This document shows, one piece after another, positions 1 through 64,000 of a stretch of DNA of 64,000 nucleotides; positions within the stretch are counted from its first letter, which is position 1; each line of letters starts with the position of its first letter. The stretch comes from Moniliella sp. 'wahieum' (Eukaryota). Below the pieces are notes generated by a model, which did no database searches, was not told the DNA's origin, and saw only the letters and a list, made by a program, of their open reading frames with translations. The DNA is taken from contig RSEE01000004.1 of NCBI GenBank assembly GCA_003971905.1, forward strand, positions 558,001 to 622,000. Reading direction: 5' to 3'. The position numbers and the translations under genes were made by a program.

Positions 1-550
1 CTGAACTTACCACCGCAATGGACGACTTTTACTGCGAACTAGGCGTAGTGAGGGAGCGCACCAATCCTGGCGAAAGTGCGTCCAATGGGGTCGCCGAACG
101 CGCCATAAGATCGATTACGGATCGCGCTCGACTCATGGTAGTCGCCAACCGATTGGTTCCCGACGAGTGGTGGGAACACAGCTTGTTGGCAGCCACATAC
201 GCACACAACCAGTCGCCGCCGATGGCACTGGGTGGTGACAGCCGATTTGTCCGATACATGGCTTCAAACCTTCCCTTCGCATGCGCGGTTTTGGCACCCT
301 TGCTTACCTGCACCTATTGCCCAACCAACGCGAGGGCGGCATACTTGGTCCGCGGGCCGTCCCAGCTATGTTGGTGGGTTACGGGCACGGTCACGGTTCG
401 AAAGGGTGGCTCTTTGCCATCCACCAGGATGACGGCCAGGTTGGATTCCGCTGGAAAAAGCCGTCCACCTGGACACATGTTCCGTACACCACCGAATATC
501 CCACGCACTTTCATCTGTCCCCCCTTGTTCCTCCTGTGATGGAGAGGTGA
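1..550 (+). mobile_element. Degenerate Ty1/copia integrase fragment
   Basis: ORF 18..539 has the integrase core C-terminus (TNPGESASNGVAERAIRSITDRAR...WWEHSLLAATYAHN). The shifted frame 281..550 has the copia SH3-like region (RGFGTLAYLH...LGPRAVPAMLVGY...SKGW). Confidence 0.8.
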
Positions 551-1012
551 GGGGGGGCGGAGGGATGGGTGCTGTGGGGCAGTCAGACAGCTCTCCACCC
601 CGTCGGCGTGTGCGTTTTGCGATCGATGAATCGCAGTCCCGTACATAGGCCAAGGCGCCTTATCACCCTTCGCCCCCAGGCCTCATTTGACCTCCGAAGT
701 CTCCACGCGTGTATACTCAGGCTTGTTCGAACCCTGTCTCCTCTAGGTGGGCATAGGCTTACTAGACTCAACCACCACCACCGCAATGCATTGCTTTACA
801 TTTCCAGAGGCTCATCGCCCAACCCCTTGGGTTCCTCCGGTCTTCACGATATACTATGTGCTAGTTCTACCTGCGCCTTCCGTGCCGGCTCACCGTTCGC
901 GGTCGAAAGGCTGCCATCCGTCCGTCTCCGTCATCGATTCCACCTCTCCATCTCTTTCCCCCTACTATATACGCACGAACGAATGACAACCATTGTGCAA
1001 GATAAAATGCTC

Positions 1013-3519
1013 TTAAATGATGGTGAGAGGTTCCATGTCGGGATGGGTCGCATAGTCGAAGTGCAAGATGCAAAGTGGTAAAATGCAGGGAGCAATCTCA
1101 CCTAGTGAGTCCAAGTTGGGTGGAGAGGGACGGTCATTCCGGTCCCAGCAATGCAGCAGCAGAGCCGTTGGAGATTTCGTGCTCGACCGATGGGGTTTGA
1201 AAGGCCAAATGTCAAAGACGCGAGCCAACGCGACAAGCTGGGTGGTAGACAGATCGCATACCTCGCCCTAGGATCCACCACTTCCTCGGGTGAGTGGGCA
1301 AAGTCCGTGTTGTCCTTAGCGAGACGATGAACAATTTCCTCCGCACCAGGTGCAACATGGCGCGGGAATCGAGGATGGAATGGCTGCGCAAAACAAGGAC
1401 GTTTTCATCAACCAGTCAAACGTTGGGTAGAGGTCCACCGGCACCAGAGGATCCTGCGCGGAGTGATTGTAACGAACGCAAGACGCTGTCGGTTCAACCC
1501 CGACGCCGCATTGTCGCTTTCAGGCCCGCCATTGGTCTTGACCAAACGAGAGTAAGCCGATTTGCCCACAATCATTTGTTCACTGCCATAAACGTGATCA
1601 TAAAGCGGCAGGAACTCGTCCCCGCGCATGTGGTATCCACATGCGCAAGGGCGTCCGTCAGCACGTTCATTGGACCGAGGTGATCCCCGGCGTGATCACC
1701 AATCGGTCGGCCAAGCTTTCGGTGATGATCAGGTGCATTTTGACCCTGCCATAACGAAAAAGCCATGCGCGAGAGAGCCAATAGCCGAAATCATTTGGAC
1801 GACGAGTTGCTCCCCCAAAACGCTGTTCGGGATCGTCATAAACACTTCCAAGGGAGACGCCACTTTCCAATCCGGAGTGTCGAACGAAAGGCTGTCGCTA
1901 GGTTCACCTGGGAAGGACAATGCCAGTATCACGCAACGGGTAATCAAAAGCGCCACCCTTTTCCAAGTCGGTGTTGTAGTGGCCCACTCCCAAGCCGAAT
2001 AGGGGAACACAGTAAGCCGGCTTCCATCCACCTTGGACGCCTTCGTTGCATCTCCAAACCGGATCAGCCAGGACCAATAATTCAACCCATCCTCCATTGC
2101 GTAGACTTGTTCCACATTTGGGGGCGGAGAAGACCTTGAGTGACTGTACCGGCCCCTGCATAGCCCTCCAGAATGATGCGGGGGGGGCCTTGATCGAGCT
2201 TCATGTGAGAGATGACTTTGTCCACAGTCGAGCTGTTATTGAGGAAAAAATGGTTGACTGCATGGAACGAAGTATATTTCTCAAACCCATACTCGAGACC
2301 TGCCGCCAAGTTTTGACAGGGGGAAGATGAGGAAAGTCTTGATGAGTTCGAATCATTCCTCTTGCTCCTCACTGGGCAAGTCCCACAGGGCCTTGTGAGT
2401 CGTAATGAGTTCAGTCATACGTTCTTGACGTTTGAGTAGCCGCGCTTTCGACACACGATTCCGGCCCAAGAGGAACTGGGTATCAGGGAGGGCGCAACCT
2501 CCAAAGCCTCCGTCTGGGATTCATCCGCCTCAGGTTCTCCACCTTCCTCATTCTTCTCATCGGGGGTTGGATTGCGGGCTTCCGCCAGAGCTAATGCTTG
2601 GGTGATCGACAACATCGATACGCGGGCGGCATCAAGTCGTGACGTTTGTGCATTAAGCACATTCTGGCGAAGACGTTCCGGATCGTACTCTGGGGGCCTC
2701 ACACCAAATGGCACTGATGAGCGAAGGTACGTAGTTGCGTATTCTTCTTCCAGCGTCGGCGCCTTGGTGTTCTGGCCATAACAGGAGGAGGATTGGTCTC
2801 CGCAGGAAGGGCCTTCGAAGGAATAGTCTCCGACGGAAGGGACTGCGCAGGAATGATCTTCGGCGTGGGGACCACACGTTTTTTCGGCTTCTTGGGAACT
2901 CGGGGTTTCTTCTTTGGAGATGTAGATCGGAGAATAGAGATTGATCCATCGGAACCCAAGGTCTTCCCAGATGAAAGAATCCCATCACCCAAAGAAAGTG
3001 ACATAGCATCATGTACATCACGTACGGGCGGTATAAGGCTCTCCGCATCACAGCAGCTGTATTTTGGCGAGGGCGTCCACGCCCACGCTTCGGACTTGCC
3101 TTTTCGTCGCGTGTTGAAGAAGCGGGCGGGCGCCCACGCGGCCGTTTCGGACGTTCCTCTTCATCACGAGGTCGAGGGCCGGGTGGACGCCCACGCGGCC
3201 GCTTCGGACGTGTCTCTTCATCGCGTGGTGAAGTGGGTGGGCGCCCGCGGGGCTTTTTTGGAGGCACCTTTTCAATCAAATCGTCACCAGCGCCGGAAGG
3301 AGCAGCTCGCATCTGGCGAGGCCGGTCTGCTTGAGGTTGCAGGGGGGTGGCTTCGGTCCCCACATCGGTTTCGTCTTGCCAATTTGCCGGGGTCAGACTG
3401 AAACGGCGGGAGGGTGCCGCAAAGAGGATCCTCGTAGACGGAAGAAATATCTGGGATGCCAATGGCCTTGGAACTGATAGCCTGGGAAGAACGCGGGCAA
3501 CCCGAGCGGCGAGCGCCAT
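1013..3519 (-). CDS. MTF1: Mitochondrial transcription factor Mtf1 (KsgA/Dim1-like fold) with long N-terminal extension; frameshifted, 3' end approximate
   Basis: Pieces in several frames: Arg/Ser-rich presequence MALAARVARVLPRL; HLPPVKTW; IILEGYAGAGTVTQGLL; GEQLVVQMISAIG; WLFRYGRVKMHLII; C-terminal FDIWPFKP. These resemble yeast Mtf1 motifs (WLYRFGKVKM, WPFKP). Confidence 0.75.
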
Positions 3520-4566
3520 GCCAGGAGAGAAAGCGGTGGTCAGGCTTTAAAAACACGTCAGGTATGGCGCCGAAGAAAAAAGCCACACTGCTTGGGTTAC
3601 ATAAGCCACATTCTGTTCCACCGCCTGTGCAAGTTGTTAAAGTACACTTACGCTTTAAATTTTAAAATTAAGAAATTAAGAGACTGTAGCAGGCAGCAGA
3701 CGGTGCGGTCTGGGCTACCAGAAGCAGATGAGCGAGAACAACGAGGTAACGAGTCAAGCGAAGAGGTGGGGGTGGTAAGGAAGAACAGCTGAATGCTCCA
3801 GCGGTGTCTACTACAAGTGCGGCTTACATTGGAACCAAGGTGGAGGCGCCACGTGTGAGAGCACGATCTAAAGTCCAGACCAAAACCTCTAATTATTAGA
3901 AGGCACGGTGACACTCACAGCAGCCATCACCTGCAACAGGGCCACCGATGGAGCCTGACACATGCCGTGATGGTGTGGGCCCCGTTTTGGATCTGGTACA
4001 GAATGCATTGAAAGCATGAGACACGCCACTCCTTTTCGCTGCAAACTATACTTCTCATACACAGCGACAGGTTAGAAATGGAGAGCATCCACAGAACCCG
4101 CAGATTCGCAATCTGAAGAGTTTGAGGCACATATATATCTCTAGGTATTAAGATTCCTCCAAAATGTGGTTTTGTGAATGCAGGCAATGACCCTCATCCC
4201 GCAATGTGTTGACACTTAACGATATACATCTTCCTTCTCGTCTATTATTTCGTCGCTTCAAGGCGGCTTTTCTTCATCTGATTGGCACTTTCAAAAAGAG
4301 GCCGTCACAGTAGCAGTAACCATCTATCTGTCTCTGAATTTAGCCATTGAGGCTAGATCCGGCACGGGGGTAGGGCAACGAATAAGAAACAAGTGTGAGA
4401 AAGGGGATGCGGGGGCGGATACGAGCAACTCTCGTTTTCAAAGACTCACTCGGCCCACAGGGCACGAGCACGGGGCACGAGGGCCTACCAACAACTCAGT
4501 ACGAAACCTGTCGTGCCACAGCAGCGCTGGCGCACCATAGGATTATTTTTGCAGAGTGGGACTCAC

Positions 4567-5822
4567 TCAAGCAGATTCCTCAACCGCCTCGGGCTTAGGC
4601 TCCGCTACCTCCTCCTTCGTCTCCTCAGGGGTGGAAACCTCCTTGGCAGGTTCCTCCTCCTTAGCAGACTCCTCCTTGACCGGCTCCTCGACCTTGGAAA
4701 CAGCCTCGTCAACAGCCTCCTCCACCTTGGGGGCAACCTCCTCAACTACCTCTGCCGCCTTGGAGGCAACTTCCTCAACGGCCTCCTCAGTTTTGGGGGC
4801 AACCTCCTCCGCAGTCTCCTCTGCCTGAGGGGCAGCCTCTTCCACGGGGGCAGGAGTGGGTGCTGGGATCCTCCTTGGGGGTCTCCGTCTCCTCCGTCGG
4901 CTCAGCGGCCTCCTCCACCTTGGGAGTTTCCGCAGCAGGAGCCTCGGCCTCAGCGGGCTGCTCGGTGCCAAAGCTAAAATGGACCGGGGCCGTGGACGGA
5001 GAAGGCTCGGCAGCAGCGCCGAAGTCCTTGCTAATGGAACCCTCGTCCGCCGGCTTGTCCGATGTAGCCGAAACGACGTCCCACTCATTTGTCGAACCCG
5101 AAACAGACTCAGGCTTGGCAGATTCCTTGGCCTCTTCAGTCTCCTCCTCCTTCTTCTCTTCGTCCTTCTTCTCTTCGTCCTTAGACTCCTCCACCTTGGA
5201 TTCCACACCCTTGGGGGCAGAGGGAGCCTCATCGTCCACCTCGTCAACACGGATCGACGCGCCGGCTGAGCCCGAGGGGGCCTCACCCTCGGCCAGAATC
5301 ACATCCTTCTCGACCATCTTCATAATGAGTTGGTTTACCTCCTCCGGGACCGTCTTGCCGAGGATCACGAGCAGCTCAAATGGCTGCGGGTAGACCTTGA
5401 GCGCGCGGAAGAAGGCAGTGGCCGAGTCAAGGTGGAAGTCCTTGCCGCGGTTAAAGAGGAGCTCACCAACAGAGATTTGCTCCATGAAGTAGGCCTCGCG
5501 GGTGGCGGGGTCCTTGGGGATGGTGCCATCGGCGAGAGCAGCACGCGTGCTGGCCACCGCCGCAGCAATGGCGATGTCTGAGGCTTTACTGGATTCCTCC
5601 GCCTTCTTGGCCTCAGCCTTCTTTTGGCGCTTGTACTGCTTGCCCAAGGAGCGGCGGAAGGTGGCGTCATGGCGGCGGCGATAGTCAAAGTAGCTGGAGA
5701 GCCAAGGGGTCAGCACAAATGAAGACGACAGCAAAAGGTGCGAGAAGCACGCACGCAGCATAGCCAACGACGGCGCCGGCGAGCGTCAGGCCAGTGACAG
5801 CGGCAGCAGTTGACGCCTTCAT
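4567..5822 (-). CDS. TOM20: Mitochondrial import receptor Tom20 with long acidic tail
   Basis: N-terminal TM segment MKASTAAAVTGLTLAGAVVGYAA; 61-nt intron 5694-5754 (GTGCGT...GCTGAC...CAG); then YFDYRRRHDATFRRSL and EAYFMEQISVGE...FFRALKVYPQP. One frameshift near 4860. Confidence 0.93.
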
Positions 5823-6445
5823 GGTGCAGACGGTGGTGGTGGAAGAGGGTCGGTGGCTGGGCGGCCGGACGGCAGCAGCGGCCGAGGAACAAAATCTGAC
5901 AGTGCAGGCTTCGCGGCTGCTAGGGTTGCGTCTGGGGCGGCGCCTTGGGGGCAGTGTGAGCACTGGGCAGCCTGAGCGCTCCGGCTCAGCGCTGAGGCTC
6001 AGCACTGCGACCATCGATCCCCGACCACCTCGATCACCGTTCAACTTGAACGTTCAGAGACGCAGCCAGCGCAGCCGGGCAGGGCTAAGTGCTAAGGCGC
6101 GGGGGCACTGAGGGGCGCCTCATCGGTCGCAGCGGTGACTCGTAACCACTGGGCGACTGAGCCTCAGCGGCTCAGCGGCTCAGTGGCTCAACCAACGTTC
6201 AACGTTCAACGAGGATCGGTGCACGTGATGCGTGTGGGACGAGGTGCGATGCGGGGCACGTGACGCAGGAGAGCATGCCCACCGGCCACCCCGCACGGGC
6301 CGGCGGGCAGCGGCGCAGCAGCGCGCAGCAGCAGAGAGGCTGTGCACAAAGAAAGCTACCGCAACACGCAACAGCAGAAAGGCCGCCCTGCGCGCTATTT
6401 AACCCCCACATCGCCCCTTCCTCTCCCGGCGCCACCACGCATACG

Positions 6446-9291
6446 ATGGCCACCCGTCCCCCTGCGACCCAGCTGCCTCAGGGACAGCCGCCGTACGCAG
6501 GCGCCCCGGGCATCCTGACGCCGCTGCGTACCCACTACCTCAAGAAGGCCCTTGTTCAGCTCGAGGTCGAGCACGAGCTCGCCATCCTCAACCAGAGCAG
6601 TTAGTAGTCCGATCTCTGCTCTTTTCCTCCGTCCTTTAACCCCATCCTCTTCTCTCTGCACCTTTCCTCATCCCCAGATGCTCTCGCCGCACTCGGTGCG
6701 CCTTTTCGTCCCGTCGCTGGCGCTCCCATACACGCCGACGACTTGCCTTTGCTCCGCTTTGTTTTCCAGCGATGGGTGCTCACCTTCCCGCTTGTCAAGG
6801 ATATCTCTGCCAGCTTTTTCCCCAAAGTACAGCAGCTTGCCCAGGAATTCTATGCTCGCAACATCTCTGCCTCTGATGACCGCGAAGAGGCGAGCAAACG
6901 CCGCAAAATTGCCAACCGGGTGGAGCGCTACGTCACACTCCTATTTGCTGCTGCGATCCTTGCCAAGCCCCGCCTGGATGTGCGCCCGGTGAAGGGGAGC
7001 AGGTCGTAGAGTTAACGGACCAGGATCGCCAGGCTATCACAGCAGCCGAACAGCGGGCGTAAAGGCTGAACAAGATGCGGCTCAGTTGGCAATCAACATC
7101 ATTGCTGTCCGTCTACCCCCCTCTGCTCCCGGAACCAAGACAGACTTGGCGTACGCTCAATTCATCGTTGCCTCCAGTGCTGGAAAGGGAACGGACGAGA
7201 CCTACGTCGCTCGCTCCTATGCCGACTTTGAACATCTCAAACTCACTCTCCAACAAGAGCTCGGACCTTTAATTTGGGTGCCCGATCTCCCCCCCAAGGA
7301 CTATTCGGCCCTTGAGGAGGGAGCACGAAGTATGTTGGGTAAGTCCTTGTCGGACAAGTTTTTTGGCCTCGCCCTAGGTGGTAGTGCATCCAGCGCCAGC
7401 CCGACCAGCGGTGGCAACCCGTCGTCCCGGGATGCTTCAGGTACAGTATCATCACCCGTTCTCCCCCGGGAGGCCAACCGTCAATCGCTGCGGGCCTACC
7501 TGCGCGACTTGGCCGAGGTCCCAGCGATGCGGACCAGCAAAGCACTTGACGATTTTCTGCATGCCTCTCCGGTTCAGCTCACCGAAGCTGAGATGGAGGA
7601 CGCTTCGCTGCGGAACGAAATGGACTCACGTCGTGAGGCGGCAACAGTAGCGTTTGCCGAGGCGAGTGAAGTGCGAGCAGCAGAGTTACGGTCGCTGTTG
7701 GGGAAGCTGAAGTACGAGGTATCTCAGCCCGATGGACTAAACAAGGTGTTTTCCGTGTTTCGCACCACATCCCAGCTCAAAGATTTGCCCGAGGACTACC
7801 GTGCAATGATGGGCTGGGTCAAGATGAGCATGGCCGCTTCGCTGTACACTTCTTTTATCGGTTCGGACAATGGGAACGCTACATTTGCTTCGTTTAGCAA
7901 GATTAACTTTCTCATGCCTTACTCGCTTTTGTCGGGTGTCTTGCGCATCACCAACCCAGCAGCGATGATCAAGGGAGTGATGAACTTATTCTTGGCGCAG
8001 CCGTTGGGGAGTAAATCTTTGCTCCAAAGGATGAGCGGTGCTAGTCTGTCTGAAGGAACGAGACAGTGGCAGTCGATGGCCCAAAACGCAGCGAAGCGGA
8101 TCAACGACCCTTTGATGGTTCAAAAGTTGGCAGCCTATGTCGGGCTGCCGGCGCAGGCACGGATGCAACTCAAGACGCATGCTCAACGCGCCCGTCTCCC
8201 GCTCCCTGTGGTGGTCCTATCGAGCGCTGTTTGTGGTCCACCTTTGTCGCCTGCGCAGGCGGAGCGGGTTGACAAGGCCAGGGTATCCCGGGCCAAGGGT
8301 GAATTTACAGGACCCTCCACACTCTTGGACGATTTCCATGCGTTCATGGTGGCTCAACTCAAGATTTATGACAATGAGCAACTTGAGTCGCTGGTGACCG
8401 AGGGCATTACTGTCGACCTCTTCCGCGATCTGATTGCTATGTTTGTCACGCCCTTGGCCGAGGTGTATCGGGATGCCAATGCGTCCGACTTTGTAGGAGA
8501 CGTGCAATCGTTTTGCGATGACTTGATTCAAACCGTCAAAGCGAACCAAGATGGTAAGTCATTATCCCTGTTGTGTGATGGTCTTGGCTACTGACGATTA
8601 TCTTTCCTGCGCACCAGTCCGTTGGCAAAACCCGACGATTATGCTACAGGTGTTCCAAGATCTGGTTGGCCGTCATGAGGATGCGATCTACCGCTTCATC
8701 CATGACACTCAAGTCAAGGGTCATAGCCTCTTTGGTGGCTTGATCGACTATGCTCAGCAGTTTATCAACTTTTTGCGTGGCCAGGGCGCCAGCGCCGATG
8801 TGGCGCAACGCCAAGGGATTGGCGAGGTGGACATGGAGGCGCTGTTACCAGCCGTGGGGGACCCGCTGCGGGATGCGATTCTACGCGAGACGGATGTACT
8901 GATCAACCATGCGTACCAGGCCAAGTGGCTGCGAGAGGTACGTCTTCGCCGGCAATTGGCCGCGCAGAGTGGCCAAGGCCTGGAGGGAGACACCTTTGGT
9001 CATTCTATCCTCGGCTTCAATTCGACTACTGTGGGAGATGCGACCGAGGTTGAGGCCGCCATTGAGGCGGAGCGGTCGCCGTTTGAGAAAGGAGGTATTC
9101 CCGACCCCCGCCTTTTGCCAGAGCCAGAGCTGTTGGAGATCCCCAAACTACTGCCCCTGTTCCTTGAGCTGGTACGTTGCATTGTCTGCGTATGATATTT
9201 TGGGCGTGTTGTGCTGAGCACTGACCAACATCGCTATAACCGCGTCATGTCTGGACGGCAGGTGCGGCCCATGCTCCCGCAGCAGGCGTAA
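6446..9291 (+). CDS. PX-domain protein of the YPR097W/Lec1 type (PXB + PX + DUF3818-like)
   Basis: LTPLRTHYLKKALVQLEVEHEL and PLLRFVFQRWVLTFP; PX core VARSYADFEHLKLTLQQEL...PDLPPKD; LPREANRQSLRAYLR; NLFLAQPLGSKSLLQRM. Introns near 6600, 8555 and 9172. Confidence 0.85.
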
Positions 9292-10301
9292 AAACTCTAA
9301 GAGGAGCGTTGAGGAGGCGCAGCTGATATGGGCAAGCGCAGCTGCAAAACAGACCTGGTGGAAATTCCATGTGGTTGGGACGTCAACCCACCGGCGTATA
9401 ACAAAAAGGTTAGAGAGTAGGTCTTATAAACGGACTGTGGTCCAGTCAGGCGGTCAGTAGGCCCAGGCAAGGCAACAATTGGTAGCCGGCAACCGCCGAG
9501 GTAATCTTTACCACATGTCTGTCGGCTGCCCAATTGTGCGCGTGCTTGCTCCTGACTTGAGTTTCAATTTTCAAGCATCAAGCTTCAAGCTTCAAGCTTA
9601 GCTTGACCGGTCACCGACAAACTGATGCGACCGGATCCCCATTGCAAGCGAATCGGCAAGCAAGAACGGGAGGTCAATAGAAAGTAGAGTCGTGGAGAAG
9701 GCGGAGGAGGGGACTTGTACGCTACGACTGCCGAAGCTGTAAGATGGAGGCACGTCCGACTGCCACCCTTCCTCCCCCGGGCGGAACTAGCGGAGCCTGC
9801 CGGGGGGAAGCGGCTGGGAGCGCCAGAGTTCGGTTATGCTCTCGGCGCACTGCACTAGTGTCCCAACCAAGCAGGGTGGCCTTCTGAAGTTTTGCAGCGC
9901 ACAGCTTCACCGGTGGGCCGGGACTAGTCACTGGCGCTTCTTCTTAGAACTTAGAAGCGCCAGGCGCTCAGGGTTCGGCTGCGCCCCGGTGATAAAATGG
10001 GCTGTCTCACAGCGGCATTGCCGAAAGGGTGGCGGGCATTGGGCCGACGCTGCCCCTCCGCCCGTCTTCGCATGCATTGGTAATCGCCGGTCCAAGCCGG
10101 CACCCCACCAGTGTCCCTCCGCCTGCCCGGCAGTCCTGCTAGTCCTGTCGGCATGCGTGCTTGCCGAGGGTTATGCAAGGGGCGCAGCGAGCCATGACAA
10201 AAATCAGAGTGGCCACTTTTCTACATAAAGTGTCTGCCTACCCCAGTCAGCTGGTGTTGCGCACCGTCGACGACTACCACCTTCACTCCCCTCTCATCGC
10301 C

Positions 10302-11536
10302 ATGGCCTGCACCTCCGGCAACGCTTGCGCCTGCAAAACCCCTACGGCTCCCCCCTCCCGCCCCGACAGCCAAGCCAGCTCGTCTGCCACCTACGGCGCC
10401 GTGTCTTTGCCGGCGCGTGAGGGCAGTGGCGAGCGTCAGCCGCTGCTGTGGACCACCACTACCCCCACCAAGCCCGCTTCTGGCTGTTGTGGAGGCTCGC
10501 AAGGCAAGTGTGCCAGCGGCAAATGCTCGGACGCTGTCAAGCGCAACACCCCCCACACTACCATCACCATCGACGAGCCCGGCTCCCAATGCGTTCGCAA
10601 CAGCGCGACCCTGAGTGGCCGCTGCTGTCGCGAGCTCAAGGGGGAGGAAGAAAAGCGTGCTCTCATTGACCCCGATACAATTCGGGACATCATCATTGGT
10701 CTGTCTGATGGTTTGACGGTGCGTCTCTCCTTCTCCTGTGCCGTGTCTCGCCTTGCCGAGGGAAGACAGAGTGCATTCAGGCATATCTGTTCCGGCACTT
10801 TGGCTGACTTGTTTCTTGTTTAGGTCCCCTTTGCTCTCACTGCCGGCCTCTCTTCTGTTGGCTCGTCCAAACTCGTGGTGATTGCCGGAGTTGCCGAGCT
10901 CACGTCCGGTGCGATCAGCATGGCCATTGGCGGCTACCTCTCTGCCCAAGCTGAAAAGGAGCACTATGACCACAGCGAGGTCAACACTGCTGGCCGTGTG
11001 GCCCAGAGCTGCGACGAGCAAATTCAATCCGAAGTGCTCGAAATTCTGGCACCCTATGGCATTGTGGGCCCGGTGGCGAGCCAAGTGGCGGCCCAGCTGC
11101 AACAAGCCGAAACGGCAAAACAAGAGCGTATGGCCTTGGCTCAGTCCTCTTTGGCTAGAGACGAACGGGAAGAGCTGGCGGGGCGTGGTATCACACCCTT
11201 TCTGTTGCGTCTCGGGCAGGGGTTGGAACCGTGTCGTCGGAGCGCTCCACACGCTCTGCGATCAACATTGGTGTGGCGTACCTGGTTGGCGGGTTGGTGC
11301 CACTCACGCCTTACTTTTTCTTGGCCACCGCCTTGCAGGGATTGGTGGCCTCTACTGTTATCACCGGCCTTACACTGCTCTTGTTTGGTGTGGCCAAGCA
11401 CCGCGTTACGGGGGGAGAAGGGTCGGTCAAGTCGTACGCCTGGTCCGCAGTGACAACCTTGGCTGTTGGCGGTGCCGCTGCAGCTTCGTCGTGGCTTATT
11501 GTTAAGATGCTAGAGGGTCCTGATGCAGGACTTTAA
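10302..11536 (+). CDS. CCC1: Vacuolar iron/manganese transporter, VIT1/CCC1 family
   Basis: IRDIIIGLSDGLT[intron]VPFALTAGLSS; GVAELTSGAISMAIGGYLSAQAE; GGLVPLTPYFF; LLLFGVAK. Confidence 0.93.
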
Positions 11537-11934
11537 GATGCGCAACTCGGATCCTCCTCCACGGCTTGTGTATGGGCGGCGGGTGGGGAGGATTGACTGT
11601 GCTTGGTTCGCTGCAGGCCCTTGGATCCGCCATCCGCCCTAGTATTATTGGCCAGTTGCAGTGCGCTTGTCCTGGCACTTTGTCTGGTATACCTTCCCCT
11701 CCACACTACTTGTTCCCCTCAACGTCCTCAACGTTCAACTGTCGTTTCACCGTGTTCTTCATTCGCATGAATCACTGTTAGTGGATGTGTAAGCGTGACG
11801 GATGTTGTCATAGGATACTTGTGACATGTGAGCCGGGGCAGGGCAAGCACGAAGAAGTTGACATGTCGAGATGCTGTTGGATTGGCTTCCGGGGCAATAG
11901 AAGGCAAATTTTGCTCTTCTTTCAGTACCAATCA

Positions 11935-12021
11935 GCCTCGCTATTTCAATCGGTAGAATTTGAGACTCTTACTTGAAAGAGGTCCATCTCACGGTTGTGG
12001 GTTCGAGTCCCACGTGGGGCG
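11935..12021 (+). tRNA. tRNA-Lys(CUU) with 14-nt intron
   Basis: Cloverleaf GCCTCGC...GTGGGGCG; anticodon stem TGAGA/TCTCA; anticodon CTT; GTTCGAGTC B-box; TTTTT terminator at 12025. Confidence 0.93.
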
Positions 12022-13849
12022 AACTTTTTGCAGCCAGGATCGACCTGTGCCCACTGATATGGACCCTTCCATGCCCATCTGCCTGAGGCGGGACGCGCGA
12101 GTCTCCTATGTGTGGTGGACTCGCTGTCGTCTTGAAACTGTGGACAAGGTAATGTCATGGCGATGGTGGATGGTTTTGGGGAGTGTAAACATGACTCCAA
12201 CATCTTCATGCCACATCTGGAAGAGACAGGGGCCTGCACGTCTTGAACAATGAGAAGGGAGAGATATGCACGCGTATTGAGACTTCGGAGGTCAACGACA
12301 AGATGCAAAAAGAGAGGGAGAGTATGTTGACAAACTAAGCGCTCCTTTTTGACGTACGTATATAGTACTTGCGGGGCCGCCAAGGGTCCCAACACTTTCG
12401 ACCACCATGCTGCGTAGTCACCAGACTGACTGCACAGACTAGTGATGCCCTGGCATGGTATGAGCAACAGGAAGAAAATTCGGGCGGCAAATAAGGCGAT
12501 CCACAGCCACCGCGAAAGGCCGACAGGGAGAGGAGAGAGGAGAGGCCCTGCGTGGCTTTTGCGTACACCGAAATCAGCGGCCCAATAAGGCGGGACAATA
12601 GAATGGGAGTTTTGACCGCAGCAATAATACCCTCTTTGGGGGGATGGTACGCTCATGCGCTCATGGCTTGAAGCCGAAAAAAGCCGATAAGGCCTGCGGT
12701 GGATCCACCCGCACAGGCCATCTTGGCCCTTCTCCGCACCTCGGTCCTCCGACGCCGCCGCTGTCAGCTGCGGCGCACACGAAACTAGTCAACGCACATC
12801 CGCCTCACATACATGTCACAACGATGGCACCCTATGTCTTCTTCCCACGCCCATCCGACCCAATAGGGGTTGGAGATTGAAACTTGAAGGAACGTGGGCG
12901 ACGACGCTCCACTGACGCTCCACGCTCAAACCACGCAGCACTCTCTCCCTCAATCCCCAACAATCCGCACGCCACACGCCCATCCGACACGACCACATGT
13001 CCATACACCCGCAGTCTCCTATATCGACACCATCCATCAGCACAGTCTTCTGAGAGCAACTTCTCTGGAACAATATTGGCTTTTTTCTCATCTGTATATC
13101 CCTTGTTTGACACGCCTACCACGTACCACAATAACCAAGAACACGTCGTTGTATACACAGCGCGACGATTCTTCCTCCATCTCTCTCGGGATCCCGCGGC
13201 TTCTTAGCTCCATGACATGAGACGCGCGGCCACCTTCAGGTGTAGGTGTGTTGCTGCGGTGCCCCCTGGTCAGTTTTGCCCTAGAGGAGATGTCGTCCCT
13301 TGCCTACCTCGCGCCCAAAGGGCCGAGAATGTCGGTGGACGACACTGCAGCAATGCACTTTCATCGATTTTCGGACGTTTTCGGCGCCTGTCATTCGTCT
13401 GGGTTGCTATTGGTTCCACTCGCTACACCCCCGACTGGGCGGGAGACGACTGAGGGGAGAGCGTGTCGTGCGACATCATGCATTGATACCTCACAACTCA
13501 AATCGTTCCTTGCTTCTCCGCCCAGGCGACCCTGTGCTGGCCAGAGGCCAGCATGGGAAGAAGGCCCGTTTCTATAGGAGGTTTCCCTACAGCGAGAAAA
13601 GAGAGCAAAGGCCAAGCTGGTATATGCGGGGCCACACCGTATATACTCCAAGATTCTGGGAGGTCTCTATCTTTTTTCCACCACCACTCCACATTTCTCC
13701 CGCCATCTCTCGTCTCTACGCACAACCAACAAACACCCTCCCATTTCACTCGTAATACAGCTCAGTACGTCTCATTCTTCCTTATTTCTTCCATCTACCC
13801 TGCTTTTTCTCGAGACTGATTAATCCTTACTTGCTCTTCACACAGCATC

Positions 13850-14177
13850 ATGCTCGCTCGTACTGGTTTGTTCGCTACCGTCCTTGCTCTTGCCTTCTCG
13901 GGCATGGCTACAGCCAGCGAAATCACGGTTACTACCGTTGGGGGGTCGGCGCCGCGCCAAGATGCGTCGGTGCAGTGCAATGCGTGCGCAGGCGCCCCTG
14001 GCACCTCCTCTCTTACTGTTGATGGTTCGGGCGGATCAACCTGCATGCTGGCCTACTACAGCGACGGTGCTTGCCAGAACGGCATTGGCGCCGTTCCGGG
14101 CCCTACCACCGTCACTGGCACACATCAACTCTTACCAGGCCATTAGCACTGACCCGAACCAGCCGTGCCAATGCTAG
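13850..14177 (+). CDS. Small secreted cysteine-rich protein (about 108 aa, one frameshift)
   Basis: Signal peptide MLARTGLFATVLALAFSGMATA. Six Cys (CNAC...C...C...CQC) when frames 13850 and 13884 are joined. Probable 5'UTR intron GTACGT...CACAG just before the ATG. Confidence 0.7.
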
Positions 14178-14852
14178 GAAAGCTTCATACTATAGGCACA
14201 GCACAACCCCGCCGCGGTATCATTGCTCTCTAATGTCCTGTTGGGGGGCTTCTGAAGCGAACGCCTTGGTTTCCTCCCATGGACCATTGACTTCTCCCCT
14301 TTCCTCCATATCTCTTGCGCTTTTCACGCCCAACAAGAGTTCGGCGCGGCCTACCAGCTGGTACAATCTGGCTGTTTCTCCTTTTTCGCTCCAAATGATT
14401 TTTTCTACAATAGCCATGTATACTAATACATAGTATATGATGTAGAATCTGCCTTTCTTTTCCCATTTCATGTCGACGAGAGGTGCATTCTCTCTTTCAC
14501 ACAACAAAACATATAGTGTGCGTTGGTCGTGCCCTCTTGCGTCGTCGCGCCGGTATAATAGAGAGCTCTTTTGTCTAAAATTATAGAGAGAAAAGACCTT
14601 TCGGAGGAGGATGTTGTAAAGCAGAACTAAGAGATGGCAGCTTCCCTATTAGACAGACTCTCTGCGACGCTTGCACTAAACCACATATCGTTCCATTCAT
14701 AGAGTCAGGGGGCCACATGCCATCTATCGACAAACCCAGGCCAGGCTCTCCATCTCATATCATCACATGTTGTCAAGTACGAAATGCGCTCTGAGGCTGT
14801 ACAGCCTTTGGACCATCTCATCCCCTGGATGGCACTCGAGCATGCTTTCCTC

Positions 14853-16074
14853 CTACTGCCTCCGGAACAGTGGACTACTACCGAGACGCGACGGTGAATA
14901 CGATATGGAACCGGTTACTAAGTTATGGTATGTTGTGCCTGCTGGAGCGGCGGTCTCGAGTCTGTCGACGACGATGGTTGGCGCGGTTCGGGCCAGGGGT
15001 AGGGGGCGAGGCAGGAGCCGCGTCAAAGGGGAGGGAGCAGCCTGTGCGGGTGGCAGGGGCACAGGTAGGTTGTGGGGATCGATGGGCAGCTCAGTGGAGT
15101 ATGCCTTTGCCACCGTTTCGTTCCAAGACAGGTCACGGCATTGGACGCAAACGCGTCGTTTCGCATCGCCCGAATGAGGATTTGGCGCCATAACTCGTCA
15201 GAGGTGGGGAAAGCGGCTTTGAACTGGGCGCGTAGATCCGCAATACCAGCGGTGGTGGGGCCGGAAGTCTCTGTAACGCGGTAGATGTCCTGGGCTTCGA
15301 ATAGGGTCTTGAAGCCATCGGCGGGGCCCATAGTGGCAAAAGCGGCGCTCAGCATCGCGTACGCGGCTGAGGCAAGGAAGGGGGTGCTTTGCAGGACGTC
15401 GCGTGCAGGACTGTTGTAGGGGACGCCAGCATCCACAATGGCCCAAAGAGCGCGGTCGAGGTGAGCGTCGTACTCCGCGGCAGCAGGGCCATTGAGAAGG
15501 ATGTCACGCGCGTTGGGCGTGATGGCAGTGACGGTATATTCAATCAACTGGAGCCAGCCGCGGACAGCCCACGGGTCGGCCGTGCTTGACAATTGCCGAG
15601 TGTCGCGGGTGAGGGAGGCAGCTCTGCTTATGGCAGATCGAACGTCCGAGGTGAGAGGCCATCGAATGTTCGAAGTGAGAGACGGAGCAGCAGGTGCAGG
15701 CTCGGGGAGCGCGGGTTCGAGCGCGGGTTCGGGCGTGGGTGCGGGCGTGCCGGCTTCGGCCACCAGCAGATGGGGAAGTAGGGCCTGGATAGTGGCGTCG
15801 ACAAGGGATTGCATGTCGGGACCAACGGCGGGGGTGGGGAAGTGACCATGGCGGGGGGGGCCATCCTTGAAGCATCGTGGTCGGAGGGCGGTGAGGACAA
15901 TGAAGAGTCGTTGCCGTCGGCGATATCGTCCATCTCGGGGCCGGCGGCGTTGGGTTCAACGGCGCGGCGGTTGGACATGGGGTGGGAGGTGTGGGAGGTA
16001 GGTGATGTCCAACAAGATGGGGGGGTGGTTGCGCTAAAAGTCAGGAAGGCTGAGTGGGATCTAACCAGTAACAT
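14853..16074 (-). mobile_element. Putative retrotransposon gag-like relic (intronless, frameshifted)
   Basis: Pro-rich N-terminus, then a helical region (WAVRGWLQLIEY...LDRALWAIV...AAYAMLSAAFA) reminiscent of copia Gag. Weak PBS-like GGTTAGATCCC upstream on the minus strand. No LTR pair found. Confidence 0.35.
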
Positions 16075-16257
16075 GTCAACCTGGTGACCGGTGATCGCTG
16101 ACTAGCAAAGTGTGATTACGGGGTCTGATTCCGACACGACAGACGAGGGGATAACGATGGCTGTCACTTGCATGTCACTGCCGCTATCACGGGGGCAGGC
16201 TGGGTGGTGCCTCTTCGTGATACCATGAAGTCTTGCATAGCTTGTTGCGGGGTATAA

Positions 16258-16335
16258 GCTCCGATCTTCCAGTGGTTAGGAAGTGGGATTTTGAATTAAC
16301 TTCCCGAAACCTGGGTTCGAATCCCAGTTGGAGCT
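16258..16335 (+). tRNA. tRNA-Gln(UUG) with 6-nt intron
   Basis: GCTCCGA/TTGGAGC acceptor; TGGGA/TCCCG anticodon stem; anticodon TTG; GGTTCGAATCC; poly-T terminator. Confidence 0.9.
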
Positions 16336-16993
16336 TTTTGCTGGCAGTTTTTACTTGCAAGGATGCTGGTTGCGACGACACAGCAGAGGTACTCAGAGCA
16401 ACCCTTTCGCCTTGGTTTTTGCTAAAACGCTGGTTCCGGCAGGGCCTTCAGCTGAAGGGTCAGGCTGTTCGTTCAAGCTCGCTGTTATTGGAAGTGGGCA
16501 GCGTGCAGTTTTTGGCAACTGCCGCGCCATCCCACCGGGCCAGCTATTCCAGCCTATATTATCCCAGAGAGACAGCGCACGCACGCCATATTCCGAGTGT
16601 ATGCATACTGCGTGCTGGCACACGAACCGTTCCCGAGCAGATTTCTACTCAATGAACGCTTGCTGCCGGGAACTATGGTTCCAATATCTGAACTTGTCGC
16701 GCCCAGAGGATGCGCCTGCACCAGTACCAAAGAGAGCAGAATAGAATCAGATGAATGCAGATCTGGACGGCATAGCAAGCGCCTGAAGCCCTCACCTCAG
16801 GCGGGCGAGGCGTCACCTCGACAGTGGAGGAGGATATCAAAGGCAACAAAAAGGACTCAGGAAGACGAATTCCATCAGGGACGGGCCACACACCAGAGCC
16901 ACAGGCTACAGAACGTAGACACCAGGACACGAATGTGAGCCCCAAAGAGGTGAGGGGCCAAGTTGGGAAGAGACAAAGAGGATTACCGAGGCA

Positions 16994-19259
16994 TTACTCG
17001 CGCGCCAGGGCCGCCGTGCCCCCCGGAAGCGAGCCATATTTGCTGCTGAATTGGTACAGTTTCCGGTTCAAATCGTCCAGCAGCTGCGACGCATCTTTCC
17101 CCTGCGCTGCCACCTCAACTCCAACCGATGCGACCGAGGCAGAAGAGGTCAAGCCTTGTCGGGACAAGCCCATCCGACGCAGACGCGCTTCTCGAGAGGC
17201 CGCCTCAATTTGCGCGCCCATCACATACTCTCCAATCGCTCGAATGCGCTTGCGCATCTCTCCCATCGTTGTCCTTCGGGCGGGGAAACGGATCTTGCTG
17301 CCTGGCTCGGTGCGCTTGTCGACTGGTACCCACTTTCCCCTTCTTCACCGCCCCTTCCACCTCGACAGCCTCCTCCACCTGCACATCCGATGGCGAAGAG
17401 GGCAAGACGTGGGCCATGTGCATCAGGTGCTCCGGCAACCCCCACGCTTGGGCAGCGGCCGCCGCCGCAGGCGGCAACTGGACCTTGGCCGGCGCACATC
17501 CCGCGCCGCCGCCGATCCGCGGCTAGTTCCGCGAGGTGCCTTGGTCGGCGAGGGGGAGCTTTCTTGGACCGGAGTAGAAGCCAGGCTTTCTTGGGCCTTG
17601 GTCTCCTTCTCTTACGACCAACCTTGCGTCCATTGGGCTTCTTATCACTCTCGTCCTCTTCGGCCTCGCTGTGGGTAAGGTTGAGTCAGTTACTTCTGAA
17701 AGAACATGAAAAAGAAGCGAAAGAAAAAAGCACAAGAACATAAGGACATACTCTTCTTCTGGGGGCGTGGAACGTTTACGCTTTCGTTGACCCACTTCTC
17801 TCCGCTTGGGCTCCTCCTCGGGGACAGCAGGTTCCTCCAGTAGATGGGCCGGAATAGGTTCCCAGCCATAGTTGCTGTGTCGCGCGAGTTCATCGTTGCT
17901 CTCCGCTTGGGGGAGCGGGGATGGGAAGTGAGGCTAGTGGTGGGCGAGACATTGCGACGGGTAGAGGGCCATTGTTGGGAAGGGGTAGGCGTGCCCGTGG
18001 AAGGCAGGACAGGATGGGCTCTCCGTTGCCGAATGGCTAACTGAACAGCAATTTTGGCCGCCTCCAGCTCAGCTCGAGTCGCCGTACCATTTCGTCGAGA
18101 CGCATGCGGGCTCTTCTTGGAACGTTGGAGGTAGCCTAGGTCGCGCAAAAGGCGAATGTGCAGGTCAGGGCGGCACTGCTCGCAGTAATACACATCCGGG
18201 CACTCCTCCCCTTCCATGCCCATGCAGACACAATGCTGCCAGCAATGGCACGTGTCGCATTGGATCATCAGTCCAATCGACTCTTCCTCGGAACCACAAA
18301 TGCAACGCGTCTCGCCCTCGTCACCTTCGCCCTCTTCGCCCTCGCCCTCGTCCCCCTCGCCCTCGTCCACAGCCTGGGATACTTCCAAGCTGGTGTTCAT
18401 GCCAGATGCGGCATCTTGTGCGGGATCTTGCTTAGGAGGCGATTGAGCGTCAGGGGTGCCCTCTACCCGTCCTTGTCAAAATGCTGCTCTTCCACCTTGT
18501 CCTTAGCGGAAGAGGTGCGCTTGAATGGCTTGGACTCGGCACTGGATGCGCGGGCGGACGAACTGGAAGAGCTCGTATGGGCAGGTGGAGATAGCTGGGT
18601 GCGGGCCCGCCGGCGGGGACCCTCAATCACTTCGCCATCGCCAATGGTGGAGAGGCCGAGTTGAGAAAGCTCTTTGAGTGTCGAGGGCATCCGCCCGTTC
18701 TTTCTTTTCTTGCCTTCGCTGCCCTCGTCGGAATCATGTTCCGATAGCGGCTCGGTCTTGGTGGTGTGGGGGGCAAGCGTAGCAATCGCCACTGGGTTCC
18801 GACTGGTCCTCGGAGAGGGGCTCGGGCTTGGCAGGCTTCGCATCGTGCTCATCTTCTTGGCCCTGCGCGTGCTCCAGGTCGGCGTCAGCGTCAGGCTGGC
18901 CAGGAGAATGGGTGTGGACGTCAGTGGACGCGGAGCGGGAGCGGGGGAGGCGGCCGCAGCGGCAGCAACGCCATCGGCCGTATCGGCATCGGCGTCGGCA
19001 TCGGCATTTGCATCGGCGGGGGCAGAGGCTGCGACGGGGCTGGCCGGCGGGGCAGCAGAAGCAGCGCGCGAGGCAGGCGCATGCTCCGACGGCGGCTGGG
19101 AGACAGGCGTAGGCTCGCGGGAGCCAGCAAGCTCGCCCTCCTCGAGTTCGTGGTCAGACGGGGCATGGCAGGGGGGGGGGGTGGTGGTGGCAGCGGGCGT
19201 CGTTCGACCTTACGTGGCGAGCAGGGCGATTGCATGACAAGACCCACCGTTTCTGCCAT
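16994..19259 (-). CDS. CTI6: PHD-finger protein, Cti6-like (Rpd3L-associated); start approximate
   Basis: TRCICG...MIQCDTCHCWQHCVCMG...YYCEQCRPDLH; KRRATMNSRD; C-terminal GEMRKRIRAIGEYV; intron near 17676-17750. Confidence 0.75.
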
Positions 19260-19888
19260 GGCTTGCTGGCTGCTGCTAGTCTCTGCCGGCGTCCGGCCCG
19301 GCCGAGGAGGAAACGCCAGCGCAGTTCCGCTGGGCGGAATGGGATGGGCCCAGCAAGCCGAGGATGCCGCTCAGGCGCTCAGGCTGATCGATGATCTGAG
19401 CCGCGCTCAGCTGGCCGAGGCCCCCCGCTTGCACCGACTCGCGGCCCAGCCGCCCGAGCCGGCACAGGGGCAGTGGAGTCTGGGAGTACGTGTGACATGT
19501 GGCATGTGTCATCTGACGGATGCATGACGCATGACGCATGATGCATGATCAACCAACCCATGCCGCACGAGTGCGCTGCTGGCGCTCGCTAATCGCGCGC
19601 TAATCGAGCTAATCATTCTCGACGCGGACCTTCTTGAAATGAACATTCGATAGCCCCCCCGCGCACGGCCCTTGCATGCGGCCTCCGGCCTTCTCCGGCC
19701 GCTTGCTCGGCTTGGCCGCCGAGTGGCTTCAAGCTTGACTACAAGCTTCACTAGTCAGTCCACCGAGTAGCTCGTCTCTCCCTCGCCCGCCCAACGCCGC
19801 CTCGCACGACAGCCCCCAGCAGCTCACCCAGCGTCGCAAAAAGAAGCCACCCCCCGCTCCCACGCTCTCCGCCCCCCTCGCCCCCACC

Positions 19889-22884
19889 ATGCCCCCAAAG
19901 CACCAAGCCCGCCAAGAGCAAGAACCGCAGCGGCGCGGGCGCTGTTGGTGCTGCTTCTGCTGCTGCCGCAGCTCCTGCCGCGGCTCCTGCCCCTGCGTCT
20001 GCGGCTTCGGCCGCCAATGTCGCCGCAACTGGCACGGTTGCGCGGGGCCGCAAGCGCGAGGTGCCGTATGACGGCAACCCAGCCACCTCCCCCTCTACAA
20101 GCTCACGTCCAGGTCCTGCTGCTGCTGCCTGCGCTGCTGGCATGGTATGTCGTCCTCGGGCATCACCCTCTTTCTTCACTACAAGCTGCCCAGTCCCATC
20201 TCGATGGAGGCTAGTTCGGCCGTTGCCGCAGCCGGTAAGCCTCCGCCCTTTTCCGAAGAGAATGCGCGCACGGTCATGAGCTACCTGAGCGAGAACATTG
20301 GTTACCGTATCGTCGGCACTCGCGAGCACGTCGAGGCCGAGGACTGGTTGTGGGACCGGTCAGTGCCAAGGTGGGATGGTACCCCAATCCATCCGCTCCG
20401 GGCAAGAACTCGAGCGAAGGTGAGCGTTTTGCAGGCGTCCAAGTTGAGGCCTGGCGCCAGATTGACGATGGATCACACCGCTTCGACTTTATGTCGGCGA
20501 TCGTCCAAAAGAAGTACTACGGCATCTCCAACGTTATTGTCCGTCTCGGACGGCACCGACGAAGGCAAGGTGTGTTTTGCGTTTTCCTTGTGTCTCTGTT
20601 GACGGTAACTGACAACTATCATCTTGACGGGATGGACAGGAAAATGCGGTATTGGTCAACGCTCATCTCGACTCCACCCTCCCTTCGCCAGGGGCAGCGG
20701 ACGATGCGGCGGCAGTGGGAGTACTAGATGATATTTTGCGTGTTTTGACGACCGCCCCCCCTTGAACTGCACCACTCGGTTATCTTCTCTTCAACAACGG
20801 TGAGGAGAGTCTACAAGACGCTTCCCACCTCTACTCTACCAAGCACGAAACTGTCAAATCAGTGCGCGGAGTGATCAACCTCGAGGCCTGTGGCGTAACG
20901 GGCCCGAATTGCTCTTTCAGGCCACTTCGGATGTATTCCTAGAGGCGTATTCCCAAGTGCCGCATCCATTCGGTACTGTTCTGGCTAACGACGTCTTTGC
21001 CACCGGACTTATCCTCTCTGACACGGATTTCCGTCAGTTTGTCCAGTACGCCAACCTAACTGGCCTGGATATGGCCGTCGTTGGTGACTTTACCTCTATC
21101 ATACTCGCCGTGACACGCCTGAGCACATTCCACCCGGAGTGGTGCAGCACATGGGCGACAATGTCCTGTCGCTTATCCGATTCTTGGCTGCGAACAATGC
21201 GACTTCGGCCAAGCCCTAGCGTGGACGAACCGACGCCATTCCACGAGATGCCTTCTTCACTTGGGCCGCTCGTTACTTTGTACTCCTTTCGCCTAACTTT
21301 TTCCGTTCCATCTCGATGGGCACCTCTGCCTGGCTCAACTTTGCCCTCCAGTCGATCTCGCAGGGCGACAAGCCATTCCAGGTGTACATTGCATCGCTGG
21401 CCGCAGTGCTCGGTACCCTCGGCTCGATAGTGGGGGGCATTGTGGGCGCAAACGTGGTGGCGGCACTGATGACCTATGTCTTGCACCGTCCTCTCTCTTG
21501 GTTTAGCCATCCGTGGGCCCCACTGCTTCTCTACTTGCCCCCGGCGTGTTGGGCATCGTGCTCGTCCAGTCCATCATTCCGCGCCTGATCCTGCCTGAGA
21601 ACCGACCGTATATGGAGCGCGCTTCCTTCACGGGTATCACAGCCACCTTCGTATTTACTCTTCTCATTTCCAATGTCTTCTCTCTCGGATCGGCCTACTT
21701 GGCACTACTGCTGTTGTAATGGGGCTGGTCAGTATGGCGTACAACGATATGTACAGATTGGCATGTCCAACATTGACATGCACCGCATTCCGGTCGACCG
21801 GCGCGTTCACTGGTCGACGTACCTTGTCATGTCCATCATTCCTGCCACGATCGGCTTTGAGGGCCTGACGACCTTCCTCGATCTCTTCACTCCACTCACT
21901 GGCCGCACTGGGGGAGGATGCGCCAGCAGACCATATCATCGCCACGATTGTGGGTGGCATGACTGTGCTCTCGGCACCGGCCCTCATTCCGCTCTCGCAC
22001 CGTTTTGGAGCCAAGTCGCGCAAGACAGCGACCCAGATCTTGGTTGGCGCTACAGTAGTCATGATGGCCGTCTTTGCCACGTTCCAGCCGTTTGACCAGC
22101 TCCATCCCCAACGGCTCTTTGTCCACCAAACCCAGAACCTCACCTCGGGCGAGTGGCTGATGAACATGGGCGGTGCCGATCCCGACTCGGCCTCGCTGGC
22201 CAAGGTCATCCGGGATGCGGCCGAACATACGGGCTACATTGGCGCCCTCCCCGAAAGGGTGGAGATGCACCCGTGGAACCCAGACTTTGACCCGCTCTAC
22301 CCCGTTAGCCAGTTCATCGCGCCGTACAAGTATCGCTTGCCCGCACCCGAGGCAGGGGTCACCCACACACCCGAATTCCGTATCACCGTTACCCAGAGCA
22401 TTTGACTGGGACGAGGGCCTGCGCAACGTGACCCTGCACATTGAACACCCGGGCTTGATCTGGTCTGTGGTGGCGTTTGATGCCGACCTGGTTGCGTGGG
22501 ATGTGGGGCCAACGCCGCCGCCGCGCGGGGCTGCAAACGCCACCACATCAAGGAGGTGAGCCGGTTTGGAATCGACTCGTGGGACATCAACCTCCTCGTT
22601 CGCCTTACCGACGAGGCCAGACAGGCAGCGAAGCAGCGTGGTGCACAGCCGCAGTTTACCCACCTCGTCCGCCTCGGCCAGACGCCGCTCGACGACCCGA
22701 GTCGGGCGGATCGACTTTACTGCGCTCGACGAAAGCGGGATGTACCCGCAAAAGGCATCCCAGCACCCGCAGGGCTCCCACGCCATGTCGACACGTTGCC
22801 TCCCTGGATGCATTCCTCCTTGAGACGCACCCTGAGGTGGACGCGATGCTGCTACCCACGGTGGCTGGCGTGGCCCTGGCCTGA
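19889..22884 (+). CDS. M28-family membrane metallopeptidase (ERMP1/Pff1-like)
   Basis: FSEENARTVMSYLSENIGYRIVGT; NAHLDSTLPSPGAADDA; LFNNGEESLQDASH; VINLEACG; SDTDFRQF; then many TM segments. Confidence 0.9.
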
Positions 22885-23189
22885 ACCTACGCCCCGCTAC
22901 AGTCTCGACCGGCTTAGTTGCACCAGAAATACACCCCTTCACCATTTCCATCTACATGGAACTTACAATTTGCCCCCACCCCCATCCGCACCCCGGCGAA
23001 TGCATCTGGCTGTGCGCCTGGGACTGGGCCCCGGTTTTGGCTGTAGCACGACAGAGAGAGCTGTACTCCTGTTGCTAGTTATATATACGACCGCCTCCCA
23101 AGCAGCACAGGGCCAGTGGACGGCGTTGCGCCCGCCGGCATGCATATGAAGCACGGCGCTAGTTTCCGGGCTGTGACGTGGGAGGGGAG

Positions 23190-23220
23190 TGACTAGTGAC
23201 TAGTGACTAGTGACTAGTGA
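23190..23220. repeat. (TGACTAG)4-TGA tandem, member of the TSA-palindrome motif family
   Basis: Read directly from the sequence. Confidence 0.95.
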
Positions 23221-23811
23221 CGAGTGGGCGGCTGAGCAGAGCGCACCGTCCTTTAGTCCAACGAGAAGCATGGAGACGTCGCCACCTCCGCCGGCTAAAT
23301 GTGGGTGGTGGGCGGTGGAGTGGAGCGGAGGGGGCTGAGCGCGCTCAGAGCTCAGCGTGAGCGCTGAGCCTCATCACCTGCCCGCAGCAGCTGGGGACGG
23401 CAGCAAGGGACGGAGGCGCTGTTGTTGGCGGGCTCGGAGCATGCTGCACTGCTCGGATGCCCACCGGCGAATGGGCGATGCAGTGCCACGGCTCTTGCTC
23501 ACATTAGTACCACGCCGCTCCTGAGAAAATATACTCTGCTCCGCCCCCTAGCCTGCATTTCCTACTAACTTTTCCATATGCGTCCACCCCATCCGTTCCA
23601 CCCTTAACGGCATACCCCGCGCCTTCCTCTCCTCCACTCGGCCGTGCACTCCTCTCTCCTTTCCTCCGGGCCCGTGCGCCTCTCTGCAGGCGCCACAGTG
23701 GGCTGGGTTCTCTCTCGTCAAAAATGCAGTGGTCTTCATGGTATGATGTGGTATAGTCTCTTCTGATTGCGACATAATTTTACCCACCACATACAATAGC
23801 TTATTTTGGTG

Positions 23812-23818
23812 TATAAAA
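23812..23818 (+). promoter_or_regulatory. TATA box
   Basis: TATAAAA about 100 nt upstream of ATG 23914, followed by a CT-rich leader. Confidence 0.6.
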
Positions 23819-23913
23819 GCAGCCCCCCGTCCGTCTTCAACCGATCTCTCCCAGCCCCGTCTTCTTCTTCCCTCTCTACCCCCCTCAAAAAACCAGCACT
23901 TCCCCCCACCATT

Positions 23914-26608
23914 ATGGCCTTCTTCCAATCTCCCACTCCATCAGCTCCACTGGGTGCCGCCCCTCTGGCTGCCAGCAGCCTAGCCCAGGCACCCAAGACA
24001 ATCGTCTTATCGGCGATGGACTACGGTCTCCGGTCGCCCTCGGCCTGCTCAAGTCAGGCCACCGCGTCCACTTCGTTGCGCCGTCTCCACCCTCCTTCGC
24101 TGCTTGACGGCATCCTCTTCCTTGGCTCATCTTTCCGCTCGTCGGGTTCGGTGTGGCGTTGGACCTTGCCACCCAGCGGGCCGTTGGCGGGATGGCGCTC
24201 GACGCGGCCTATTGCCCAGTTGTCTCCGAGCTACCTTGGCATGGGGGGCAGCGCTGACTTGGTATCAATGCTTCTGGCATTGCGCTGCCCGGTGCCGATC
24301 TCCTCGCATCGCGCATCAACCAAAACCATTGCGGAAGAAACGCTTTGCCCAATCCGTCGCGGGCCTGAGCCAGATCCAGCAACAGCAAGCTTCGAACCCT
24401 TGTGGCGTCGCAGCAGACTGCCGCCGCATCAGAATCCAGCCTGGTTTCCTCAGTCTCCTCCGAGTTGCCGCCCAGTGTAACAAGTATGCATCCAATTCGC
24501 AACTCTCAGCCCAAGCCGCCAGTGAGGCGGCCTACAAGGCCACCCAGGCTGCCGATGTTGCCACCGTTGCGGCTCAGACAGCTGCGAACAAGTCCTTCAT
24601 CGCCTCGCAAGCGGCCGAATCGGCCGTTGCCAACTCGGCCATCACCTCACAAGCGAGCAACATTGCTGCCGCCAACTTGGTATGTCTTTTTTGGATTTGC
24701 TCTTCTCCTTTTCTTCCACCTTACTGACCTGTTCATCGTTCCTTCATCATATACACCCAAAGTTTGCCTACGACAGCGGATTGCTACGGTTGGTTCCACT
24801 TCTGCCGCTCAGGCGGCTGGCCTGTATGGATACAACTCGATCGCTGGTGCTAATGCCGCAACGGCGGCTGATCTGAGCAGTTATGGATCTTTTGCCGCGG
24901 CACAACAAGCTCAAGCGGTTTCCGCTGCTGGTCGCGGCGGCTATAATGGATCCAACGCTGCTCTCCAGACGGCTCAGTCCGCTGCCTTGGCCGGCTATGG
25001 TTCTGTCGCGGCTGCGGAGGCTGCTCAGATCCAGGCAGCTCAGGCGGCTACCGCATCCGGTCTATCCGGCTACGGCAGCACCGTTTCCGGGTTCAACGGG
25101 TACGGATCTGCCGCCGCTACGCAGGCCGCTGCTGTTAATGCTGTTGCTGCTGAGACGGCTGCTGCCCAGACGGTGGCTGCTCAGACGGCTGCTGCTCAGA
25201 ACTACGCCGCCCAGAACTATGCTGCAGAACTACGCTGCCCAACAGAATTACGCCGCCCGACCGCTGCGGCTCAAACATACGCTGCCCAGACCGCTGCTGC
25301 CCAGACCGCTGCGGCTCAGACATACGCTGCTGAGGCGGCTGCTGCCCAGGCTGTTGCTCAGACTTACGCTGCTGAGAAGGCTGCTGCGCAGACGGCTGCT
25401 GCCCAGACTTACGCTGCCCAGACTTACGCTGCCCAGACTTACGCTGCTCAAACGGCTGCTGCTCAACGGCTGCGGCCCAGACGGAAGCGGCTCAGAATTA
25501 CGCTGCCCAACAGACGGCTGCTGCCGGTCTGGCTGGCTACAGGTCCGCTTCAGCTCGAGGCGCGACCGCGGCCGATTTGGCCAGCTACGGCTCAACTGGT
25601 GCTCTACAAGCTGCTACTAGTCTTTCCTCGGCGGACGTGGCGGCGGCACTTTCGGAGACGGTCGCGTCGCGCCACACGCAATCAGTCCTGGACAATGCGT
25701 TGGTGCAAGCTGGAGTTACGGGGGGTGTATGTCGTCCTTGGCCGCGGCCAAGACTTCGGCCCTAACCCAAGCGGCCATTTCGAATGCTGTCCAGTGGGCC
25801 GCAGCCACCCAACAGGCGGAAGAGCAGCAGGCGGCGCTCAAGGCGGCTGCGTATGCTGCGGTGGCTCAGTCGTCTATTGCTTCTTCGGTCGCCAGTGCCA
25901 ATCAGCAGGCAGCGGTGGCGCGCGCGCTTGAGGCACAGTCGTCGGGTGTAGCGAAGCATGCGGTGGAGAGCGCCATCCAGCAAGCGGCCGCTTCCACCTA
26001 CGCCCGTTCCGCTGTGGCGCAGGCGTACCAGCAGCATGCCATTGCCCAGCAGGTATCCCAGCAGCGTGCTATCGCCCAGCAGGTATCCCAGCAGCGTGCC
26101 GTGGCCCAGCAGGCGGCTGCTTGGAACGCCGCAGCCCAGACCCAAGAGGTGGCGGCGCAGGCGCAGCAGCGCGTTGGCGGCGGCGGCGCAGTCGAGCGTG
26201 ACCCAAGCGATTGTGGCCAACGCGGTGGCGCAGTATGGCTCGTCGGTGGTCAACCCGGCGGCCGTGGCAGCAGTGCTGCAGGGTGCGTTCAACTCTTCCT
26301 CGTCGGGATCGTTTAGCCCGGCGGCGAGCGCAGTCCAGGCGCAGATCCAGGCCCAACAAGCGCAAGCCCAGGCTGTCCGCTCCGCGGCGGTCCTGGAGCA
26401 CCTAACTGGCCCACGCAAGCCCTTGCTCGAGACGACGCAGGCACTGGCGGGGATCAACTATGGCATTACTTCCCCGCCCTCGGTTGCGGGGCTGGTGGCC
26501 GGGCTGCCGTCCAACTATGCGATGACACCGGCGACACGCCTGTTCTCGCTCAACGCTTCACCGGCGGCAGCTCTTTCTGCGGCCCGTGTTGGCATGGCGC
26601 GACTTTAA
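23914..26608 (+). CDS. Ala/Gln/Ser-rich low-complexity repeat protein of unknown function (frameshifted)
   Basis: TATA box, ATG 23914, intron 24680-24776 (GTATGT...CTGAC...CAG). Pentapeptide repeats AQTYA/AQTAA/AQNYA and scattered GYGS/SYGS motifs. Stop at 26608. Confidence 0.75.
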
Positions 26609-27043
26609 GCGTTCTTCTTCATCTCGGTTTACTCTGCTTCCTTGCATCTTGACGCGCTCATCACTCAGCCTCAAAAGTCGTGATGATAACCGGATCCAAT
26701 GATCAGATCGCTTGGACCGTTTTTCAAGGAGCACTACCTTTTCCGTTGAACATTATAGCTGAGCCCGTCTCAACCACACAAGTTTTTTCATTCTATGGTC
26801 GTCTCTCTCTTCTACCATGACATACAAACAATCCCCTGGATCCGCCATTATACCGCATCTTTCCCCGCACACGCATAGCAAAGAATCACATAGATCTTTT
26901 GGAGTTAGAGGTGCGGAAGGTCTGCCTTGTGAGAAACTGTGAGGGCCCCCATGCCCGCTCCTCGACCGAGTATTGCATGGGCCATAATAAGGTACTGACA
27001 CGCAAAACAAGAGTTTTGTGGGCGGAACCACAATAAGCAAAAA

Positions 27044-27142
27044 GGGGCTCAGCGGGAATTGAACCCACGACCACCTCTATTCGAACTGAGTCCAGCTCGG
27101 GAGAGTCCCGAAAGAGGCATGATACCACTACACCATGAGCCC
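27044..27142 (-). tRNA. tRNA-Pro(CGG) with 27-nt intron
   Basis: GGGCTCA/TGAGCCC acceptor; CCTCT/AGAGG anticodon stem; anticodon CGG; GGTTCAATTCC; poly-T terminator. Confidence 0.9.
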
Positions 27143-27228
27143 AATGACCAGGCGAGTGCCAACTTAGTACTTCAGTCTCTCTTGATGCTTTTACAGTTGC
27201 ATGCTTCAATCTAGTCAGCCAAAAAACA

Positions 27229-27313
27229 CGCCCCACGTGGGACTCGAACCCACAACCGTGAGATGGACCTCTGTTATAAGAGTCTCAAATTCTACCGATT
27301 GAAATAGCGAGGC
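27229..27313 (-). tRNA. tRNA-Lys(CUU) with 12-nt intron
   Basis: Mature sequence identical to the copy at 11935; the intron differs. TTTTTT terminator. Confidence 0.93.
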
Positions 27314-29255
27314 TGTTTTTGCAAGATTGGGGCCGTAGAAACTGAGTTAAGTGACAATAGCAAGAGTCAAATCATACCCTACCTTCTCTACTACCCTGGC
27401 TTCTCTCTTTACACTTAAGGGGAAGCAGCAAAAACACTGCACCTGTACACATCGGATGCGAATTGTAAGTTAGTTGCGCTTGGGATCCTCCTACGTCCAA
27501 CCCCTTCCTAAGGAGGGCCGATATGGTGTGGTTGCTGTTTGTGTATAATAGTGGTGTTGTGTTTTTTAATTGGTACAGACAGAGAAGAGAACTTTCACAA
27601 AGCATTCTTCAGTGTGTGGAGGCCAAAAGAGAAGAAGCAAAATTGAACTCCATCAGCACTGGCTGTGTTGAACAGCAGAAGTGTTCTTCGTACTAACGTA
27701 GCCCACACTGCTAATATAGTGCGACTTGGAGCACTCGCGATCGCTATTGATCAGTTGCACATTATATTGAAGCAGCTTTCGGACAAGGCTTGGTGAAGGC
27801 AAAGCAGTCTAGCCACAAAAGGCTTCAAACAATGTCTGAAGGGAAGGAGACAGGAGAGAGAGGAGGAGATGGAGTTATCCACTCGTGCACTGCCCAGTGG
27901 GTATGGGAACGGATGTCGGCGGGAGTCCCCAGAGGGTGTCCTGATCGAACGGATTGAATCTCTTGGCGATTCCCCTGGTTCCCTAAACGGGGTCGCCGCC
28001 AAAAAGCAACACAAGCCGGGGATGATCGAGCTCTGTCGATGATACTATGGTTACTACAGTTTCCCTTGTGGTCCCCTAAACGGTGGGGGGTTGGCGCGAA
28101 CGAGCAACACAAGTCGGATGAGCGGTTCGGTTTACAGAGGCGCAGCGTTTCTTTGTTCCAGCCATAAGCTCTGGAAATGACATGGTCACAGCGTAGTAGA
28201 GATATGCAGTTGAATTGTGGCTATGAGACTAGCAACCGTCGTGACACGCACTACATGCAACAGGGTGGTGCTAGGGTTCACCTGCACTATCTCCAATGGA
28301 TCGGTGATGCTCGCTGGTTCGGGTGATTCGCCCCTTGCGTGGTCTGTGCGCCACCCCTTTTTGTCTGTTCCGACTTGCTTGCTTGGCTCTTGTCTTCTTC
28401 CCTTCAGCTTGCTTGAAGGACTTGTGGCTGACTGCCCTGCCTTCTTGCACGTCTTGAAGGTGCGCCTCTGCTTTCCCTGTTCTTGTGTTGTCCTCCGCAA
28501 TGCAGCTTGCTTGAACAAGGACTTGTGGCTGACTGCCCTGCCTTTTCTTTTGCACGTCTTGAAAAGCTCATCTCTTGTGCTGCCCATAGCGTTTCCCAGC
28601 TGCAGTCTAGCAGGTTATGTCGCCCTTCTCTTCTGCCTTTGCGCATTCTGCGCACCCGGTTTACTCGCCTGACGACATTGTGGAAGCGTATGTTTGTCGT
28701 GGCGAGTTTGACCCCAACTCCCAAGTCGGGTTGACTTCTAGCAAGACCACAGCGAAGTGGCAGGCTTTTCGAGTCCAGTACATGGTTGGTGCTTGGGCTG
28801 GACTGAACACTGTCCTGTGGGACGTTGACGTGGACGTCGCTGCCGAGTTCATCCACGACGTCATTCCTACCCTTCGCCGCTGGGAGATCCCGATGAAGGG
28901 CATAGACCTTCCGGCCCCTGGTTCTGCAGTGGCAGACAAGGACTCTACTGTGGCTGATATCATTACCAAATACAGCAAGGACCATGGCGGCGAAGACATC
29001 TTGCTCACACCGACTTCTATGTTGCCTATGTCTTTTATAAGAAGTCTCATTGCTTCTCCACCTTTGAGGACTTGCATGCGGCACTCATGCTCCATGTCGG
29101 TGAAGTGAAACGTGCTTGGAGACAGTACTGGATCAATCGGTCTTCCGAAGAAAGTCGCAAGCGTGTCGCTCTGAAGCGTCGTATCATGCGTGACATGCTC
29201 ATCGACCCAGCGCGCCTGCCTCCTACTGCCGAATATGAGGATGAACTTCAGGTAC

Positions 29256-30645
29256 TGTTGGCCTAGGGAGCCGGACGGGCAGAAGGATGAGGAGAAGGTG
29301 ATGGATTGGAGCCAGAGTTGGGTCTGGGTACAGAGGCATCTATAGGAGGCTGGACTAGGCACAGGGACAGTGAGTCACACAGGAGAGAGTGCAGGGCACA
29401 GGGACAGTGACACGCAGGGACGTCAGCGTGGAAGCCGATGGAACCGAGGCGAACCTGGTCTACCGACTGGGAGCCAGAGGATCACAGTCAACACCCCCGC
29501 TGGCCAGGGAACCCGGAGACATCGGTTGTGGATGAGCTCCTGCCAGTGGATGTAGAGAGGGAGGACTTGAGTGGCAACCGGGACGAATGGCCTGGAGTTG
29601 TGCATGGCCACACGACTGGCCTACACCCCCGCTGTCCAGGATGACACCTGAACGAGCCGAGCGCTTGTGGTTGGTGTATTGTGCGACCGCCAGATGCTTG
29701 TAGAAGTCTTAGAAGTAAAAGTAGTAGGGGTTGCGCCCCGAAGCGATTTGGTGGGCAAAAGTAAAAAGCACCAGTTATAGGTGTAGTGAAAGAAAATTGG
29801 AAACTTGGAGTAAATGCGGTCCAAGGTCGTTTGGCATCAAAATTGGATGCGTTTGGTAGTTGTTTGGTTCCGCATGCCTGGTGCCAGTGGGGTCCATTGG
29901 GCATGGGAAATGAACGGGCGCTATGCGTCAACCGTCTTGATCTGTTTGGGTTCTCTTTGTTGTTGAAAAAGAGGAGTGGAAGAAGTTGGGTGACCACCCC
30001 CCCCATCCTTTCCCCAGGTGCCCCGGATGAATTGGCAATCCGGGGCGTGTAGCCGTGGGTGGGGCACTTGATGAGCAGCCACCCCGCTTTCTGCGATTCG
30101 CCTGCGCCGTTTTGTCGTTGGAGGAATTTCGTCTCGTTGACGATACCCGACACGTTTTGTTCCGTCGTGTGTTGTCCCTAAAAATCATTGCCCCATCTGT
30201 GGGGGACGAGTGTGCCGATTGTGGCGGTAGTATGCCGATTGTGGCGGTAGTATGCCGATTGTGGCGGTAAGGTGCCGATTGTGGCGGTGGTGTTGTTGGG
30301 CGGGAGGACGGGTGTGTCTTGTGGGCTTGGCGGCTTAGCTTGGGCTTGTAGGCTTGGGGTGGGCTTGCTTGAAGAGCGCTCCCCTTCCGGGGGGATCAGA
30401 TTGTAGCTCTGTTGGCCTAGGGCCGGACGGGCAGAAGGATGAGGAGAAGGTGATGGATTGGAGCCAGAGTTGGGTCTGGGTACAGAGGCATCTATATAGG
30501 AGGCTGGACTAGGCACAGGGACAGTGAGTCACACAGGAGAGAGTGCAGGGCACAGGGACAGTGACCGCAGGGACGTCAGCGTGGAAGCCGATGGAACCGA
30601 GGCGAACCTGGTCTACCGACTGGAGCCAGAGGATCACAGTCAACA
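29256..30645 (-). mobile_element. Miniature (TRIM-like) LTR element, copy 1 (LTRs 29256-29493 and 30410-30645)
   Basis: LTRs of about 237 bp bounded by TGTTG...CAACA; G-tract PPT next to 29493 on the minus strand; TATATA in the LTR; left flank GGTAC. Confidence 0.9.
30211..30288. repeat. 21-bp tandem repeat (TGCCGATTGTGGCGGTAGTA-type, about 4 copies) inside the miniature element; repeated at about 31594-31669
   Basis: Read directly from the sequence. Confidence 0.9.
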
Positions 30646-30646
30646 T

Positions 30647-32016
30647 TGTTGGCCTAGGAGCCGGACGGGCAGAAGGATGAGGAGAAGGTGATGGATTGGA
30701 GCCAGAGTTGGGTCTGGGTACAGAGGCATCTATATAGGAGGCTGGACTAGGCACAGGGACAGTGAGTCACAAGGAGAGTGCAGGGCACAGGGACAGTGAC
30801 ACGCAGGACGTCAGCGTGGAAGCCGATGGAACCGAGGCGAACCTGGTCTACCGACTGGGAGCCAGAGGATCACAGTCAACACCCCCCTGGCCAGGGAACC
30901 CGGAGACATCGGTTGTGGGATGAGCTCCTGCCAGTGGATGTAGAGAGGGAGGACTTGAGTGGCAACCGGGACGAATGGCCTGGAGTTGTGCATGGCCACA
31001 CGACTGGCCTACACCCCGCTGTCCAGGATGACACCTGAACGAGCCGAGCGCTTGTGGTTGGTGTATTGTGCGACCGCCAGATGCTTGTAGAAGTCTTAGA
31101 AGTAAAAGTAGTAGGGGTTGCGCCCCGAAGCGATTTGGTGGGCAAAAGTAAAAAGCACCAGTTATAGGTGTATGAAAGAAAAATTGGAAACTTGGAGTAA
31201 TGCGGTCCAGGTCGTTTGGCATCAAAATTGGATGCTTTGGTAGTTGTTTGGTTCCGCATGCCTGGTGCCAGTGGGGTCCATTGGGCATGGGAAATGAACG
31301 GGCGCTATGCGTCAACCGTCTTGATCTGTTTGGGTTCTCTTTGTTGTTGAAAAGAGGAGTGGAAGAAGTTGGGTGACCACCCCCCCCCATCCTTTCCCCA
31401 GGTGCCCCGGATGAATTGGCAATCCGGGGCGTGTAGCCGTGGGTGGGGCACTTGATGAGCAGCCACCCCCGCTTTCTGCGATTCGCCTGCGCCGTTTTGT
31501 CGTTGGAGGAATTTCGTCTCGTTGACGATACCCGACACGTTTTGTTCGTCGTGTGTTGTCCCTAAAAATCATTGCCCATCTGTGGGGCGAGTGTGCCGAT
31601 TGTGGCGGTAGTATGCCGATTGTGGCGGTAGTATGCCGATTGTGGCGGTAAGGTGCCGATTGGGGCGGTGTGTTGTTGGGCGGGAGGACGGGTGGTCTTG
31701 TGGCTTGGCGGCTTAGCTTGGGTTGTAGCTGGGGGTGGGCTTGCTTGAAGACGCTCCCCTTCCGGGGGATCAGATTGTAGCTCTGTTGGCCTAGGGAGCC
31801 GGACGGGCAGAAGGATGAGGAGAAGGTGATGGATTGGAGCCAGAGTGGGTCTGGGTACAGAGGCATCTATATAGGGCTGGACTAGGCCAGGGACAGTGAG
31901 TCACACAGGAAGAGTGCAGGGCACAGGGACAGTGACACGCAGGGACGTCAGCGTGGAAGCCGATGAACCGAGGCGAACCTGGTCTACCGACTGGAGCCAG
32001 AGGATCACAGTCAACA
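30647..32016 (-). mobile_element. Miniature (TRIM-like) LTR element, copy 2 (LTRs 30647-30881 and 31784-32016)
   Basis: Near-identical to copy 1 apart from indels; right flank GGTAC at 32017-32021. Confidence 0.9.
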
Positions 32017-33987
32017 GGTACCGGCAACTCAGATCGATACTGAGTCAGACCAGCGTATGGACCTGTTGGGCACCCCGAAACGTTCTGTCCGACTGACAGT
32101 GATAGGGGATGTTACAACCCTGGCTCTTGCTCATGACCCGTCGGCTGCTTGCCGTCGTGGCCGTCCCTTCTGGGGGCGTATCAGCGAGCAGGCCCCGTCT
32201 ACTCGCACTGACTAGCGAGGAGCAGCCTAAGTGGGTGGATGCGCCGCTCTAGTCCAGGGACACATGAATTTCGATGTTATGACTCTGCCGAAGCGTATGA
32301 CGCGTGCTTTTGCTTCCTCGCCTCTGACACCCCTGGTGCATGGTCCCGAGCAAAAAGATCCGTTGGCTGTTCTTCGCGCTGGCTGCAGGGCATCCGTACT
32401 CGTTTGGCCACCATTTATCACGACTTTGCTTCGATCTTGGCCGGCACAATGGAGGTGCCGCCGGGGGTGCACTCTCAGATCGTTGGGCAACTAATGACGC
32501 TGGTGTCGCCTGCCCTCGCGGCCTACATTTCGCGCCTAGCCACCACAAACGTCTCCCGGGATTCTTTACTCGGTTCCGGACTTCTTGTCGTGCTTGTTCG
32601 CGGAAGTGCGCCTTTCTACACCAAGCGTCTCTGAACTACAGCTGTCGGTGCGCCAGATGGAATGGGATCCCAATGCAGAACCGGCTTCTACGGCCCTGAC
32701 GCGCTGGCTCGATTCAATCCAGGTTTTGACCCTCTTGGGGTACTCCACTTATTGGGACCCTGCACGTGATGTCCAGTTTGGAGGCCCTTTTCCGGCGTGG
32801 TGATTCGTATCGGCCGCTGATTTTCGCAGGGCTACCTCCCGGACAGCGTGTGACCGTGGCACATGTCAATTCTGTCTTGGGGGACTTGCAGTCGTTGGCC
32901 CGGGCCAACTTCGTCATGGAGTATAACCGGATTGCGTCCATCTCGGTGCCTACGGTTGAATCTTTGGCTGTTGATTCTCTACCCCACCCGTTAATTCGGG
33001 GACCACGGGACTGCTGGGAACGTAGACATGTCTCTTGCATCGCAGCTAGGAGCGATGGGGCTCGCGGCTGTCTGCTGGAATTTCCGCCAGCCTGGCATAT
33101 CGCTGCCAACTGCCCGGCGCCGCGTCAGGACAACCGCATTTCTAACCGTGGTACGTCAGGATGGAATCGCACCCTCCCTGGGCCAGGATGGAACGCGAAT
33201 CCAACCGTGCGCCCCCCGCAGCAGCATGCTGTTGCGCGTGTGCTTCAAGCCTTGGCGCACAGTTTGACGATAATGGACCTGTCCGTACCAGAGGAGGATG
33301 GCCTGCCTGCCGCGGGGGTTCGATGATATCGAATAGGGGTGGCGCGGGGTGAGGCGCTCATTATGCTCGCAGAGGACTTGTTGAGCGCATTGTCTACGAC
33401 TCGCCCAGGACGCGCCCCCCTTATTTCCCCCCTTTTGTCTTCTTCCCTTCAGCTTGCTTGAATGACTTGTGGCTGACTGCCCGCCTTCTTGCACGTCTTG
33501 AAGCTCATTTCTTGTGCTGCCATAGCGTTTCCCAGCTGCAGTCTAGCACTACAGACTTCTGTTGCCACACTATACGTTAGCATCACTATCGACATCATCG
33601 ATGCATCAGTATCGGTCTTTAAGCTTCAAGGTTCACGGGTTCCGGTTATACCAGGTTATACTACCGGGCGGGACTCCAGGTATCGATCGTAACCGCGGAG
33701 AAGGGGGGAAGCTTCCTTTTGGTGTCGACCCATGGTGGGGTGGCTCGTGCATTTTTGCCCCAAAGGTTCTTTTGGACTTTCCCTCTTTTCACTGGCCACA
33801 AGCTCCAAAAGGAACTCCGATGTTCTCGCTGCTATTTGCCTCGTTTCGCAGCTATGGGGTCGGTGGCGAATGGGCGCTTGAGTACTCACTGAGTCCCTAT
33901 ATACATGTCTTTGGTATATCACACCACCACCACTATATATAGTGCTGGAGTGCTGCATCTCAGGTGGTCCTGGAGGACTGCCAGGCG

Positions 33988-34326
33988 TCACGCGTCAGGC
34001 CCGTCAGGCCCTCTCAGGTCTCAGGACCCGACTGCGTAGGGATTAGTCTCAGATCTCATCGAGTGAGGGACTAGTGACTAGTGACTAGTGACCGGTGACC
34101 ACTAAGTGACTAGTGGCTATTATAGCGACTCTCCTATTGAGAAAGATCTTTTCGGCTCTCAGTTTCACACGCTCCCTCTCAGATCTCATGTCGAAACGAC
34201 GACCTCCGAAGTCCCCAGGCCTCAGCCTGAGGCTTGAAGCTTGAAGCTTGACCGGCTGACCTCAGGGCCTGAGCCTCAGGAGCGTCAGGATCAATTGCAT
34301 CCAATGGCATGATGCATGATGCATGA
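33988..34326. repeat. Dense cluster of T[CG]A-palindrome-T[CG]A micro-repeats
   Basis: TCACGCGTCA; TCAGATCTCA twice; TGACTAGTGACTAGTGACCGGTGA; TGAAGCTTGAAGCTTGA; TGATGCATGATGCATGA. Confidence 0.9.
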
Positions 34327-34944
34327 TGCCTCCTGTGAAGAAAATGTCTCGTATGTAATACTCTGCCGGATGCCCTCGACCGCGGGAAGAGAGAGGCCAG
34401 TTTGGCCTTGTTATCTTCGATCCACAGCGTGTTGGGTCTACGTGAATGAGGCTGTGGCTGCCGCGTGCCGGCTGGCCAGAAGCGGGGATTAGGCGCTTGT
34501 GGGAGGGGAGATAGAAGGAGGCATGCTTGGACGCAGGCCGGATATAGTGCTGTATGAAGATGATGACGCGCGTTAATATGATTGGTCGGTGGCGAAGATC
34601 TCTCTCGATCGACGGTCTGGCTTCGGTGCCTACCGCCGGACCCTAGTTTGTGCTTACATAGCGGCCGTTGCGACGATGGAGTAGTGAATGGGAGGCAGGA
34701 CTCGGGTATTCAGCACGCCGTGCTCGGGCTGTATCCAGGCTTTTGGCCCCAGGGGGAGCAGCACTGGGGCGGTTGCTGGTGTGGCTGGTCGGCTGGCTGG
34801 CGGAGTTCGACTGCGGGATCGGTGCAACGGATGGGAGGGGGGGGGGCGAGGGGTGCTGCTGGCGGCCGACGTGTGGGCCGAGCGTATGGCGTGGTGGTGG
34901 TGATCGGTGTGCATCATCGCTGATCGACGTCCCTCGCTCGGCCG

Positions 34945-35057
34945 AGGAGAAGCGAGAGGAGAGGCGAGAGGAGAGAGGCGACAGGCGAGAGGAAGAGAGC
35001 GACAGCGAGAGGAGAGAGGCGACAGGCGAGAGGAGAGAGGCGACAGGCGAGAGGTGA
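34945..35057 (+). repeat. GA-rich low-complexity/minisatellite tract
   Basis: Repeated GAGAGGAGAGAGGCGACAGGC units. Confidence 0.8.
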
Positions 35058-35298
35058 GACGCGCAGAGGCGCAGGCCGGCCAGCCAAAAAAAAGGTACAG
35101 CCTCCCGCCACCAACCCCCGCCCCTTCCGCCTCCCGCCAGCGCTGGCCGGCTCAGCCTAGTTCAGCGCAGGCCTGTGCGTCCAACGCGCGCCTCGTGTCG
35201 CCTGCTGTCGCCTCATTGCCACATCCACGCTCCGCACCCCTGCGCCATGCCGCCGCCCCTTCCCCCCCCGTATGCCAGCCCACTGCGCCAGCACCCCC

Positions 35299-36891
35299 AT
35301 GCTCGACCAGTTCCGCCTTCATCCGCCACGGCAAAGCCGCCGACCCGCGGTCGCCCAGACCGAGTGGGCCCAGTACCAGCGCGAGCGCGGCGATGCGATG
35401 GATCTCGATTTGCACGCCGTGCTTGATCCGTGCCGCCCACACCGGCCGAGGAACCCGGGCGGACGCGGTGGCAAGAGACCTGGTGCGGCAAGAGCATGCC
35501 CAGGCGGCGCAGTGCCCCAGTACCCAGGCCTGACAACGGTACCATCTCCTGACCAAGATGGGCGATGGCGCCTTTAGCAAGTTTACCATGCCGTCCACCG
35601 CGAGACGGGCTCGGAATGTGCCATCAAGGTCGTCCGCAAAGCCGAGTCCTCCGCCACCTCCACTCAATGCCCAGTTCCGGCGGAAAACAAGGTAACCGAG
35701 CGTGCTGGCATCCTCAAGAGGTACACATCATGCGCCGTCTCAACCACGGCAAATCATTCGCCTCCTCGAGTTTAGTGAATCAGACGATTTCTACTTTCTG
35801 GTGTTGGAACTGGCCAAGGCGGCGAGCTGTTCCATCAAATTGCGCACCTCACCTACTTTTCCGAAGCGCTCGCGCGCCACGTAATCCTTCAAGTGGCCGA
35901 AGCCATTCGCTACTTGCACCAGGAAGGGGTGGTGCACCGCGACATTAAACCTGAGAACATCCTGTTTGAGCCCATCCCGGTCATTCCCTCCAAGTTCTCC
36001 CGGGCGCGACCCTACGACGAAGACAAGGCGGATGAAGGCGAATTTATTCCCGGCGTGGGGGGCGGTGGCATTGGGCGGGTCAAGATTGCCGATTTGGGTT
36101 GAGCAAGGTGGTCTGGGAAGGATGGGCGACCAGTCCGTGTGGCACGATTGGCTACACGGCCCCCGAGATTGTCTTCTTCGCGGTATAGTAAATCGGTGGA
36201 TATGTGGGCATTGGGATGCGTACTCTACACCCTCTTATGCGGTTTCCCTCCCTTTTACGACGAGAGCATCGCCACCCTGACCCAAAAGGTGGCCCGAGGC
36301 GAATATACGTTTCTTTCGCCCTGGTGGGACGATGTGTCCGAGTCGGCCAAAGACCTAATCCGCCATTTGCTCACTGTTGACCCTCTCAAGAGGTATACCA
36401 TCGATCAGTTTCTGGCCCATCCTTGGTGTCGTGCGCCCCAGTCGGTCCCCTTCCTCACTCCTGGTGGGCTGGCGATTGCACAACGGATGCCGCTGGCCTC
36501 CCCTCTGCTCTCCGTTCTCCGTTCCACCGACCCTACCATGACCCGGCAAGCGCGGGCCGGATTGGGTCTCACCACACCGGGCATGCAACAACTGAAGGAA
36601 GCGTTTGACGTGTCCTATGCTGTACACCGAATGGGCGAGGAGGCTCAGGCGAATCCATCGGGTGGGCTGATGCAACTGAACGAAGAGGAGGAAGAGGAAG
36701 ATCTGCCCTGGGAGGCACAGAAAGCACTCCAAGCCACCCGCATCGGAATCACTCCACCCCCAGCCCGTTCACCTGGCTCGGGCGGGTTCCAGCTCAACCT
36801 CAACAATGCCACGTTGCTAAAGAACCGGGGCAACCGAGAGCCGCAACTCCACTTGGGTGGCCGCATGGCACCCCGCAACCCCGTGCTTTGA
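35299..36891 (+). CDS. CAMK-family MAPK-activated kinase (Srk1/Rck2/Cmk2-like), frameshifted
   Basis: N-terminal [32 protein letters not shown]...[62 protein letters not shown]. Confidence 0.92.
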
Positions 36892-37458
36892 AGACTTTGA
36901 ACGAATCGAGAGAGGGTTGGATCCCTTCTCTCTCGGTCTGTACCCTTCTTTTCCCTCTTTCCGTTTCCCTCATACTTTTGTTTCTGCTACCCCGCACTTT
37001 TCCTACTCTTCCCTTGGGCTTTGATTGGCCACCACCATTATTTGCAGTCATTGGATCTATGTGTCATGGGTATCTTTTCTTTGTGGTCCATCCTTATCCT
37101 GCCTGAGCATGCCAGATCGCAGGCCGAGCAAACGGATGATTTAGAGGATTACTCGATTGATATGCGTTAAAGGAGTTGTGGAGGAAGAGTAGGAGAAGAA
37201 GAGCTGACAAGGGTGGGGACTGGGATAAAAACGGTAAGATGTGGGTTGTGGAGTCTGTGCCGTGACTGTGAAGCGCTCATGTGCTTCTGCGCCTTTGGGG
37301 TCCCATGTCCTACCTGGTCACAGTCTCACCTATCAAACTGATATCTCACATCCCCGATCTCAACACTTGCACGACCCCATGCCCCAAGTCACCCTGTCAC
37401 ATGTGCCAAACAGCTTGCGGCCGCTGCCCCTTCCTGGGGCAGCCTGTCGAAAAAAAAT

Positions 37459-37565
37459 TGAAGGCAGTGGGATTCGAACCCACGAATGTCGCAGTTCTAT
37501 CCACTCTTAAGCGGAAGCGCTTAATGACTTGAATACGATGCCATAGACCACTAGGCTATGCCTCC
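37459..37565 (-). tRNA. tRNA with CAA (Leu) anticodon, 33-nt intron and short 5-nt variable loop
   Basis: GGAGGCA/TGCCTTC-A acceptor; D arm GCCTAGTGGTCTATGGC; anticodon stem TCGTA/TGCGA; loop TTCAAG; variable region CATTC; GTGGGTTCGAATCCCAC; poly-T terminator. Confidence 0.85.
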
Positions 37566-37929
37566 TGATGCCGAGGCACGCGTCCGCCCTGCTGGGGTGC
37601 AGCCGGGCATGTGAGCCAAGCGCCAAGTGGCTTACGCAAGCAGGATACTGGCGCCGTGGGACCAGCGGGGGGGGCGGCGGAGCGCAGCACTGCTGAGCTG
37701 AGCCACTGGCGGCGGCCGAGGCGGGTCGGGAGGGGTGGGCGTGTATTGCGCTTTGGCTGCGAGTTGCTGCTTCGCCTCGCCGCCCTCCATCCGCACGCCC
37801 GCATTGCAGCTTCCCGCCACACCACCACCTCCGCCATCCCCACCCCCACCACCACTCCGCCATCCCCACCCCCACCACCACCTCGCCCCCCCCCCCCCCC
37901 TCCCCTTCTACCCCATCACTCCCGCAGGC

Positions 37930-40900
37930 ATGGCCGCCGCCAAGGCGCCCCCGCCCCCCCCACACCCACCCCGATGCCTCCTGTGCTCCCGCCCCCTCTG
38001 CTGCCAGTCCCGGCAGCGCCACAAGCGAACTGCGTGCCCTCGCCCGCGTCGAGCTCAACCCCGCCTTCACACCTAAGAGTTATGTGGGCGCCGTGAGCTC
38101 TTATAGCCCGCGCACGCAATTCGGATGACCTGGGTGAGTTGGAGACTGCGTTTGTTTCTTATCTCAAGGCCGCCACCATCCTCCACGAGCTGCCTACCCA
38201 TCCAGCCTGGCCCCAGGAGAAGAACGCCCGCTCCCCCACCTACGAACGATGGTATAACATTCTTGCACACACCAATGACCTCGTTGATCGCACCACTCGC
38301 ATTGAGATGCAGCTTGCCGATCGCTCCCTCCGCCAGGCCAAAGCCCAAGCTTTGGCCCCTGCATCTGCCCCTGCTGTCTCTGCTGCTTCAGTCGCGCTCC
38401 AACAAGTTCTTCCACCCCGCACGACGCACCCGCCAATGCAGGCGATGTCCAGTATACTGACTTGGTTGCTCGTCTCGGCGCGCTTCATGCCCCCGCCGCA
38501 GAGCCTACTACTGTCACCACCACATTCCCCTCTATCGTTGAGTTTGAACAAAGCTTGGCTTCATCTCATCTGCCCTCTGTGCCTCACAATGCCCCGGGCT
38601 TGGGTCCAACTGGGTCCATCCCCACCCCTCCACCGCGTGTTTCTGCCCCCTCTGCCCCAGTCTTGCCCCCCTCGCGCATTCTCTCTCCTCGCCATCCTGC
38701 CTCTGCAAGTCAGCCAGGCAGTGCCACCTCGGTCCCTGGTGCGTCGGACGAGGCCTCAGTTCCAACCCCACCTAAGAAAAAGAAGCCTCCTCCTCCTCCC
38801 CCGACATCTGCTAGGCCTTCGACCAAGATGGTATCCAATCTTCCTGGTGCAGGGGATGGGACCCTGGGTGACCTGCCGTCGCCACCCAAACCCATTCTCC
38901 GAGCGGTGGATTTGTGGCCACTGCTCAACCCTCCCTTCCGCACGCGACCGGAGTCTGACAAACTGGAGAAGGTGAAGGGGTTCAAGATTCTGTTGCTGGA
39001 TGTGCGTCCGCGCGAGGCTTACGACAAGGGCACATTTTTTCCAAGTACACCGTCTGCATCGACCCTGTCATCCTTCACACTGACATGCAGGGCAAGGACA
39101 TCGAAGAGCGTCTCATTGTCGGCCCTGCGGATGAGCAGAAATACTTCGCACGCCGCTCCGAGTTTGACCTTAGTCCTCTATGACCAGTCTTCCCGTCCTT
39201 CGCTCCATGCCCGGCCCAGTGCCAGCGATCCGTTGGGCATTGTCAACCGTGCCATCTACGAGCTCGAATTCAGCAAGCCGCCCAAACACCAACCCATTTA
39301 CCTCACTGGTGGGTACGACAGTTGGGAGAAGCTGAACAAATCTAACGAACCGAGCGAGAGTAAAGTCCCCTTGGTTACGGGGGCCACCGCCCCTTCCTCT
39401 CCACCATCCTCCTCCCCACCCCGGCGCGCATTTTCCGCCCAACCGTCCCTTCAGCTGCGGGACTTTCTTCCCCCTCCCTTGGTCCTTCTCGGCAGACTGG
39501 CATGCTGGACTACCTTCCCTTCGAGCAGCCAGTTCTTATGCATCCTCCACTCCTTTGGCCTCTGGGCTTTCCTCGCCGCCGGCCTTGGTGCAGAATGCTA
39601 CGGCCCTGGTGCCTAGTCCGGCCGCGAGTCATCCTCACCCTGTTCCACCACCACCCCCCCGAGCCACACCCGCCCGCCCTTGCCGCCAGCACCACCCCCA
39701 CTGCCCCCTTCCCATCCCAAAAGTTCTCCTGCTCCCGTCAGCGCGCATCCTGCCCCAGCCAGCGCAGTGGTCTCTACTGCGCCAGGTGTGGGCATCGGCG
39801 CTCGCCGTTTGTCGTTGCGAATTGGCATGACGGGTATGCGCAACTTGGCGAACACATGCTACATGAACTCGGTGATCAATGTCTGTCAGCCACACCCGAG
39901 CTGGCCCAATACTTGTTCGGGGGGATTATGTCAAGCAGATCAACCACGCCAATCCGCTGGGAACCAATGGTCAACTGGCCCAGGCATTCGCCGTGCTCAT
40001 CTCTACGCTTTGGTCGGAGAAGTATGAGTACATTCGTCCAGTTGCCTTTCGCCAGGTGCTTACCCGTGTTCTGCCACGTTTGCTGGCAATGAGCAACACG
40101 ACTGTCATGAGTTCCTCTCCTTCCTCACCGACACGCTGCATGAAGACCTGAACCAGCCATCGTCCAAGGCGCTGGCGCGTCGGCCTGGCATGACAGAGGA
40201 GGAACAGCGCAAGGTGGAAGAGGCCGAGCTCGAGCGGCTTCCGATCCAAGAAGGAGCTGCACGCGAGTGGTTGCGCTATGCACAGACGAACGATTCGTTT
40301 GTGCTCAATGCGTTTGCTGGTATGCTGCGCAACCGAATGCATGTTCCGTGTGCAGCACGACCAGCACGACCTACAATGTTTTCCGCGACCTGTCCCTTCC
40401 CATCCCTCAAACCTCGGGCGAGGTGAGCGTGTATGATGCATTGGACGCCTTCTTGGCACCGGAGGTATTGGATGGAGCAGACAAGTGGATGTGCTCGACG
40501 TGCAAGGTACCGCGCCGGGCCACCAAACAGCTCACCCTCGCCCTTGCCCCCCATCTCGTCATCCACCTCAAACGCTTCTCCTCACACCGCCGGTTCCACC
40601 CGCTGGGGCAACAAGGAGGGCAAGATCACTGCCCGTGTTGACTTTCCGCTGGACGGGCTGGACCTAACCCGCTTTTTGCCTTGGGCAGGGAGGGCAGTGT
40701 ACGATCTGTACGGCGTCGTGCACCACTTTGGCACGCTCAACTCGGGCCACTACACTGCCACCATCCGCAACGAGGGCCGGTGGGATTATGTGGACGACAG
40801 CCGGATCGCGCCGAACAACGACAAGGAACTGTTTGTACGTCGCTGCTCTAAACTGCACAGTAAAAGCCCAAGGCGCCGTTGGATACTGACCCGGATTGAT

Positions 40901-40950
40901 ACCTGTAGACCAACTCGCCGTACGTGCTGTGGTACCAGCGGCGTACGTGA
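37930..40950 (+). CDS. DOA4: Ubiquitin C-terminal hydrolase with rhodanese domain (Doa4/USP8-like)
   Basis: ETAFVSYLKAATIL; ILLLDVRPREAY; YLTGGYDSW; TGMRNLANTCYMNSV (Cys box); LVIHLKRF; YDLYGVVHHFGTLNSGHYTA (His box). Confidence 0.88.
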
Positions 40951-41086
40951 CCACGTGGCTTGCGCCTGGCCGCTGCCTCTCCACCTGCAACGATGCACCA
41001 TTGAACGTCTGGGTCTTGTGGGTGCGTTGGGTGGGAAGGCGAGAAACGTAAGAGTAATAGCCAGGAGAGCACTTATCTATCCACCG

Positions 41087-41182
41087 TTGCGTTGCAGGCG
41101 CGTTGCCTGTTTGCTCGCCTAGCTTGAACCAACCTTGCGTTGCAGGCGCGTTGCCTGCTTGCTCGCCTAGCTTGAACCAACC
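41087..41182. repeat. 48-bp tandem duplication, 1 mismatch
   Basis: TTGCGTTGCAGGCGCGTTGCCTGYTTGCTCGCCTAGCTTGAACCAACC twice. Confidence 0.9.
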
Positions 41183-41803
41183 CAGCTTGTGCGCCACTCG
41201 GCCGCGCATTGGTCGCCGACTTGCTTTTGGTGGACCAATCAGCCGAGAGCGACGACCAATTTTCTCATCAGGATGATATAAGGGTGTGGTGAATGGACCC
41301 CAGGTGGGGGCGAGGAAATTTCTGCTGAGGAAAATGGTTGGTATAGTAGTCACTCTGCTGCCACCATTGACGGGTCCCTCACCCTCTCCCCCTGTATATA
41401 ACTTCCCCATCGGTCTCTGCTCCCCCCTGCCCACCGTCCGCCGTTGTTTCTGTTGTGGAGAGGCTTCTGTCGCCCTGTTTGCTGAGACCTGCTGTTCCGT
41501 TCGTAGGCCAAGGCGCCTTACCTGTCCACCTTAAGTTTGTCCGCTGAAAAGCCGTAATACACACAAATATATGGAGGGCCACCGCTTGCTTGAATCCCCG
41601 TCTCTTTTCATATCAGTAGTTTTGAGGTGTGGACTTCAACCACTGCCATCACCATTACATTACTCCACTTTTCCAGAGGTTCTCCACTCAAGACCTTGGG
41701 TTACTCCAGATTTACTATCGCAACATCACTCGTGTCACATTGGGAAAGAATCCATTATTGGCAAAAGGATGGCAAGATATGAGAACAAAGTAGGGCCATC
41801 CAC

Positions 41804-42957
41804 TTAAGAATAGACAATCTTGGCACCCGTCTCAGAGAAGCGCTCACCCTTGACCTCGAGAGTAATCTTCTCAAAGATCTGTCGCAGCTCCTGGTCCAGC
41901 TCGGGGGAGAGGACCAAGTTGGCTGCGTCGGCATTCTGGACAACCAAGTTCGCGTGCGTAGTGCCCGGCATGGGGATCAGCTTGTCATACTGCGCCAACT
42001 CCCAGGCGAGGACAAGCTGCACCAAGGGGATGCCCTCACGGGCCGCGATGGCTTGCACCGGTTTGGCCAGTTCGAGGTTGTGGGCAAAGGCCTGGTCAGA
42101 AAAGCGGGGCATGGCCTGGCGAGGGTCGCCGGGAGTAGGTCGGAAGCGCCCTTGAGCGCACCAGTAAAGATACCCCGGGACAGGGGACGAGAGGCGAAGA
42201 GAGCAATCCCCAGCTCCTTGAGGGTAGCGAGGATGCCTTCCTTCTCAATATCCAGCGCTGCTGGGTTGTACTCTGCCTCGACCGCCGCCAGGGGAATCAC
42301 CGCGTTCACCTCCCGAATGGTTTGCGAGGAGACCTCGCAGAGACCCACATGGCGCGCCAGGCCCTCTGTAACGAGTCGCTTCAGGTTGGCGCCAATGTCC
42401 TTGTTTTTCATGTGACTGTCCTTGCGCGCCAAAAGGAAGAGGTCAATGCGCTTGCCCCGGCCCAACGAGCGCAGCGCTGCCGAAAGCTCTTGGCGCAAGG
42501 TCTCAATGCTGGATCAGCGCGCGTCAGGTCATTGAAGGGAGCAAAGCCACCCTTGACCACAAGGAAGACGCGGTTGATACTCTGGGGGTAGGCTGCAAAG
42601 TACCGCGACAAGAGAAGCAGGTTGTCCATGGTTTGGTCCATGGAATAGTAGGTGCCAAAGACCCAGCAGGTGGTGCCTGCTTCCAGCGCAGCGTTAAGCA
42701 CTTGGAAGGCCTGCTCATCAGACGGAGGACTGGTGGTCCAGGTGAGTTCAAGGGCGCCATAGCCAACTGTGCAAAAGGGAGGGGGGGAGGGGGGCGAGGT
42801 TAGCTGCTGGCCCCAATTGACATTGGAAAAAACAACAAGCGGCCAGGAATGGTCGGTAGCATGCAGCAGGATGAGCGCGCCAGAGAGAAAAAGACATACC
42901 GGCGCCAACAGAGATATCGGAGGCGGTGCCACCAAGCGGACGGAAGGGGAGGGACAT
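41804..42957 (-). CDS. Aldo-keto reductase, pyridoxal reductase-like
   Basis: VGYGALELTWTTSPPSDEQAFQVLNAAL; VFLVVKGG; IDLFLLARKD; HVGLCEVSSQTIRE; PLSRGIFTG; QLVLAWEL...LIPMPGTT. Intron at about 42768-42899. Confidence 0.9.
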
Positions 42958-43699
42958 GGTCTCGGGCCGGCTGCGAGTGGTAGTGGAGGGGGGGAGGTGG
43001 TAGCGGGAGAGAAAGAAGAGGTTGAGACGTGGTAAACGCGGTGAGAAGCGGGCTGATAGGGTGACCAGTGAGGGATCGATATAGGAAGGAGTGGGTGAGC
43101 GTGTGAGCGCTGCTGACTGATTTACGGACACTGGAGATCGAGAACTCGGAACTGACTTGAATTAGTTCAGTATTGAGTGAGCGTGACGCGTGACGCGTGA
43201 CGAGCTTGTTGAGCCCTCGGATGTGCTGGGGAAATTATCACAGCACACTCGTCCTGAGCCTTCCGCCTTATGTCCAACGGTTAACAATGTGACCGGTGAC
43301 GGACCGGTGACCTCGCCTGTCATGCATATCGAAGGCGTTTGCTGACATGACGTCACTTCGACAGCACTTGTGTGGCAACGGGCGTTACATCAGTGTCATG
43401 GTGAGAGGATGTCAGAGCCGATCTCAGAGGGTTTATTAGTTCGGTACAGTGTCTGAGTACTGAGTCTCGCTCGAGACCTGTCGGGCCCTGAGGCCTGAGG
43501 CGGCCTCAGGGTCAGTCGCTAGTCCCTCACTACCTCACTCCGTCATGAGTACTGAGTACTGAGTCATCCAATATGACTTCACCATCACGGTGCACGCGTC
43601 CAATTGATCGAAATCTGAAGCTCTTGAAGCTTGAAGCTCCATGCTCAAAGCTCCAAGAGCCTCAAGGTGCGTCTTTTGAGCAGGTTATTTCGCACCCAA

Positions 43700-46600
43700 T
43701 CCAAGTTCGATGCGTTGTATACGAGAGGTCGCGCAGGAGCCCGTCCTCAAATGCGTGCGAGCTCCATGTGGGAGACCCACGCTCTCTCAATGAGCCAACA
43801 GTTGTAGAGAGAAGAGGAAACGAGGTGGGGGGACAGGGCCACATAAACGTCTGGATTACTGAGTGAGTAATATGGGTGCGAGTGTGTTGGAGGAGATCTG
43901 GGATGGAGGTGGACCACATCATGGTAATGGATACGGGTGAAGAAGAGGTCAGGGTTGCGTAGTATACTGCAAGATGGTGCACGAGGACACGGCAACGCCT
44001 GTCGAACAACACTGTGGGCGAAATGATCGATTGGCATTGGGGTCAAAAGCAGAATGCGATATACAGGTGCCCAGAGACGCACTCGAGACCCGTTCTTCCC
44101 TCTGATCATATGATGACACGAAGGCTCTGTGCCACGAAAACCGTCAATAAGGTCCAAGGTCACAGAACAAGCATCGTCTGTGTATCTTTGCGAGGTCAAG
44201 AGAGTCTGTGAAGACCCCCAAGTAGTGTCTGGGATGCACGGTGCCTGGCCCAACGCGTGCCGGACAGCCTGGTATAGAAGGTCGATGGGCACTGGTGCAC
44301 TGGTGACGAACATACACTTCTGACAATCTTCCAGCTCACAGGATGAGGCATCTCTCCTTGAACATGTTCGGCTAGAGTTGTGGACTTATATATTGGACGC
44401 AAGCGGGTGACTGCTGGGCTGTAGGGGGCATTCCTTGTTCTACTTCAACGTCTGTCATGCCCTGAACAAGGAAAGGATATAGCAAGAAGCAAGCGAGGTG
44501 TGCGAGAACGAAGTGCTAACTAGGATAGCCAACGATCCCTGGTATGGAAAGACAGGATCGGTGAAGAGAGCGGGGAAGGCGTTTCCCAGAACAACCCACC
44601 CCAAAGAACATATTCACCTTGACCAAGAATTAAAAGGAATAGGGGGTACATTTTGCCAAAGATCATATGGTACACGTGTAACAGAAGCAAAGGGGTAGGA
44701 GAAGTGGTATGGGCCCAAAAATGAAGGAACTCGACCAGCAGCAACCGAGCTTGTTCGTTCATCATCAGGCCCTACGCGAAGTAGCCAATGACTCGAGCGG
44801 CCACAGTGAAGCTGAATGTCATACACTGAAACGCAGGAAGGTCTGCACCTGTGCCAAGACAGGTTGTAATAGCAAAGTGGGGTAGTCAAGACAAGAGGAA
44901 GAAAGCTCTTAAATGTAGTTGGCGGGCTTGCGGTCTTTGGGGTTCCGGCGCTTGGGGGCTGCTACCCTTTGGTGGGTGCGCTTGCTAGAAGCCTGCTTAC
45001 CTTTTTGGACGAACCCTTCTTGCTGGATGACTTTGAGAGTGAGCCGAACACGGTCGGGGCTGAGTTACCCTCATCAACAGTCATGGCTAAGAGCAAAAAA
45101 TATGTCAGTACTGGCCGCGCCAAGGCTAAGAAGGTGGCATACCATCCTGCGTCTCTGCGACGTTCCCCCCATTTTGCAAGAATAGTTCATCTTCCTCAGT
45201 GACCTCCTCACCGGCCTCCTTGCGATCCTTGATTTCCTGCAGCCGGGCCAATACCGAAGTTTTGGGCTGCAGCTTACGTTCAGCTAGGCGCGCCGCGATC
45301 TCTGCCTCGCGCTGCTTCTGCACCTTAACTAGTCTCCATTTGGGTCGGTGCGCTTGATATTGCGTGCACGCACCCGAACTGTTGAACGCAAACTCTTGGC
45401 CATTTTTGTGTGTTGGTCGGAAGCGGATAGGCAGGTAAGTAAACTGAGGGACTGGGCTCTTGGCCACAAAAAGGATTGGCCTCCACTGTGGGTTGAGGCG
45501 GATCTGCAAATTTATGTTTCACCGTACGGTTCCGCCAGAAGCCAGATTGGCACCCTCGGTATGAATACCGTTGCACCGAAATGAAGATTCCTCCCCGCCC
45601 GCCAGGCCTTTTAAGCGCCGCCAGCTACTCTTCTCGTTGTTCTTGGCACCACCACCTCTCGCCTTGCATTCGTCCTTCGTCCAGAGCGCTTAAGATGGGG
45701 GAACGGTCACAACATTGACACCACCATCCCAGAAAAGGCTCTCGTTCTGTTTTGGTATGTATCATTTCTCTTTCCTTTTCATGATGAGGAATTTAAATGA
45801 CGAGTCCAAGGCTTGGCCTCAATGGGTCCTGGATACTTTTCCTTGACCCGGCGAATGCTGCCTAGCCCAAGACGACATTTTGGCTCCTGAATCACCTCTC
45901 TTCGTTTACATGGCCTGCGGTGGATGGGTGTGCTAACCATGCCTGACATGTTCTTCAGATTCAATACCCCGTCTATTTCCCGAATATACCCCCGTTCAGT
46001 GTGGCTTCCCAGTCCTCTATGGCACCGTCACGCCCAATGAACCAACCCTCCTGAAGGTACGTTGGTCATTGGTTTCCCTTTCCCCAGAGGATTGCAGAGG
46101 ATTACTACAATCTCTTCACCTGATCCCCTCGGGGGCATGAAAACACACTTTCTTTGACTTTTTTTTGGATGATGCTTCCTCCAGTGGTCGCGATCAATTC
46201 CCACGTTTGCATGCACAAACTGACCAATGCTTGTCTTTTCAGGTTGCGTATTCTTGTGTTATACGATTCAGTGGCAACACCCACTCAAAAAAGCCATGAT
46301 GCTGTCATATTCTGCCGCATCTTCGATAGAACTCGAAAAATGCATGACCCATTCTTCATTTGTAAATTCCCATCGACTTCAACTACTGTTCTTCTGTACT
46401 TAGCCAACACGTATCGCTTCTTGCGACCACTCCAACTAACTTGATCAGCGCAACATTCCTGATGACTGACTGCCCTCGACCTGTTTCTCGGGGTATTGTT
46501 TTTTTTTCTACGCCATCACGGTCCACAGCACAATGCTTTTCACTGCTGCGAGGACGTTTAAAGTGGGATGCTGATGGATGGCGCGCAGACCGGGGCACCG

Positions 46601-46700
46601 TCAAACGACTGCCGAAGCCCTGTTGGAAGTGTGGAGTAATGTGAGTCAGATTGCCCTATTCAGGATAGGAAAAGGAATATCGGAAAGGAATGCATCGAAG
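43700..46700 (-). CDS. Probable multi-exon hypothetical gene, fragmented
   Basis: Protein-like minus-strand pieces (e.g. QKQREAEIAARLAERK...EEVTEEDELF). No recognisable domain; boundaries are guesses. Confidence 0.3.
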
Positions 46701-47172
46701 GCAATCGGGCTTGATGGGCTCTACCGATACCACAGCTCCAATGTGGCACCACAGTCGGGGCGCTTGCTGGGGATTTACTACTAGTTGTGTGCATTGCCCC
46801 CCCCCCCCACCTCGCTCGACCACCGACGATTCCAGACCGCCGTACCGGCTTAGAACCGTTTCGGCCCGGGTTGCATGTAGCAGCAGCCGTGCAAGTCTTA
46901 CTGCCGTTGTCCAACTGGGTTAAGAACAGTTGGATGTGTTACAGCGTAGTCCGTCTCGTGTTTTTCCCCCTCAAAATCTAGACACGTAATAGGACAAAAT
47001 GAGAATCTATCGGAGCACACTTGAGAGGTGTGGAGGAGGCAGGGCCCTGAACAGCCCTGCCAGACAACAGGGTACTTGCAGAAACCAAAGATGTGGTCAC
47101 ATTAAGAAACCAAAAGAGAAAACAAATGGGGGGTTGTCGGGGGATTGGGGAGAGAGTACGTCAAACAACGTC

Positions 47173-48110
47173 CTACCGTGCCCGTGGTGTCCAGGGTTGA
47201 TGATGGACGGGTGATGGGCCGGCATGTCTCCAACCATGCCAGTCAACGCCAGGGGTAAAGTACGTGGGTGGCGGGAACGGGTAGGCCGGGTGACTGTAGA
47301 TCGGAGTAGGACCGTGCCTTGCCGCATCATCGGGATATGACCCCATCACTGGTACCATATGATCAAATCTTGTGGCTTCTTGGGGGGTAAGATAGGATTG
47401 GGTATCAAAATGATTGACCCGTGGATTTGTGTATGGGGTGTTCTGTTTGAACGAAGGTGCAATCCCGTAAGGAAGAGGGCAGGATGGTGCGAACGGCTGG
47501 GCAGGAACGCCCGAGCCTGGAAGCGGAGTAGCTTGAATGAAAGTAGGATGTGACGGCGCCCAGTAAGGGCCAGCAGCAGAGTAATCAGGCGAAACAGTGG
47601 AGTGGTGGTAGCTTTGGCCCCGGGAGTGGAGCGATGAATGTGCCGTGGGTGGAGCGGGTGCAAGAGCTGGGGCAGGAAGATCGTCCAAGTGAATGGGGGG
47701 TGTGGGGAGAGCGGCACAGGAAGAAGACTCTGATGTATCTGCCTCGAGTGACGGGAGAGATGCAGCTGAGCAGCTAGGGCTGGGCTTGCCTGGCTCTGAA
47801 GACGGTGGAAGTGGCGAGGCAACGGTTGAGGAGGCGGAGGCAAGGAGGGGCAAGGAGGCAACAGAATTCCAAGGGGGCTGGATGTTGCTTATGCTTAGGT
47901 GCCTGAGCGAATACAGGCGGCGGACGCGGCGGTGCGCTGCACTTTACGCGATTTGAGCGACGACAAAGAAAAATGATGGCGCTGCTGCAGGGTTACCATC
48001 AACTTGGGTGCAGCGCGGGACTGGGATGTGCGTTTCCTCTGCTCTCGCCGTTGCTGGGCAGGAGTGGCAAAGTAACTGCCGCGGGGCAGGTGAGGCACAT
48101 CGTGATTGCC
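47173..48110 (-). CDS. Hypothetical Pro/Ser-rich protein; start uncertain
   Basis: 226-aa low-complexity ORF 47173..47853, probably extended upstream through frameshifts. Confidence 0.4.
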
Positions 48111-50145
48111 ATGGGAGTTGAAAGGATGGGCGGAAGCCGGTGTGCACGTCTCACGCACACACGACGTGCGGCGAGCCGAGTTGAGCACCAGCAGTTGTGG
48201 GCGGACGTAGTCGGCCAGCCAAGTGGAGTGGGTGGCTGGTGGCGCCCCGTGGGCCAGCAAGGGTGGGGATGCAGGGTGCTCGATGTACTTGCCGGGTTGG
48301 GTGCGGACAACATGGGGACGGTGAGCGTGGTTGGGAGGCGCACGGAGGAGGGATTGGCTGGGGCGAACAAAGCAAAGGGAGAGTGGTGGCAGAGGAAAGG
48401 AAAGAGGGTGTGTGGCACAAGGCGGCTCTGATCGCTGGAAAGCGAAGTTACTGTCTAGCTGAGGGAGCAGGTGCGGTTGAGGCGTGCGGGTGGCCAGGGG
48501 TGGCCTTTGAGGCAGTCGTGTGGGATGGACGGATGGACAGATGGACAGATGGGGGCGGGTGGATGATGCACACAGGCGCCGATGCGCAGGCGAGTGCCCC
48601 CCCGCCAGTGTGGAGCCTGATCTGACCATACCCGCCGTGCGCCAGTGTGATTCGCCGCACGCAGGCGGGCAGTCGTGGCGGGGCAGTGAGGCGTGAGGCG
48701 TGCGGCGCCAGTGCCGCGCCCGGCCAGTGCGCCGCTAGTGCGCCCCCGTTCGGCATCCAGAACCGCCGCCCCGCTGTCTGCGCTCAAGCGCTCAACTTGG
48801 GCCCAGGCACAGGGTGGCACCCTGGCCGCCGGCTTTACGCGGGGTGCCTGCAGGAGCCCGCACAGCACCACACTGGCGGGCGATGTTTATAAGTGTACAT
48901 CACCTGAGGCACACTGCCGCTGTGCACGCGCTCGGGAGGATTTGCGCGCCCGCATAGAGGCAGTGTGCCAACGCCGCGGCATGGCGCCAGGCGCCTCTGT
49001 TGATGTCACATGTCATCGATCATCGGCCCGCAGCGGGGCATGGTGCTGTGCGGGTGCAGCGCAGAACAGACAGACAGAGGTGTAAACAGATGGATGAAGA
49101 GAAGGAACTAGAGCGGAATCCGCCGGACGGGAAACGGAACCCGGGCGGAATCACCCGGGAGCCCGTGCCCGTCCGCACAGGTGCATGGCAGGGCAGGGCA
49201 TGGCACTGGCACTGGCACTGGCGAGGCTGGCACCGCAGCGCATGCCTGAGCCTCTGGCCGCATGGTGGGCACACTGCCCCAGTGCAAGCACCATGGCGGA
49301 TCCTCGCAGCGCGCAGCTGCTCAGCGGCTCAGCGCCCAGGCCAAGCACAGCCTACGCGCTGACGCGCCCACATGCACCACAGCAGCCCACAGCGCGTCAG
49401 CACCCAACACCCACCCAACACCCCCAAAAACACCCAACACCAAATACCTAGCACGCGCCGCCCTACCCATGCGAACCCCAAAGGGTCCGAACAGTGCTAG
49501 TGCTGGCACTCAGCGTACTCAGTAACTCAACAACTTCACACGTTCAACGTGTTCAACGTTGGTCAACTCGTCGATCAACTCACACTGCCTTCTTTTGCAC
49601 ACTGGCCTCAATCAAGTCATCCGCACGCCCTCTCCACCAGTAACAGTATAGGATTGGTTACCTCTCTCTCTTGTATTTACTCTGCAGCTTTTTCTCTATC
49701 AACGTCCCCCCCACACGCGTTTTTGCCTCCCACGGAGACGTGTAGCATCGTGGTTTTTGATGTCTCGATTCCCGCAGAGAGCCGCCGGAGACGTCGAAAC
49801 TTCTTTTGCATACATGTGGGTGTGGGAGGGCGAACTGGAGCCCAACCCATGCCAGGTTACTAGGGCTGCTTGCCCTTATTGGAGGCGGAAGGCCCACTCA
49901 CGGTGTATCGAGCTTGAACGCTATTGGTAGTTATAGAGGTCTCAAAGCCCCAAAGTGTGTGCATGATAGTAGCGTGTAGCGTGTTTCAGATAATAAGTAG
50001 GAAAGGGGAGATAGAGATGCTTCGAGCAATCTTCTTGTCGAAAGTAGTGGCGAGACCTAAACGCACAACAATATGATGAAGGACAGATAGTAAAAACAGT
50101 CAGGACGGGCCGGTGATGGGGGATGGGAAGGCGCAAAAATAGGCA

Positions 50146-53100
50146 TTACATCTCCACAGAAACGAATAACGTCGTTACTGCCCAAATTCGTTTCAGGGCC
50201 GAGAAGAGGGGAGATGATGGTCCCGTCAAAAGTCCACGCCCGAGTCGGACTCTTCTGGAATCCAGAGCAGTTCCTTTCCTCCCGTCGAAAACGAAGGCGA
50301 CATGTGGAGGGTCTGAGAGCCAAGGAAATGACTTAACCCGCAAGACGTCCGTGGCGGCATCTTTCACTTCCGCAAGTGTCAAGGGAGCCCTGCCCGAGAA
50401 CAAAATGTCGGTGGCAATGGGAAGTGCTGGCTCCAGGTCAAGCAAGGAAGTCATGGCCAATGACTGGGGAGGGACAGCACCCGCTAAACTGCGCCGCAAG
50501 GCAAACGTTTGAGTCAAGAGAGCAGACGAATGGAACCAGCTTGTGTGAAGATGGTCTTGTTTGCACCCAGTGTACGCAGTAACAGGAGCCACTGGAGAGC
50601 AGCGGTGGCAAGGGAGAGCACGCTCCTGTCGTCCGCCAGTCCTTCTCCAACCGACTCAGGCTCAGGAAATGAGAAGGAGCGTTCGCCCCAAATCAGCTCG
50701 ACGCAAGCCATTGCGGCCGGTCGAGCACCCAACATGGAAGAGCCTGCTTCAAGAGCGGTCACCAACGGATGGGTCAGTGACCTGGCCAGGGGCAGATCGG
50801 CGCGCATGAAGGCCCATGCCGCAAGCGTGATCTGGGCTAGATAGCTGGCGGGTGTATTGTGCACAGCAAGTGAGCTGGTGGTATCGAGCAGCTGTTGCAC
50901 CCATTCCCGTGTCTCCACCGCGCTAGGGCAAGCAGAAGTGGCCACCTCGATGGTGATCAAGCCTAATTCTTGCCGGCAAAAGAATTCTCGCAAAAACGAA
51001 TTCACGTCCAGGCCGCTCACGTTCGACACCTGCTCCGATGGAAGTTGGTCTTCCTCCTCTGCTTGGTCCAGATTAGAGCAGTCCATCTCTCTCTCTCTCT
51101 GGGCACGCGCTCCAAACGTTGTCGGACTCGAGGCGGCAACAATGTGGGGGAAGAGATACACCCATGCCTGGTAAAGAGAGGCCATGTGCATAGTGTTGGA
51201 AACAAGCAGTAAAGGTGAACCAAGGTACGCCCGAATTTCTGAATCGCCCCCAGCGGCTGCCCTGAAGGTGTCCCCCTCAGGGGGACATAGGGCCAGGGCG
51301 TCCTCCAACGGATAGGAAAGTAGATGCCTCTGCCACGGTTGGCTGGCTGTGCCATTGCCTGCGCCTGAACCCAATGGGAATGGGCATACGTGCGGGCCAC
51401 ACGACCCACAGCATTGGTCGGTGAGCCGAGGCGGCCGAGAGCGAGGGCCAAAAGCATGTGGGTACGTGCGCTGATATCATCGGACAGTTCATCCGACTCG
51501 ATCCCTGTTGGCTCCTCCGCCTGGTCCAAAGCAGTTGCGATCCGAGCTACGTGTAACACGGTGTGCATACGGGATGAGAGGGAGCACTGAACAAAGGGGC
51601 CCCACGCAGTCTCCACCTCCAGCAACCGAACCCATGCATCCGCGCGGGCACAGTCGACATAATTGGCGAGCAGTTGAGGGCGTCGATTGGGAGGCAGCGA
51701 TGGAGAGGAAAGAGCTGCACATTTTGCTAGCTCGACAAGATCACGAACCAAGTCAACCCGGAGCTCACTGGGCCAGTGGATGCATCCACAAAGGAACGAA
51801 GCGCATGCTCCATTTCTGCTGGACTAGTGAGGGGCGGCCATTACTTTCTCCAGCTCAGTACGGCGATGGTGGAGCAAGCGGAGAGAAGACAGCTCCTTTG
51901 CCTGCTTTCCCGTGGCTTGGACACGTAGACGTCTGTTTGACCAGCGTGCGATAAACGGAGTAGAGAACAAAGACGACGCAAGACGAAAAGGCCACGAAAC
52001 GAGCTACCTCAATCAACAAGGTTACCACGGGCAAATGGTCGTAGTGGTGTGTGGCTGTAGAAGGAACAACCGAGACACGCCTCAAGAGTTGGTGGCCCGC
52101 ACTGGCAGCCATGGCTCCAGGATGGGTCCCAACTTGGGGGTGGTCCAAGTCCGAGGACCTAGTGACCAAAAGTAAGACCCAAAAAGGCAGCCATCACATA
52201 CGAGCCCGACTGGGAACACTTGGGGCCGGCATCGACTCGGGGGAAGAGCCGGATGACATATCTTCGTCCGTGTCCATGACAAGGTCGGCCATGACGTCCT
52301 CTGCTTTGTCTTCTTCTTTGATGGGCATCAGAGCATCGAGCCTTCTCAGCTTCACGTTCCCTTCGACTCTGTTCCATCTCGTGCATCCAAACCAGCAAAA
52401 CATCCTCCCGCCTTGGAGGGAGCGGATGAGCTCCTTCAAGCCTCAGCTCGGACGACAACTCGGTCTCACGCCGTTTGAGGTGGTGGATGTACTCGGTCGC
52501 TTGCTCAAAATGGGCTTTGTTCAGTCGGGTTGCAGCACTCACACCATCGACCAAGTCCTCGGGCTCCCCCTTCTTGCGAGGCTTGCGAGGCAAGAGCGAG
52601 GTGGACCCTCCGTTGTTCTTGGGCTCCAAGTTGCGCGGGCGGGTACGGCGGCACGCAGGGTAGCAATGCGGTCATTGATATTGTTGCGATAGCGCCGTTC
52701 AATCGCGTTATGAGGCACCTTGTTGAAGGGGTCAGTCGGTTCCGAGGGTTTCTTACGTGCCCGACGCCGAGCCTTTTCGGCCACGGTGCCCGCCTCTTCC
52801 TTGGGCCAAAGGGATTCGATCGGCTGGCTGGCCTGTCGGATCAGTCTAGTTTGCTGGAGGTATTGTAGCTGAGACATTACCGAAGCCACATTTTCAAATG
52901 CTGAGAGGCAACAGCGGTCAGTACTCGGTACATGCGCAATTGTAGACCCATCATCATCGATCCTAATGGATTGGAGAGGGTGTGGGACGAAAAAAAAAAC
53001 GTACAGTTCGGCTGAAGGATGTTCCACTTGTCTGTTCGTTCGTCCAACTTGATCATTTCTTTGGCATGCAAGGCAAGCTTGTGCGCCAAGGATGTTTCTG

Positions 53101-54271
53101 ATGTAACCCTTTTGCTGGGTCCCCTTCTGCCAGCGACCTGGCATTGGAATGTCGCATGGCCAAATCCTTCGGTGTCCCGTCCAAGGTCGCAGCACGTCCA
53201 CGACTGTGTCGGATAGGCCCGTGCCGCCCGAAGCCTCATCACTCATTCGTTCTTTACTCGACTCCGGGGGCAAGCAGTTGGTCCGATGCAGGCGGCGAAG
53301 TCGGGACTTTACATTGGCTGGCCCGGCGAGGGCCAGTGGAGTCAGAGCGGGTTCGGAGGCGGCATGGCATCAGCCAGACCTGGCTGCCAAAATGCTGCCG
53401 GGGGCGCCGAGGCGCCTGCACCTGACAAGACTGCCGGCAGTTGTGGTGGGAAGGCAATGGGATGCGGTAGCCCCATTGTCCAGCTGCCACACTAATATTC
53501 ATGCTTGCCAAGTAGGCGGGAGGAGCGTAGCAAAAGGGTCCGGCGGCAGAGAAGGGGAGGTTGGGGGCAACCGGTCCATTGACCTCGGTGTAGGTGGGAT
53601 GCTAAGGATGCAGATGGTGCCAAGCTTGAGCTGCTCCTGGCATTGCTGCGTTTGCAATGCGGGAAGGAAAAAGGATACGGCGATGGGCTCTGTTGGGGCC
53701 CCTCTGCGCGGGCAGACGTGGCCCGAATGTGTAGGAGGGACGCAACATTGATGTCCATCGGTGGGGCATCTTGAATCCCCTGGCCTGGAGGAAGAGCATT
53801 GTGAATGACTCGGGGCCGGCCGATGGCCCGACGTATACTGACTCGGGGGCGAGTCGGTGCCATAGGCAGACACGCCGGGTGTGCTAAAGTTGGATGTACG
53901 TCGGGCCGTGGTGGAGATGTGGAGGGTACTGGTGGACTGAGGCAGGAGGGCGGGCTGTGTGGTGGGGCGCAACCGGGGGATGACGGGAAGAGCATCGCTT
54001 GGAACGTGGAGCGCGGCGCCAGGCTGGATGGGCGACACTGACGCCGAGAGCGAGGCAGCCTGTGCGAGAGCAGGTGGGGAGACGGCGGTAGTATTGGCAA
54101 CAGCAGTGGGCGGCGAGGGCGTAGGGTTGGCAGTTGCACTGGCATCTGCATTTGGGCTGGCGTTGTTGTTGGCGAGGGGAGCGCTGTTGAGATACATGAG
54201 GCGTGGGGGTCAAAGACTGGCGGCGGTGTGGTGGGCGTGCCCAGGCCACCGGGATGGGGCGGTGGTGACAT
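50146..54271 (-). CDS. SRE1: SREBP-type bHLH transcription factor
   Basis: KVPHNAIERRYRNNINDRIATLRAAVPA has the SREBP-diagnostic Tyr; DGVSAATRLNKA...ATEYIHHLKRRE; hydrophobic segments near 52170 and 51990; long helical C-terminus. Confidence 0.9.
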
Positions 54272-55182
54272 GCGGGCGGCTGGTGGCAGCAAGAGAAGGC
54301 GACGGCGTAGTAGCAGGGAAGCGGGTGGGAGTGGAGTAGGTGGCGTAGAACGGGAAGGAAGAGACGGAGAAGCGGTGGCGTGGTGGCGGCCGAGCAAGCC
54401 GAGGGCCTACCTGTCTTGCTGCGTCTGAGTCGCTCGAAAAGGGGCGGCAAGACTGAGACCAGTTGCGTACTGAGACTGGGTATCGGGAGGCTGGCGGCCG
54501 AGTATAAAACTGTGATAGCCCACACTGGCCCGCTGCCGGGTTTATCCACAGCGGACAGCTGCTATTTGCGAGTGCTATACGGCCTGCTACGGCTTGCTAC
54601 GGCAGGCCCCATAGCATGCAACACGCACCAAGGGCATCCGTCCCAGCTCCCGCGACCCTGGATGCTGAGTCGCTGACACACCGATGCAGAGATTGGCAGT
54701 TACGTGTGACGTACAACGCGGTTACCCTGTCCGCATGGCGAGGGGCAGTCGAAGCGCTGAGCATGCTCAGCGGTTCTGGCCCCCAGAGGTGTTCTGGTAG
54801 ATCGATGCTATTTCTCCGACCTCCCAATTCTACCCCCTGCTTGCTTGCTCTCTTGGCCATCTGTCTGATGCCCATCACTCAGCCAGCACTCAGTACTACT
54901 CAGTAGTACCCAGTACTCAGTTACTCAGTAGTACTCTCAGACATTAGTATCAGTCTGAGTACTGAGACTCAGTATTACTCTTCAGTGTATCGGCGCCAGC
55001 GCAACACTGGCGTTACAGGGGGTTAGACCTGTTGCCGCGTTCCCTTACTTTTTACATGCCGTCGGCCCCTCGCACGTGCGTGGGCCGGGCCATTCCTCTC
55101 AGCCATTCCATCCGTCGTACAACGCGTAACGCGTAACGGCCAGCGGCCATCAGCACTCAGCCTGAGCGTTTCCCCATGGCCC

Positions 55183-55222
55183 CTGAGCGCCTGAGCGCCT
55201 GAGCGCCTGAGCGCCTGAGCGC
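55183..55222. repeat. (CTGAGCGC)5 tandem
   Basis: Read directly; lies within a TGA/TCA-rich cluster. Confidence 0.95.
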
Positions 55223-57058
55223 CTCAGGGAGACATGGGATCTGTGAGATCTGAGATCGGAGAGTGAATATTGAATTGCCATGCATAATGCTACTGTCACA
55301 TTGTCACCGGCCATGTGTACGTGGAGGGTTGGCGCTGGTTATTCTGGTTGTTTGGCTGCATAGGCGCTAGGTCCCAGGTTGGGTGCCGGCGGAATATCTC
55401 TTAGACTGACGCAAAGCTCGGGGCGATCTGCGCCGTGCACAGGACAGGAAACGGCTGGGCTGGGCGAAGTGGCCAAAATCGCATGACTTTGGAGGTGTCG
55501 TGTCGAGAGCAGCACAGAGCTCTATCCCCCCGCACACCCCTGCCGCACTGCCCACCTGCCTCTCATCCGCTCGGGTTTTCCCGGATATGCCATGTTTCAA
55601 ATTGCAATCGTCCGCGATGCATCATCGATCCATGATTAATGATTCTCGACTGTAGCCGCCCCATCGGCCTCACGGACGCATACCAACAGCTGCATGTACG
55701 AATCCACCCTGTTCGAACCTCTTCAGCGCATCGAGCTTGGGCTCCCAGCTCCCCAGGCCCACACCCGTCATCCAGCCCTCGAAACTCACTTCAGAGCTTC
55801 CGAGGGCCAGGCCTCTCACAGCGGGACTCTCACACGTCACACCTCCGTCACGCCCGCAACGTTGGCTGTGACATGTGAAGCCTGAGGCTCAGGCGCTCAG
55901 GCCTGAGGCGTTGTTGCATGTGAGCGCGTGAAGGCGCCAAGAGCTGCTGAGCGCGCGCTGAGCCCCAGCCAATGGCAACCGGTACCTTCCCCACGATTCA
56001 AGTTCTGACGCGGATGCCTGTCAGAGAGTCAGTAGTCAGAAGCGGGTCGGCACATCTTGTTGCTCCGCGTTCCCTCTCCTCCACCTCCGGCAAGTTCCTT
56101 TTTAGGGAAGGAGAGGCGATGATGGTGGTCGCATTCTAAAGAGGAGACCGTCAGGGGCTCAACATATGGAGAGTCGCGTAGAACAGTGTGGAAGGGAGGT
56201 GATTTGTCAGATCTGCTTACGCGCTGACACTTTTTGCACTAACTGAGAGTGTCACCATGTCACTACTGTTGCACGGTGGATCTTGAATTCCATGATGTGG
56301 TTTCCGTACCGTAGGTCTCTCGAGAGAGAGACTGCGCACAACAGACGGAAGCAGGAAATGTCCCGCACTGTGAAGGGGGCATTTCTCCCACTCAATACGC
56401 AGATATTCAGGCCTTTCTTGTGCTGTGATGTGCATGATGGCGATGGTCATTGTCACAATCGGGGCTAAGGCGAGGGAGACCAGAATCGGGACTAGGCCAA
56501 GGGGTGTAGCAACCGTTCGTGAGGAAGAAGCAAGAACAGAGGGAGGACATGGTGCGAAGTGGAAGAAACAGGGAAAGGAAAGAGCTAGACGCTCGGGACG
56601 AAGAAACTGGAAATGGGAGTGAGATCAGTCAAACTATATGATGGAGACATCCCGGGTTGTCGAAAAAGGCCAGTTCATTCAACAGTTCTGCCTTGATCAA
56701 CTGCGGATCAAGATGAGACGGTCCAGGTAACAATCGCCCCCCCTCTCTTGATTTGTGTATAATGGCGAATTGCTGGCGGGTCGTGTTACAGTCGCTACTA
56801 AGAAGTCGAACTTGTGCAAGGCCATGGGTACATCCTCACAAGACTTTCTTCCGAAAAGGCAGTAGAACCACTGTCGCCCTTTCAACGTCTAGGTGGTCCT
56901 CTGGCTCCAACGCGCTCAAAGAGCTTCTCGGATACCGTATTGGTTTTGTCTTCATATATACTAGCAGTCAACCCCTACAGCGAAATGTCGTTACATTCCA
57001 CGTGGTGGAACGGAGGAGGAACTTCTTCCACAAATATAGCCGTGGATGACCTTGTGAG

Positions 57059-57863
57059 TGTTGAGCCACCGGGTGGCTCGTGCTTTGGCCAATGTCCCTT
57101 CAGTTCCTCCTCATGCCTGAGAGTTCTGTTTTTTTTCTCCCTGTTTTCCTTGTTCAGCAGTATAGCCCCTGGTGGCGACTCGCTGCTTGATGTTCCTCAG
57201 TAGGCGTTGCTGGTTGGTTTAGACCACCACCACCACCACCACCACCATCAGTGCGATTGTATCACCCTCGAGGACCATCCGGACTCCAGGTCTCATCATT
57301 GAGGTTCCCGCCAATATAAAAACGTCTTTTACTCCTTTCACTTAGGCGCTGCCGTGGTAGAGTGTGCCCCTATCACTGCCAGAATAAGATGTCTTGCTGA
57401 TATGATCTCCACGCAGGGTGCGACAAGATGGACGTCGTACGTGAGATGGACGACGACACTTAATTTCACGGGGGCTTCATGGGGATGTGATCAACGTGGT
57501 GTTGATTCTGAACCAAAAACACGGACCGCACAACACACCTCACAACACAGAAGGTCATCTTCTCTTGTTCTCATTTTTTTGGATTTGGGCTTAGTTATAT
57601 AGCCGCCTCCGCTGTTGAGCCACCGCGGATGGCCCGTCTCTGTTTTGGCCAACCTCTCCTCTCAGTCGCATAGGAGTTCCGTTGTTTTCTCGCTTCTGTT
57701 TTTCTTGGTTCCGCAACCTTAATAGCCCCTGTGGTGGCGAAAAGACCGACAGAGTTGTGGCTGGTGCTTCCGCATTAGTTGATGTTCCTTTGGATACTTA
57801 GGCGTTCCTGGCTGGCTTAGTCCACCACCACCATCAGTGCGATTGCATCACCCTCGAGGACCA
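57059..57863. repeat. Degenerate direct repeat pair of about 220-250 bp (57059-57277 and 57613-57863)
   Basis: Both copies start TGTTGAGCCACC and end (CAC)nCATCAGTGCGATTGYATCACCCTCGAGGACCA. Confidence 0.8.
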
Positions 57864-58349
57864 TTTGGATGTTGTTGGCACGCATCCTCAGGCCACTGGC
57901 CTCAACGCGTCACGAAGGACATAAAATATGGCGTACAGTTAGCAGCCTCATTGAATCGTTCACCGGTGGCGGTTGGTGCATGATAGTCACCTCCGTCTTT
58001 GTTGTGACGTCAGCGCATCCGCTGCAGGCCCGGACGGCCAGCCACGGCCGAGGGCGGGGTTTCGTATGCCGACGTCCGGCCTCTCTGGGAGTCTCCAGGC
58101 TCTCCAGGACACTCTCCGCCTCCTCCACGCGTTCGAATCATGGCCAGGGATCGGTATTGCGAGCCCGTCCTCCGGAGTCTCAGGCGAACAAACGGCGAAC
58201 GGCCAACCGCGTACCGCCTATCTCGATCTCCGCCATATCCCCCGAGATCTCTCTCTCCTATTCACACATTGTCCGCTGCCGAGAAGCAGTGTTCTGCAGT
58301 GCGCCCTCGCATGTTCCACTCTACTGTGCCTTCGCCATTGTGGATTTTG

Positions 58350-58356
58350 TATAAAA
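58350..58356 (+). promoter_or_regulatory. TATA box of the Ohr gene
   Basis: TATAAAA about 100 nt upstream of ATG 58453. Confidence 0.6.
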
Positions 58357-58452
58357 GGTAAGCCCCCAATCGCCCATCGGTTGTTTCCTCTCACCATCGT
58401 TCCCCACTCCCCGCTCCCACTCCGTTCTCGTCGCCGCTTTCCCATCTCAACC

Positions 58453-59030
58453 ATGCTTGCTCGCATTGCTCCCACCGTTCGCCCGGCCGTTCGTGCCGCT
58501 ATGCGCCCTGCGATTGCCGCCCGCGGCATCGCTACGCTCGAGTCGGTTGTGTACACGGCCAAGGCTGAGGCTTCGGGTCTCGGCCGTAATGGTCGTGTTG
58601 TGGTCCCCGAGGCCAACTTCGACTTCCAACTGGCGTAAGCATTCCTCAATCCCATCTCTTACTTGCCCTGTGTCCTGACCTAACTCTGCCTTGACGCGAT
58701 TGCAGTATTCCCAAGGCGATGGGCGGTACTGGAGAAGGTACCAATCCCGAGCAACTTTTCAGCGCGGGGTGGAGCTCCTGCTTCCTTTCAGCACTGCAGT
58801 TCGGGGCCCGGACCAACAAACTGAAGGTCCCCGAAGACCTCAAGATCCGTGTAGAGGCCCACATGGGCAAGCCTTCCGATGGCTCTGCCTTTGGTCTTGG
58901 CGCCGACATTTACGCTGAGTCCGCCTCGACTGATGTTGAGGCGATTAAGAAGCTTATGGAGATTGCCCACAGCATCTGCCCCTACTCTCGGGCTACTCGG
59001 GGAAACATCGAGGTCAAGCTTCACCCTTAA
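58453..59030 (+). CDS. OHR: Organic hydroperoxide resistance protein (Ohr/OsmC family) with mitochondrial presequence
   Basis: YTAKAEASGLGRNG; intron 58635-58705; IPKAMGGTGEGTNPEQLFSAGWSSCFLSAL; AHSICPYSRATRGNI (both catalytic Cys present). Confidence 0.95.
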
Positions 59031-59819
59031 AGTGTGGTATTCACCATTCCTTGTTTGAAGCATGTAATCATCCTATTCCCATCGATATTCAACACAAACA
59101 TAGGTCCTTTCGTCAATATAATTGTTGACTGTAGTATAGTGACCATCACAACGTTGACCAGAGTATGTGATACAATAGTCCCTGCCTGTTGTAGTTGTTG
59201 GCGTTAAACTCTCCTCCTATACATACGACGATAAGGGAGGGGAGGGGTGGTGCAAACACAGAGTGGAGATTGTCGGAGCGGTTTAGTTGCGGGATTTGTC
59301 AGTCCTGCTGTAATGTTTTGGTCAGTGAACATCGAGAACTGCCTTCAAGCTTTTATATCCATCAAGATGTGTGTTTGTATTGGATCTAGGCGAGTGCATT
59401 TCGAGATTTTGCCGAGTGTGGGCTTGGGCACAGCATGCAGGGATGTACTCATCAGTATATAGAGAACATGTTCCGCCCGCACCTCCCTATTTCTCTGGTA
59501 GGGAGAGGGGGCTGTTGAACCAGGCTTGGATCCAGCCTGGTTCCTCTGGATCGGTTGCCGGTACGGGCGTAGACCCAATCGATCCCCATGGCGAGTACTG
59601 GCATCCCGGTTCCCTCCCGAGGCGCACGTTCGGCACCGCCCCCCTCTCCGCAGGAGAGCTGGGCACCCAACATGGGGTTTACTTCCTAAGCACACCAAAA
59701 GTTGGTATTCCACAATTGTACCCATATATCTCCGCAGTACAATGCCCGCCTAAAGAGCTCGAGTGAAAGTGCCATAAGAGTGCAGTGGATCATGCAGCTT
59801 AGATTGAGAGGACCGGAGT

Positions 59820-60518
59820 CTAGTAAACGATGGGTTCGGGGCGTTTGGAAAGACGATTTTTTTGCGGATCAATGCAACCACCTCGTAGTAGGTAGGGGTG
59901 GAGGATAAATTATCGTCCTCTACTTGCGGCACGTCCGACAACTCGTTGGGCACGTCACCCATACGTGACGGGGACGAGGAAAAATCTACCGCGTCCGAGT
60001 AGGGGGCAGCCGCTTCCGGGGAGTGCTCAATGGGCTAGAGCGAAGCACCTCTTCTTCCTCCACATCCTTTGGTTCCGGGGAAGAAGGTGCTTTCCGGGCT
60101 CGTTTTCGCTGGGGCTCCTCGTGCTGAGGTTTCACTTTTCTCCTCTTCTTTTGGAGCACGGCCAGTGGTTTTTGCAGGGAGACAACCTTGCCTTCGAGCC
60201 TGTGCCGCGAGATCGTGAGGATCGGATGCTCCTGGGAAGTAGTTGTGAGAAGGTGGACGAAATAATCAAAAGAATACATACCGAAAACGTCTTTTCCCAG
60301 CTCAAAGATCCGATGATATGAGCAGGAGCCAGCTGGTCGGGTGCGTCGTCGTCGTAAGCTTCGTTCTGACCAGTGCCGTCGATGTCGAAACTGCCTTGAA
60401 TCTCGATGAGAATCGGTTCACCCTGGGGCGCCATCTGTGCCAGTTGAGTGGGAACAGTGGCAGGAAAGGTGGTGGGCTTCCCACGGGGGTCGACCGGGAT
60501 GTGGATGTGGATGCGCAT
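59820..60518 (-). CDS. CTF8: Chromosome transmission fidelity protein Ctf8
   Basis: ILIEIQGS; RHRLEGKVVSLQKPLAVLQK; YEVVALIRKKIVF.KRP (joined over an indel). Confidence 0.85.
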
Positions 60519-60899
60519 CGTTGGTGGTGCCAAGGGAACAAGCGAACAATTGTGGCGCGGGCAAGTACGCGTGATTCGCGAGTGAACGACGCGGCGCGAC
60601 CTGGCGCGACCTGGCGCGACGTGGATGCAATTTGCAATTCAGCTGCGCCCGCCACCAACATTTCATTCTTGGGCCCTGGGCAGCTCCCGTTGATTGCACC
60701 GCCTCCGCTCCGTTGTTCGGCTATGGCCCCCTGTATCGTTTGCGTAGCTGCGCCTCCATGCACACACCGTACGATCCTACAAGACAAAGTGCGGATTCTA
60801 GAATGCGACAGGCCGTAACGGGTGACAGGAACAAACGAAGGTAGAGGGACCGAGCCGTGCAAAAGATGTGCCCTTGTTTACCGATGAATTTCATCCTTT

Positions 60900-63800
60900 C
60901 GGTCGGCATCTCGTTCAAGGTGCCTGAGCGACAGGGCAGCCGTCGAGTACATCTTATCCGGGAAAGGAAGTGCATGTGGATCATCAACTCATGGCAGGTG
61001 CTCGTCAGCCCCCCCAGCGTGCGCAATGTGTCTGGGGAAAAACTGTAGTCGGGCGAGAGGGTCTTGATGACGGTCGAGATCCCCACAATCTGTCGCACCA
61101 GCCGATTTGCCTCTTCCCAAAGCCGATCCACGGGAGCGTCGCGCTCGCCAGGCGTACGGCGCGGCGTCATACTGCATTCTTGCCATGTTGAACGCAGAAG
61201 CCCCGTCAAACGATCACACTCCATCGCCTTGGATCGCGAGCGAAGCCAGAAGCATCCCGACGCGAGCGTCTCGCAAACCACCAGCAGGAGTGCTAGATCG
61301 TGGCGACCGTCCAGGGCTCGTCCCCTGCGGGGAGTCACTGTCCGGAAGAGCAAGCGATAGCCGGACCTGAGACTCCTTATTAGTAAAGTGCTGAATGTCC
61401 TCGTCTAATGCTGGGCCCAATAAGTTAGCCCATGCCGTGGCCGAGGTCATGGTGACCTTGTCCACCAAATTCAGTAGGTGGCTGTCCAGATCATCTGTCG
61501 GCTCGACTTGGTCCGATCCCGAGAGGGATGCTGGAGCACGGCGCCGTCCTTCTTGTGGAGGTGAAGATCGCCTCTTTGAAGTCCGTCAGCTCGGTGCTGT
61601 GCAGGCTACTGATCGACCCGACCCGAGTCCCATCTTCGTACACCAACTGACCTGTTCTGGTCCGGACAAATCCACTCCTCTTCCGCGCCCGGGACGGCGC
61701 AGGTGGCTCGGCCAGACTTCCCTGGACGACCCAGCGTCAAGCCATTCAGCGGAAGAGTTGCTAATACCTTGAGAATGATACGGCCCCATGGTTGGCCTTC
61801 GAACCAGAGCTTGTGCCGGGGGCTCGGGCTCACTCGATCCTCCACCTTGAAGGGGGTGTGAGACACGGGGGATGAAGAGGATATGATGGATTGTTCGCTT
61901 ATTGTGGCCAAAGTATTGTCCAACTTGTCTGCCCGCAAGGGCACCAACGTGGTGTCAGCGCGCAGATAGGCCTGGACCGACTCCATGTCGGGCTTGATTG
62001 CAAACCAGCAATTGCTCAACTCGACGCAGCTGCCATAAAGCATCATGAGAAATGCTCGGGTCAGACGCACGTCGGCTGTTTGCTGAAGTGGTTTGAGCTG
62101 CAGCTGCAACACCCGATGTCACTCGCTTAAATGTGGATAGTGAATCGCGGCAGGCGATCAGAACAAGGCGTACGACTTGCATATGCTCTGAATCTGTAGT
62201 CGAGGCCGTGCGCGCAACCGAGTCAAAGCGATCCAAAGCACGAATCAGTCCTGTCATTGAAGTGCTCGCCACCTCAAGGATCTTGTGGAACTGGAGGGAG
62301 ATGCGTTCGTCCAGGGTCAACGAAACGTACTGCTTCAACGCCGAGTGAATCTGACTTAGTGAGAAGAGGAGCCCGCGCGTCCCATCGACAAAACGCAAAA
62401 CAGGAGTGGGAATCGTTTTGGTTGCCAGAGGCATAGGCATGGCCGAGAAACGCTTGAAGTACGAGTTGCGCTCTGTGTCGATAGACTTGCCTCGTCCATG
62501 CGTTAAAGGGTTAGACGGTGTGGCAGAACGAACTTGAGTAACGGGAACGATCTTGCGGATCCCACTCGTATCCGATTCAGCCATGCTCCCTGTATGTGAG
62601 TGATTAGAGATGGAGGATGGCAAGGTGGGTAAAGAAGGCGTGAAACCCATGGAGAGCAGTCGACTGACCGAGTCGGACGGGGAATGCGAGGTAGATGAGG
62701 ATGTCGTAGCGCTTGAGGCCAAGCTCAACTTGCGTAGGCCTTGTGGCAGCTGTCGTGGGGGCGGGTGTGGATCGGGAGGTGGAGAACGAACGGAGTGAAT
62801 CGAGGTAGAGTAAGGTGTCATATCAGGGACATCGGCCAAGGACTTGACCGATCCCCCTGCGCTATGACTCGACCCATGCAAAGATGAGGACGAAGAAGCG
62901 GCACTGGGATGATGAGTATGCTCAGGGGCCAAGATGGCCTCGCCCATAGTGGGTGTGACCATTTGCTCGACCGCGTCATTTGTAAGAGATGCATCGGCCA
63001 ACTCCCCTGTTTGGGAGGGGTTGGGGTTCAATTGGAAAGGCTGAACTAGCGGACCCATCTTGACCAGCGAAGTGGGCGCGCGGACGTCGGGACTCGGGAA
63101 ATTGATCCTCCGATAATGATTTGCGCAATTCAGGCCCTGTAACTGGTTCCGGTCCAGGTGTAACGGGGCTCGAGTGGAAGTGCTAGAGGACAAAGAGACG
63201 ATGGAAGCTCCCCCTTGTGAACCTCCTACGTTCGGGTGTGCAGTCGGTGTAGATCCTAGTGGGGGAGTCGGCTCGGGTGGCTGATTCATCCCCATGCCGA
63301 TTGCGGCGGGGAAAGGCCCATCCCGAAGACGATTTAGGAAGACTGCCTGTCGATGTGGAGGAAATGCTAGACTCATTCCTCCTGTGGGCTCGGGAACGGG
63401 CCCAACGGGAAAATCCGAGACGGGGCACGGGGGAAGTGGGTCATCCAACGGGGAGTTGGCCAATTGGGTGAGGGTAGGTGGACCTTCACCCGGCGGAAAT
63501 TCCGGGGCTGGGGAAAAGGTGCCTCGATCCACTGATTGTGGGTGATTCCAAGGACGGGGTAGCAGTAGATGGTCGTGTTGGGGGTTGAATGGGAGGGATC
63601 AGAGCAGGTTCAGGTGTTTCCGAGGTTGGGGGAGGAGTGTAAAACCGCTCCCGCCAACACCATTGTCGATTGACTGGGACATGCCATGCTCCGTCTCAAA
63701 CGACTGAGACTTGTACGAGATGTGGCTGACGTACCCTCGGGAAGCGAGGAAACAGTACTCGAGATACTGGCTTGGGATGTCATGGCTACCGGTGCAGCAA

Positions 63801-64000
63801 AGGGGGATTTGCGCGCTGACTCGCCTCCTTTTGGGACTGGAGGGGGTGGGGGACGAGAGGGTAGAGCATGAGGTATATCGCGCGAATGAGAAGATCCATC
63901 GCGATCAGCTGTGATTGAAAACGAGGGTGTGAGCTCGCCAGCGAAGGGGAAAAAATGGAAGGGGGGACGTACAGCTTTGTTGTTGCTCGATCCAGTGCTG
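60900..64000 (-). CDS. SOG2: RAM-network protein Sog2, C-terminal part (5' end beyond the window, 3' end approximate)
   Basis: RNSYFKRFSAMP; FVDGTRGLLFSLSQIHSALKQY; LIRALDRFD; ADVRLTRAFLMMLYGSCVELSNCW. Confidence 0.85.

Follow-up and report, generated by a model that had tools for sequence, protein, structure and literature searches.

TCA/TGA-centred palindromic units in promoter-side DNA of Moniliella sp. 'wahieum': probable excision footprints of a DNA transposon

In the 64-kb stretch of contig RSEE01000004.1 analysed here (the window), TCA and TGA triplets (TSA, S being C or G) recur in intergenic DNA, joined by short self-complementary spacers. What kind of process would write symmetry into a spacer whose sequence differs from site to site?

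Enrichment and core specificity of the units

We counted every T[CG]A-N4-T[CG]A string in the window and observed that 46 of 95 have a self-complementary N4. All 40 starts listed in a first-pass annotation proved to be exact units of this kind, and our count added six, at 11728, 11822, 19385, 33879, 55633 and 59014. In 100 dinucleotide-preserving shuffles of the window, palindromic units averaged 3.84 (maximum 9), in agreement with the earlier expectation of about 4 per 64 kb. When tandem copies were collapsed, 37 palindromic loci remained, and the palindromic fraction (37/86) was far off 1/16, the figure against which the pattern was to be judged. Shuffling of the cluster regions alone (5887 bp) gave 0.23 direct loci, compared with 26 observed. 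The enrichment of TSA–palindrome–TSA units is real and very strong. The 13 palindromic tetramers reported as spacers were all borne out, the full count being 14 of 16 across the 46 units (AATT and TATA are missing), and the longer spacers GCGCGC (23336), GCATGC (54758) and GCGCGCGC (55948) were also confirmed.

The effect is specific for the core. Among direct same-core pairs, 40 of 74 were palindromic for TCA/TGA, and 76 of 1529 (5%) for all other trinucleotides. With strands collapsed, the flank pair TCA..TCA was found around a palindromic N4 40 times and the runner-up pair 12 times, while inverted pairs (TCA..TGA or TGA..TCA) made up only 6 of the 46 units. By core, 23 loci belonged to TCA/TGA, 2 to TAA/TTA and at most 4 to any other. 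Repeats containing TSA were enriched only at periods 7 (40/141 runs) and 8 (20/86); the values at periods 5, 6, 9 and 10 were 7/97, 3/138, 13/142 and 9/88, respectively. The window as a whole has no general richness in palindromes: even palindromes with arms of at least 5 numbered 74, against ~62 calculated for equiprobable bases. Palindromy is not general to such repeats either, because at most 20 of 496 spacers were palindromic in 124 metagenome loci of the form (TGA-N4)x4-TGA.

Composition of the unit and its distribution along the window

The elementary unit is a 12-mer, either TSA-de-e'd'-TSA-de or the mirror form ab-TSA-b'a'ab-TSA. It is a duplicated 7-bp site, ab-TSA-de, in which two of the junction bases give way to the reverse complement of the pair beside them. 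At 27 of the 31 direct TSA-pal4-TSA loci the period-7 match runs on for at least 2 nt on at least one side (right 11, left 11, both 5, neither 4), and therefore the unit is 12 bases or longer; by our own arithmetic, such an extension on one side is expected by chance in about 12%. The 12-mer form occurred at 23 loci, compared with 0.19 in shuffles (loci collapsed at 30 bp, 100 dinucleotide shuffles). Thus, of the earlier proposal that symmetry is constrained and spacer sequence arbitrary, the first part holds and the second does not: the two bases that flank TSA recur in each spacer, directly in one half and as their reverse complement in the other.

The period-8 and period-9 units follow the same rule, being full 7-bp duplications with one or two additional junction bases that complement the adjacent end in 10/10 loci. 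A single base separates the two 7-bp sites at seven loci and is complementary to its neighbour in 7/7 (otherwise 0); two bases separate them at three loci and are reverse-complementary in 3/3 (otherwise 0). Non-palindromic exact 7-bp duplications centred on TSA were found at 2 loci only. Products of +7 bp dominate, and deletions were not enriched (k = 2: 52 observed versus 65.8 in shuffles). Four direct and six inverted loci fall outside the simple 2+2 scheme. The strict units (n = 53) account for 387 inserted bases, as inferred from this scheme, and cover 478 bp of the clusters, which total 5887 bp. The clusters, which have no strand of their own, and their main contents are as follows.

5975..6211: cluster of putative scars between the divergent MAS20 (Tom20) gene (4790-5785, minus strand) and a PX/DUF3818 gene (plus strand)
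6163-6190: period-8 array CTCAGCGG, in the same cluster
6193-6211: CAACGTT array, in the same cluster
9564..9613: cluster of putative scars in the gap from the PX gene's 3' end to the following plus-strand gene (VIT1); repeated TCAAGCT, then TGACCGGTCA
11717..11831: cluster of putative scars nested on the single target CCTCAAC
11717-11734: 7-bp site + GT + 7-bp site (period 9), in the same cluster
11728-11739: TCAAC-GT-TCAAC (period 7), in the same cluster
11820-11831: TGTGA-CA-TGTGA, in the same cluster
16083..16101: single putative scar GGTGA-CC-GGTGA, upstream of ORF 15026-15955 (minus strand)
19368..19757: cluster between divergent ORFs 18466-19209 (minus) and 19755-20276 (plus); CGCTCAGG x2 (period 8), TGATC-GA-TGATC, a TGA(C/T)GCA array, TCAAGCTTGA and TCACTAGTCA
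23188..23373: cluster with the longest period-7 array, AGTGACT in ~4.9 copies (23188-23221)
23358-23369: TGAGC-GC-TGAGC, in the same cluster
33879..34329: richest cluster; TCTCAGATCTCA x2, AGCTTGA and GCATGAT arrays
33985-34011: cg-TCA-cgcg-TCA-gg-cc-cg-TCA-gg, in the same cluster
34069-34100: ag-TGA-ctag-TGA-ctag-TGA-ccgg-TGA-cc, in the same cluster
43095..43639: cluster upstream of the aldo/keto reductase gene (41807-43121, minus strand); GTGACGC, TGACCGGTGAC, TGAGTAC, CCTGAGG and TGAAGCT units
43525-43539: period-8 unit CCTCACT-A-CCTCACT, in the same cluster
48780..49559: cluster with period-8 and period-9 units at 48780, 49319, 49508 and 49542
49003-49025: tg-TCA-catg-TCA-tcga-TCA-tc, in the same cluster; both outcomes from the single target TGTCATC
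54753..55961: largest cluster, upstream of an HLH-domain gene (minus strand); also TGAGATC, TGAATAT, TGATTAA, TGACATG and TCAGGCC units
54755-54772: 18-bp perfect palindrome, in the same cluster
54914-54929: TACTCAGT x2, in the same cluster
55121-55138: TAA-core unit AACGCGT x2.6, in the same cluster
55182-55224: CCTGAGCG x5.4, a 7-bp site with one complementary base, in the same cluster

In the mixed arrays (33985-34011, 34069-34100 and 49003-49025), spacers of the left type come first and those of the right type follow, a single 7-mer being the source of both; at 34069-34100 that ancestral site is AGTGACC.

The clusters sit in gaps adjoining the 5' ends of ORFs backed by Pfam or codon bias, and none in the window lies clearly between convergent genes, as judged from the ORFs so supported. 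None of the 46 units falls inside a Pfam-matched ORF segment; the placement reported earlier (intergenic, mostly 5'-flanking) is upheld. The unit at 59014, at the end of an ORF supported by codon bias, has no flank extension and is therefore probably a chance occurrence.

A possible origin in transposon excision, and its rivals

The grammar is that of a target-site duplication with P nucleotides, as left by cut-and-paste transposons whose excision closes the flanks as hairpins (hAT, MULE, Transib), on the 7-bp target nnT(C/G)Ann. From the observed grammar and its statistics we infer a cut-and-paste DNA transposon, a hairpin intermediate and the repair steps, and we consider it probable that the units are excision footprints, that is, donor-site scars, of such an element. 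The element would insert into promoter DNA with few nucleosomes, at nnT(C/G)Ann, duplicating 7 bp; upon excision, the transposase would close each flank as a covalent hairpin. A host nuclease would cut each hairpin 1–2 nt off the tip, so that the terminal flank bases return as their reverse complement (P nucleotides), and the donor site would then be closed by end joining. If both hairpins are opened 2 nt off the tip and each 3' overhang is joined to the opposite recessed 5' end, the product would be ab-TSA-de-e'd'-TSA-de or ab-TSA-b'a'ab-TSA-de, a gain of 7 bp that reads as TSA–palindrome–TSA. Off-tip opening on one side would give +8 (7-bp site and one P base) or +9 (7-bp site and two P bases). 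As each scar would make a second copy of the target, repeated insertion and excision, possibly with slippage, could build the homogeneous 7- and 8-bp arrays.

Excision would explain why the palindromes have no loop, since opened covalent hairpins are expected to leave none, and a deterministic rule of this kind would also set the left-before-right order in the mixed arrays. The TCA/TGA specificity fits the target preference of an enzyme. An origin of the inserted bases from element ends is excluded, because the junction bases covary with the local flank. Of the two causes suggested at first pass, the data favour a transposase-footprint process at TSA sites. If the units are the excision scars that they resemble, they record heavy transposon traffic through promoters, and they probably do not represent a novel signal. 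No prior description of the pattern was found in open-access literature text, as the annotation had supposed.

Several points count against a transposon. Neither a structure of terminal inverted repeats with a duplication in the 64-kb window nor a transposase domain in 130 ORFs of at least 140 aa or in 9 ATG-started ORFs of at least 250 aa was found. To our knowledge, the density of the units in the window is far above any known for footprints, and the product spectrum, with +7 dominant, is unusually uniform for excision footprints. A 7-bp target with central TSA was documented in none of the transposon families checked, and a search of the PMC12730594 supplement yielded no target consensus for elements that make 7-bp duplications.

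One rival is a hairpin-forming enzyme of the host itself, such as a domesticated transposase, which would cut nnTSAnn sites in promoters again and again, no mobile element being involved; repair would give identical junctions. The same P-nucleotide grammar is expected, no element was found within the 64 kb, and the very high, promoter-restricted density would be attained more readily by a resident enzyme; Kat1, a domesticated fungal hAT transposase, makes hairpin-capped breaks (PMC4763223). However, hairpin formation alone does not produce a 7-bp duplication; that a site is duplicated directly and to a constant length is the hallmark of DNA inserted by staggered strand transfer. Exact duplications free of P bases are confined to the 2 loci noted above, and therefore a simple route of staggered cut and fill-in also misfits. 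We regard such an enzyme as unlikely.

That the units are selected cis-elements, either hairpin/cruciform signals or arrays of binding sites (e.g. bZIP-like TGA half-sites) in core promoters, is still more doubtful. Their restriction to promoter-side DNA would suit selection, and perfect units (40) outnumber decayed ones (a half-palindromic excess of roughly 12), a surplus that could reflect recent activity or selection. The longest array (z = -5.75) and the 18-bp palindrome (z = -4.16) fold far better than shuffles, but only these do; single units and short arrays have no such advantage (z = +0.05, -0.57, +0.33, -0.29 and +0.35), which makes the hairpin/cruciform signal proposed earlier unlikely. 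A cruciform would favour inverted cores, contrary to their scarcity here, and a binding site would constrain sequence, yet the 14 spacers show no preference. Selection also leaves unexplained the flank-copied half of each spacer and the always-complementary extra base of period-8 units. The data support the earlier judgement that the pattern does not belong with ordinary transcription-factor motifs or plain microsatellites.

We give little credence to replication slippage, by which 7-mers that happen to be hairpin-prone would expand as microsatellites. Tandem Repeats Finder reported many period-7 and period-8 arrays of 2–5.6 copies in the window, and arrays already present may well gain copies in this way. 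However, slippage yields exact copies, and at 22 of the 31 loci the repeat continues in one flank only, so the inserted 7 bp hold two bases templated only in reverse complement. The rarity of non-palindromic exact duplications and the non-palindromic period-7 TGA arrays of the metagenome loci also speak against it.

Equally hard to credit is iterative fold-back (snap-back, hairpin-primed) synthesis at breaks, which the annotation had put forward. Two symmetry centres, 3.5 bp from each other, do alternate along the arrays, and six loci are true 10-bp palindromes, with two longer palindromes also present. However, fold-back centred on the spacer predicts TCA..TGA, whereas 40 of 46 units are direct, and snap-back priming requires an unpaired loop, which the palindromes lack. 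Neither the fixed 7-bp direct duplication nor the TSA specificity is accounted for.

An assembly or base-calling artefact is very unlikely: the units are only intergenic, the flank-dependent rule differs site by site, and no type of sequencing error known to us would write two flank bases as their reverse complement beside a 5-bp duplication.

Comparison with known systems

Putative excision scars of the kind proposed here can be set beside several systems. Alike in duplication length are two fungal DNA transposons, hAT7 of the Pucciniales and the KDZ-group element Kyakuja of the Agaricomycotina, which make 7-bp target duplications (PMC12730594). The superfamily of hAT7 uses flank hairpins; no such element or transposase was found in the window. 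In placement the units resemble T1 of Cryptococcus deneoformans, which goes near-exclusively into intergenic DNA (89% of insertions), close to start sites (34/41 intergenic insertions within 200 bp) and into divergent or tandem gaps, with 0 between convergent genes (PMC9942834). T1 integration sites have no conserved residues and no common motif (PMC9942834), in contrast to the fixed TSA centre here, and footprints go unmentioned in the account of T1 used for this comparison.

In mechanism, hAT, Transib, MULE and RAG hairpin the flanking DNA, the hairpin step being common to RAG, Transib and hAT, and end joining leaves footprints (PMC5499845). Footprints of hAT elements (Ac/Ds, Hermes) keep the target duplication on both sides (PMC5873905, PMC5499845) and carry junction bases that repeat the neighbouring flank as its inverted complement; these P nucleotides derive from flank hairpins that have been opened. 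A few products predominate in a given host; with Ac/Ds in Candida albicans, footprints consist either of short deletions or of inserted palindromic P nucleotides, and two products predominate (PMC5873905). The classical hAT duplication, however, is 8 bp with consensus nTnnnnAn (PMC10512250), compared with 7 bp and a central T-S-A in the window. Furthermore, hAT footprints are single experimental events, whereas the scars proposed here occur naturally and at very high density, and are strung together in arrays.

Coding joints of V(D)J recombination, made by the Transib relative RAG, share the loop-free palindromic additions of 1–2 nt from hairpins opened off-tip. Artemis opens these hairpins 2 nt from the tip, and the target duplications of Transib are 5 bp. 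V(D)J joints differ in having no target duplication, in their dedicated signal sequences and in being confined to lymphocytes.

Tc1/mariner footprints are also short pseudo-palindromic scars between direct target copies, canonically TA, bases of the element end and TA. In those footprints the inserted bases are constant and come from the element ends, whereas in the window they covary with the local flank.

Palindromic spacers between T[CG]A cores

The window (G+C ~57%) is fungal nuclear DNA, and the occurrence in it of units in which two T[CG]A triplets (TSA) enclose a palindrome is real and striking. The 40 start positions proposed in the first-pass annotation all proved to be exact T[CG]A-N4-T[CG]A units whose N4 is its own reverse complement. 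We found six further ones, so that 46 of the 95 T[CG]A-N4-T[CG]A occurrences have palindromic spacers, which use 14 of the 16 palindromic tetramers. In dinucleotide-preserving shuffles (n = 100), the mean number of such units was 3.84 and the maximum was 9. When tandem copies were collapsed, 37 loci were obtained. The non-palindromic TSA-N4-TSA occurrences (n = 49) were spread window-wide at about the background level. For other spacer lengths, the observed versus shuffled numbers of palindromic spacers were 14 versus 15.2 (k = 2), 26 versus 16.9 (k = 3), 10 versus 4.6 (k = 5) and 3 versus 1.0 (k = 6).

We observed that the flank pair TCA..TCA occurred 40 times around palindromic tetramers (strand-collapsed), compared with 12 times for the runner-up. 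Spacers were palindromic in 40 of the 74 direct same-core pairs of TCA/TGA, whereas for other cores this was the case in only 76 of 1529 (5%). By spacer symmetry, the direct TCA/TGA pairs comprised 40 perfect, 11 inner-only and 9 outer-only cases and 14 with neither; the corresponding values for the other cores were 5%, 16%, 18% and 61%. Perfect units far outnumber decayed ones, which points to activity that is recent or still ongoing, or else to some selection.

The evidence comes from the 64-kb window, from a single metagenome control and from the literature. The control comprised 124 metagenome loci having (TGA-N4)x4-TGA; palindromes made up no more than 20 of their 496 spacers, and 112 loci had none. 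Palindromy is therefore not a general property of such repeats. Two metagenome loci, L061 and L092, bear a superficial likeness to the units but are apparently bacterial. A 363-bp metagenome contig, L088, has at 300-345 the series TCA-gggc / TCA-ggcc x3 / TCA-ggct, resembling the units of the window.

Structure of the elementary unit

Upon extending the period-7 identity around each locus, we obtained a typical single-unit length of 12-13 nt, and not 10 (for example TCAAC-GT-TCAAC, TGATC-GA-TGATC, TGTGA-CA-TGTGA and GGTGA-CC-GGTGA). A period-7 unit is a direct repeat of a TSA-containing 5-nt block, and its two copies are separated by the reverse complement of the TSA-distal 2 nt of the block. 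Of the direct loci (n = 31), rightward extension (TSA-de-e'd'-TSA-de; primes denote complements) was seen at 11, leftward extension (ab-TSA-b'a'ab-TSA) at 11, extension to both sides at five and to neither at four. This flank rule fits 27 of the 31 loci, whereas a 2-nt extension on either side is expected by chance in ~12% (by arithmetic). The mirror class with the inverted bases adjoining TSA (TCA-nn-GA-TCA) was absent.

Of the periods compared (5-10), only two showed an enrichment of TSA-containing repeats, namely 7 (40 of 141 runs) and 8 (20 of 86); the values for periods 5, 6, 9 and 10 were 7/97, 3/138, 13/142 and 9/88, respectively. Examples of period 8 are TAC-TCA-GT x2, CC-TCA-CT + A + CC-TCA-CT, GC-TCA-GG + C + GC-TCA-GG and CC-TGA-GC + G x5.4, and those of period 9 are CC-TCA-AC + GT + CC-TCA-AC and CG-TCA-GG + CC + CG-TCA-GG. 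As these period-8 and period-9 units (10 loci) repeat the full 7-mer ab-TSA-de with one or two additional junction bases, we concluded that the length of the direct repeat is 7 bp, of which the period-7 units (23 collapsed loci) repeat five. At all 10 loci with one or two inserted bases, these were P bases, i.e. the reverse complement of the flank end, and at none were they of another type.

Pattern counts, loci collapsed at 30 bp, compared with 100 shuffles
12-mer, right or left form: 23 loci; shuffle mean 0.19
7-mer + 1 base, complementary to its neighbour: 7 loci; shuffle mean 0.05
7-mer + 1 base, other: 0 loci; shuffle mean 0.13
7-mer + 2 bases, reverse complement of the neighbouring two: 3 loci; shuffle mean 0.02
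7-mer + 2 bases, other: 0 loci; shuffle mean 0.04
Exact 7-bp duplication, non-palindromic spacer: 2 loci; shuffle mean 0.12

When the cluster DNA alone (5887 bp) was shuffled, 0.23 direct loci were obtained versus 26 observed. No other trinucleotide core gave more than 4 loci, and most of these were the same arrays in rotated form. With TAA/TTA cores, 2 loci were obtained, though these cores are one-third as frequent as TCA/TGA. At 55121-55138, AACGCGT x2.6 follows the same grammar around a TAA core (TAA-cgcg-TAA-cg), and because of this array the target centre may be T-N-A with a strong C/G preference.

Clusters and their gene context

The 53 strict units cover 478 bp, include 387 inferred inserted bases and lie in ten clusters totalling 5887 bp, so that the excision-scar candidates make up ~8% of the cluster-region DNA. 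The density of TSA was 46 per kb within the clusters versus 27 per kb outside. The clusters occupy ORF-poor gaps and, on our approximate gene map (Pfam and a rough self-trained codon-bias map), none of the ten lies clearly between convergent genes.

Candidate scar clusters and their flanks
5975-6211: between divergent ORFs
9564-9613: between same-strand genes
11717-11831: between same-strand genes
16083: adjoins the 5' end of an ORF
19368-19757: between divergent ORFs
23188-23373: ambiguous flanks
33879-34329: ambiguous flanks
43095-43639: adjoins the 5' end of an ORF
48780-49559: adjoins the 5' end of an ORF
54753-55961: adjoins the 5' end of an ORF

Genes assigned by Pfam
4790-5785, minus strand: MAS20/Tom20
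6161-9192, plus strand: PX/DUF3818 protein
10824-11450, plus strand: VIT1
17693-18475, minus strand: PHD-finger protein
36103-36888, plus strand: protein kinase
40427-41119, plus strand: UCH
41807-43121, minus strand: aldo/keto reductase
52542-53369, minus strand: HLH protein
59989-60417, minus strand: Ctf8
60724-63598, minus strand: SOG2

The MAS20, SOG2 and DUF3818/PX domains mark the source as a fungus. A protein search with the DUF3818 ORF gave a single distant match (35% identity), and a metagenome locus search found no relative of this PX protein. The region 43700-47100 has a lower G+C (~52%), few supported ORFs and no scars, in contrast to the adjoining scar-rich gap 43095-43639.

The window also has repeats of other kinds. 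A long ORF without a Pfam match at 24486-25931 (plus strand) is made of 15-nt and 45-nt repeats (GCTGCCCAGACGGCT, ~14 copies) and encodes an Ala/Gln/Thr-rich repeat protein. A tandem duplication of ~1.39 kb spans 29360-31946 (one 10-mer recurs at 29642 and 31029, 1387 bp apart), each copy having a 20-bp array, AGTATGCCGATTGTGGCGGT x4, at 30209-30288 and 31590-31669, respectively, as well as 16-18-bp arrays of CACAGGGACAGTGAGCA. Long tracts rich in G or C homopolymers form distant inverted repeats (34829-34851, 37864-37905, 42777-42799), (GAGAGGC)n is repeated ~18 times at 34947-35071, and an exact 48-bp tandem duplication (41087-41182; 2.0 copies, 97% matches) directly follows the UCH-domain ORF.

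Probable excision footprints, competing explanations and known systems

A fixed-length direct duplication flanks the junction, the one or two inverted junction bases are loop-free and match the reverse complement of the flank end, and two mirror outcomes are equally frequent; together, these constitute the known signature of a target duplication (TSD) retained after excision through flank hairpins. The grammar of the sequence suggests that the units are probably excision footprints of a putative transposon with the 7-bp target nnTSAnn, formed via flank hairpins and P nucleotides. In the first-pass annotation, footprints of a transposase at TSA sites had been offered as an alternative, and they are the best explanation. 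Passages of PMC5499845 describe hAT, Transib, MULE and RAG enzymes as forming flank hairpins, the joining of which leaves footprints. For Ac/Ds in Candida albicans, the relevant part of PMC5873905 describes short deletions or palindromic P-nucleotide insertions centred on the element-adjoining base, with two predominant products.

We infer the following stepwise scheme of hairpin opening and joining. Opening of both hairpins of ab-TSA-de at 2 nt off the tip would leave 3' overhangs that are 4-nt palindromes, de-e'd' and b'a'-ab, and the joining of either overhang to the opposite recessed 5' end would yield exactly the two period-7 forms. Off-tip opening at one side alone would yield the +8 and +9 forms. 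Artemis-type nucleases preferentially cut 2 nt from the hairpin tip. The scheme predicts that every spacer of an array would come from one ancestral 7-mer, with left-type spacers lying to the left of right-type ones, and both predictions hold in the three mixed arrays.

Mixed arrays
33985-34011: cg-TCA-cgcg-TCA-gg-cc-cg-TCA-gg
34069-34100: ag-TGA-ctag-TGA-ctag-TGA-ccgg-TGA-cc
49003-49025: tg-TCA-catg-TCA-tcga-TCA-tc

As each scar would recreate the target, arrays could grow by repeated hits, perhaps with slippage too, as in AGTGACT x4.9 (23188-23221).

The weak points of the footprint explanation are a scar density far beyond that of the footprints known to us and a very uniform product spectrum. 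Deletions were not in excess (k = 2; 52 observed versus 65.8 shuffled). The simple scheme leaves out four direct loci and six inverted ones; to arise in this way, the latter would require longer P tracts, such as are reported for Ac/Ds in S. cerevisiae in a section of PMC5873905. The longest perfect palindrome of the window (18 bp, 54755-54772, CGCTGAGCA-TGCTCAGCG), located in the largest scar cluster, is also outside the scheme because its centre is 3 nt, not 2, from TSA. We found no TIR-plus-duplication structure in the window, in which only six pairs, weak and unconvincing, were obtained by searching for direct repeats (3, 5, 7 and 8 bp) that have inverted inner flanks. The best 25 (longest) of 87 inverted repeats were low-complexity or coding, and no transposase domain was present among the 139 ORFs scanned, all of at least 140 aa.

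It is possible that a resident hairpin-forming enzyme acted with no mobile element, but such an enzyme alone does not account for the 7-bp duplication. We consider it improbable that the scars, instead of being relics of a selfish element, are made by a resident, promoter-targeted hairpin-forming recombinase (a domesticated transposase or a tiny non-autonomous partner) that repeatedly inserts and excises at nnTSAnn in nucleosome-free DNA. In that case, core promoters would be built and tuned by an inbuilt source of 7-9-bp length variation, the mechanistic counterpart in a fungus of V(D)J junctional diversification.

Selection for a hairpin or cruciform signal, also suggested earlier, is not supported. 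Strong folding relative to shuffles was confined to the longest array (z = -5.75) and the 18-bp palindrome (z = -4.16, as DNA), and that of the CCTGAGCG array was marginal (z = -2.0). Five of the eight segments tested fold like shuffles, namely three single units (z = +0.05, -0.57 and +0.33) and two short arrays (z = -0.29 and +0.35). Inverted core pairs account for only 6 of the 46 units, and the 74 even palindromes with arms of at least 5 in the window, versus ~62 expected (by arithmetic, equiprobable bases), indicate no general palindrome enrichment.

Slippage at a micro- or minisatellite would yield exact copies, and this does not fit 22 of the 31 loci: here, a single flank continues the repeat, and two of the seven inserted bases are templated solely in reverse complement. 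Duplication of pre-existing palindromic 7-mers was ruled out, as both-sided extension was seen at only 5 of the 31 loci. The AP-1 and CRE consensus sequences are bZIP sites with TGA half-sites, but arrays of such transcription-factor sites do not agree with 14 different tetramer spacers and no flank preference beyond TSA. Fold-back synthesis, the mechanism originally preferred, predicts inverted cores and a loop, neither of which is present.

Among other duplication schemes, a 5-bp TSAnn duplication (Transib-like) leaves the one-sidedness unexplained, as the TCAnnGA-TCA class is missing, and does not account for the 7-nt repeats in units of period 8 and period 9. A 4-bp palindromic duplication with a TSA scar was ruled out, the single loci being TSA-pal4-TSA and not pal4-TSA-pal4. 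Footprints of element ends (Tc1/mariner or PIF/Harbinger type) do not agree with the use of 14 different spacers and are excluded by the covariation of inserted bases and local flank, which also rules out a 3-bp TSA duplication with two bases of each element end.

Our search of open-access papers and bioRxiv, which included the literal array sequences, yielded no earlier account of units that have a palindromic spacer and are centred on TSA, nor of footprints lying densely in fungal promoters. What we describe is probably a known mechanism in an undescribed, unusually dense form. If the footprint explanation is true, sequence alone would disclose the target (7 bp, nnTSAnn), excision chemistry (flank hairpins) and insertion preference (promoters) of an unseen transposon, and also the hairpin-opening habit of the host (mostly 2 nt off the tip). 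Excision scars would then be a measurable share of promoter DNA. As a target that renews itself can be hit again and again, they could also give rise to 7-9-bp tandem arrays. This would provide an origin for promoter minisatellites and regulatory length variation of which the literature searched gave no description. The grammar of site, P bases and site would serve as a simple genome-wide scanner to date and count past transposition in any genome.

A precedent for targeting such as the clusters suggest is the Cryptococcus DNA transposon T1: according to a portion of PMC9942834, 89% of its insertions are intergenic, and of these 34 out of 41 fall no more than 200 bp from a start site, with none between convergent genes. 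For Hermes, PMC10512250 cites Gangadharan et al. 2010. A classical hAT element was rejected on the length and the consensus of the duplication, which is 8 bp with nTnnnnAn according to a passage of PMC10512250, whereas that of the window is 7 bp and has T and A two positions apart at its centre. The units of the window share the 7-bp target duplication with hAT7 of Pucciniales and with Kyakuja of Agaricomycotina (termini 5'-CA..TG-3', no TIRs), as described in part of PMC12730594.

Follow-up and report, generated by a model that had tools for sequence, protein, structure and literature searches.

A candidate tRNA-Tyr anticodon-loop primer site in a non-autonomous, Copia-style LTR element of a fungal genome

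Immediately past each 5' LTR of a short retroelement, found here in two copies, lies a 13-base sequence that is complementary to the anticodon arm of spliced tRNA-Tyr(GUA). Judged from its sequence, the element is best filed as a non-autonomous, Copia-style LTR retrotransposon with a tRNA-Tyr anticodon-loop primer site, and we consider it probable that tRNA-Tyr anticodon-loop priming is how this 1.39-kb Copia-style element starts its reverse transcription. Throughout, the window denotes the whole stretch of DNA that was analysed (64 kb), and positions are counted from its first base.

Positions 29256-32016 of the window hold a head-to-tail pair of one ~1.39-kb LTR unit, with the element read on the minus strand. 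On the plus strand the order of the whole unit is GGTAC, LTR_A, an internal region of ~915 nt, LTR_B, a single T, LTR_C, an internal region of ~901 nt, LTR_D and GGTAC. The individual features are as follows.

29251..29255, no strand: target-site duplication GGTAC, left copy (read directly; the same 5 bases stand at 32017-32021)
29256..29493, minus strand: LTR_A, 3' LTR of the downstream copy (repeat comparison and direct reading)
29494..29500, minus strand: polypurine tract of the downstream copy (GCGGGGG on the minus strand, abutting the 3' LTR; direct reading)
29494..30409, minus strand: internal region of the downstream copy, about 915 nt, without detected coding capacity
30397..30409, minus strand: putative primer binding site of the downstream copy (GAGCTACAATCTG on the minus strand, complement of tRNA-Tyr positions 28-40)
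30410..30645, minus strand: LTR_B, 5' LTR of the downstream copy
30646..30646, no strand: one extra base, T on the plus strand, between LTR_B and LTR_C (LTR-LTR junction)
30647..30881, minus strand: LTR_C, 3' LTR of the upstream copy
30882..30888, minus strand: polypurine tract of the upstream copy (AGGGGGG on the minus strand, abutting the 3' LTR)
30882..31783, minus strand: internal region of the upstream copy, about 901 nt
31771..31783, minus strand: putative primer binding site of the upstream copy, the same 13-mer as in the downstream copy
31784..32016, minus strand: LTR_D, 5' LTR of the upstream copy
32017..32021, no strand: target-site duplication GGTAC, right copy (direct reading)

The LTRs are ~236 bp long and read TGTTGG...GTCAACA on the plus strand, giving the TG...CA type of tip (TGTTG...CAACA) seen in Copia elements. 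Tips of this kind together with a 5-bp duplication have been described as Copia-like (PMC4139406, 10.1101/2025.04.25.647736), and the 5-bp target duplication found here, GGTAC at 29251-29255 and 32017-32021, brackets the dimer, not the single copies. Pairwise comparison of the four LTRs gave 0-3 substitutions and 6-13 gap columns, while the internal regions of the two copies are 2 substitutions and 24 gap columns apart; because substitutions are few and the differences mostly gaps, the two copies are essentially identical. The differences between them look like indel noise from assembly. Since nearly all differences in 29256-32016 are single-base indels, the assembly seems to carry uncorrected long-read indel errors; the lone C that breaks the purine run GCGGGGG of the downstream copy is possibly assembly noise too. 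Open reading frames are fragmented across the window.

A Pfam search with six minus-strand ORFs that belong to the element or overlap it, four of them wholly inside it, returned no family at E<=1, and two element ORF translations inspected by eye look non-coding. No autonomous Copia partner was found in the 64-kb window. Because the element is non-autonomous and has no gag-pol, its assignment to Copia rests on the LTR tips, the duplication and the type of primer binding site. A 20-bp unit (GTATGCCGATTGTGGCGGTA-like) is repeated about four times in tandem at 30200-30290 and again at 31581-31670; these repeats sit in the leader of the element, which on the minus strand places them ~110-200 nt past the primer site.

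On the plus strand, CAGATTGTAGCTC occurs at 30397-30409 and 31771-31783, and these are the sole matches in the window on both strands with up to one mismatch. Shuffled sequences gave an expectation of 0.04 matches, compared with the 2 seen, the two sites not being independent because both belong to copies of one repeat. Each of them adjoins an LTR that starts TGTTGG on the plus strand, at 30410 and 31784. In minus-strand order, the end of the LTR (...GGCCAACA) is followed by GAGCTACAATCTGATCCCC..., so that the site begins at the first base past the LTR and the sequence directly after the 5' LTR is GAGCTACAATCTG. A sequence-only reading had described this 13-mer as lying directly after the 5' LTR at 30397 and 31771-31783, and both description and coordinates proved right on direct reading and on searching the window; its end coordinate of 30411 corresponds to the 13-mer plus the first two LTR bases (TG). 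When the last two LTR bases are added (CA on the minus strand, TG on the plus strand), the sequence forms a 4-bp stem, CAGA/TCTG, around a 7-nt loop, TTGTAGC, which in the tRNA sense contains U33, the anticodon GUA and G37. In neither copy do the first 40 nt past the 5' LTR (minus strand) contain TGG, in agreement with the earlier remark that there is no TGG for 3'-CCA priming.

Contigs of JGI metagenomes were scanned with a pattern in which CAGATTGTAG is followed after 5-35 bases by CTCTG and then, ten bases on, by a T-loop consensus. This yielded 12 loci. ARAGORN calls an intron-containing tRNA-Tyr(gta) in five of them (L002, L003, L004, L007 and L011); L012 has the same exons as these five under a different ARAGORN label, and the remaining 6 of the 12, which contain no tRNA, are chance matches. 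In the six tRNA-Tyr genes the 5' exon ends with CAGATTGTAG and the 3' exon begins with CTCTG, and the genes have a C1-G72 pair at the start and the usual D- and T-arms. The introns of eukaryotic tRNAs sit between positions 37 and 38 (PMC10275265). Spliced at 37/38, all six arms equal the complement of the window site at 13 of 13 positions and continue over two bases of the LTR (three in L011). The proposal that the site is the complement of tRNA-Tyr(GUA) positions 28-40, and that it needs the spliced tRNA, is thereby borne out. No match extends beyond the 13 nt on the 5' side, where position 27 and the D-stem side are mismatched in the six genes. ARAGORN itself sets the intron one base later (38/39) in the inspected loci on JACCD contigs, its four Tyr calls there having the intron at position 39; that placement would give A, not C, at position 38, and only the L011 model gives C38.

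Because the pattern fixed the matching bases, the scan shows that such tRNAs exist, not their frequency or a fungal origin. With six natural tRNA-Tyr(GTA) genes sharing its exact anticodon arm after 37/38 splicing, the CAGATTGTAGCTC site stands, by sequence comparison, above chance. A scan with an 18-mer spanning the LTR end and the primer site gave one match in viral contigs and six in bacterial contigs (Psychrobacter, Flavobacterium and others), and these seven are taken as chance. An ARAGORN tRNA search of the 64 kb did not find a tRNA-Tyr gene in the window. As a separate observation, L002, L003, L004, L007 and L012 of the metagenome loci have a tRNA-Asn(GTT) gene on the same strand only 2-4 nt away from the tRNA-Tyr gene, with introns in both; the two form a tight pair in a eukaryote lineage.

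The sequence-only reading had put forward half-tRNA priming by a spliced tRNA-Tyr as undescribed. This claim to novelty is wrong: the mechanism is already in print, Kojima 2024 having reported for Copia elements and TRIMs of fungi that spliced tRNA-Tyr primes through its anticodon loop (PMC10886601). According to that paper, tRNA-Tyr genes have an intron after the anticodon, so that the mature tRNA must prime; Copia-50_PHord uses tRNA-Tyr; the use of tRNA-Tyr-GTA arose several times; and the non-autonomous Helenus forms are presumed to be mobilised by Copia elements (PMC10886601). Ten internal sequences in its Data S1 start with gatttacagtc (PMC10886601). Compared by eye with GAGCTACAATCTG, sites of this type agree in 9 of the first 12 bases, with differences opposite 38, 37 and 32, and they share its register, the first base pairing with C40. 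The copia/Ty5-type register that had been proposed for the site held; it is also that of the printed Pucciniales Tyr-type sites, with base 1 opposite position 40. The exact 13-mer does not occur in the Kojima 2024 supplement (PMC10886601). Since the site here is GAGCTACAATCTG and not gatttacagtc..., it implies a tRNA-Tyr with T32, G37 and C38; the tRNA-Tyr sites of rust fungi stand opposite A37, whereas the present one stands opposite G37.

Like the present element, Helenus and Copia-50_PHord of the Pucciniales are fungal, and Helenus internal sequences, all primer types included, often end in a G-run at the 3' LTR. The tRNA-Tyr-type Helenus sequences in Data S1 part 1, however, are mostly without a terminal G-run, unlike the element here. 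By our own count of part 1 of the Kojima supplement, the primer binding site is at base 1 in 24 of 24 sequences and a terminal run of at least five G is present in 19 of 24. Membership in Helenus was rejected, as ARAGORN found no tRNA in 29256-32016 and Rfam none at E<=10; the Rfam search of 29200-32100 at that threshold gave sub-threshold, unrelated families only, with tRNA absent. In contrast to those of Helenus, the LTRs here gave no tRNA-like match. Size also speaks against Helenus and the TRIMs, the unit being ~1.39 kb where a TRIM is under about 1 kb and the longest Helenus is 1263 bp (PMC10886601). Two further differences from the systems of Kojima are that the window has a G+C content of 57% and that an autonomous partner was not seen in it.

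Outside this group, the copia primer is the 5' half of tRNA-iMet (PMC10275265) and that of Ty5 the tRNA-iMet anticodon stem-loop (10.1101/2025.04.25.647736), and the ICTV sets Hemivirus apart by the trait of internal-tRNA priming (PMC8515867). In copia, Ty5 and Hemivirus, as in the element here, the primer binding site directly adjoins the 5' LTR and is complementary to an inner segment of the tRNA, not to its 3' end; copia and Ty5 use tRNA-iMet, whereas here the match is to tRNA-Tyr. We take the register of the copia primer site to be the same as that of the present one. Internal regions of non-initiator tRNAs are also matched by the primer binding sites of Tca2 from Candida albicans, with tRNA-Arg(UCU) (PMC4139406), and of the fungal Copia element FunCo1, with tRNA-Lys (PMC5445492). 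Tca2 and FunCo1 resemble the present case in this respect, but they involve other tRNA species and are autonomous. The FunCo1 motif ATTAAGAGTCT gave two one-mismatch matches only in the window, one of them within a tRNA-Lys gene. Tf1, like the element here, has no TGG or 3'-CCA site; its primer binding site pairs with the start of its own RNA, which is not the case here. For Tf1 the first RNA bases must pair with the primer binding site (PMC7175516). Self-priming of the Tf1 type, the counter-case that the sequence-only reading had named, was rejected, as no stretch of at least 6 nt within the 29 nt past the LTR has a complement in the LTR.

Another reading supposes that the loop of the tRNA-Tyr in the host itself is a different one, such as the rust-fungus type. 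The mechanism would then be the same, but the site would be mismatched and the family inactive or foreign. Fungal tRNA-Tyr loops do vary, because the Pucciniales Tyr-type sites differ opposite 32, 37 and 38, and this divergence lends the idea some plausibility. We nevertheless regard such a relic or import as unlikely: indels account for almost all of the difference between the four LTRs (0-3 substitutions against 6-13 gap columns), the 13-mer is identical in the two copies, and natural tRNA-Tyr genes with exactly this loop exist. The near-identical LTRs and the shared 13-mer suggest a recent insertion by a working system.

The strand on which the element is read bears on the identity of the primer site. 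In the minus reading the LTR ends with CAACA, the primer binding site starts at the next base, and a purine run, AGGGGGG or GCGGGGG, abuts the 3' LTR in both copies as a polypurine tract. This layout, with the primer binding site at base 1 and a terminal G-run, matches the fungal internal sequences in part 1 of the Kojima supplement, and the minus orientation would follow from the logic of primer binding site and polypurine tract only. On the plus strand the nearest TGG is 6-7 nt past the LTR, within a 12-bp palindrome, and the purine run is 15 nt from the other LTR. The palindrome is perfect (CCCTGGCCAGGG) and stands beside the polypurine tract, in the regions 29501-29516 and 30888-30903.

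If the element were instead to be read on the plus strand, it could use conventional 3'-CCA priming at TGGCCAGGGAACCCGG, 6-7 nt past the LTR, which would leave the Tyr-like 13-mer as a coincidence and would imply a host tRNA with a 3' end complementary to TGGCCAGGGAACC. Several features are compatible with this: TGG follows both LTR_A and LTR_C at 6-7 nt, a G-run lies near the other LTR, and the 16-mer TGGCCAGGGAACCCGG agrees at 12 of 16 positions with the complement of the metagenome tRNA-Tyr 3' end plus CCA, a score reached by 3 of the 2,932 TGG-led 16-mers in the window, two of the three being the element's own copies. The implied tRNA would, however, have a G discriminator and be mismatched on the T-loop side. 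Moreover, the TGG belongs to the perfect palindrome CCCTGGCCAGGG, the purine run is 15 nt from the 3' LTR and not abutting it, and all 24 fungal internal sequences in the Kojima supplement have the primer binding site at base 1, with no spacer (PMC10886601). An exact 15-base identity to real tRNA-Tyr arms, right at the edge of the LTR, would also have to be left to chance. We therefore think a plus-strand element with a 3'-CCA primer quite improbable.

There may, lastly, be no tRNA priming at all, the CAGA-loop-TCTG hairpin over the LTR end being a GalEa-like structural start site or a product of chance; the hairpin takes in the last two LTR bases, is present in the minimum-free-energy fold, and has a precedent in GalEa Copia elements without a primer binding site, whose hairpin site includes the last LTR base (PMC5445492), but the fold is no better than that of shuffled sequences (z = -0.68, with 45 of 200 shuffles doing as well), the complement of an anticodon arm should form a hairpin in any case, and the loop has U33, GUA and G37 in the register of a tRNA and is identical to real tRNA-Tyr arms, which makes this account very unlikely indeed. 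The conserved hairpin site of GalEa was itself rejected as a candidate, as the sequence after the LTR is GAGCTACAATCTG and neither of the GalEa motifs, CTGATCAGT or CTAATTAGT, which in GalEa pair with a further conserved block, occurs there.

Under the preferred reading, tRNA-Tyr anticodon-loop priming, the 13 bases after each 5' LTR would serve as the minus-strand primer binding site. They would pair with positions 28-40 of the mature, spliced tRNA-Tyr(GUA), covering the 5' side of the anticodon stem, the entire loop and two bases of the 3' side. By analogy with copia, Ty5 and the Copia and Helenus elements of rust fungi, a tRNA fragment ending at about position 40 would then prime minus-strand strong-stop DNA, and the reverse transcriptase would be supplied by an autonomous Copia partner outside the window. 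We infer from this scheme that the host tRNA-Tyr has a matching arm, that it is cleaved near position 40 and that priming takes place.

G37 is widely N1-methylated in eukaryotic tRNAs (PMC10275265). Such methylation would loosen the pairing 4 nt away from the end of the primer and counts against priming. In budding yeast, nuclear Trm5 N1-methylates G37 only after cytoplasmic splicing and re-import of the tRNA (PMC10275265). If the host were like yeast, the element might pair well with, and copy back from, only freshly spliced, unmethylated tRNA-Tyr, which would tie its replication to a transient step in tRNA maturation. Separately, the LTR-T-LTR junction within one duplication would point to end-joined cDNA integrated as a dimeric unit. 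We offer this combination as speculation with little probability.

The arrangement of the two copies, a dimer with an LTR-T-LTR junction inside one 5-bp duplication, is an odder feature than the primer site. The copies are fused LTR to LTR via a single T (30645-30647), one pair of GGTAC surrounds both, and neither copy has a target duplication of its own. The dimer looks like end-joined cDNA (a 2-LTR junction) integrated as a unit, or else an assembly artefact.

The element is itself inserted in a repeat-bounded unit of ~28387-33548, the similar ends of which, 28387-28612 and 33432-33548, both finish with ...CAGTCTAGCA. Directly past the left repeat of this unit is GGTTATG, overlapping the ATG of an ATG-led ORF. 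The unit also encodes a zinc-knuckle-like sequence, CWNFRQPG/HIAANC, that is split by a frameshift near 33060-33110, and a Pfam search with two of its ORFs gave no match. These features make it likely that the surrounding unit is an LTR element with gag only and a primer site of the tRNA-iMet type, the latter as the sequence-only reading had assumed.

The window is fungal. Proteins encoded elsewhere in it include one of the DUF3818/PX type, a MAS20 (Tom20) receptor and a SOG2 protein of the RAM pathway; a search for homologues of a neighbouring PX-domain protein gave three matches, at 79%, 70% and 23% identity. A long open frame on the plus strand, 24369-25931, contains at 25115-25520 a GCTGCTGCCCAGACG-like repeat with a period of 15 bp, and its product is presumably an Ala/Gln-rich repetitive protein. 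The tRNA genes of the window were found with ARAGORN.

11935-12021, 16257-16336, 27044-27142, 27229-27313, 37459-37565: five tRNA genes (Lys-CTT x2, Gln-TTG, Ser-CGA, Leu-CAA)

ARAGORN models an intron beside the anticodon in all five, including tRNA-Lys(CTT), and the two Lys-CTT genes share 93% identity across 98 bp, flanks included.

With anticodon-loop priming by spliced tRNA-Tyr already published for fungal Copia-type elements, the mechanistic weight of the present case is small. It would extend this type of priming to a fungus of different base composition and to another tRNA-Tyr loop (T32, G37, C38). For the annotation of genomes, it means that LTR tools which seek only 3'-CCA primer sites will miss such elements. 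Looking forward, the G37 detail and the LTR-LTR dimer are small leads on how a primer is chosen and how cDNA ends are joined.

Follow-up and report, generated by a model that had tools for sequence, protein, structure and literature searches.

Spacer switches in palindromic T-N-A repeat arrays of a Moniliella genome: founder sites grown on both sides by 7-bp scars of probable excision origin

The array and its genomic setting

The 64,000-nucleotide stretch of Moniliella sp. 'wahieum' DNA analysed here (the window) corresponds to positions 558001–622000 of contig C4 (RSEE01000004.1) in an assembly of 69.5 Mb and 223 contigs (GCA_003971905.1). Its genes are of fungal type (PX/DUF3818, MAS20, PHD, kinase, HLH and SOG2). 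The array at window positions 33988–34326 lies ~0.9–1.2 kb upstream of a protein-kinase gene on the + strand (35227–36891; Pkinase E 2e-20 for the translation), which is frameshifted in the assembly and has an approximate start. At least five homologous copies of the region are present and fall into two groups, with identities of ~96–99.5% and ~93% within the groups and ~75% between them. Specifically, C16 and C153 are ~96% identical to C4 and 99% identical to each other across 19 kb, while C17 and C66 are ~75% identical to C4 and ~93% identical to one another. The multi-copy assembly is that of a hybrid, a polyploid or uncollapsed haplotypes. Substitutions between homologous copies amount to 2.9% overall, with transitions accounting for 826 of 1,349. 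The 85 indels of 1–2 bp found against C16 in 9.6 kb of coding proxy, together with frameshifts in conserved window genes such as the kinase gene, point to an unpolished long-read assembly. Assembly indels of 1–2 bp cannot produce the 7-bp rule described below.

The array adjoins a 5.3-kb insertion (28256–33552) that is missing in C16. The insertion has TG..CA ends, a 5-bp duplication, terminal repeats that match only partly and an internal tandem duplication of ~1.39 kb at 97%; it is an LTR-like non-autonomous element. Elsewhere in the window, the segment 22960–27471 is inverted relative to C16 and C66, and an inverted near-copy of the tRNA-Lys(CTT) gene (11935–12021) is located at 27220–27318. 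A coding 15-bp repeat (AAQTY-like pentapeptides; 25113–25525) varies in unit number between copies, a tRNA-like gene at 16257–16336 is called by ARAGORN with a four-base anticodon, and segments 1–630 and 56451–56637 are further multicopy repeats with many copies at ~90%.

The 339 bp of the array contain ten T[GC]A-palindrome-T[GC]A units, against a mean of 0.06 and a maximum of 2 in 2,000 dinucleotide shuffles, and all six spacers that a sequence-only reading had listed (CGCG, GATC, CTAG, CCGG, AGCT and TGCA) are found there. In the whole window, the spacer is palindromic in 46 of 95 T[GC]A-N4-T[GC]A occurrences (shuffle mean 3.9, maximum 9, 50 shuffles), and the two cores have the same orientation in 40 of these 46 units. 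The pattern is intergenic: the coding proxy holds 1 of the 40 direct palindromic units but 376 of 1,850 T[GC]A sites. Because the homologous copy in C16 holds most of the array, it is not an artefact of a single contig. Non-palindromic spacers, omitted from the sequence-only reading, occur between like cores at 34014 and 34228, and a third occurs at 34096, after the switching chain described below, where the second core is TAA.

One-sided birth of the units

Pure indels with clean flanks were collected from 285,767 aligned columns of the C4/C16 and C17/C66 pairs, with two transposon-to-transposon alignments excluded. Indels of 5, 6, 7, 8 and 9 bp number 19, 23, 30, 8 and 15, respectively, with a local peak at 7 bp. 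Eleven of the 30 clean 7-bp indels are exact T-N-A 5+2 events, in which five bases are duplicated and two inverted bases are added. The short allele in these events is a repeat-free 7-mer, xy-TNA-zw. The long allele contains an extra w'z'-TNA-zw to the right of this 7-mer or an extra xy-TNA-y'x' to its left (primes denote complements); the palindrome is even-centred in 11 of 11. The other 7-bp indels comprise two whole units in palindromic arrays, two other inverted insertions, two plain duplications and 13 that fit nothing. Under a general rule that allows one, two or three inverted bases and a restart at varying positions, 20 of 107 pure indels of 5–11 bp fit at T-N-A, all of them 6–9 bp long, while 4 of 107 fit only at one of 60 other cores. 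The indels are unpolarised as to gain or loss, since no outgroup aligns in intergenic DNA. The 20 clean events in these 286 kb show that units were still changing during the divergence of the homologous copies (~3% substitutions). Multi-unit gains include a polymorphic switch at position 110005 (in the numbering where C4 646679 is 88679).

Isolated two-core units tell which side was copied. Among 191 such units, 63 match the left side only, 59 the right side only, 31 both and 38 neither. Units are born one-sided, and both sides are used equally. An origin by exact duplication of 7-mers that were already palindromic was rejected, as 122 of the 191 units match one side only. The earlier view that plain slippage does not explain a change of spacer agrees with these data, as the 11 short alleles hold no such repeat and slippage cannot make the first unit from them. 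Every product would rebuild target sites, so that re-targeting and slippage lengthen each arm; microsatellite-like slippage probably extends existing arms, 51 of the 61 pairs of neighbouring palindromic spacers being identical.

The units of the array, all given on the + strand, can be read from the 7-mer on which they were built, designated the founder. At 33986–34008, founder CG-TCA-GG (33993–33999) carries a left +7 unit (33986–33992) and a right +9 product (34000–34008), the latter composed of two inverted bases plus a full 7-bp copy; this group is absent from C16. At 34012–34025 lies a plain duplication of 7 bp that has TCA at its centre, no inverted bases and a non-palindromic spacer. 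Left-only +7 units with their founders lie at 34047–34060 and 34177–34190, the second of which is also present in C16. Two left +7 units stand on founder CT-TGA-CC (34247–34253; whole feature 34233–34253), of which C16 has the founder only, with a 14-bp indel at 34238. At 34308–34328, a homogeneous three-unit array is built on a 7-mer that was already palindromic, and C16 is identical.

At C4 position 646679 and at window position 34082, founders have an extra left unit in one copy and an extra right unit in the other, with equal total length. These differences could go back to separate events or to one mismatch that was resolved in opposite ways.

A spacer switch is a founder between two independently made arms

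The chain TGA-CTAG-TGA-CTAG-TGA-CCGG-TGA at 34075–34098, which the sequence-only reading had singled out, is indeed present. At its centre is founder AG-TGA-CC (34087–34093), the sole hybrid 7-mer of the chain, with unlike dinucleotides on its two sides. The left arm (34066–34086) consists of two intact +7 units and one with a decayed core (34066–34072), while the right arm (34094–34100) consists of one +7 unit. Left growth copies xy and right growth copies zw; unrelated flanks therefore give two palindromic spacers around one hybrid unit, and the outer flanks AG and CC obey this rule. The hybrid is shared by C16, where two spacers lie on each side of it. The second chain reported earlier, TCA-CATG-TCA-TCGA-TCA at 49006–49022, was also confirmed. 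It belongs to a switch (49004–49024, + strand) in which founder TG-TCA-TC (49011–49017) carries one left and one right unit, with spacers that differ at 4 of 4 bases; in C16, the left unit is absent and the founder core has one substitution.

The sequence-only reading had explained the step from CTAG to CCGG by compensatory substitutions. In the form considered here, paired substitutions would alter the spacer in homogeneous arrays, and palindromy would be kept by selection, such as protein binding, or by correction. The 10 switches in 540 kb of non-redundant DNA have 20 outer flanks, of which 19 match the founder rule and 0 match compensation. Five of the 10, the 49006 switch included, differ at all four bases (59% is expected for independent flanks) and would need four changes each. 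The exact CTAG/CCGG switch occurs 26 times genome-wide (control 0), at 24 independent loci, where 33 of 48 flanks fit the founder rule, 3 of 48 compensation and 12 of 48 neither; we read the 15 flanks unlike the founder as decay. A single event that keeps the inverted bases of both ends was also rejected, because the swapped outer flanks that it predicts are seen at only 0 of 20 and 3 of 48 positions.

The kinds of spacer that neighbour one another were also counted. In a first listing (first 100 of 126 rows, counted by eye), the transition-related partner occurs 22 times, the transversion-related partners 21 and 17 times, single-change partners 23 times and others 17 times. Thus, the transition partner is not favoured, although transitions make up the 826 of 1,349 substitutions given above. 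A second listing (first 100 of 154 rows, by eye) contains 57 four-base switches, 10 two-base switches, 9 single changes and 24 others. Scaled up from the 200 of 280 rows counted by eye, two-base switches amount to ~51%, somewhat above the 37% expected from spacer usage, which would favour compensation. We read this mild excess as a preference for half-palindromic founders or as re-targeting of decayed array ends. The aligned chains of C4 and C16 likewise show an apparent paired change at 34085–34086. Such a change calls for caution: if the founder reading is right, what looks like compensation between aligned sequences may be a single hybrid site that was copied in both directions.

Two further comparisons, both proposed together with the original observation, bear on whether palindromy is maintained. 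Adjacent spacer pairs in the 540 kb comprise 51 identical pairs, 10 palindromic switches, 30 single-change non-palindromic pairs, 19 other mixed pairs and 8 in which both spacers are non-palindromic, so that the excess of compensatory over single changes for which the sequence-only reading had asked did not appear (10 against 30), and the outcome is the one that it had named as refuting. Of 120 ungapped units compared between homologous copies (117 gapped units were kept apart), 76 are identical, 19 have the spacer broken by one change, 18 have a changed core, 4 are broken by more changes and 3 have another palindrome. None of these three is a true palindrome-to-palindrome substitution: one is a misalignment, and two are shifts in unit number at an existing switch, one of them the 34075–34098 chain. 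Spacers decay at about the background rate (2.9% substitutions), and all 16 palindromes are in use as spacers, which also argues against compensation. With flanks, four-base switches, transition counts and broken spacers all against it, compensation is very improbable. The earlier proposal that palindromy is generated or maintained is thus borne out in its first half, by the 5+2 insertion rule, and contradicted in its second: palindromy is generated, not maintained.

Geometry of the scars and their probable origin

Patterns were counted on both strands of 605 kb of DNA, for a tip located two bases away from the core and for two inverted bases; units within arrays were counted singly. The +7 pattern, in which 5 bp are copied, occurs 526 times at TGA/TCA, against 9.3 expected, and an additional 101 times at TTA/TAA; T[GC]A is favoured among T-N-A targets. 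Copies of 4 bp at TGA/TCA (70 against 16 expected), 6 bp (73 against 2.2) and 7 bp (42 against 1.5) are also enriched, while copies of 8 bp (1 against 0.6) and 9 bp (1 against 0.2) are at background. Single-class loci give the same picture (186 against 4.4, 24 against 1.1, 29 against 1.1 and 1 against 0.5). The copied part therefore has a ceiling of 7 bp, and the duplicated block is exactly xy-TNA-zw, never extending past x; it is the rarer +8 and +9 products that show where the duplication stops. At single-class loci, the inverted bases number two at 186 loci, one at 22 and three at 2. Founder flanks are near background composition (n = 218), as expected of a target rule and not of a protein-binding word. 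Plain 7-bp duplications without inverted bases are not enriched (40 against 47.8 at control cores), and the core is centred in 20 of 50.

Each unit is probably a scar left when a two-ended break at a 7-bp xy-TNA-zw site was repaired, most likely the excision footprint of a cut-and-paste element that duplicates a 7-bp target. Specifically, the element would insert and thereby duplicate xy-TNA-zw. Upon excision, each flank would be sealed as a flush hairpin of the RAG/Transib/Muta1 type, and a host nuclease of the Pso2/Artemis kind would open each hairpin 2 nt 3' of the tip. The opened hairpins would end in 3' overhangs of 4 nt, zw-w'z' on one side and y'x'-xy on the other, and each recessed strand would begin at the core. 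End joining would then ligate across the 4-nt mismatch, the top strand giving the right-hand product and the bottom strand the left-hand product, and opening of one hairpin at another position would give +6, +8 or +9. This geometry accounts for the +7 length, the even palindrome, the unchanged core orientation, the 1:1 ratio of left and right units (63:59) and the lack of double-sided products. Flank hairpins are formed by hAT, Transib, RAG and Muta1 (PMC5499845). Opening by Artemis is mainly at +2, with a range of +1 to +4 (PMC2175297), and in yeast, Pso2 cuts hairpins 2 nt 3' of the apex and repairs those of Ac/Ds (PMC3299998).

An element-free origin by template switching, in which a nick 2 nt 5' of T-N-A is followed by displacement of five bases, a switch onto the flap via the self-complementary T-N-A and ligation, would also yield +7, an even palindrome and an unchanged core. 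Like the scars, short-range template-switch mutations combine inverted copies with apparent compensatory changes in one step, so that short switches can mimic compensatory substitutions (PMC5453318). The copy would be fixed at 5 bp, yet copies of 6 and 7 bp stand at 20–30 times expectation, with a ceiling of 7. No excess comparable to that at T-N-A was found at the other self-complementary cores tested, and a sequence-specific nickase would still be required. In addition, as far as PMC5453318 describes them, template-switch mutations are neither sequence-targeted nor length-fixed, while the scars have one core and a 7-bp ceiling. Template switching is hence a doubtful source of the scars, well below excision in likelihood.

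Excision footprints left by flank hairpins are recognised by inverted (P) bases at a fixed junction and by a duplicated target of fixed maximum length. The scars have both: the inverted bases are seen in 11 of 30 indels and in the 526 against 9.3 patterns, and duplications of 4–7 bp are enriched while those of 8–9 bp are at background. We infer that they are a variant form of hairpin-type excision footprint, made by a still hypothetical enzyme.

Transib and RAG make a 5-bp target duplication. Unlike theirs, the scar duplication reaches 7 bp. The scars resemble the P nucleotides of V(D)J coding joints, made by RAG/Transib hairpins and Artemis, in having an even palindrome at a fixed tip, mostly two inverted bases and minor one-base variants (PMC2175297, PMC5499845). 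The distribution of inverted bases (186, 22 and 2 loci) is that expected if flush hairpins are opened mostly at 2 nt from their tip, as in RAG/Transib joints (PMC2175297). Unlike P nucleotides, the scars include a duplicated target that is up to 7 bp long and has T-N-A at its centre, are intergenic and are highly uniform. Footprints of the hAT element Ac/Ds in plants, S. cerevisiae and C. albicans share with the scars short palindromic insertions, and with their proposed origin the flank hairpin, its opening by the host and end joining (PMC5873905, PMC3299998). However, the centre of an Ac/Ds palindrome is the complement of the nucleotide next to the element (PMC5873905), whereas scar palindromes have no centre base; hAT chemistry therefore does not fit the scars.

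We infer a transposon step from the form of the scars; the DNA was searched for an element. Kyakuja elements have CA..TG ends without TIRs, while EnSpm/CACTA (CMC) elements have a Tnp2 transposase and CAC..GTG ends. In duplication length, the scars are like basidiomycete hAT7 and Kyakuja (KDZ), both of which are known with 7-bp duplications (PMC12730594). Duplications of basidiomycete EnSpm/Plavaka (CMC) are 2–3 bp (PMC12730594), and a 7-bp duplication would be atypical of EnSpm. Tnp2-like relics are present in the genome. We saw no description of excision footprints for Kyakuja or EnSpm/Plavaka. In the literature searched, mostly outside subscription journals, no description of the palindromic 7-bp scar pattern was found.

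None of the 11 large insertions between C4 and C16 carries a 7-bp duplication at T-N-A; those that are clearly resolved belong to the LTR type and have duplications of 4–5 bp. Scans for TIRs with 7-bp duplications, which detect TIR-bounded elements only, found nothing in 657 kb of partly redundant DNA. The KDZ (PF18758) and hAT-dimer (PF05699) profiles gave 0 matches and the Plavaka profile none, with control profiles equally blank in each case, so that these blanks do not establish absence. Two repeats of the window were rejected as scar donors. The 240-bp repeat at 57059–57298, multicopy (also in C16, C17 and C66) and polymorphic between copies, is a solo LTR with TG..CA ends and 5-bp duplications; the 5.3-kb insertion next to the array is LTR-like with its 5-bp duplication.

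Transposase_21 (Tnp2/EnSpm-like) relics were found at three loci, on C17, C62 and C34, on none of which TIR-based end scans recognised ends. The C17 and C62 matches are one old insertion common to two homologous copies. On C34 (513408–516695), a single-copy Tnp2/EnSpm-like reading frame in four overlapping pieces has scar arrays on its flanks; the one longer relative of this frame is a hypothetical protein of Rhizoctonia, 30% identical. Given the assembly indels, the frameshifts in these relics need not be real.

Extrapolation from 333 units in 540 kb gives ~40,000 scars, or ~600 per Mb. Such a number without an abundant resident family is unusual for an ordinary transposon and counts against an excision origin. 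It would suit a transposase-like nuclease, either of the host or domesticated, or else a hit-and-run element of very low copy number, that cuts T-N-A with a 7-nt stagger, after which the ends would be filled in, sealed as hairpins and rejoined. The dense scars, the lack of a resident family with 7-bp duplications in the DNA examined and the single-copy frame on C34, whose frameshifts could be assembly errors, all speak for such an enzyme. Against it, we can cite no precedent for ends that are filled in and then form hairpins when no element end has been inserted, and the C34 frame is found once while host genes are multi-copy, as expected of a mobile insertion and not of a fixed host gene. We consider this origin unlikely, if somewhat less so than template switching. 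It is similarly a minor possibility that a RAG-like nuclease which forms hairpins, either a domesticated transposase or a hit-and-run one, is still active in this fungal lineage and has cut T-N-A in intergenic and promoter DNA tens of thousands of times without resident copies. Such a nuclease would act as a germline mutator with a sequence target, writing palindromic 7-bp repeats, and possibly new sites for dimeric factors, into promoters.

If instead the scars are excision footprints of a cut-and-paste element, as we consider probable, they record on a large natural scale how hairpins are opened and ends joined, and they reveal a route to tandem repeats that begins with transposon excision and not with slippage. 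They would also tell which target a putative uncaught element uses (NN-TNA-NN), how long its duplication is (7) and what its cut chemistry is, making it trappable by design.

A related array lies downstream in the window. At 55182–55224, an 8-bp tandem array of 5.4 copies obeys the +8 variant of the rule, and two of its units are polymorphic relative to C16.
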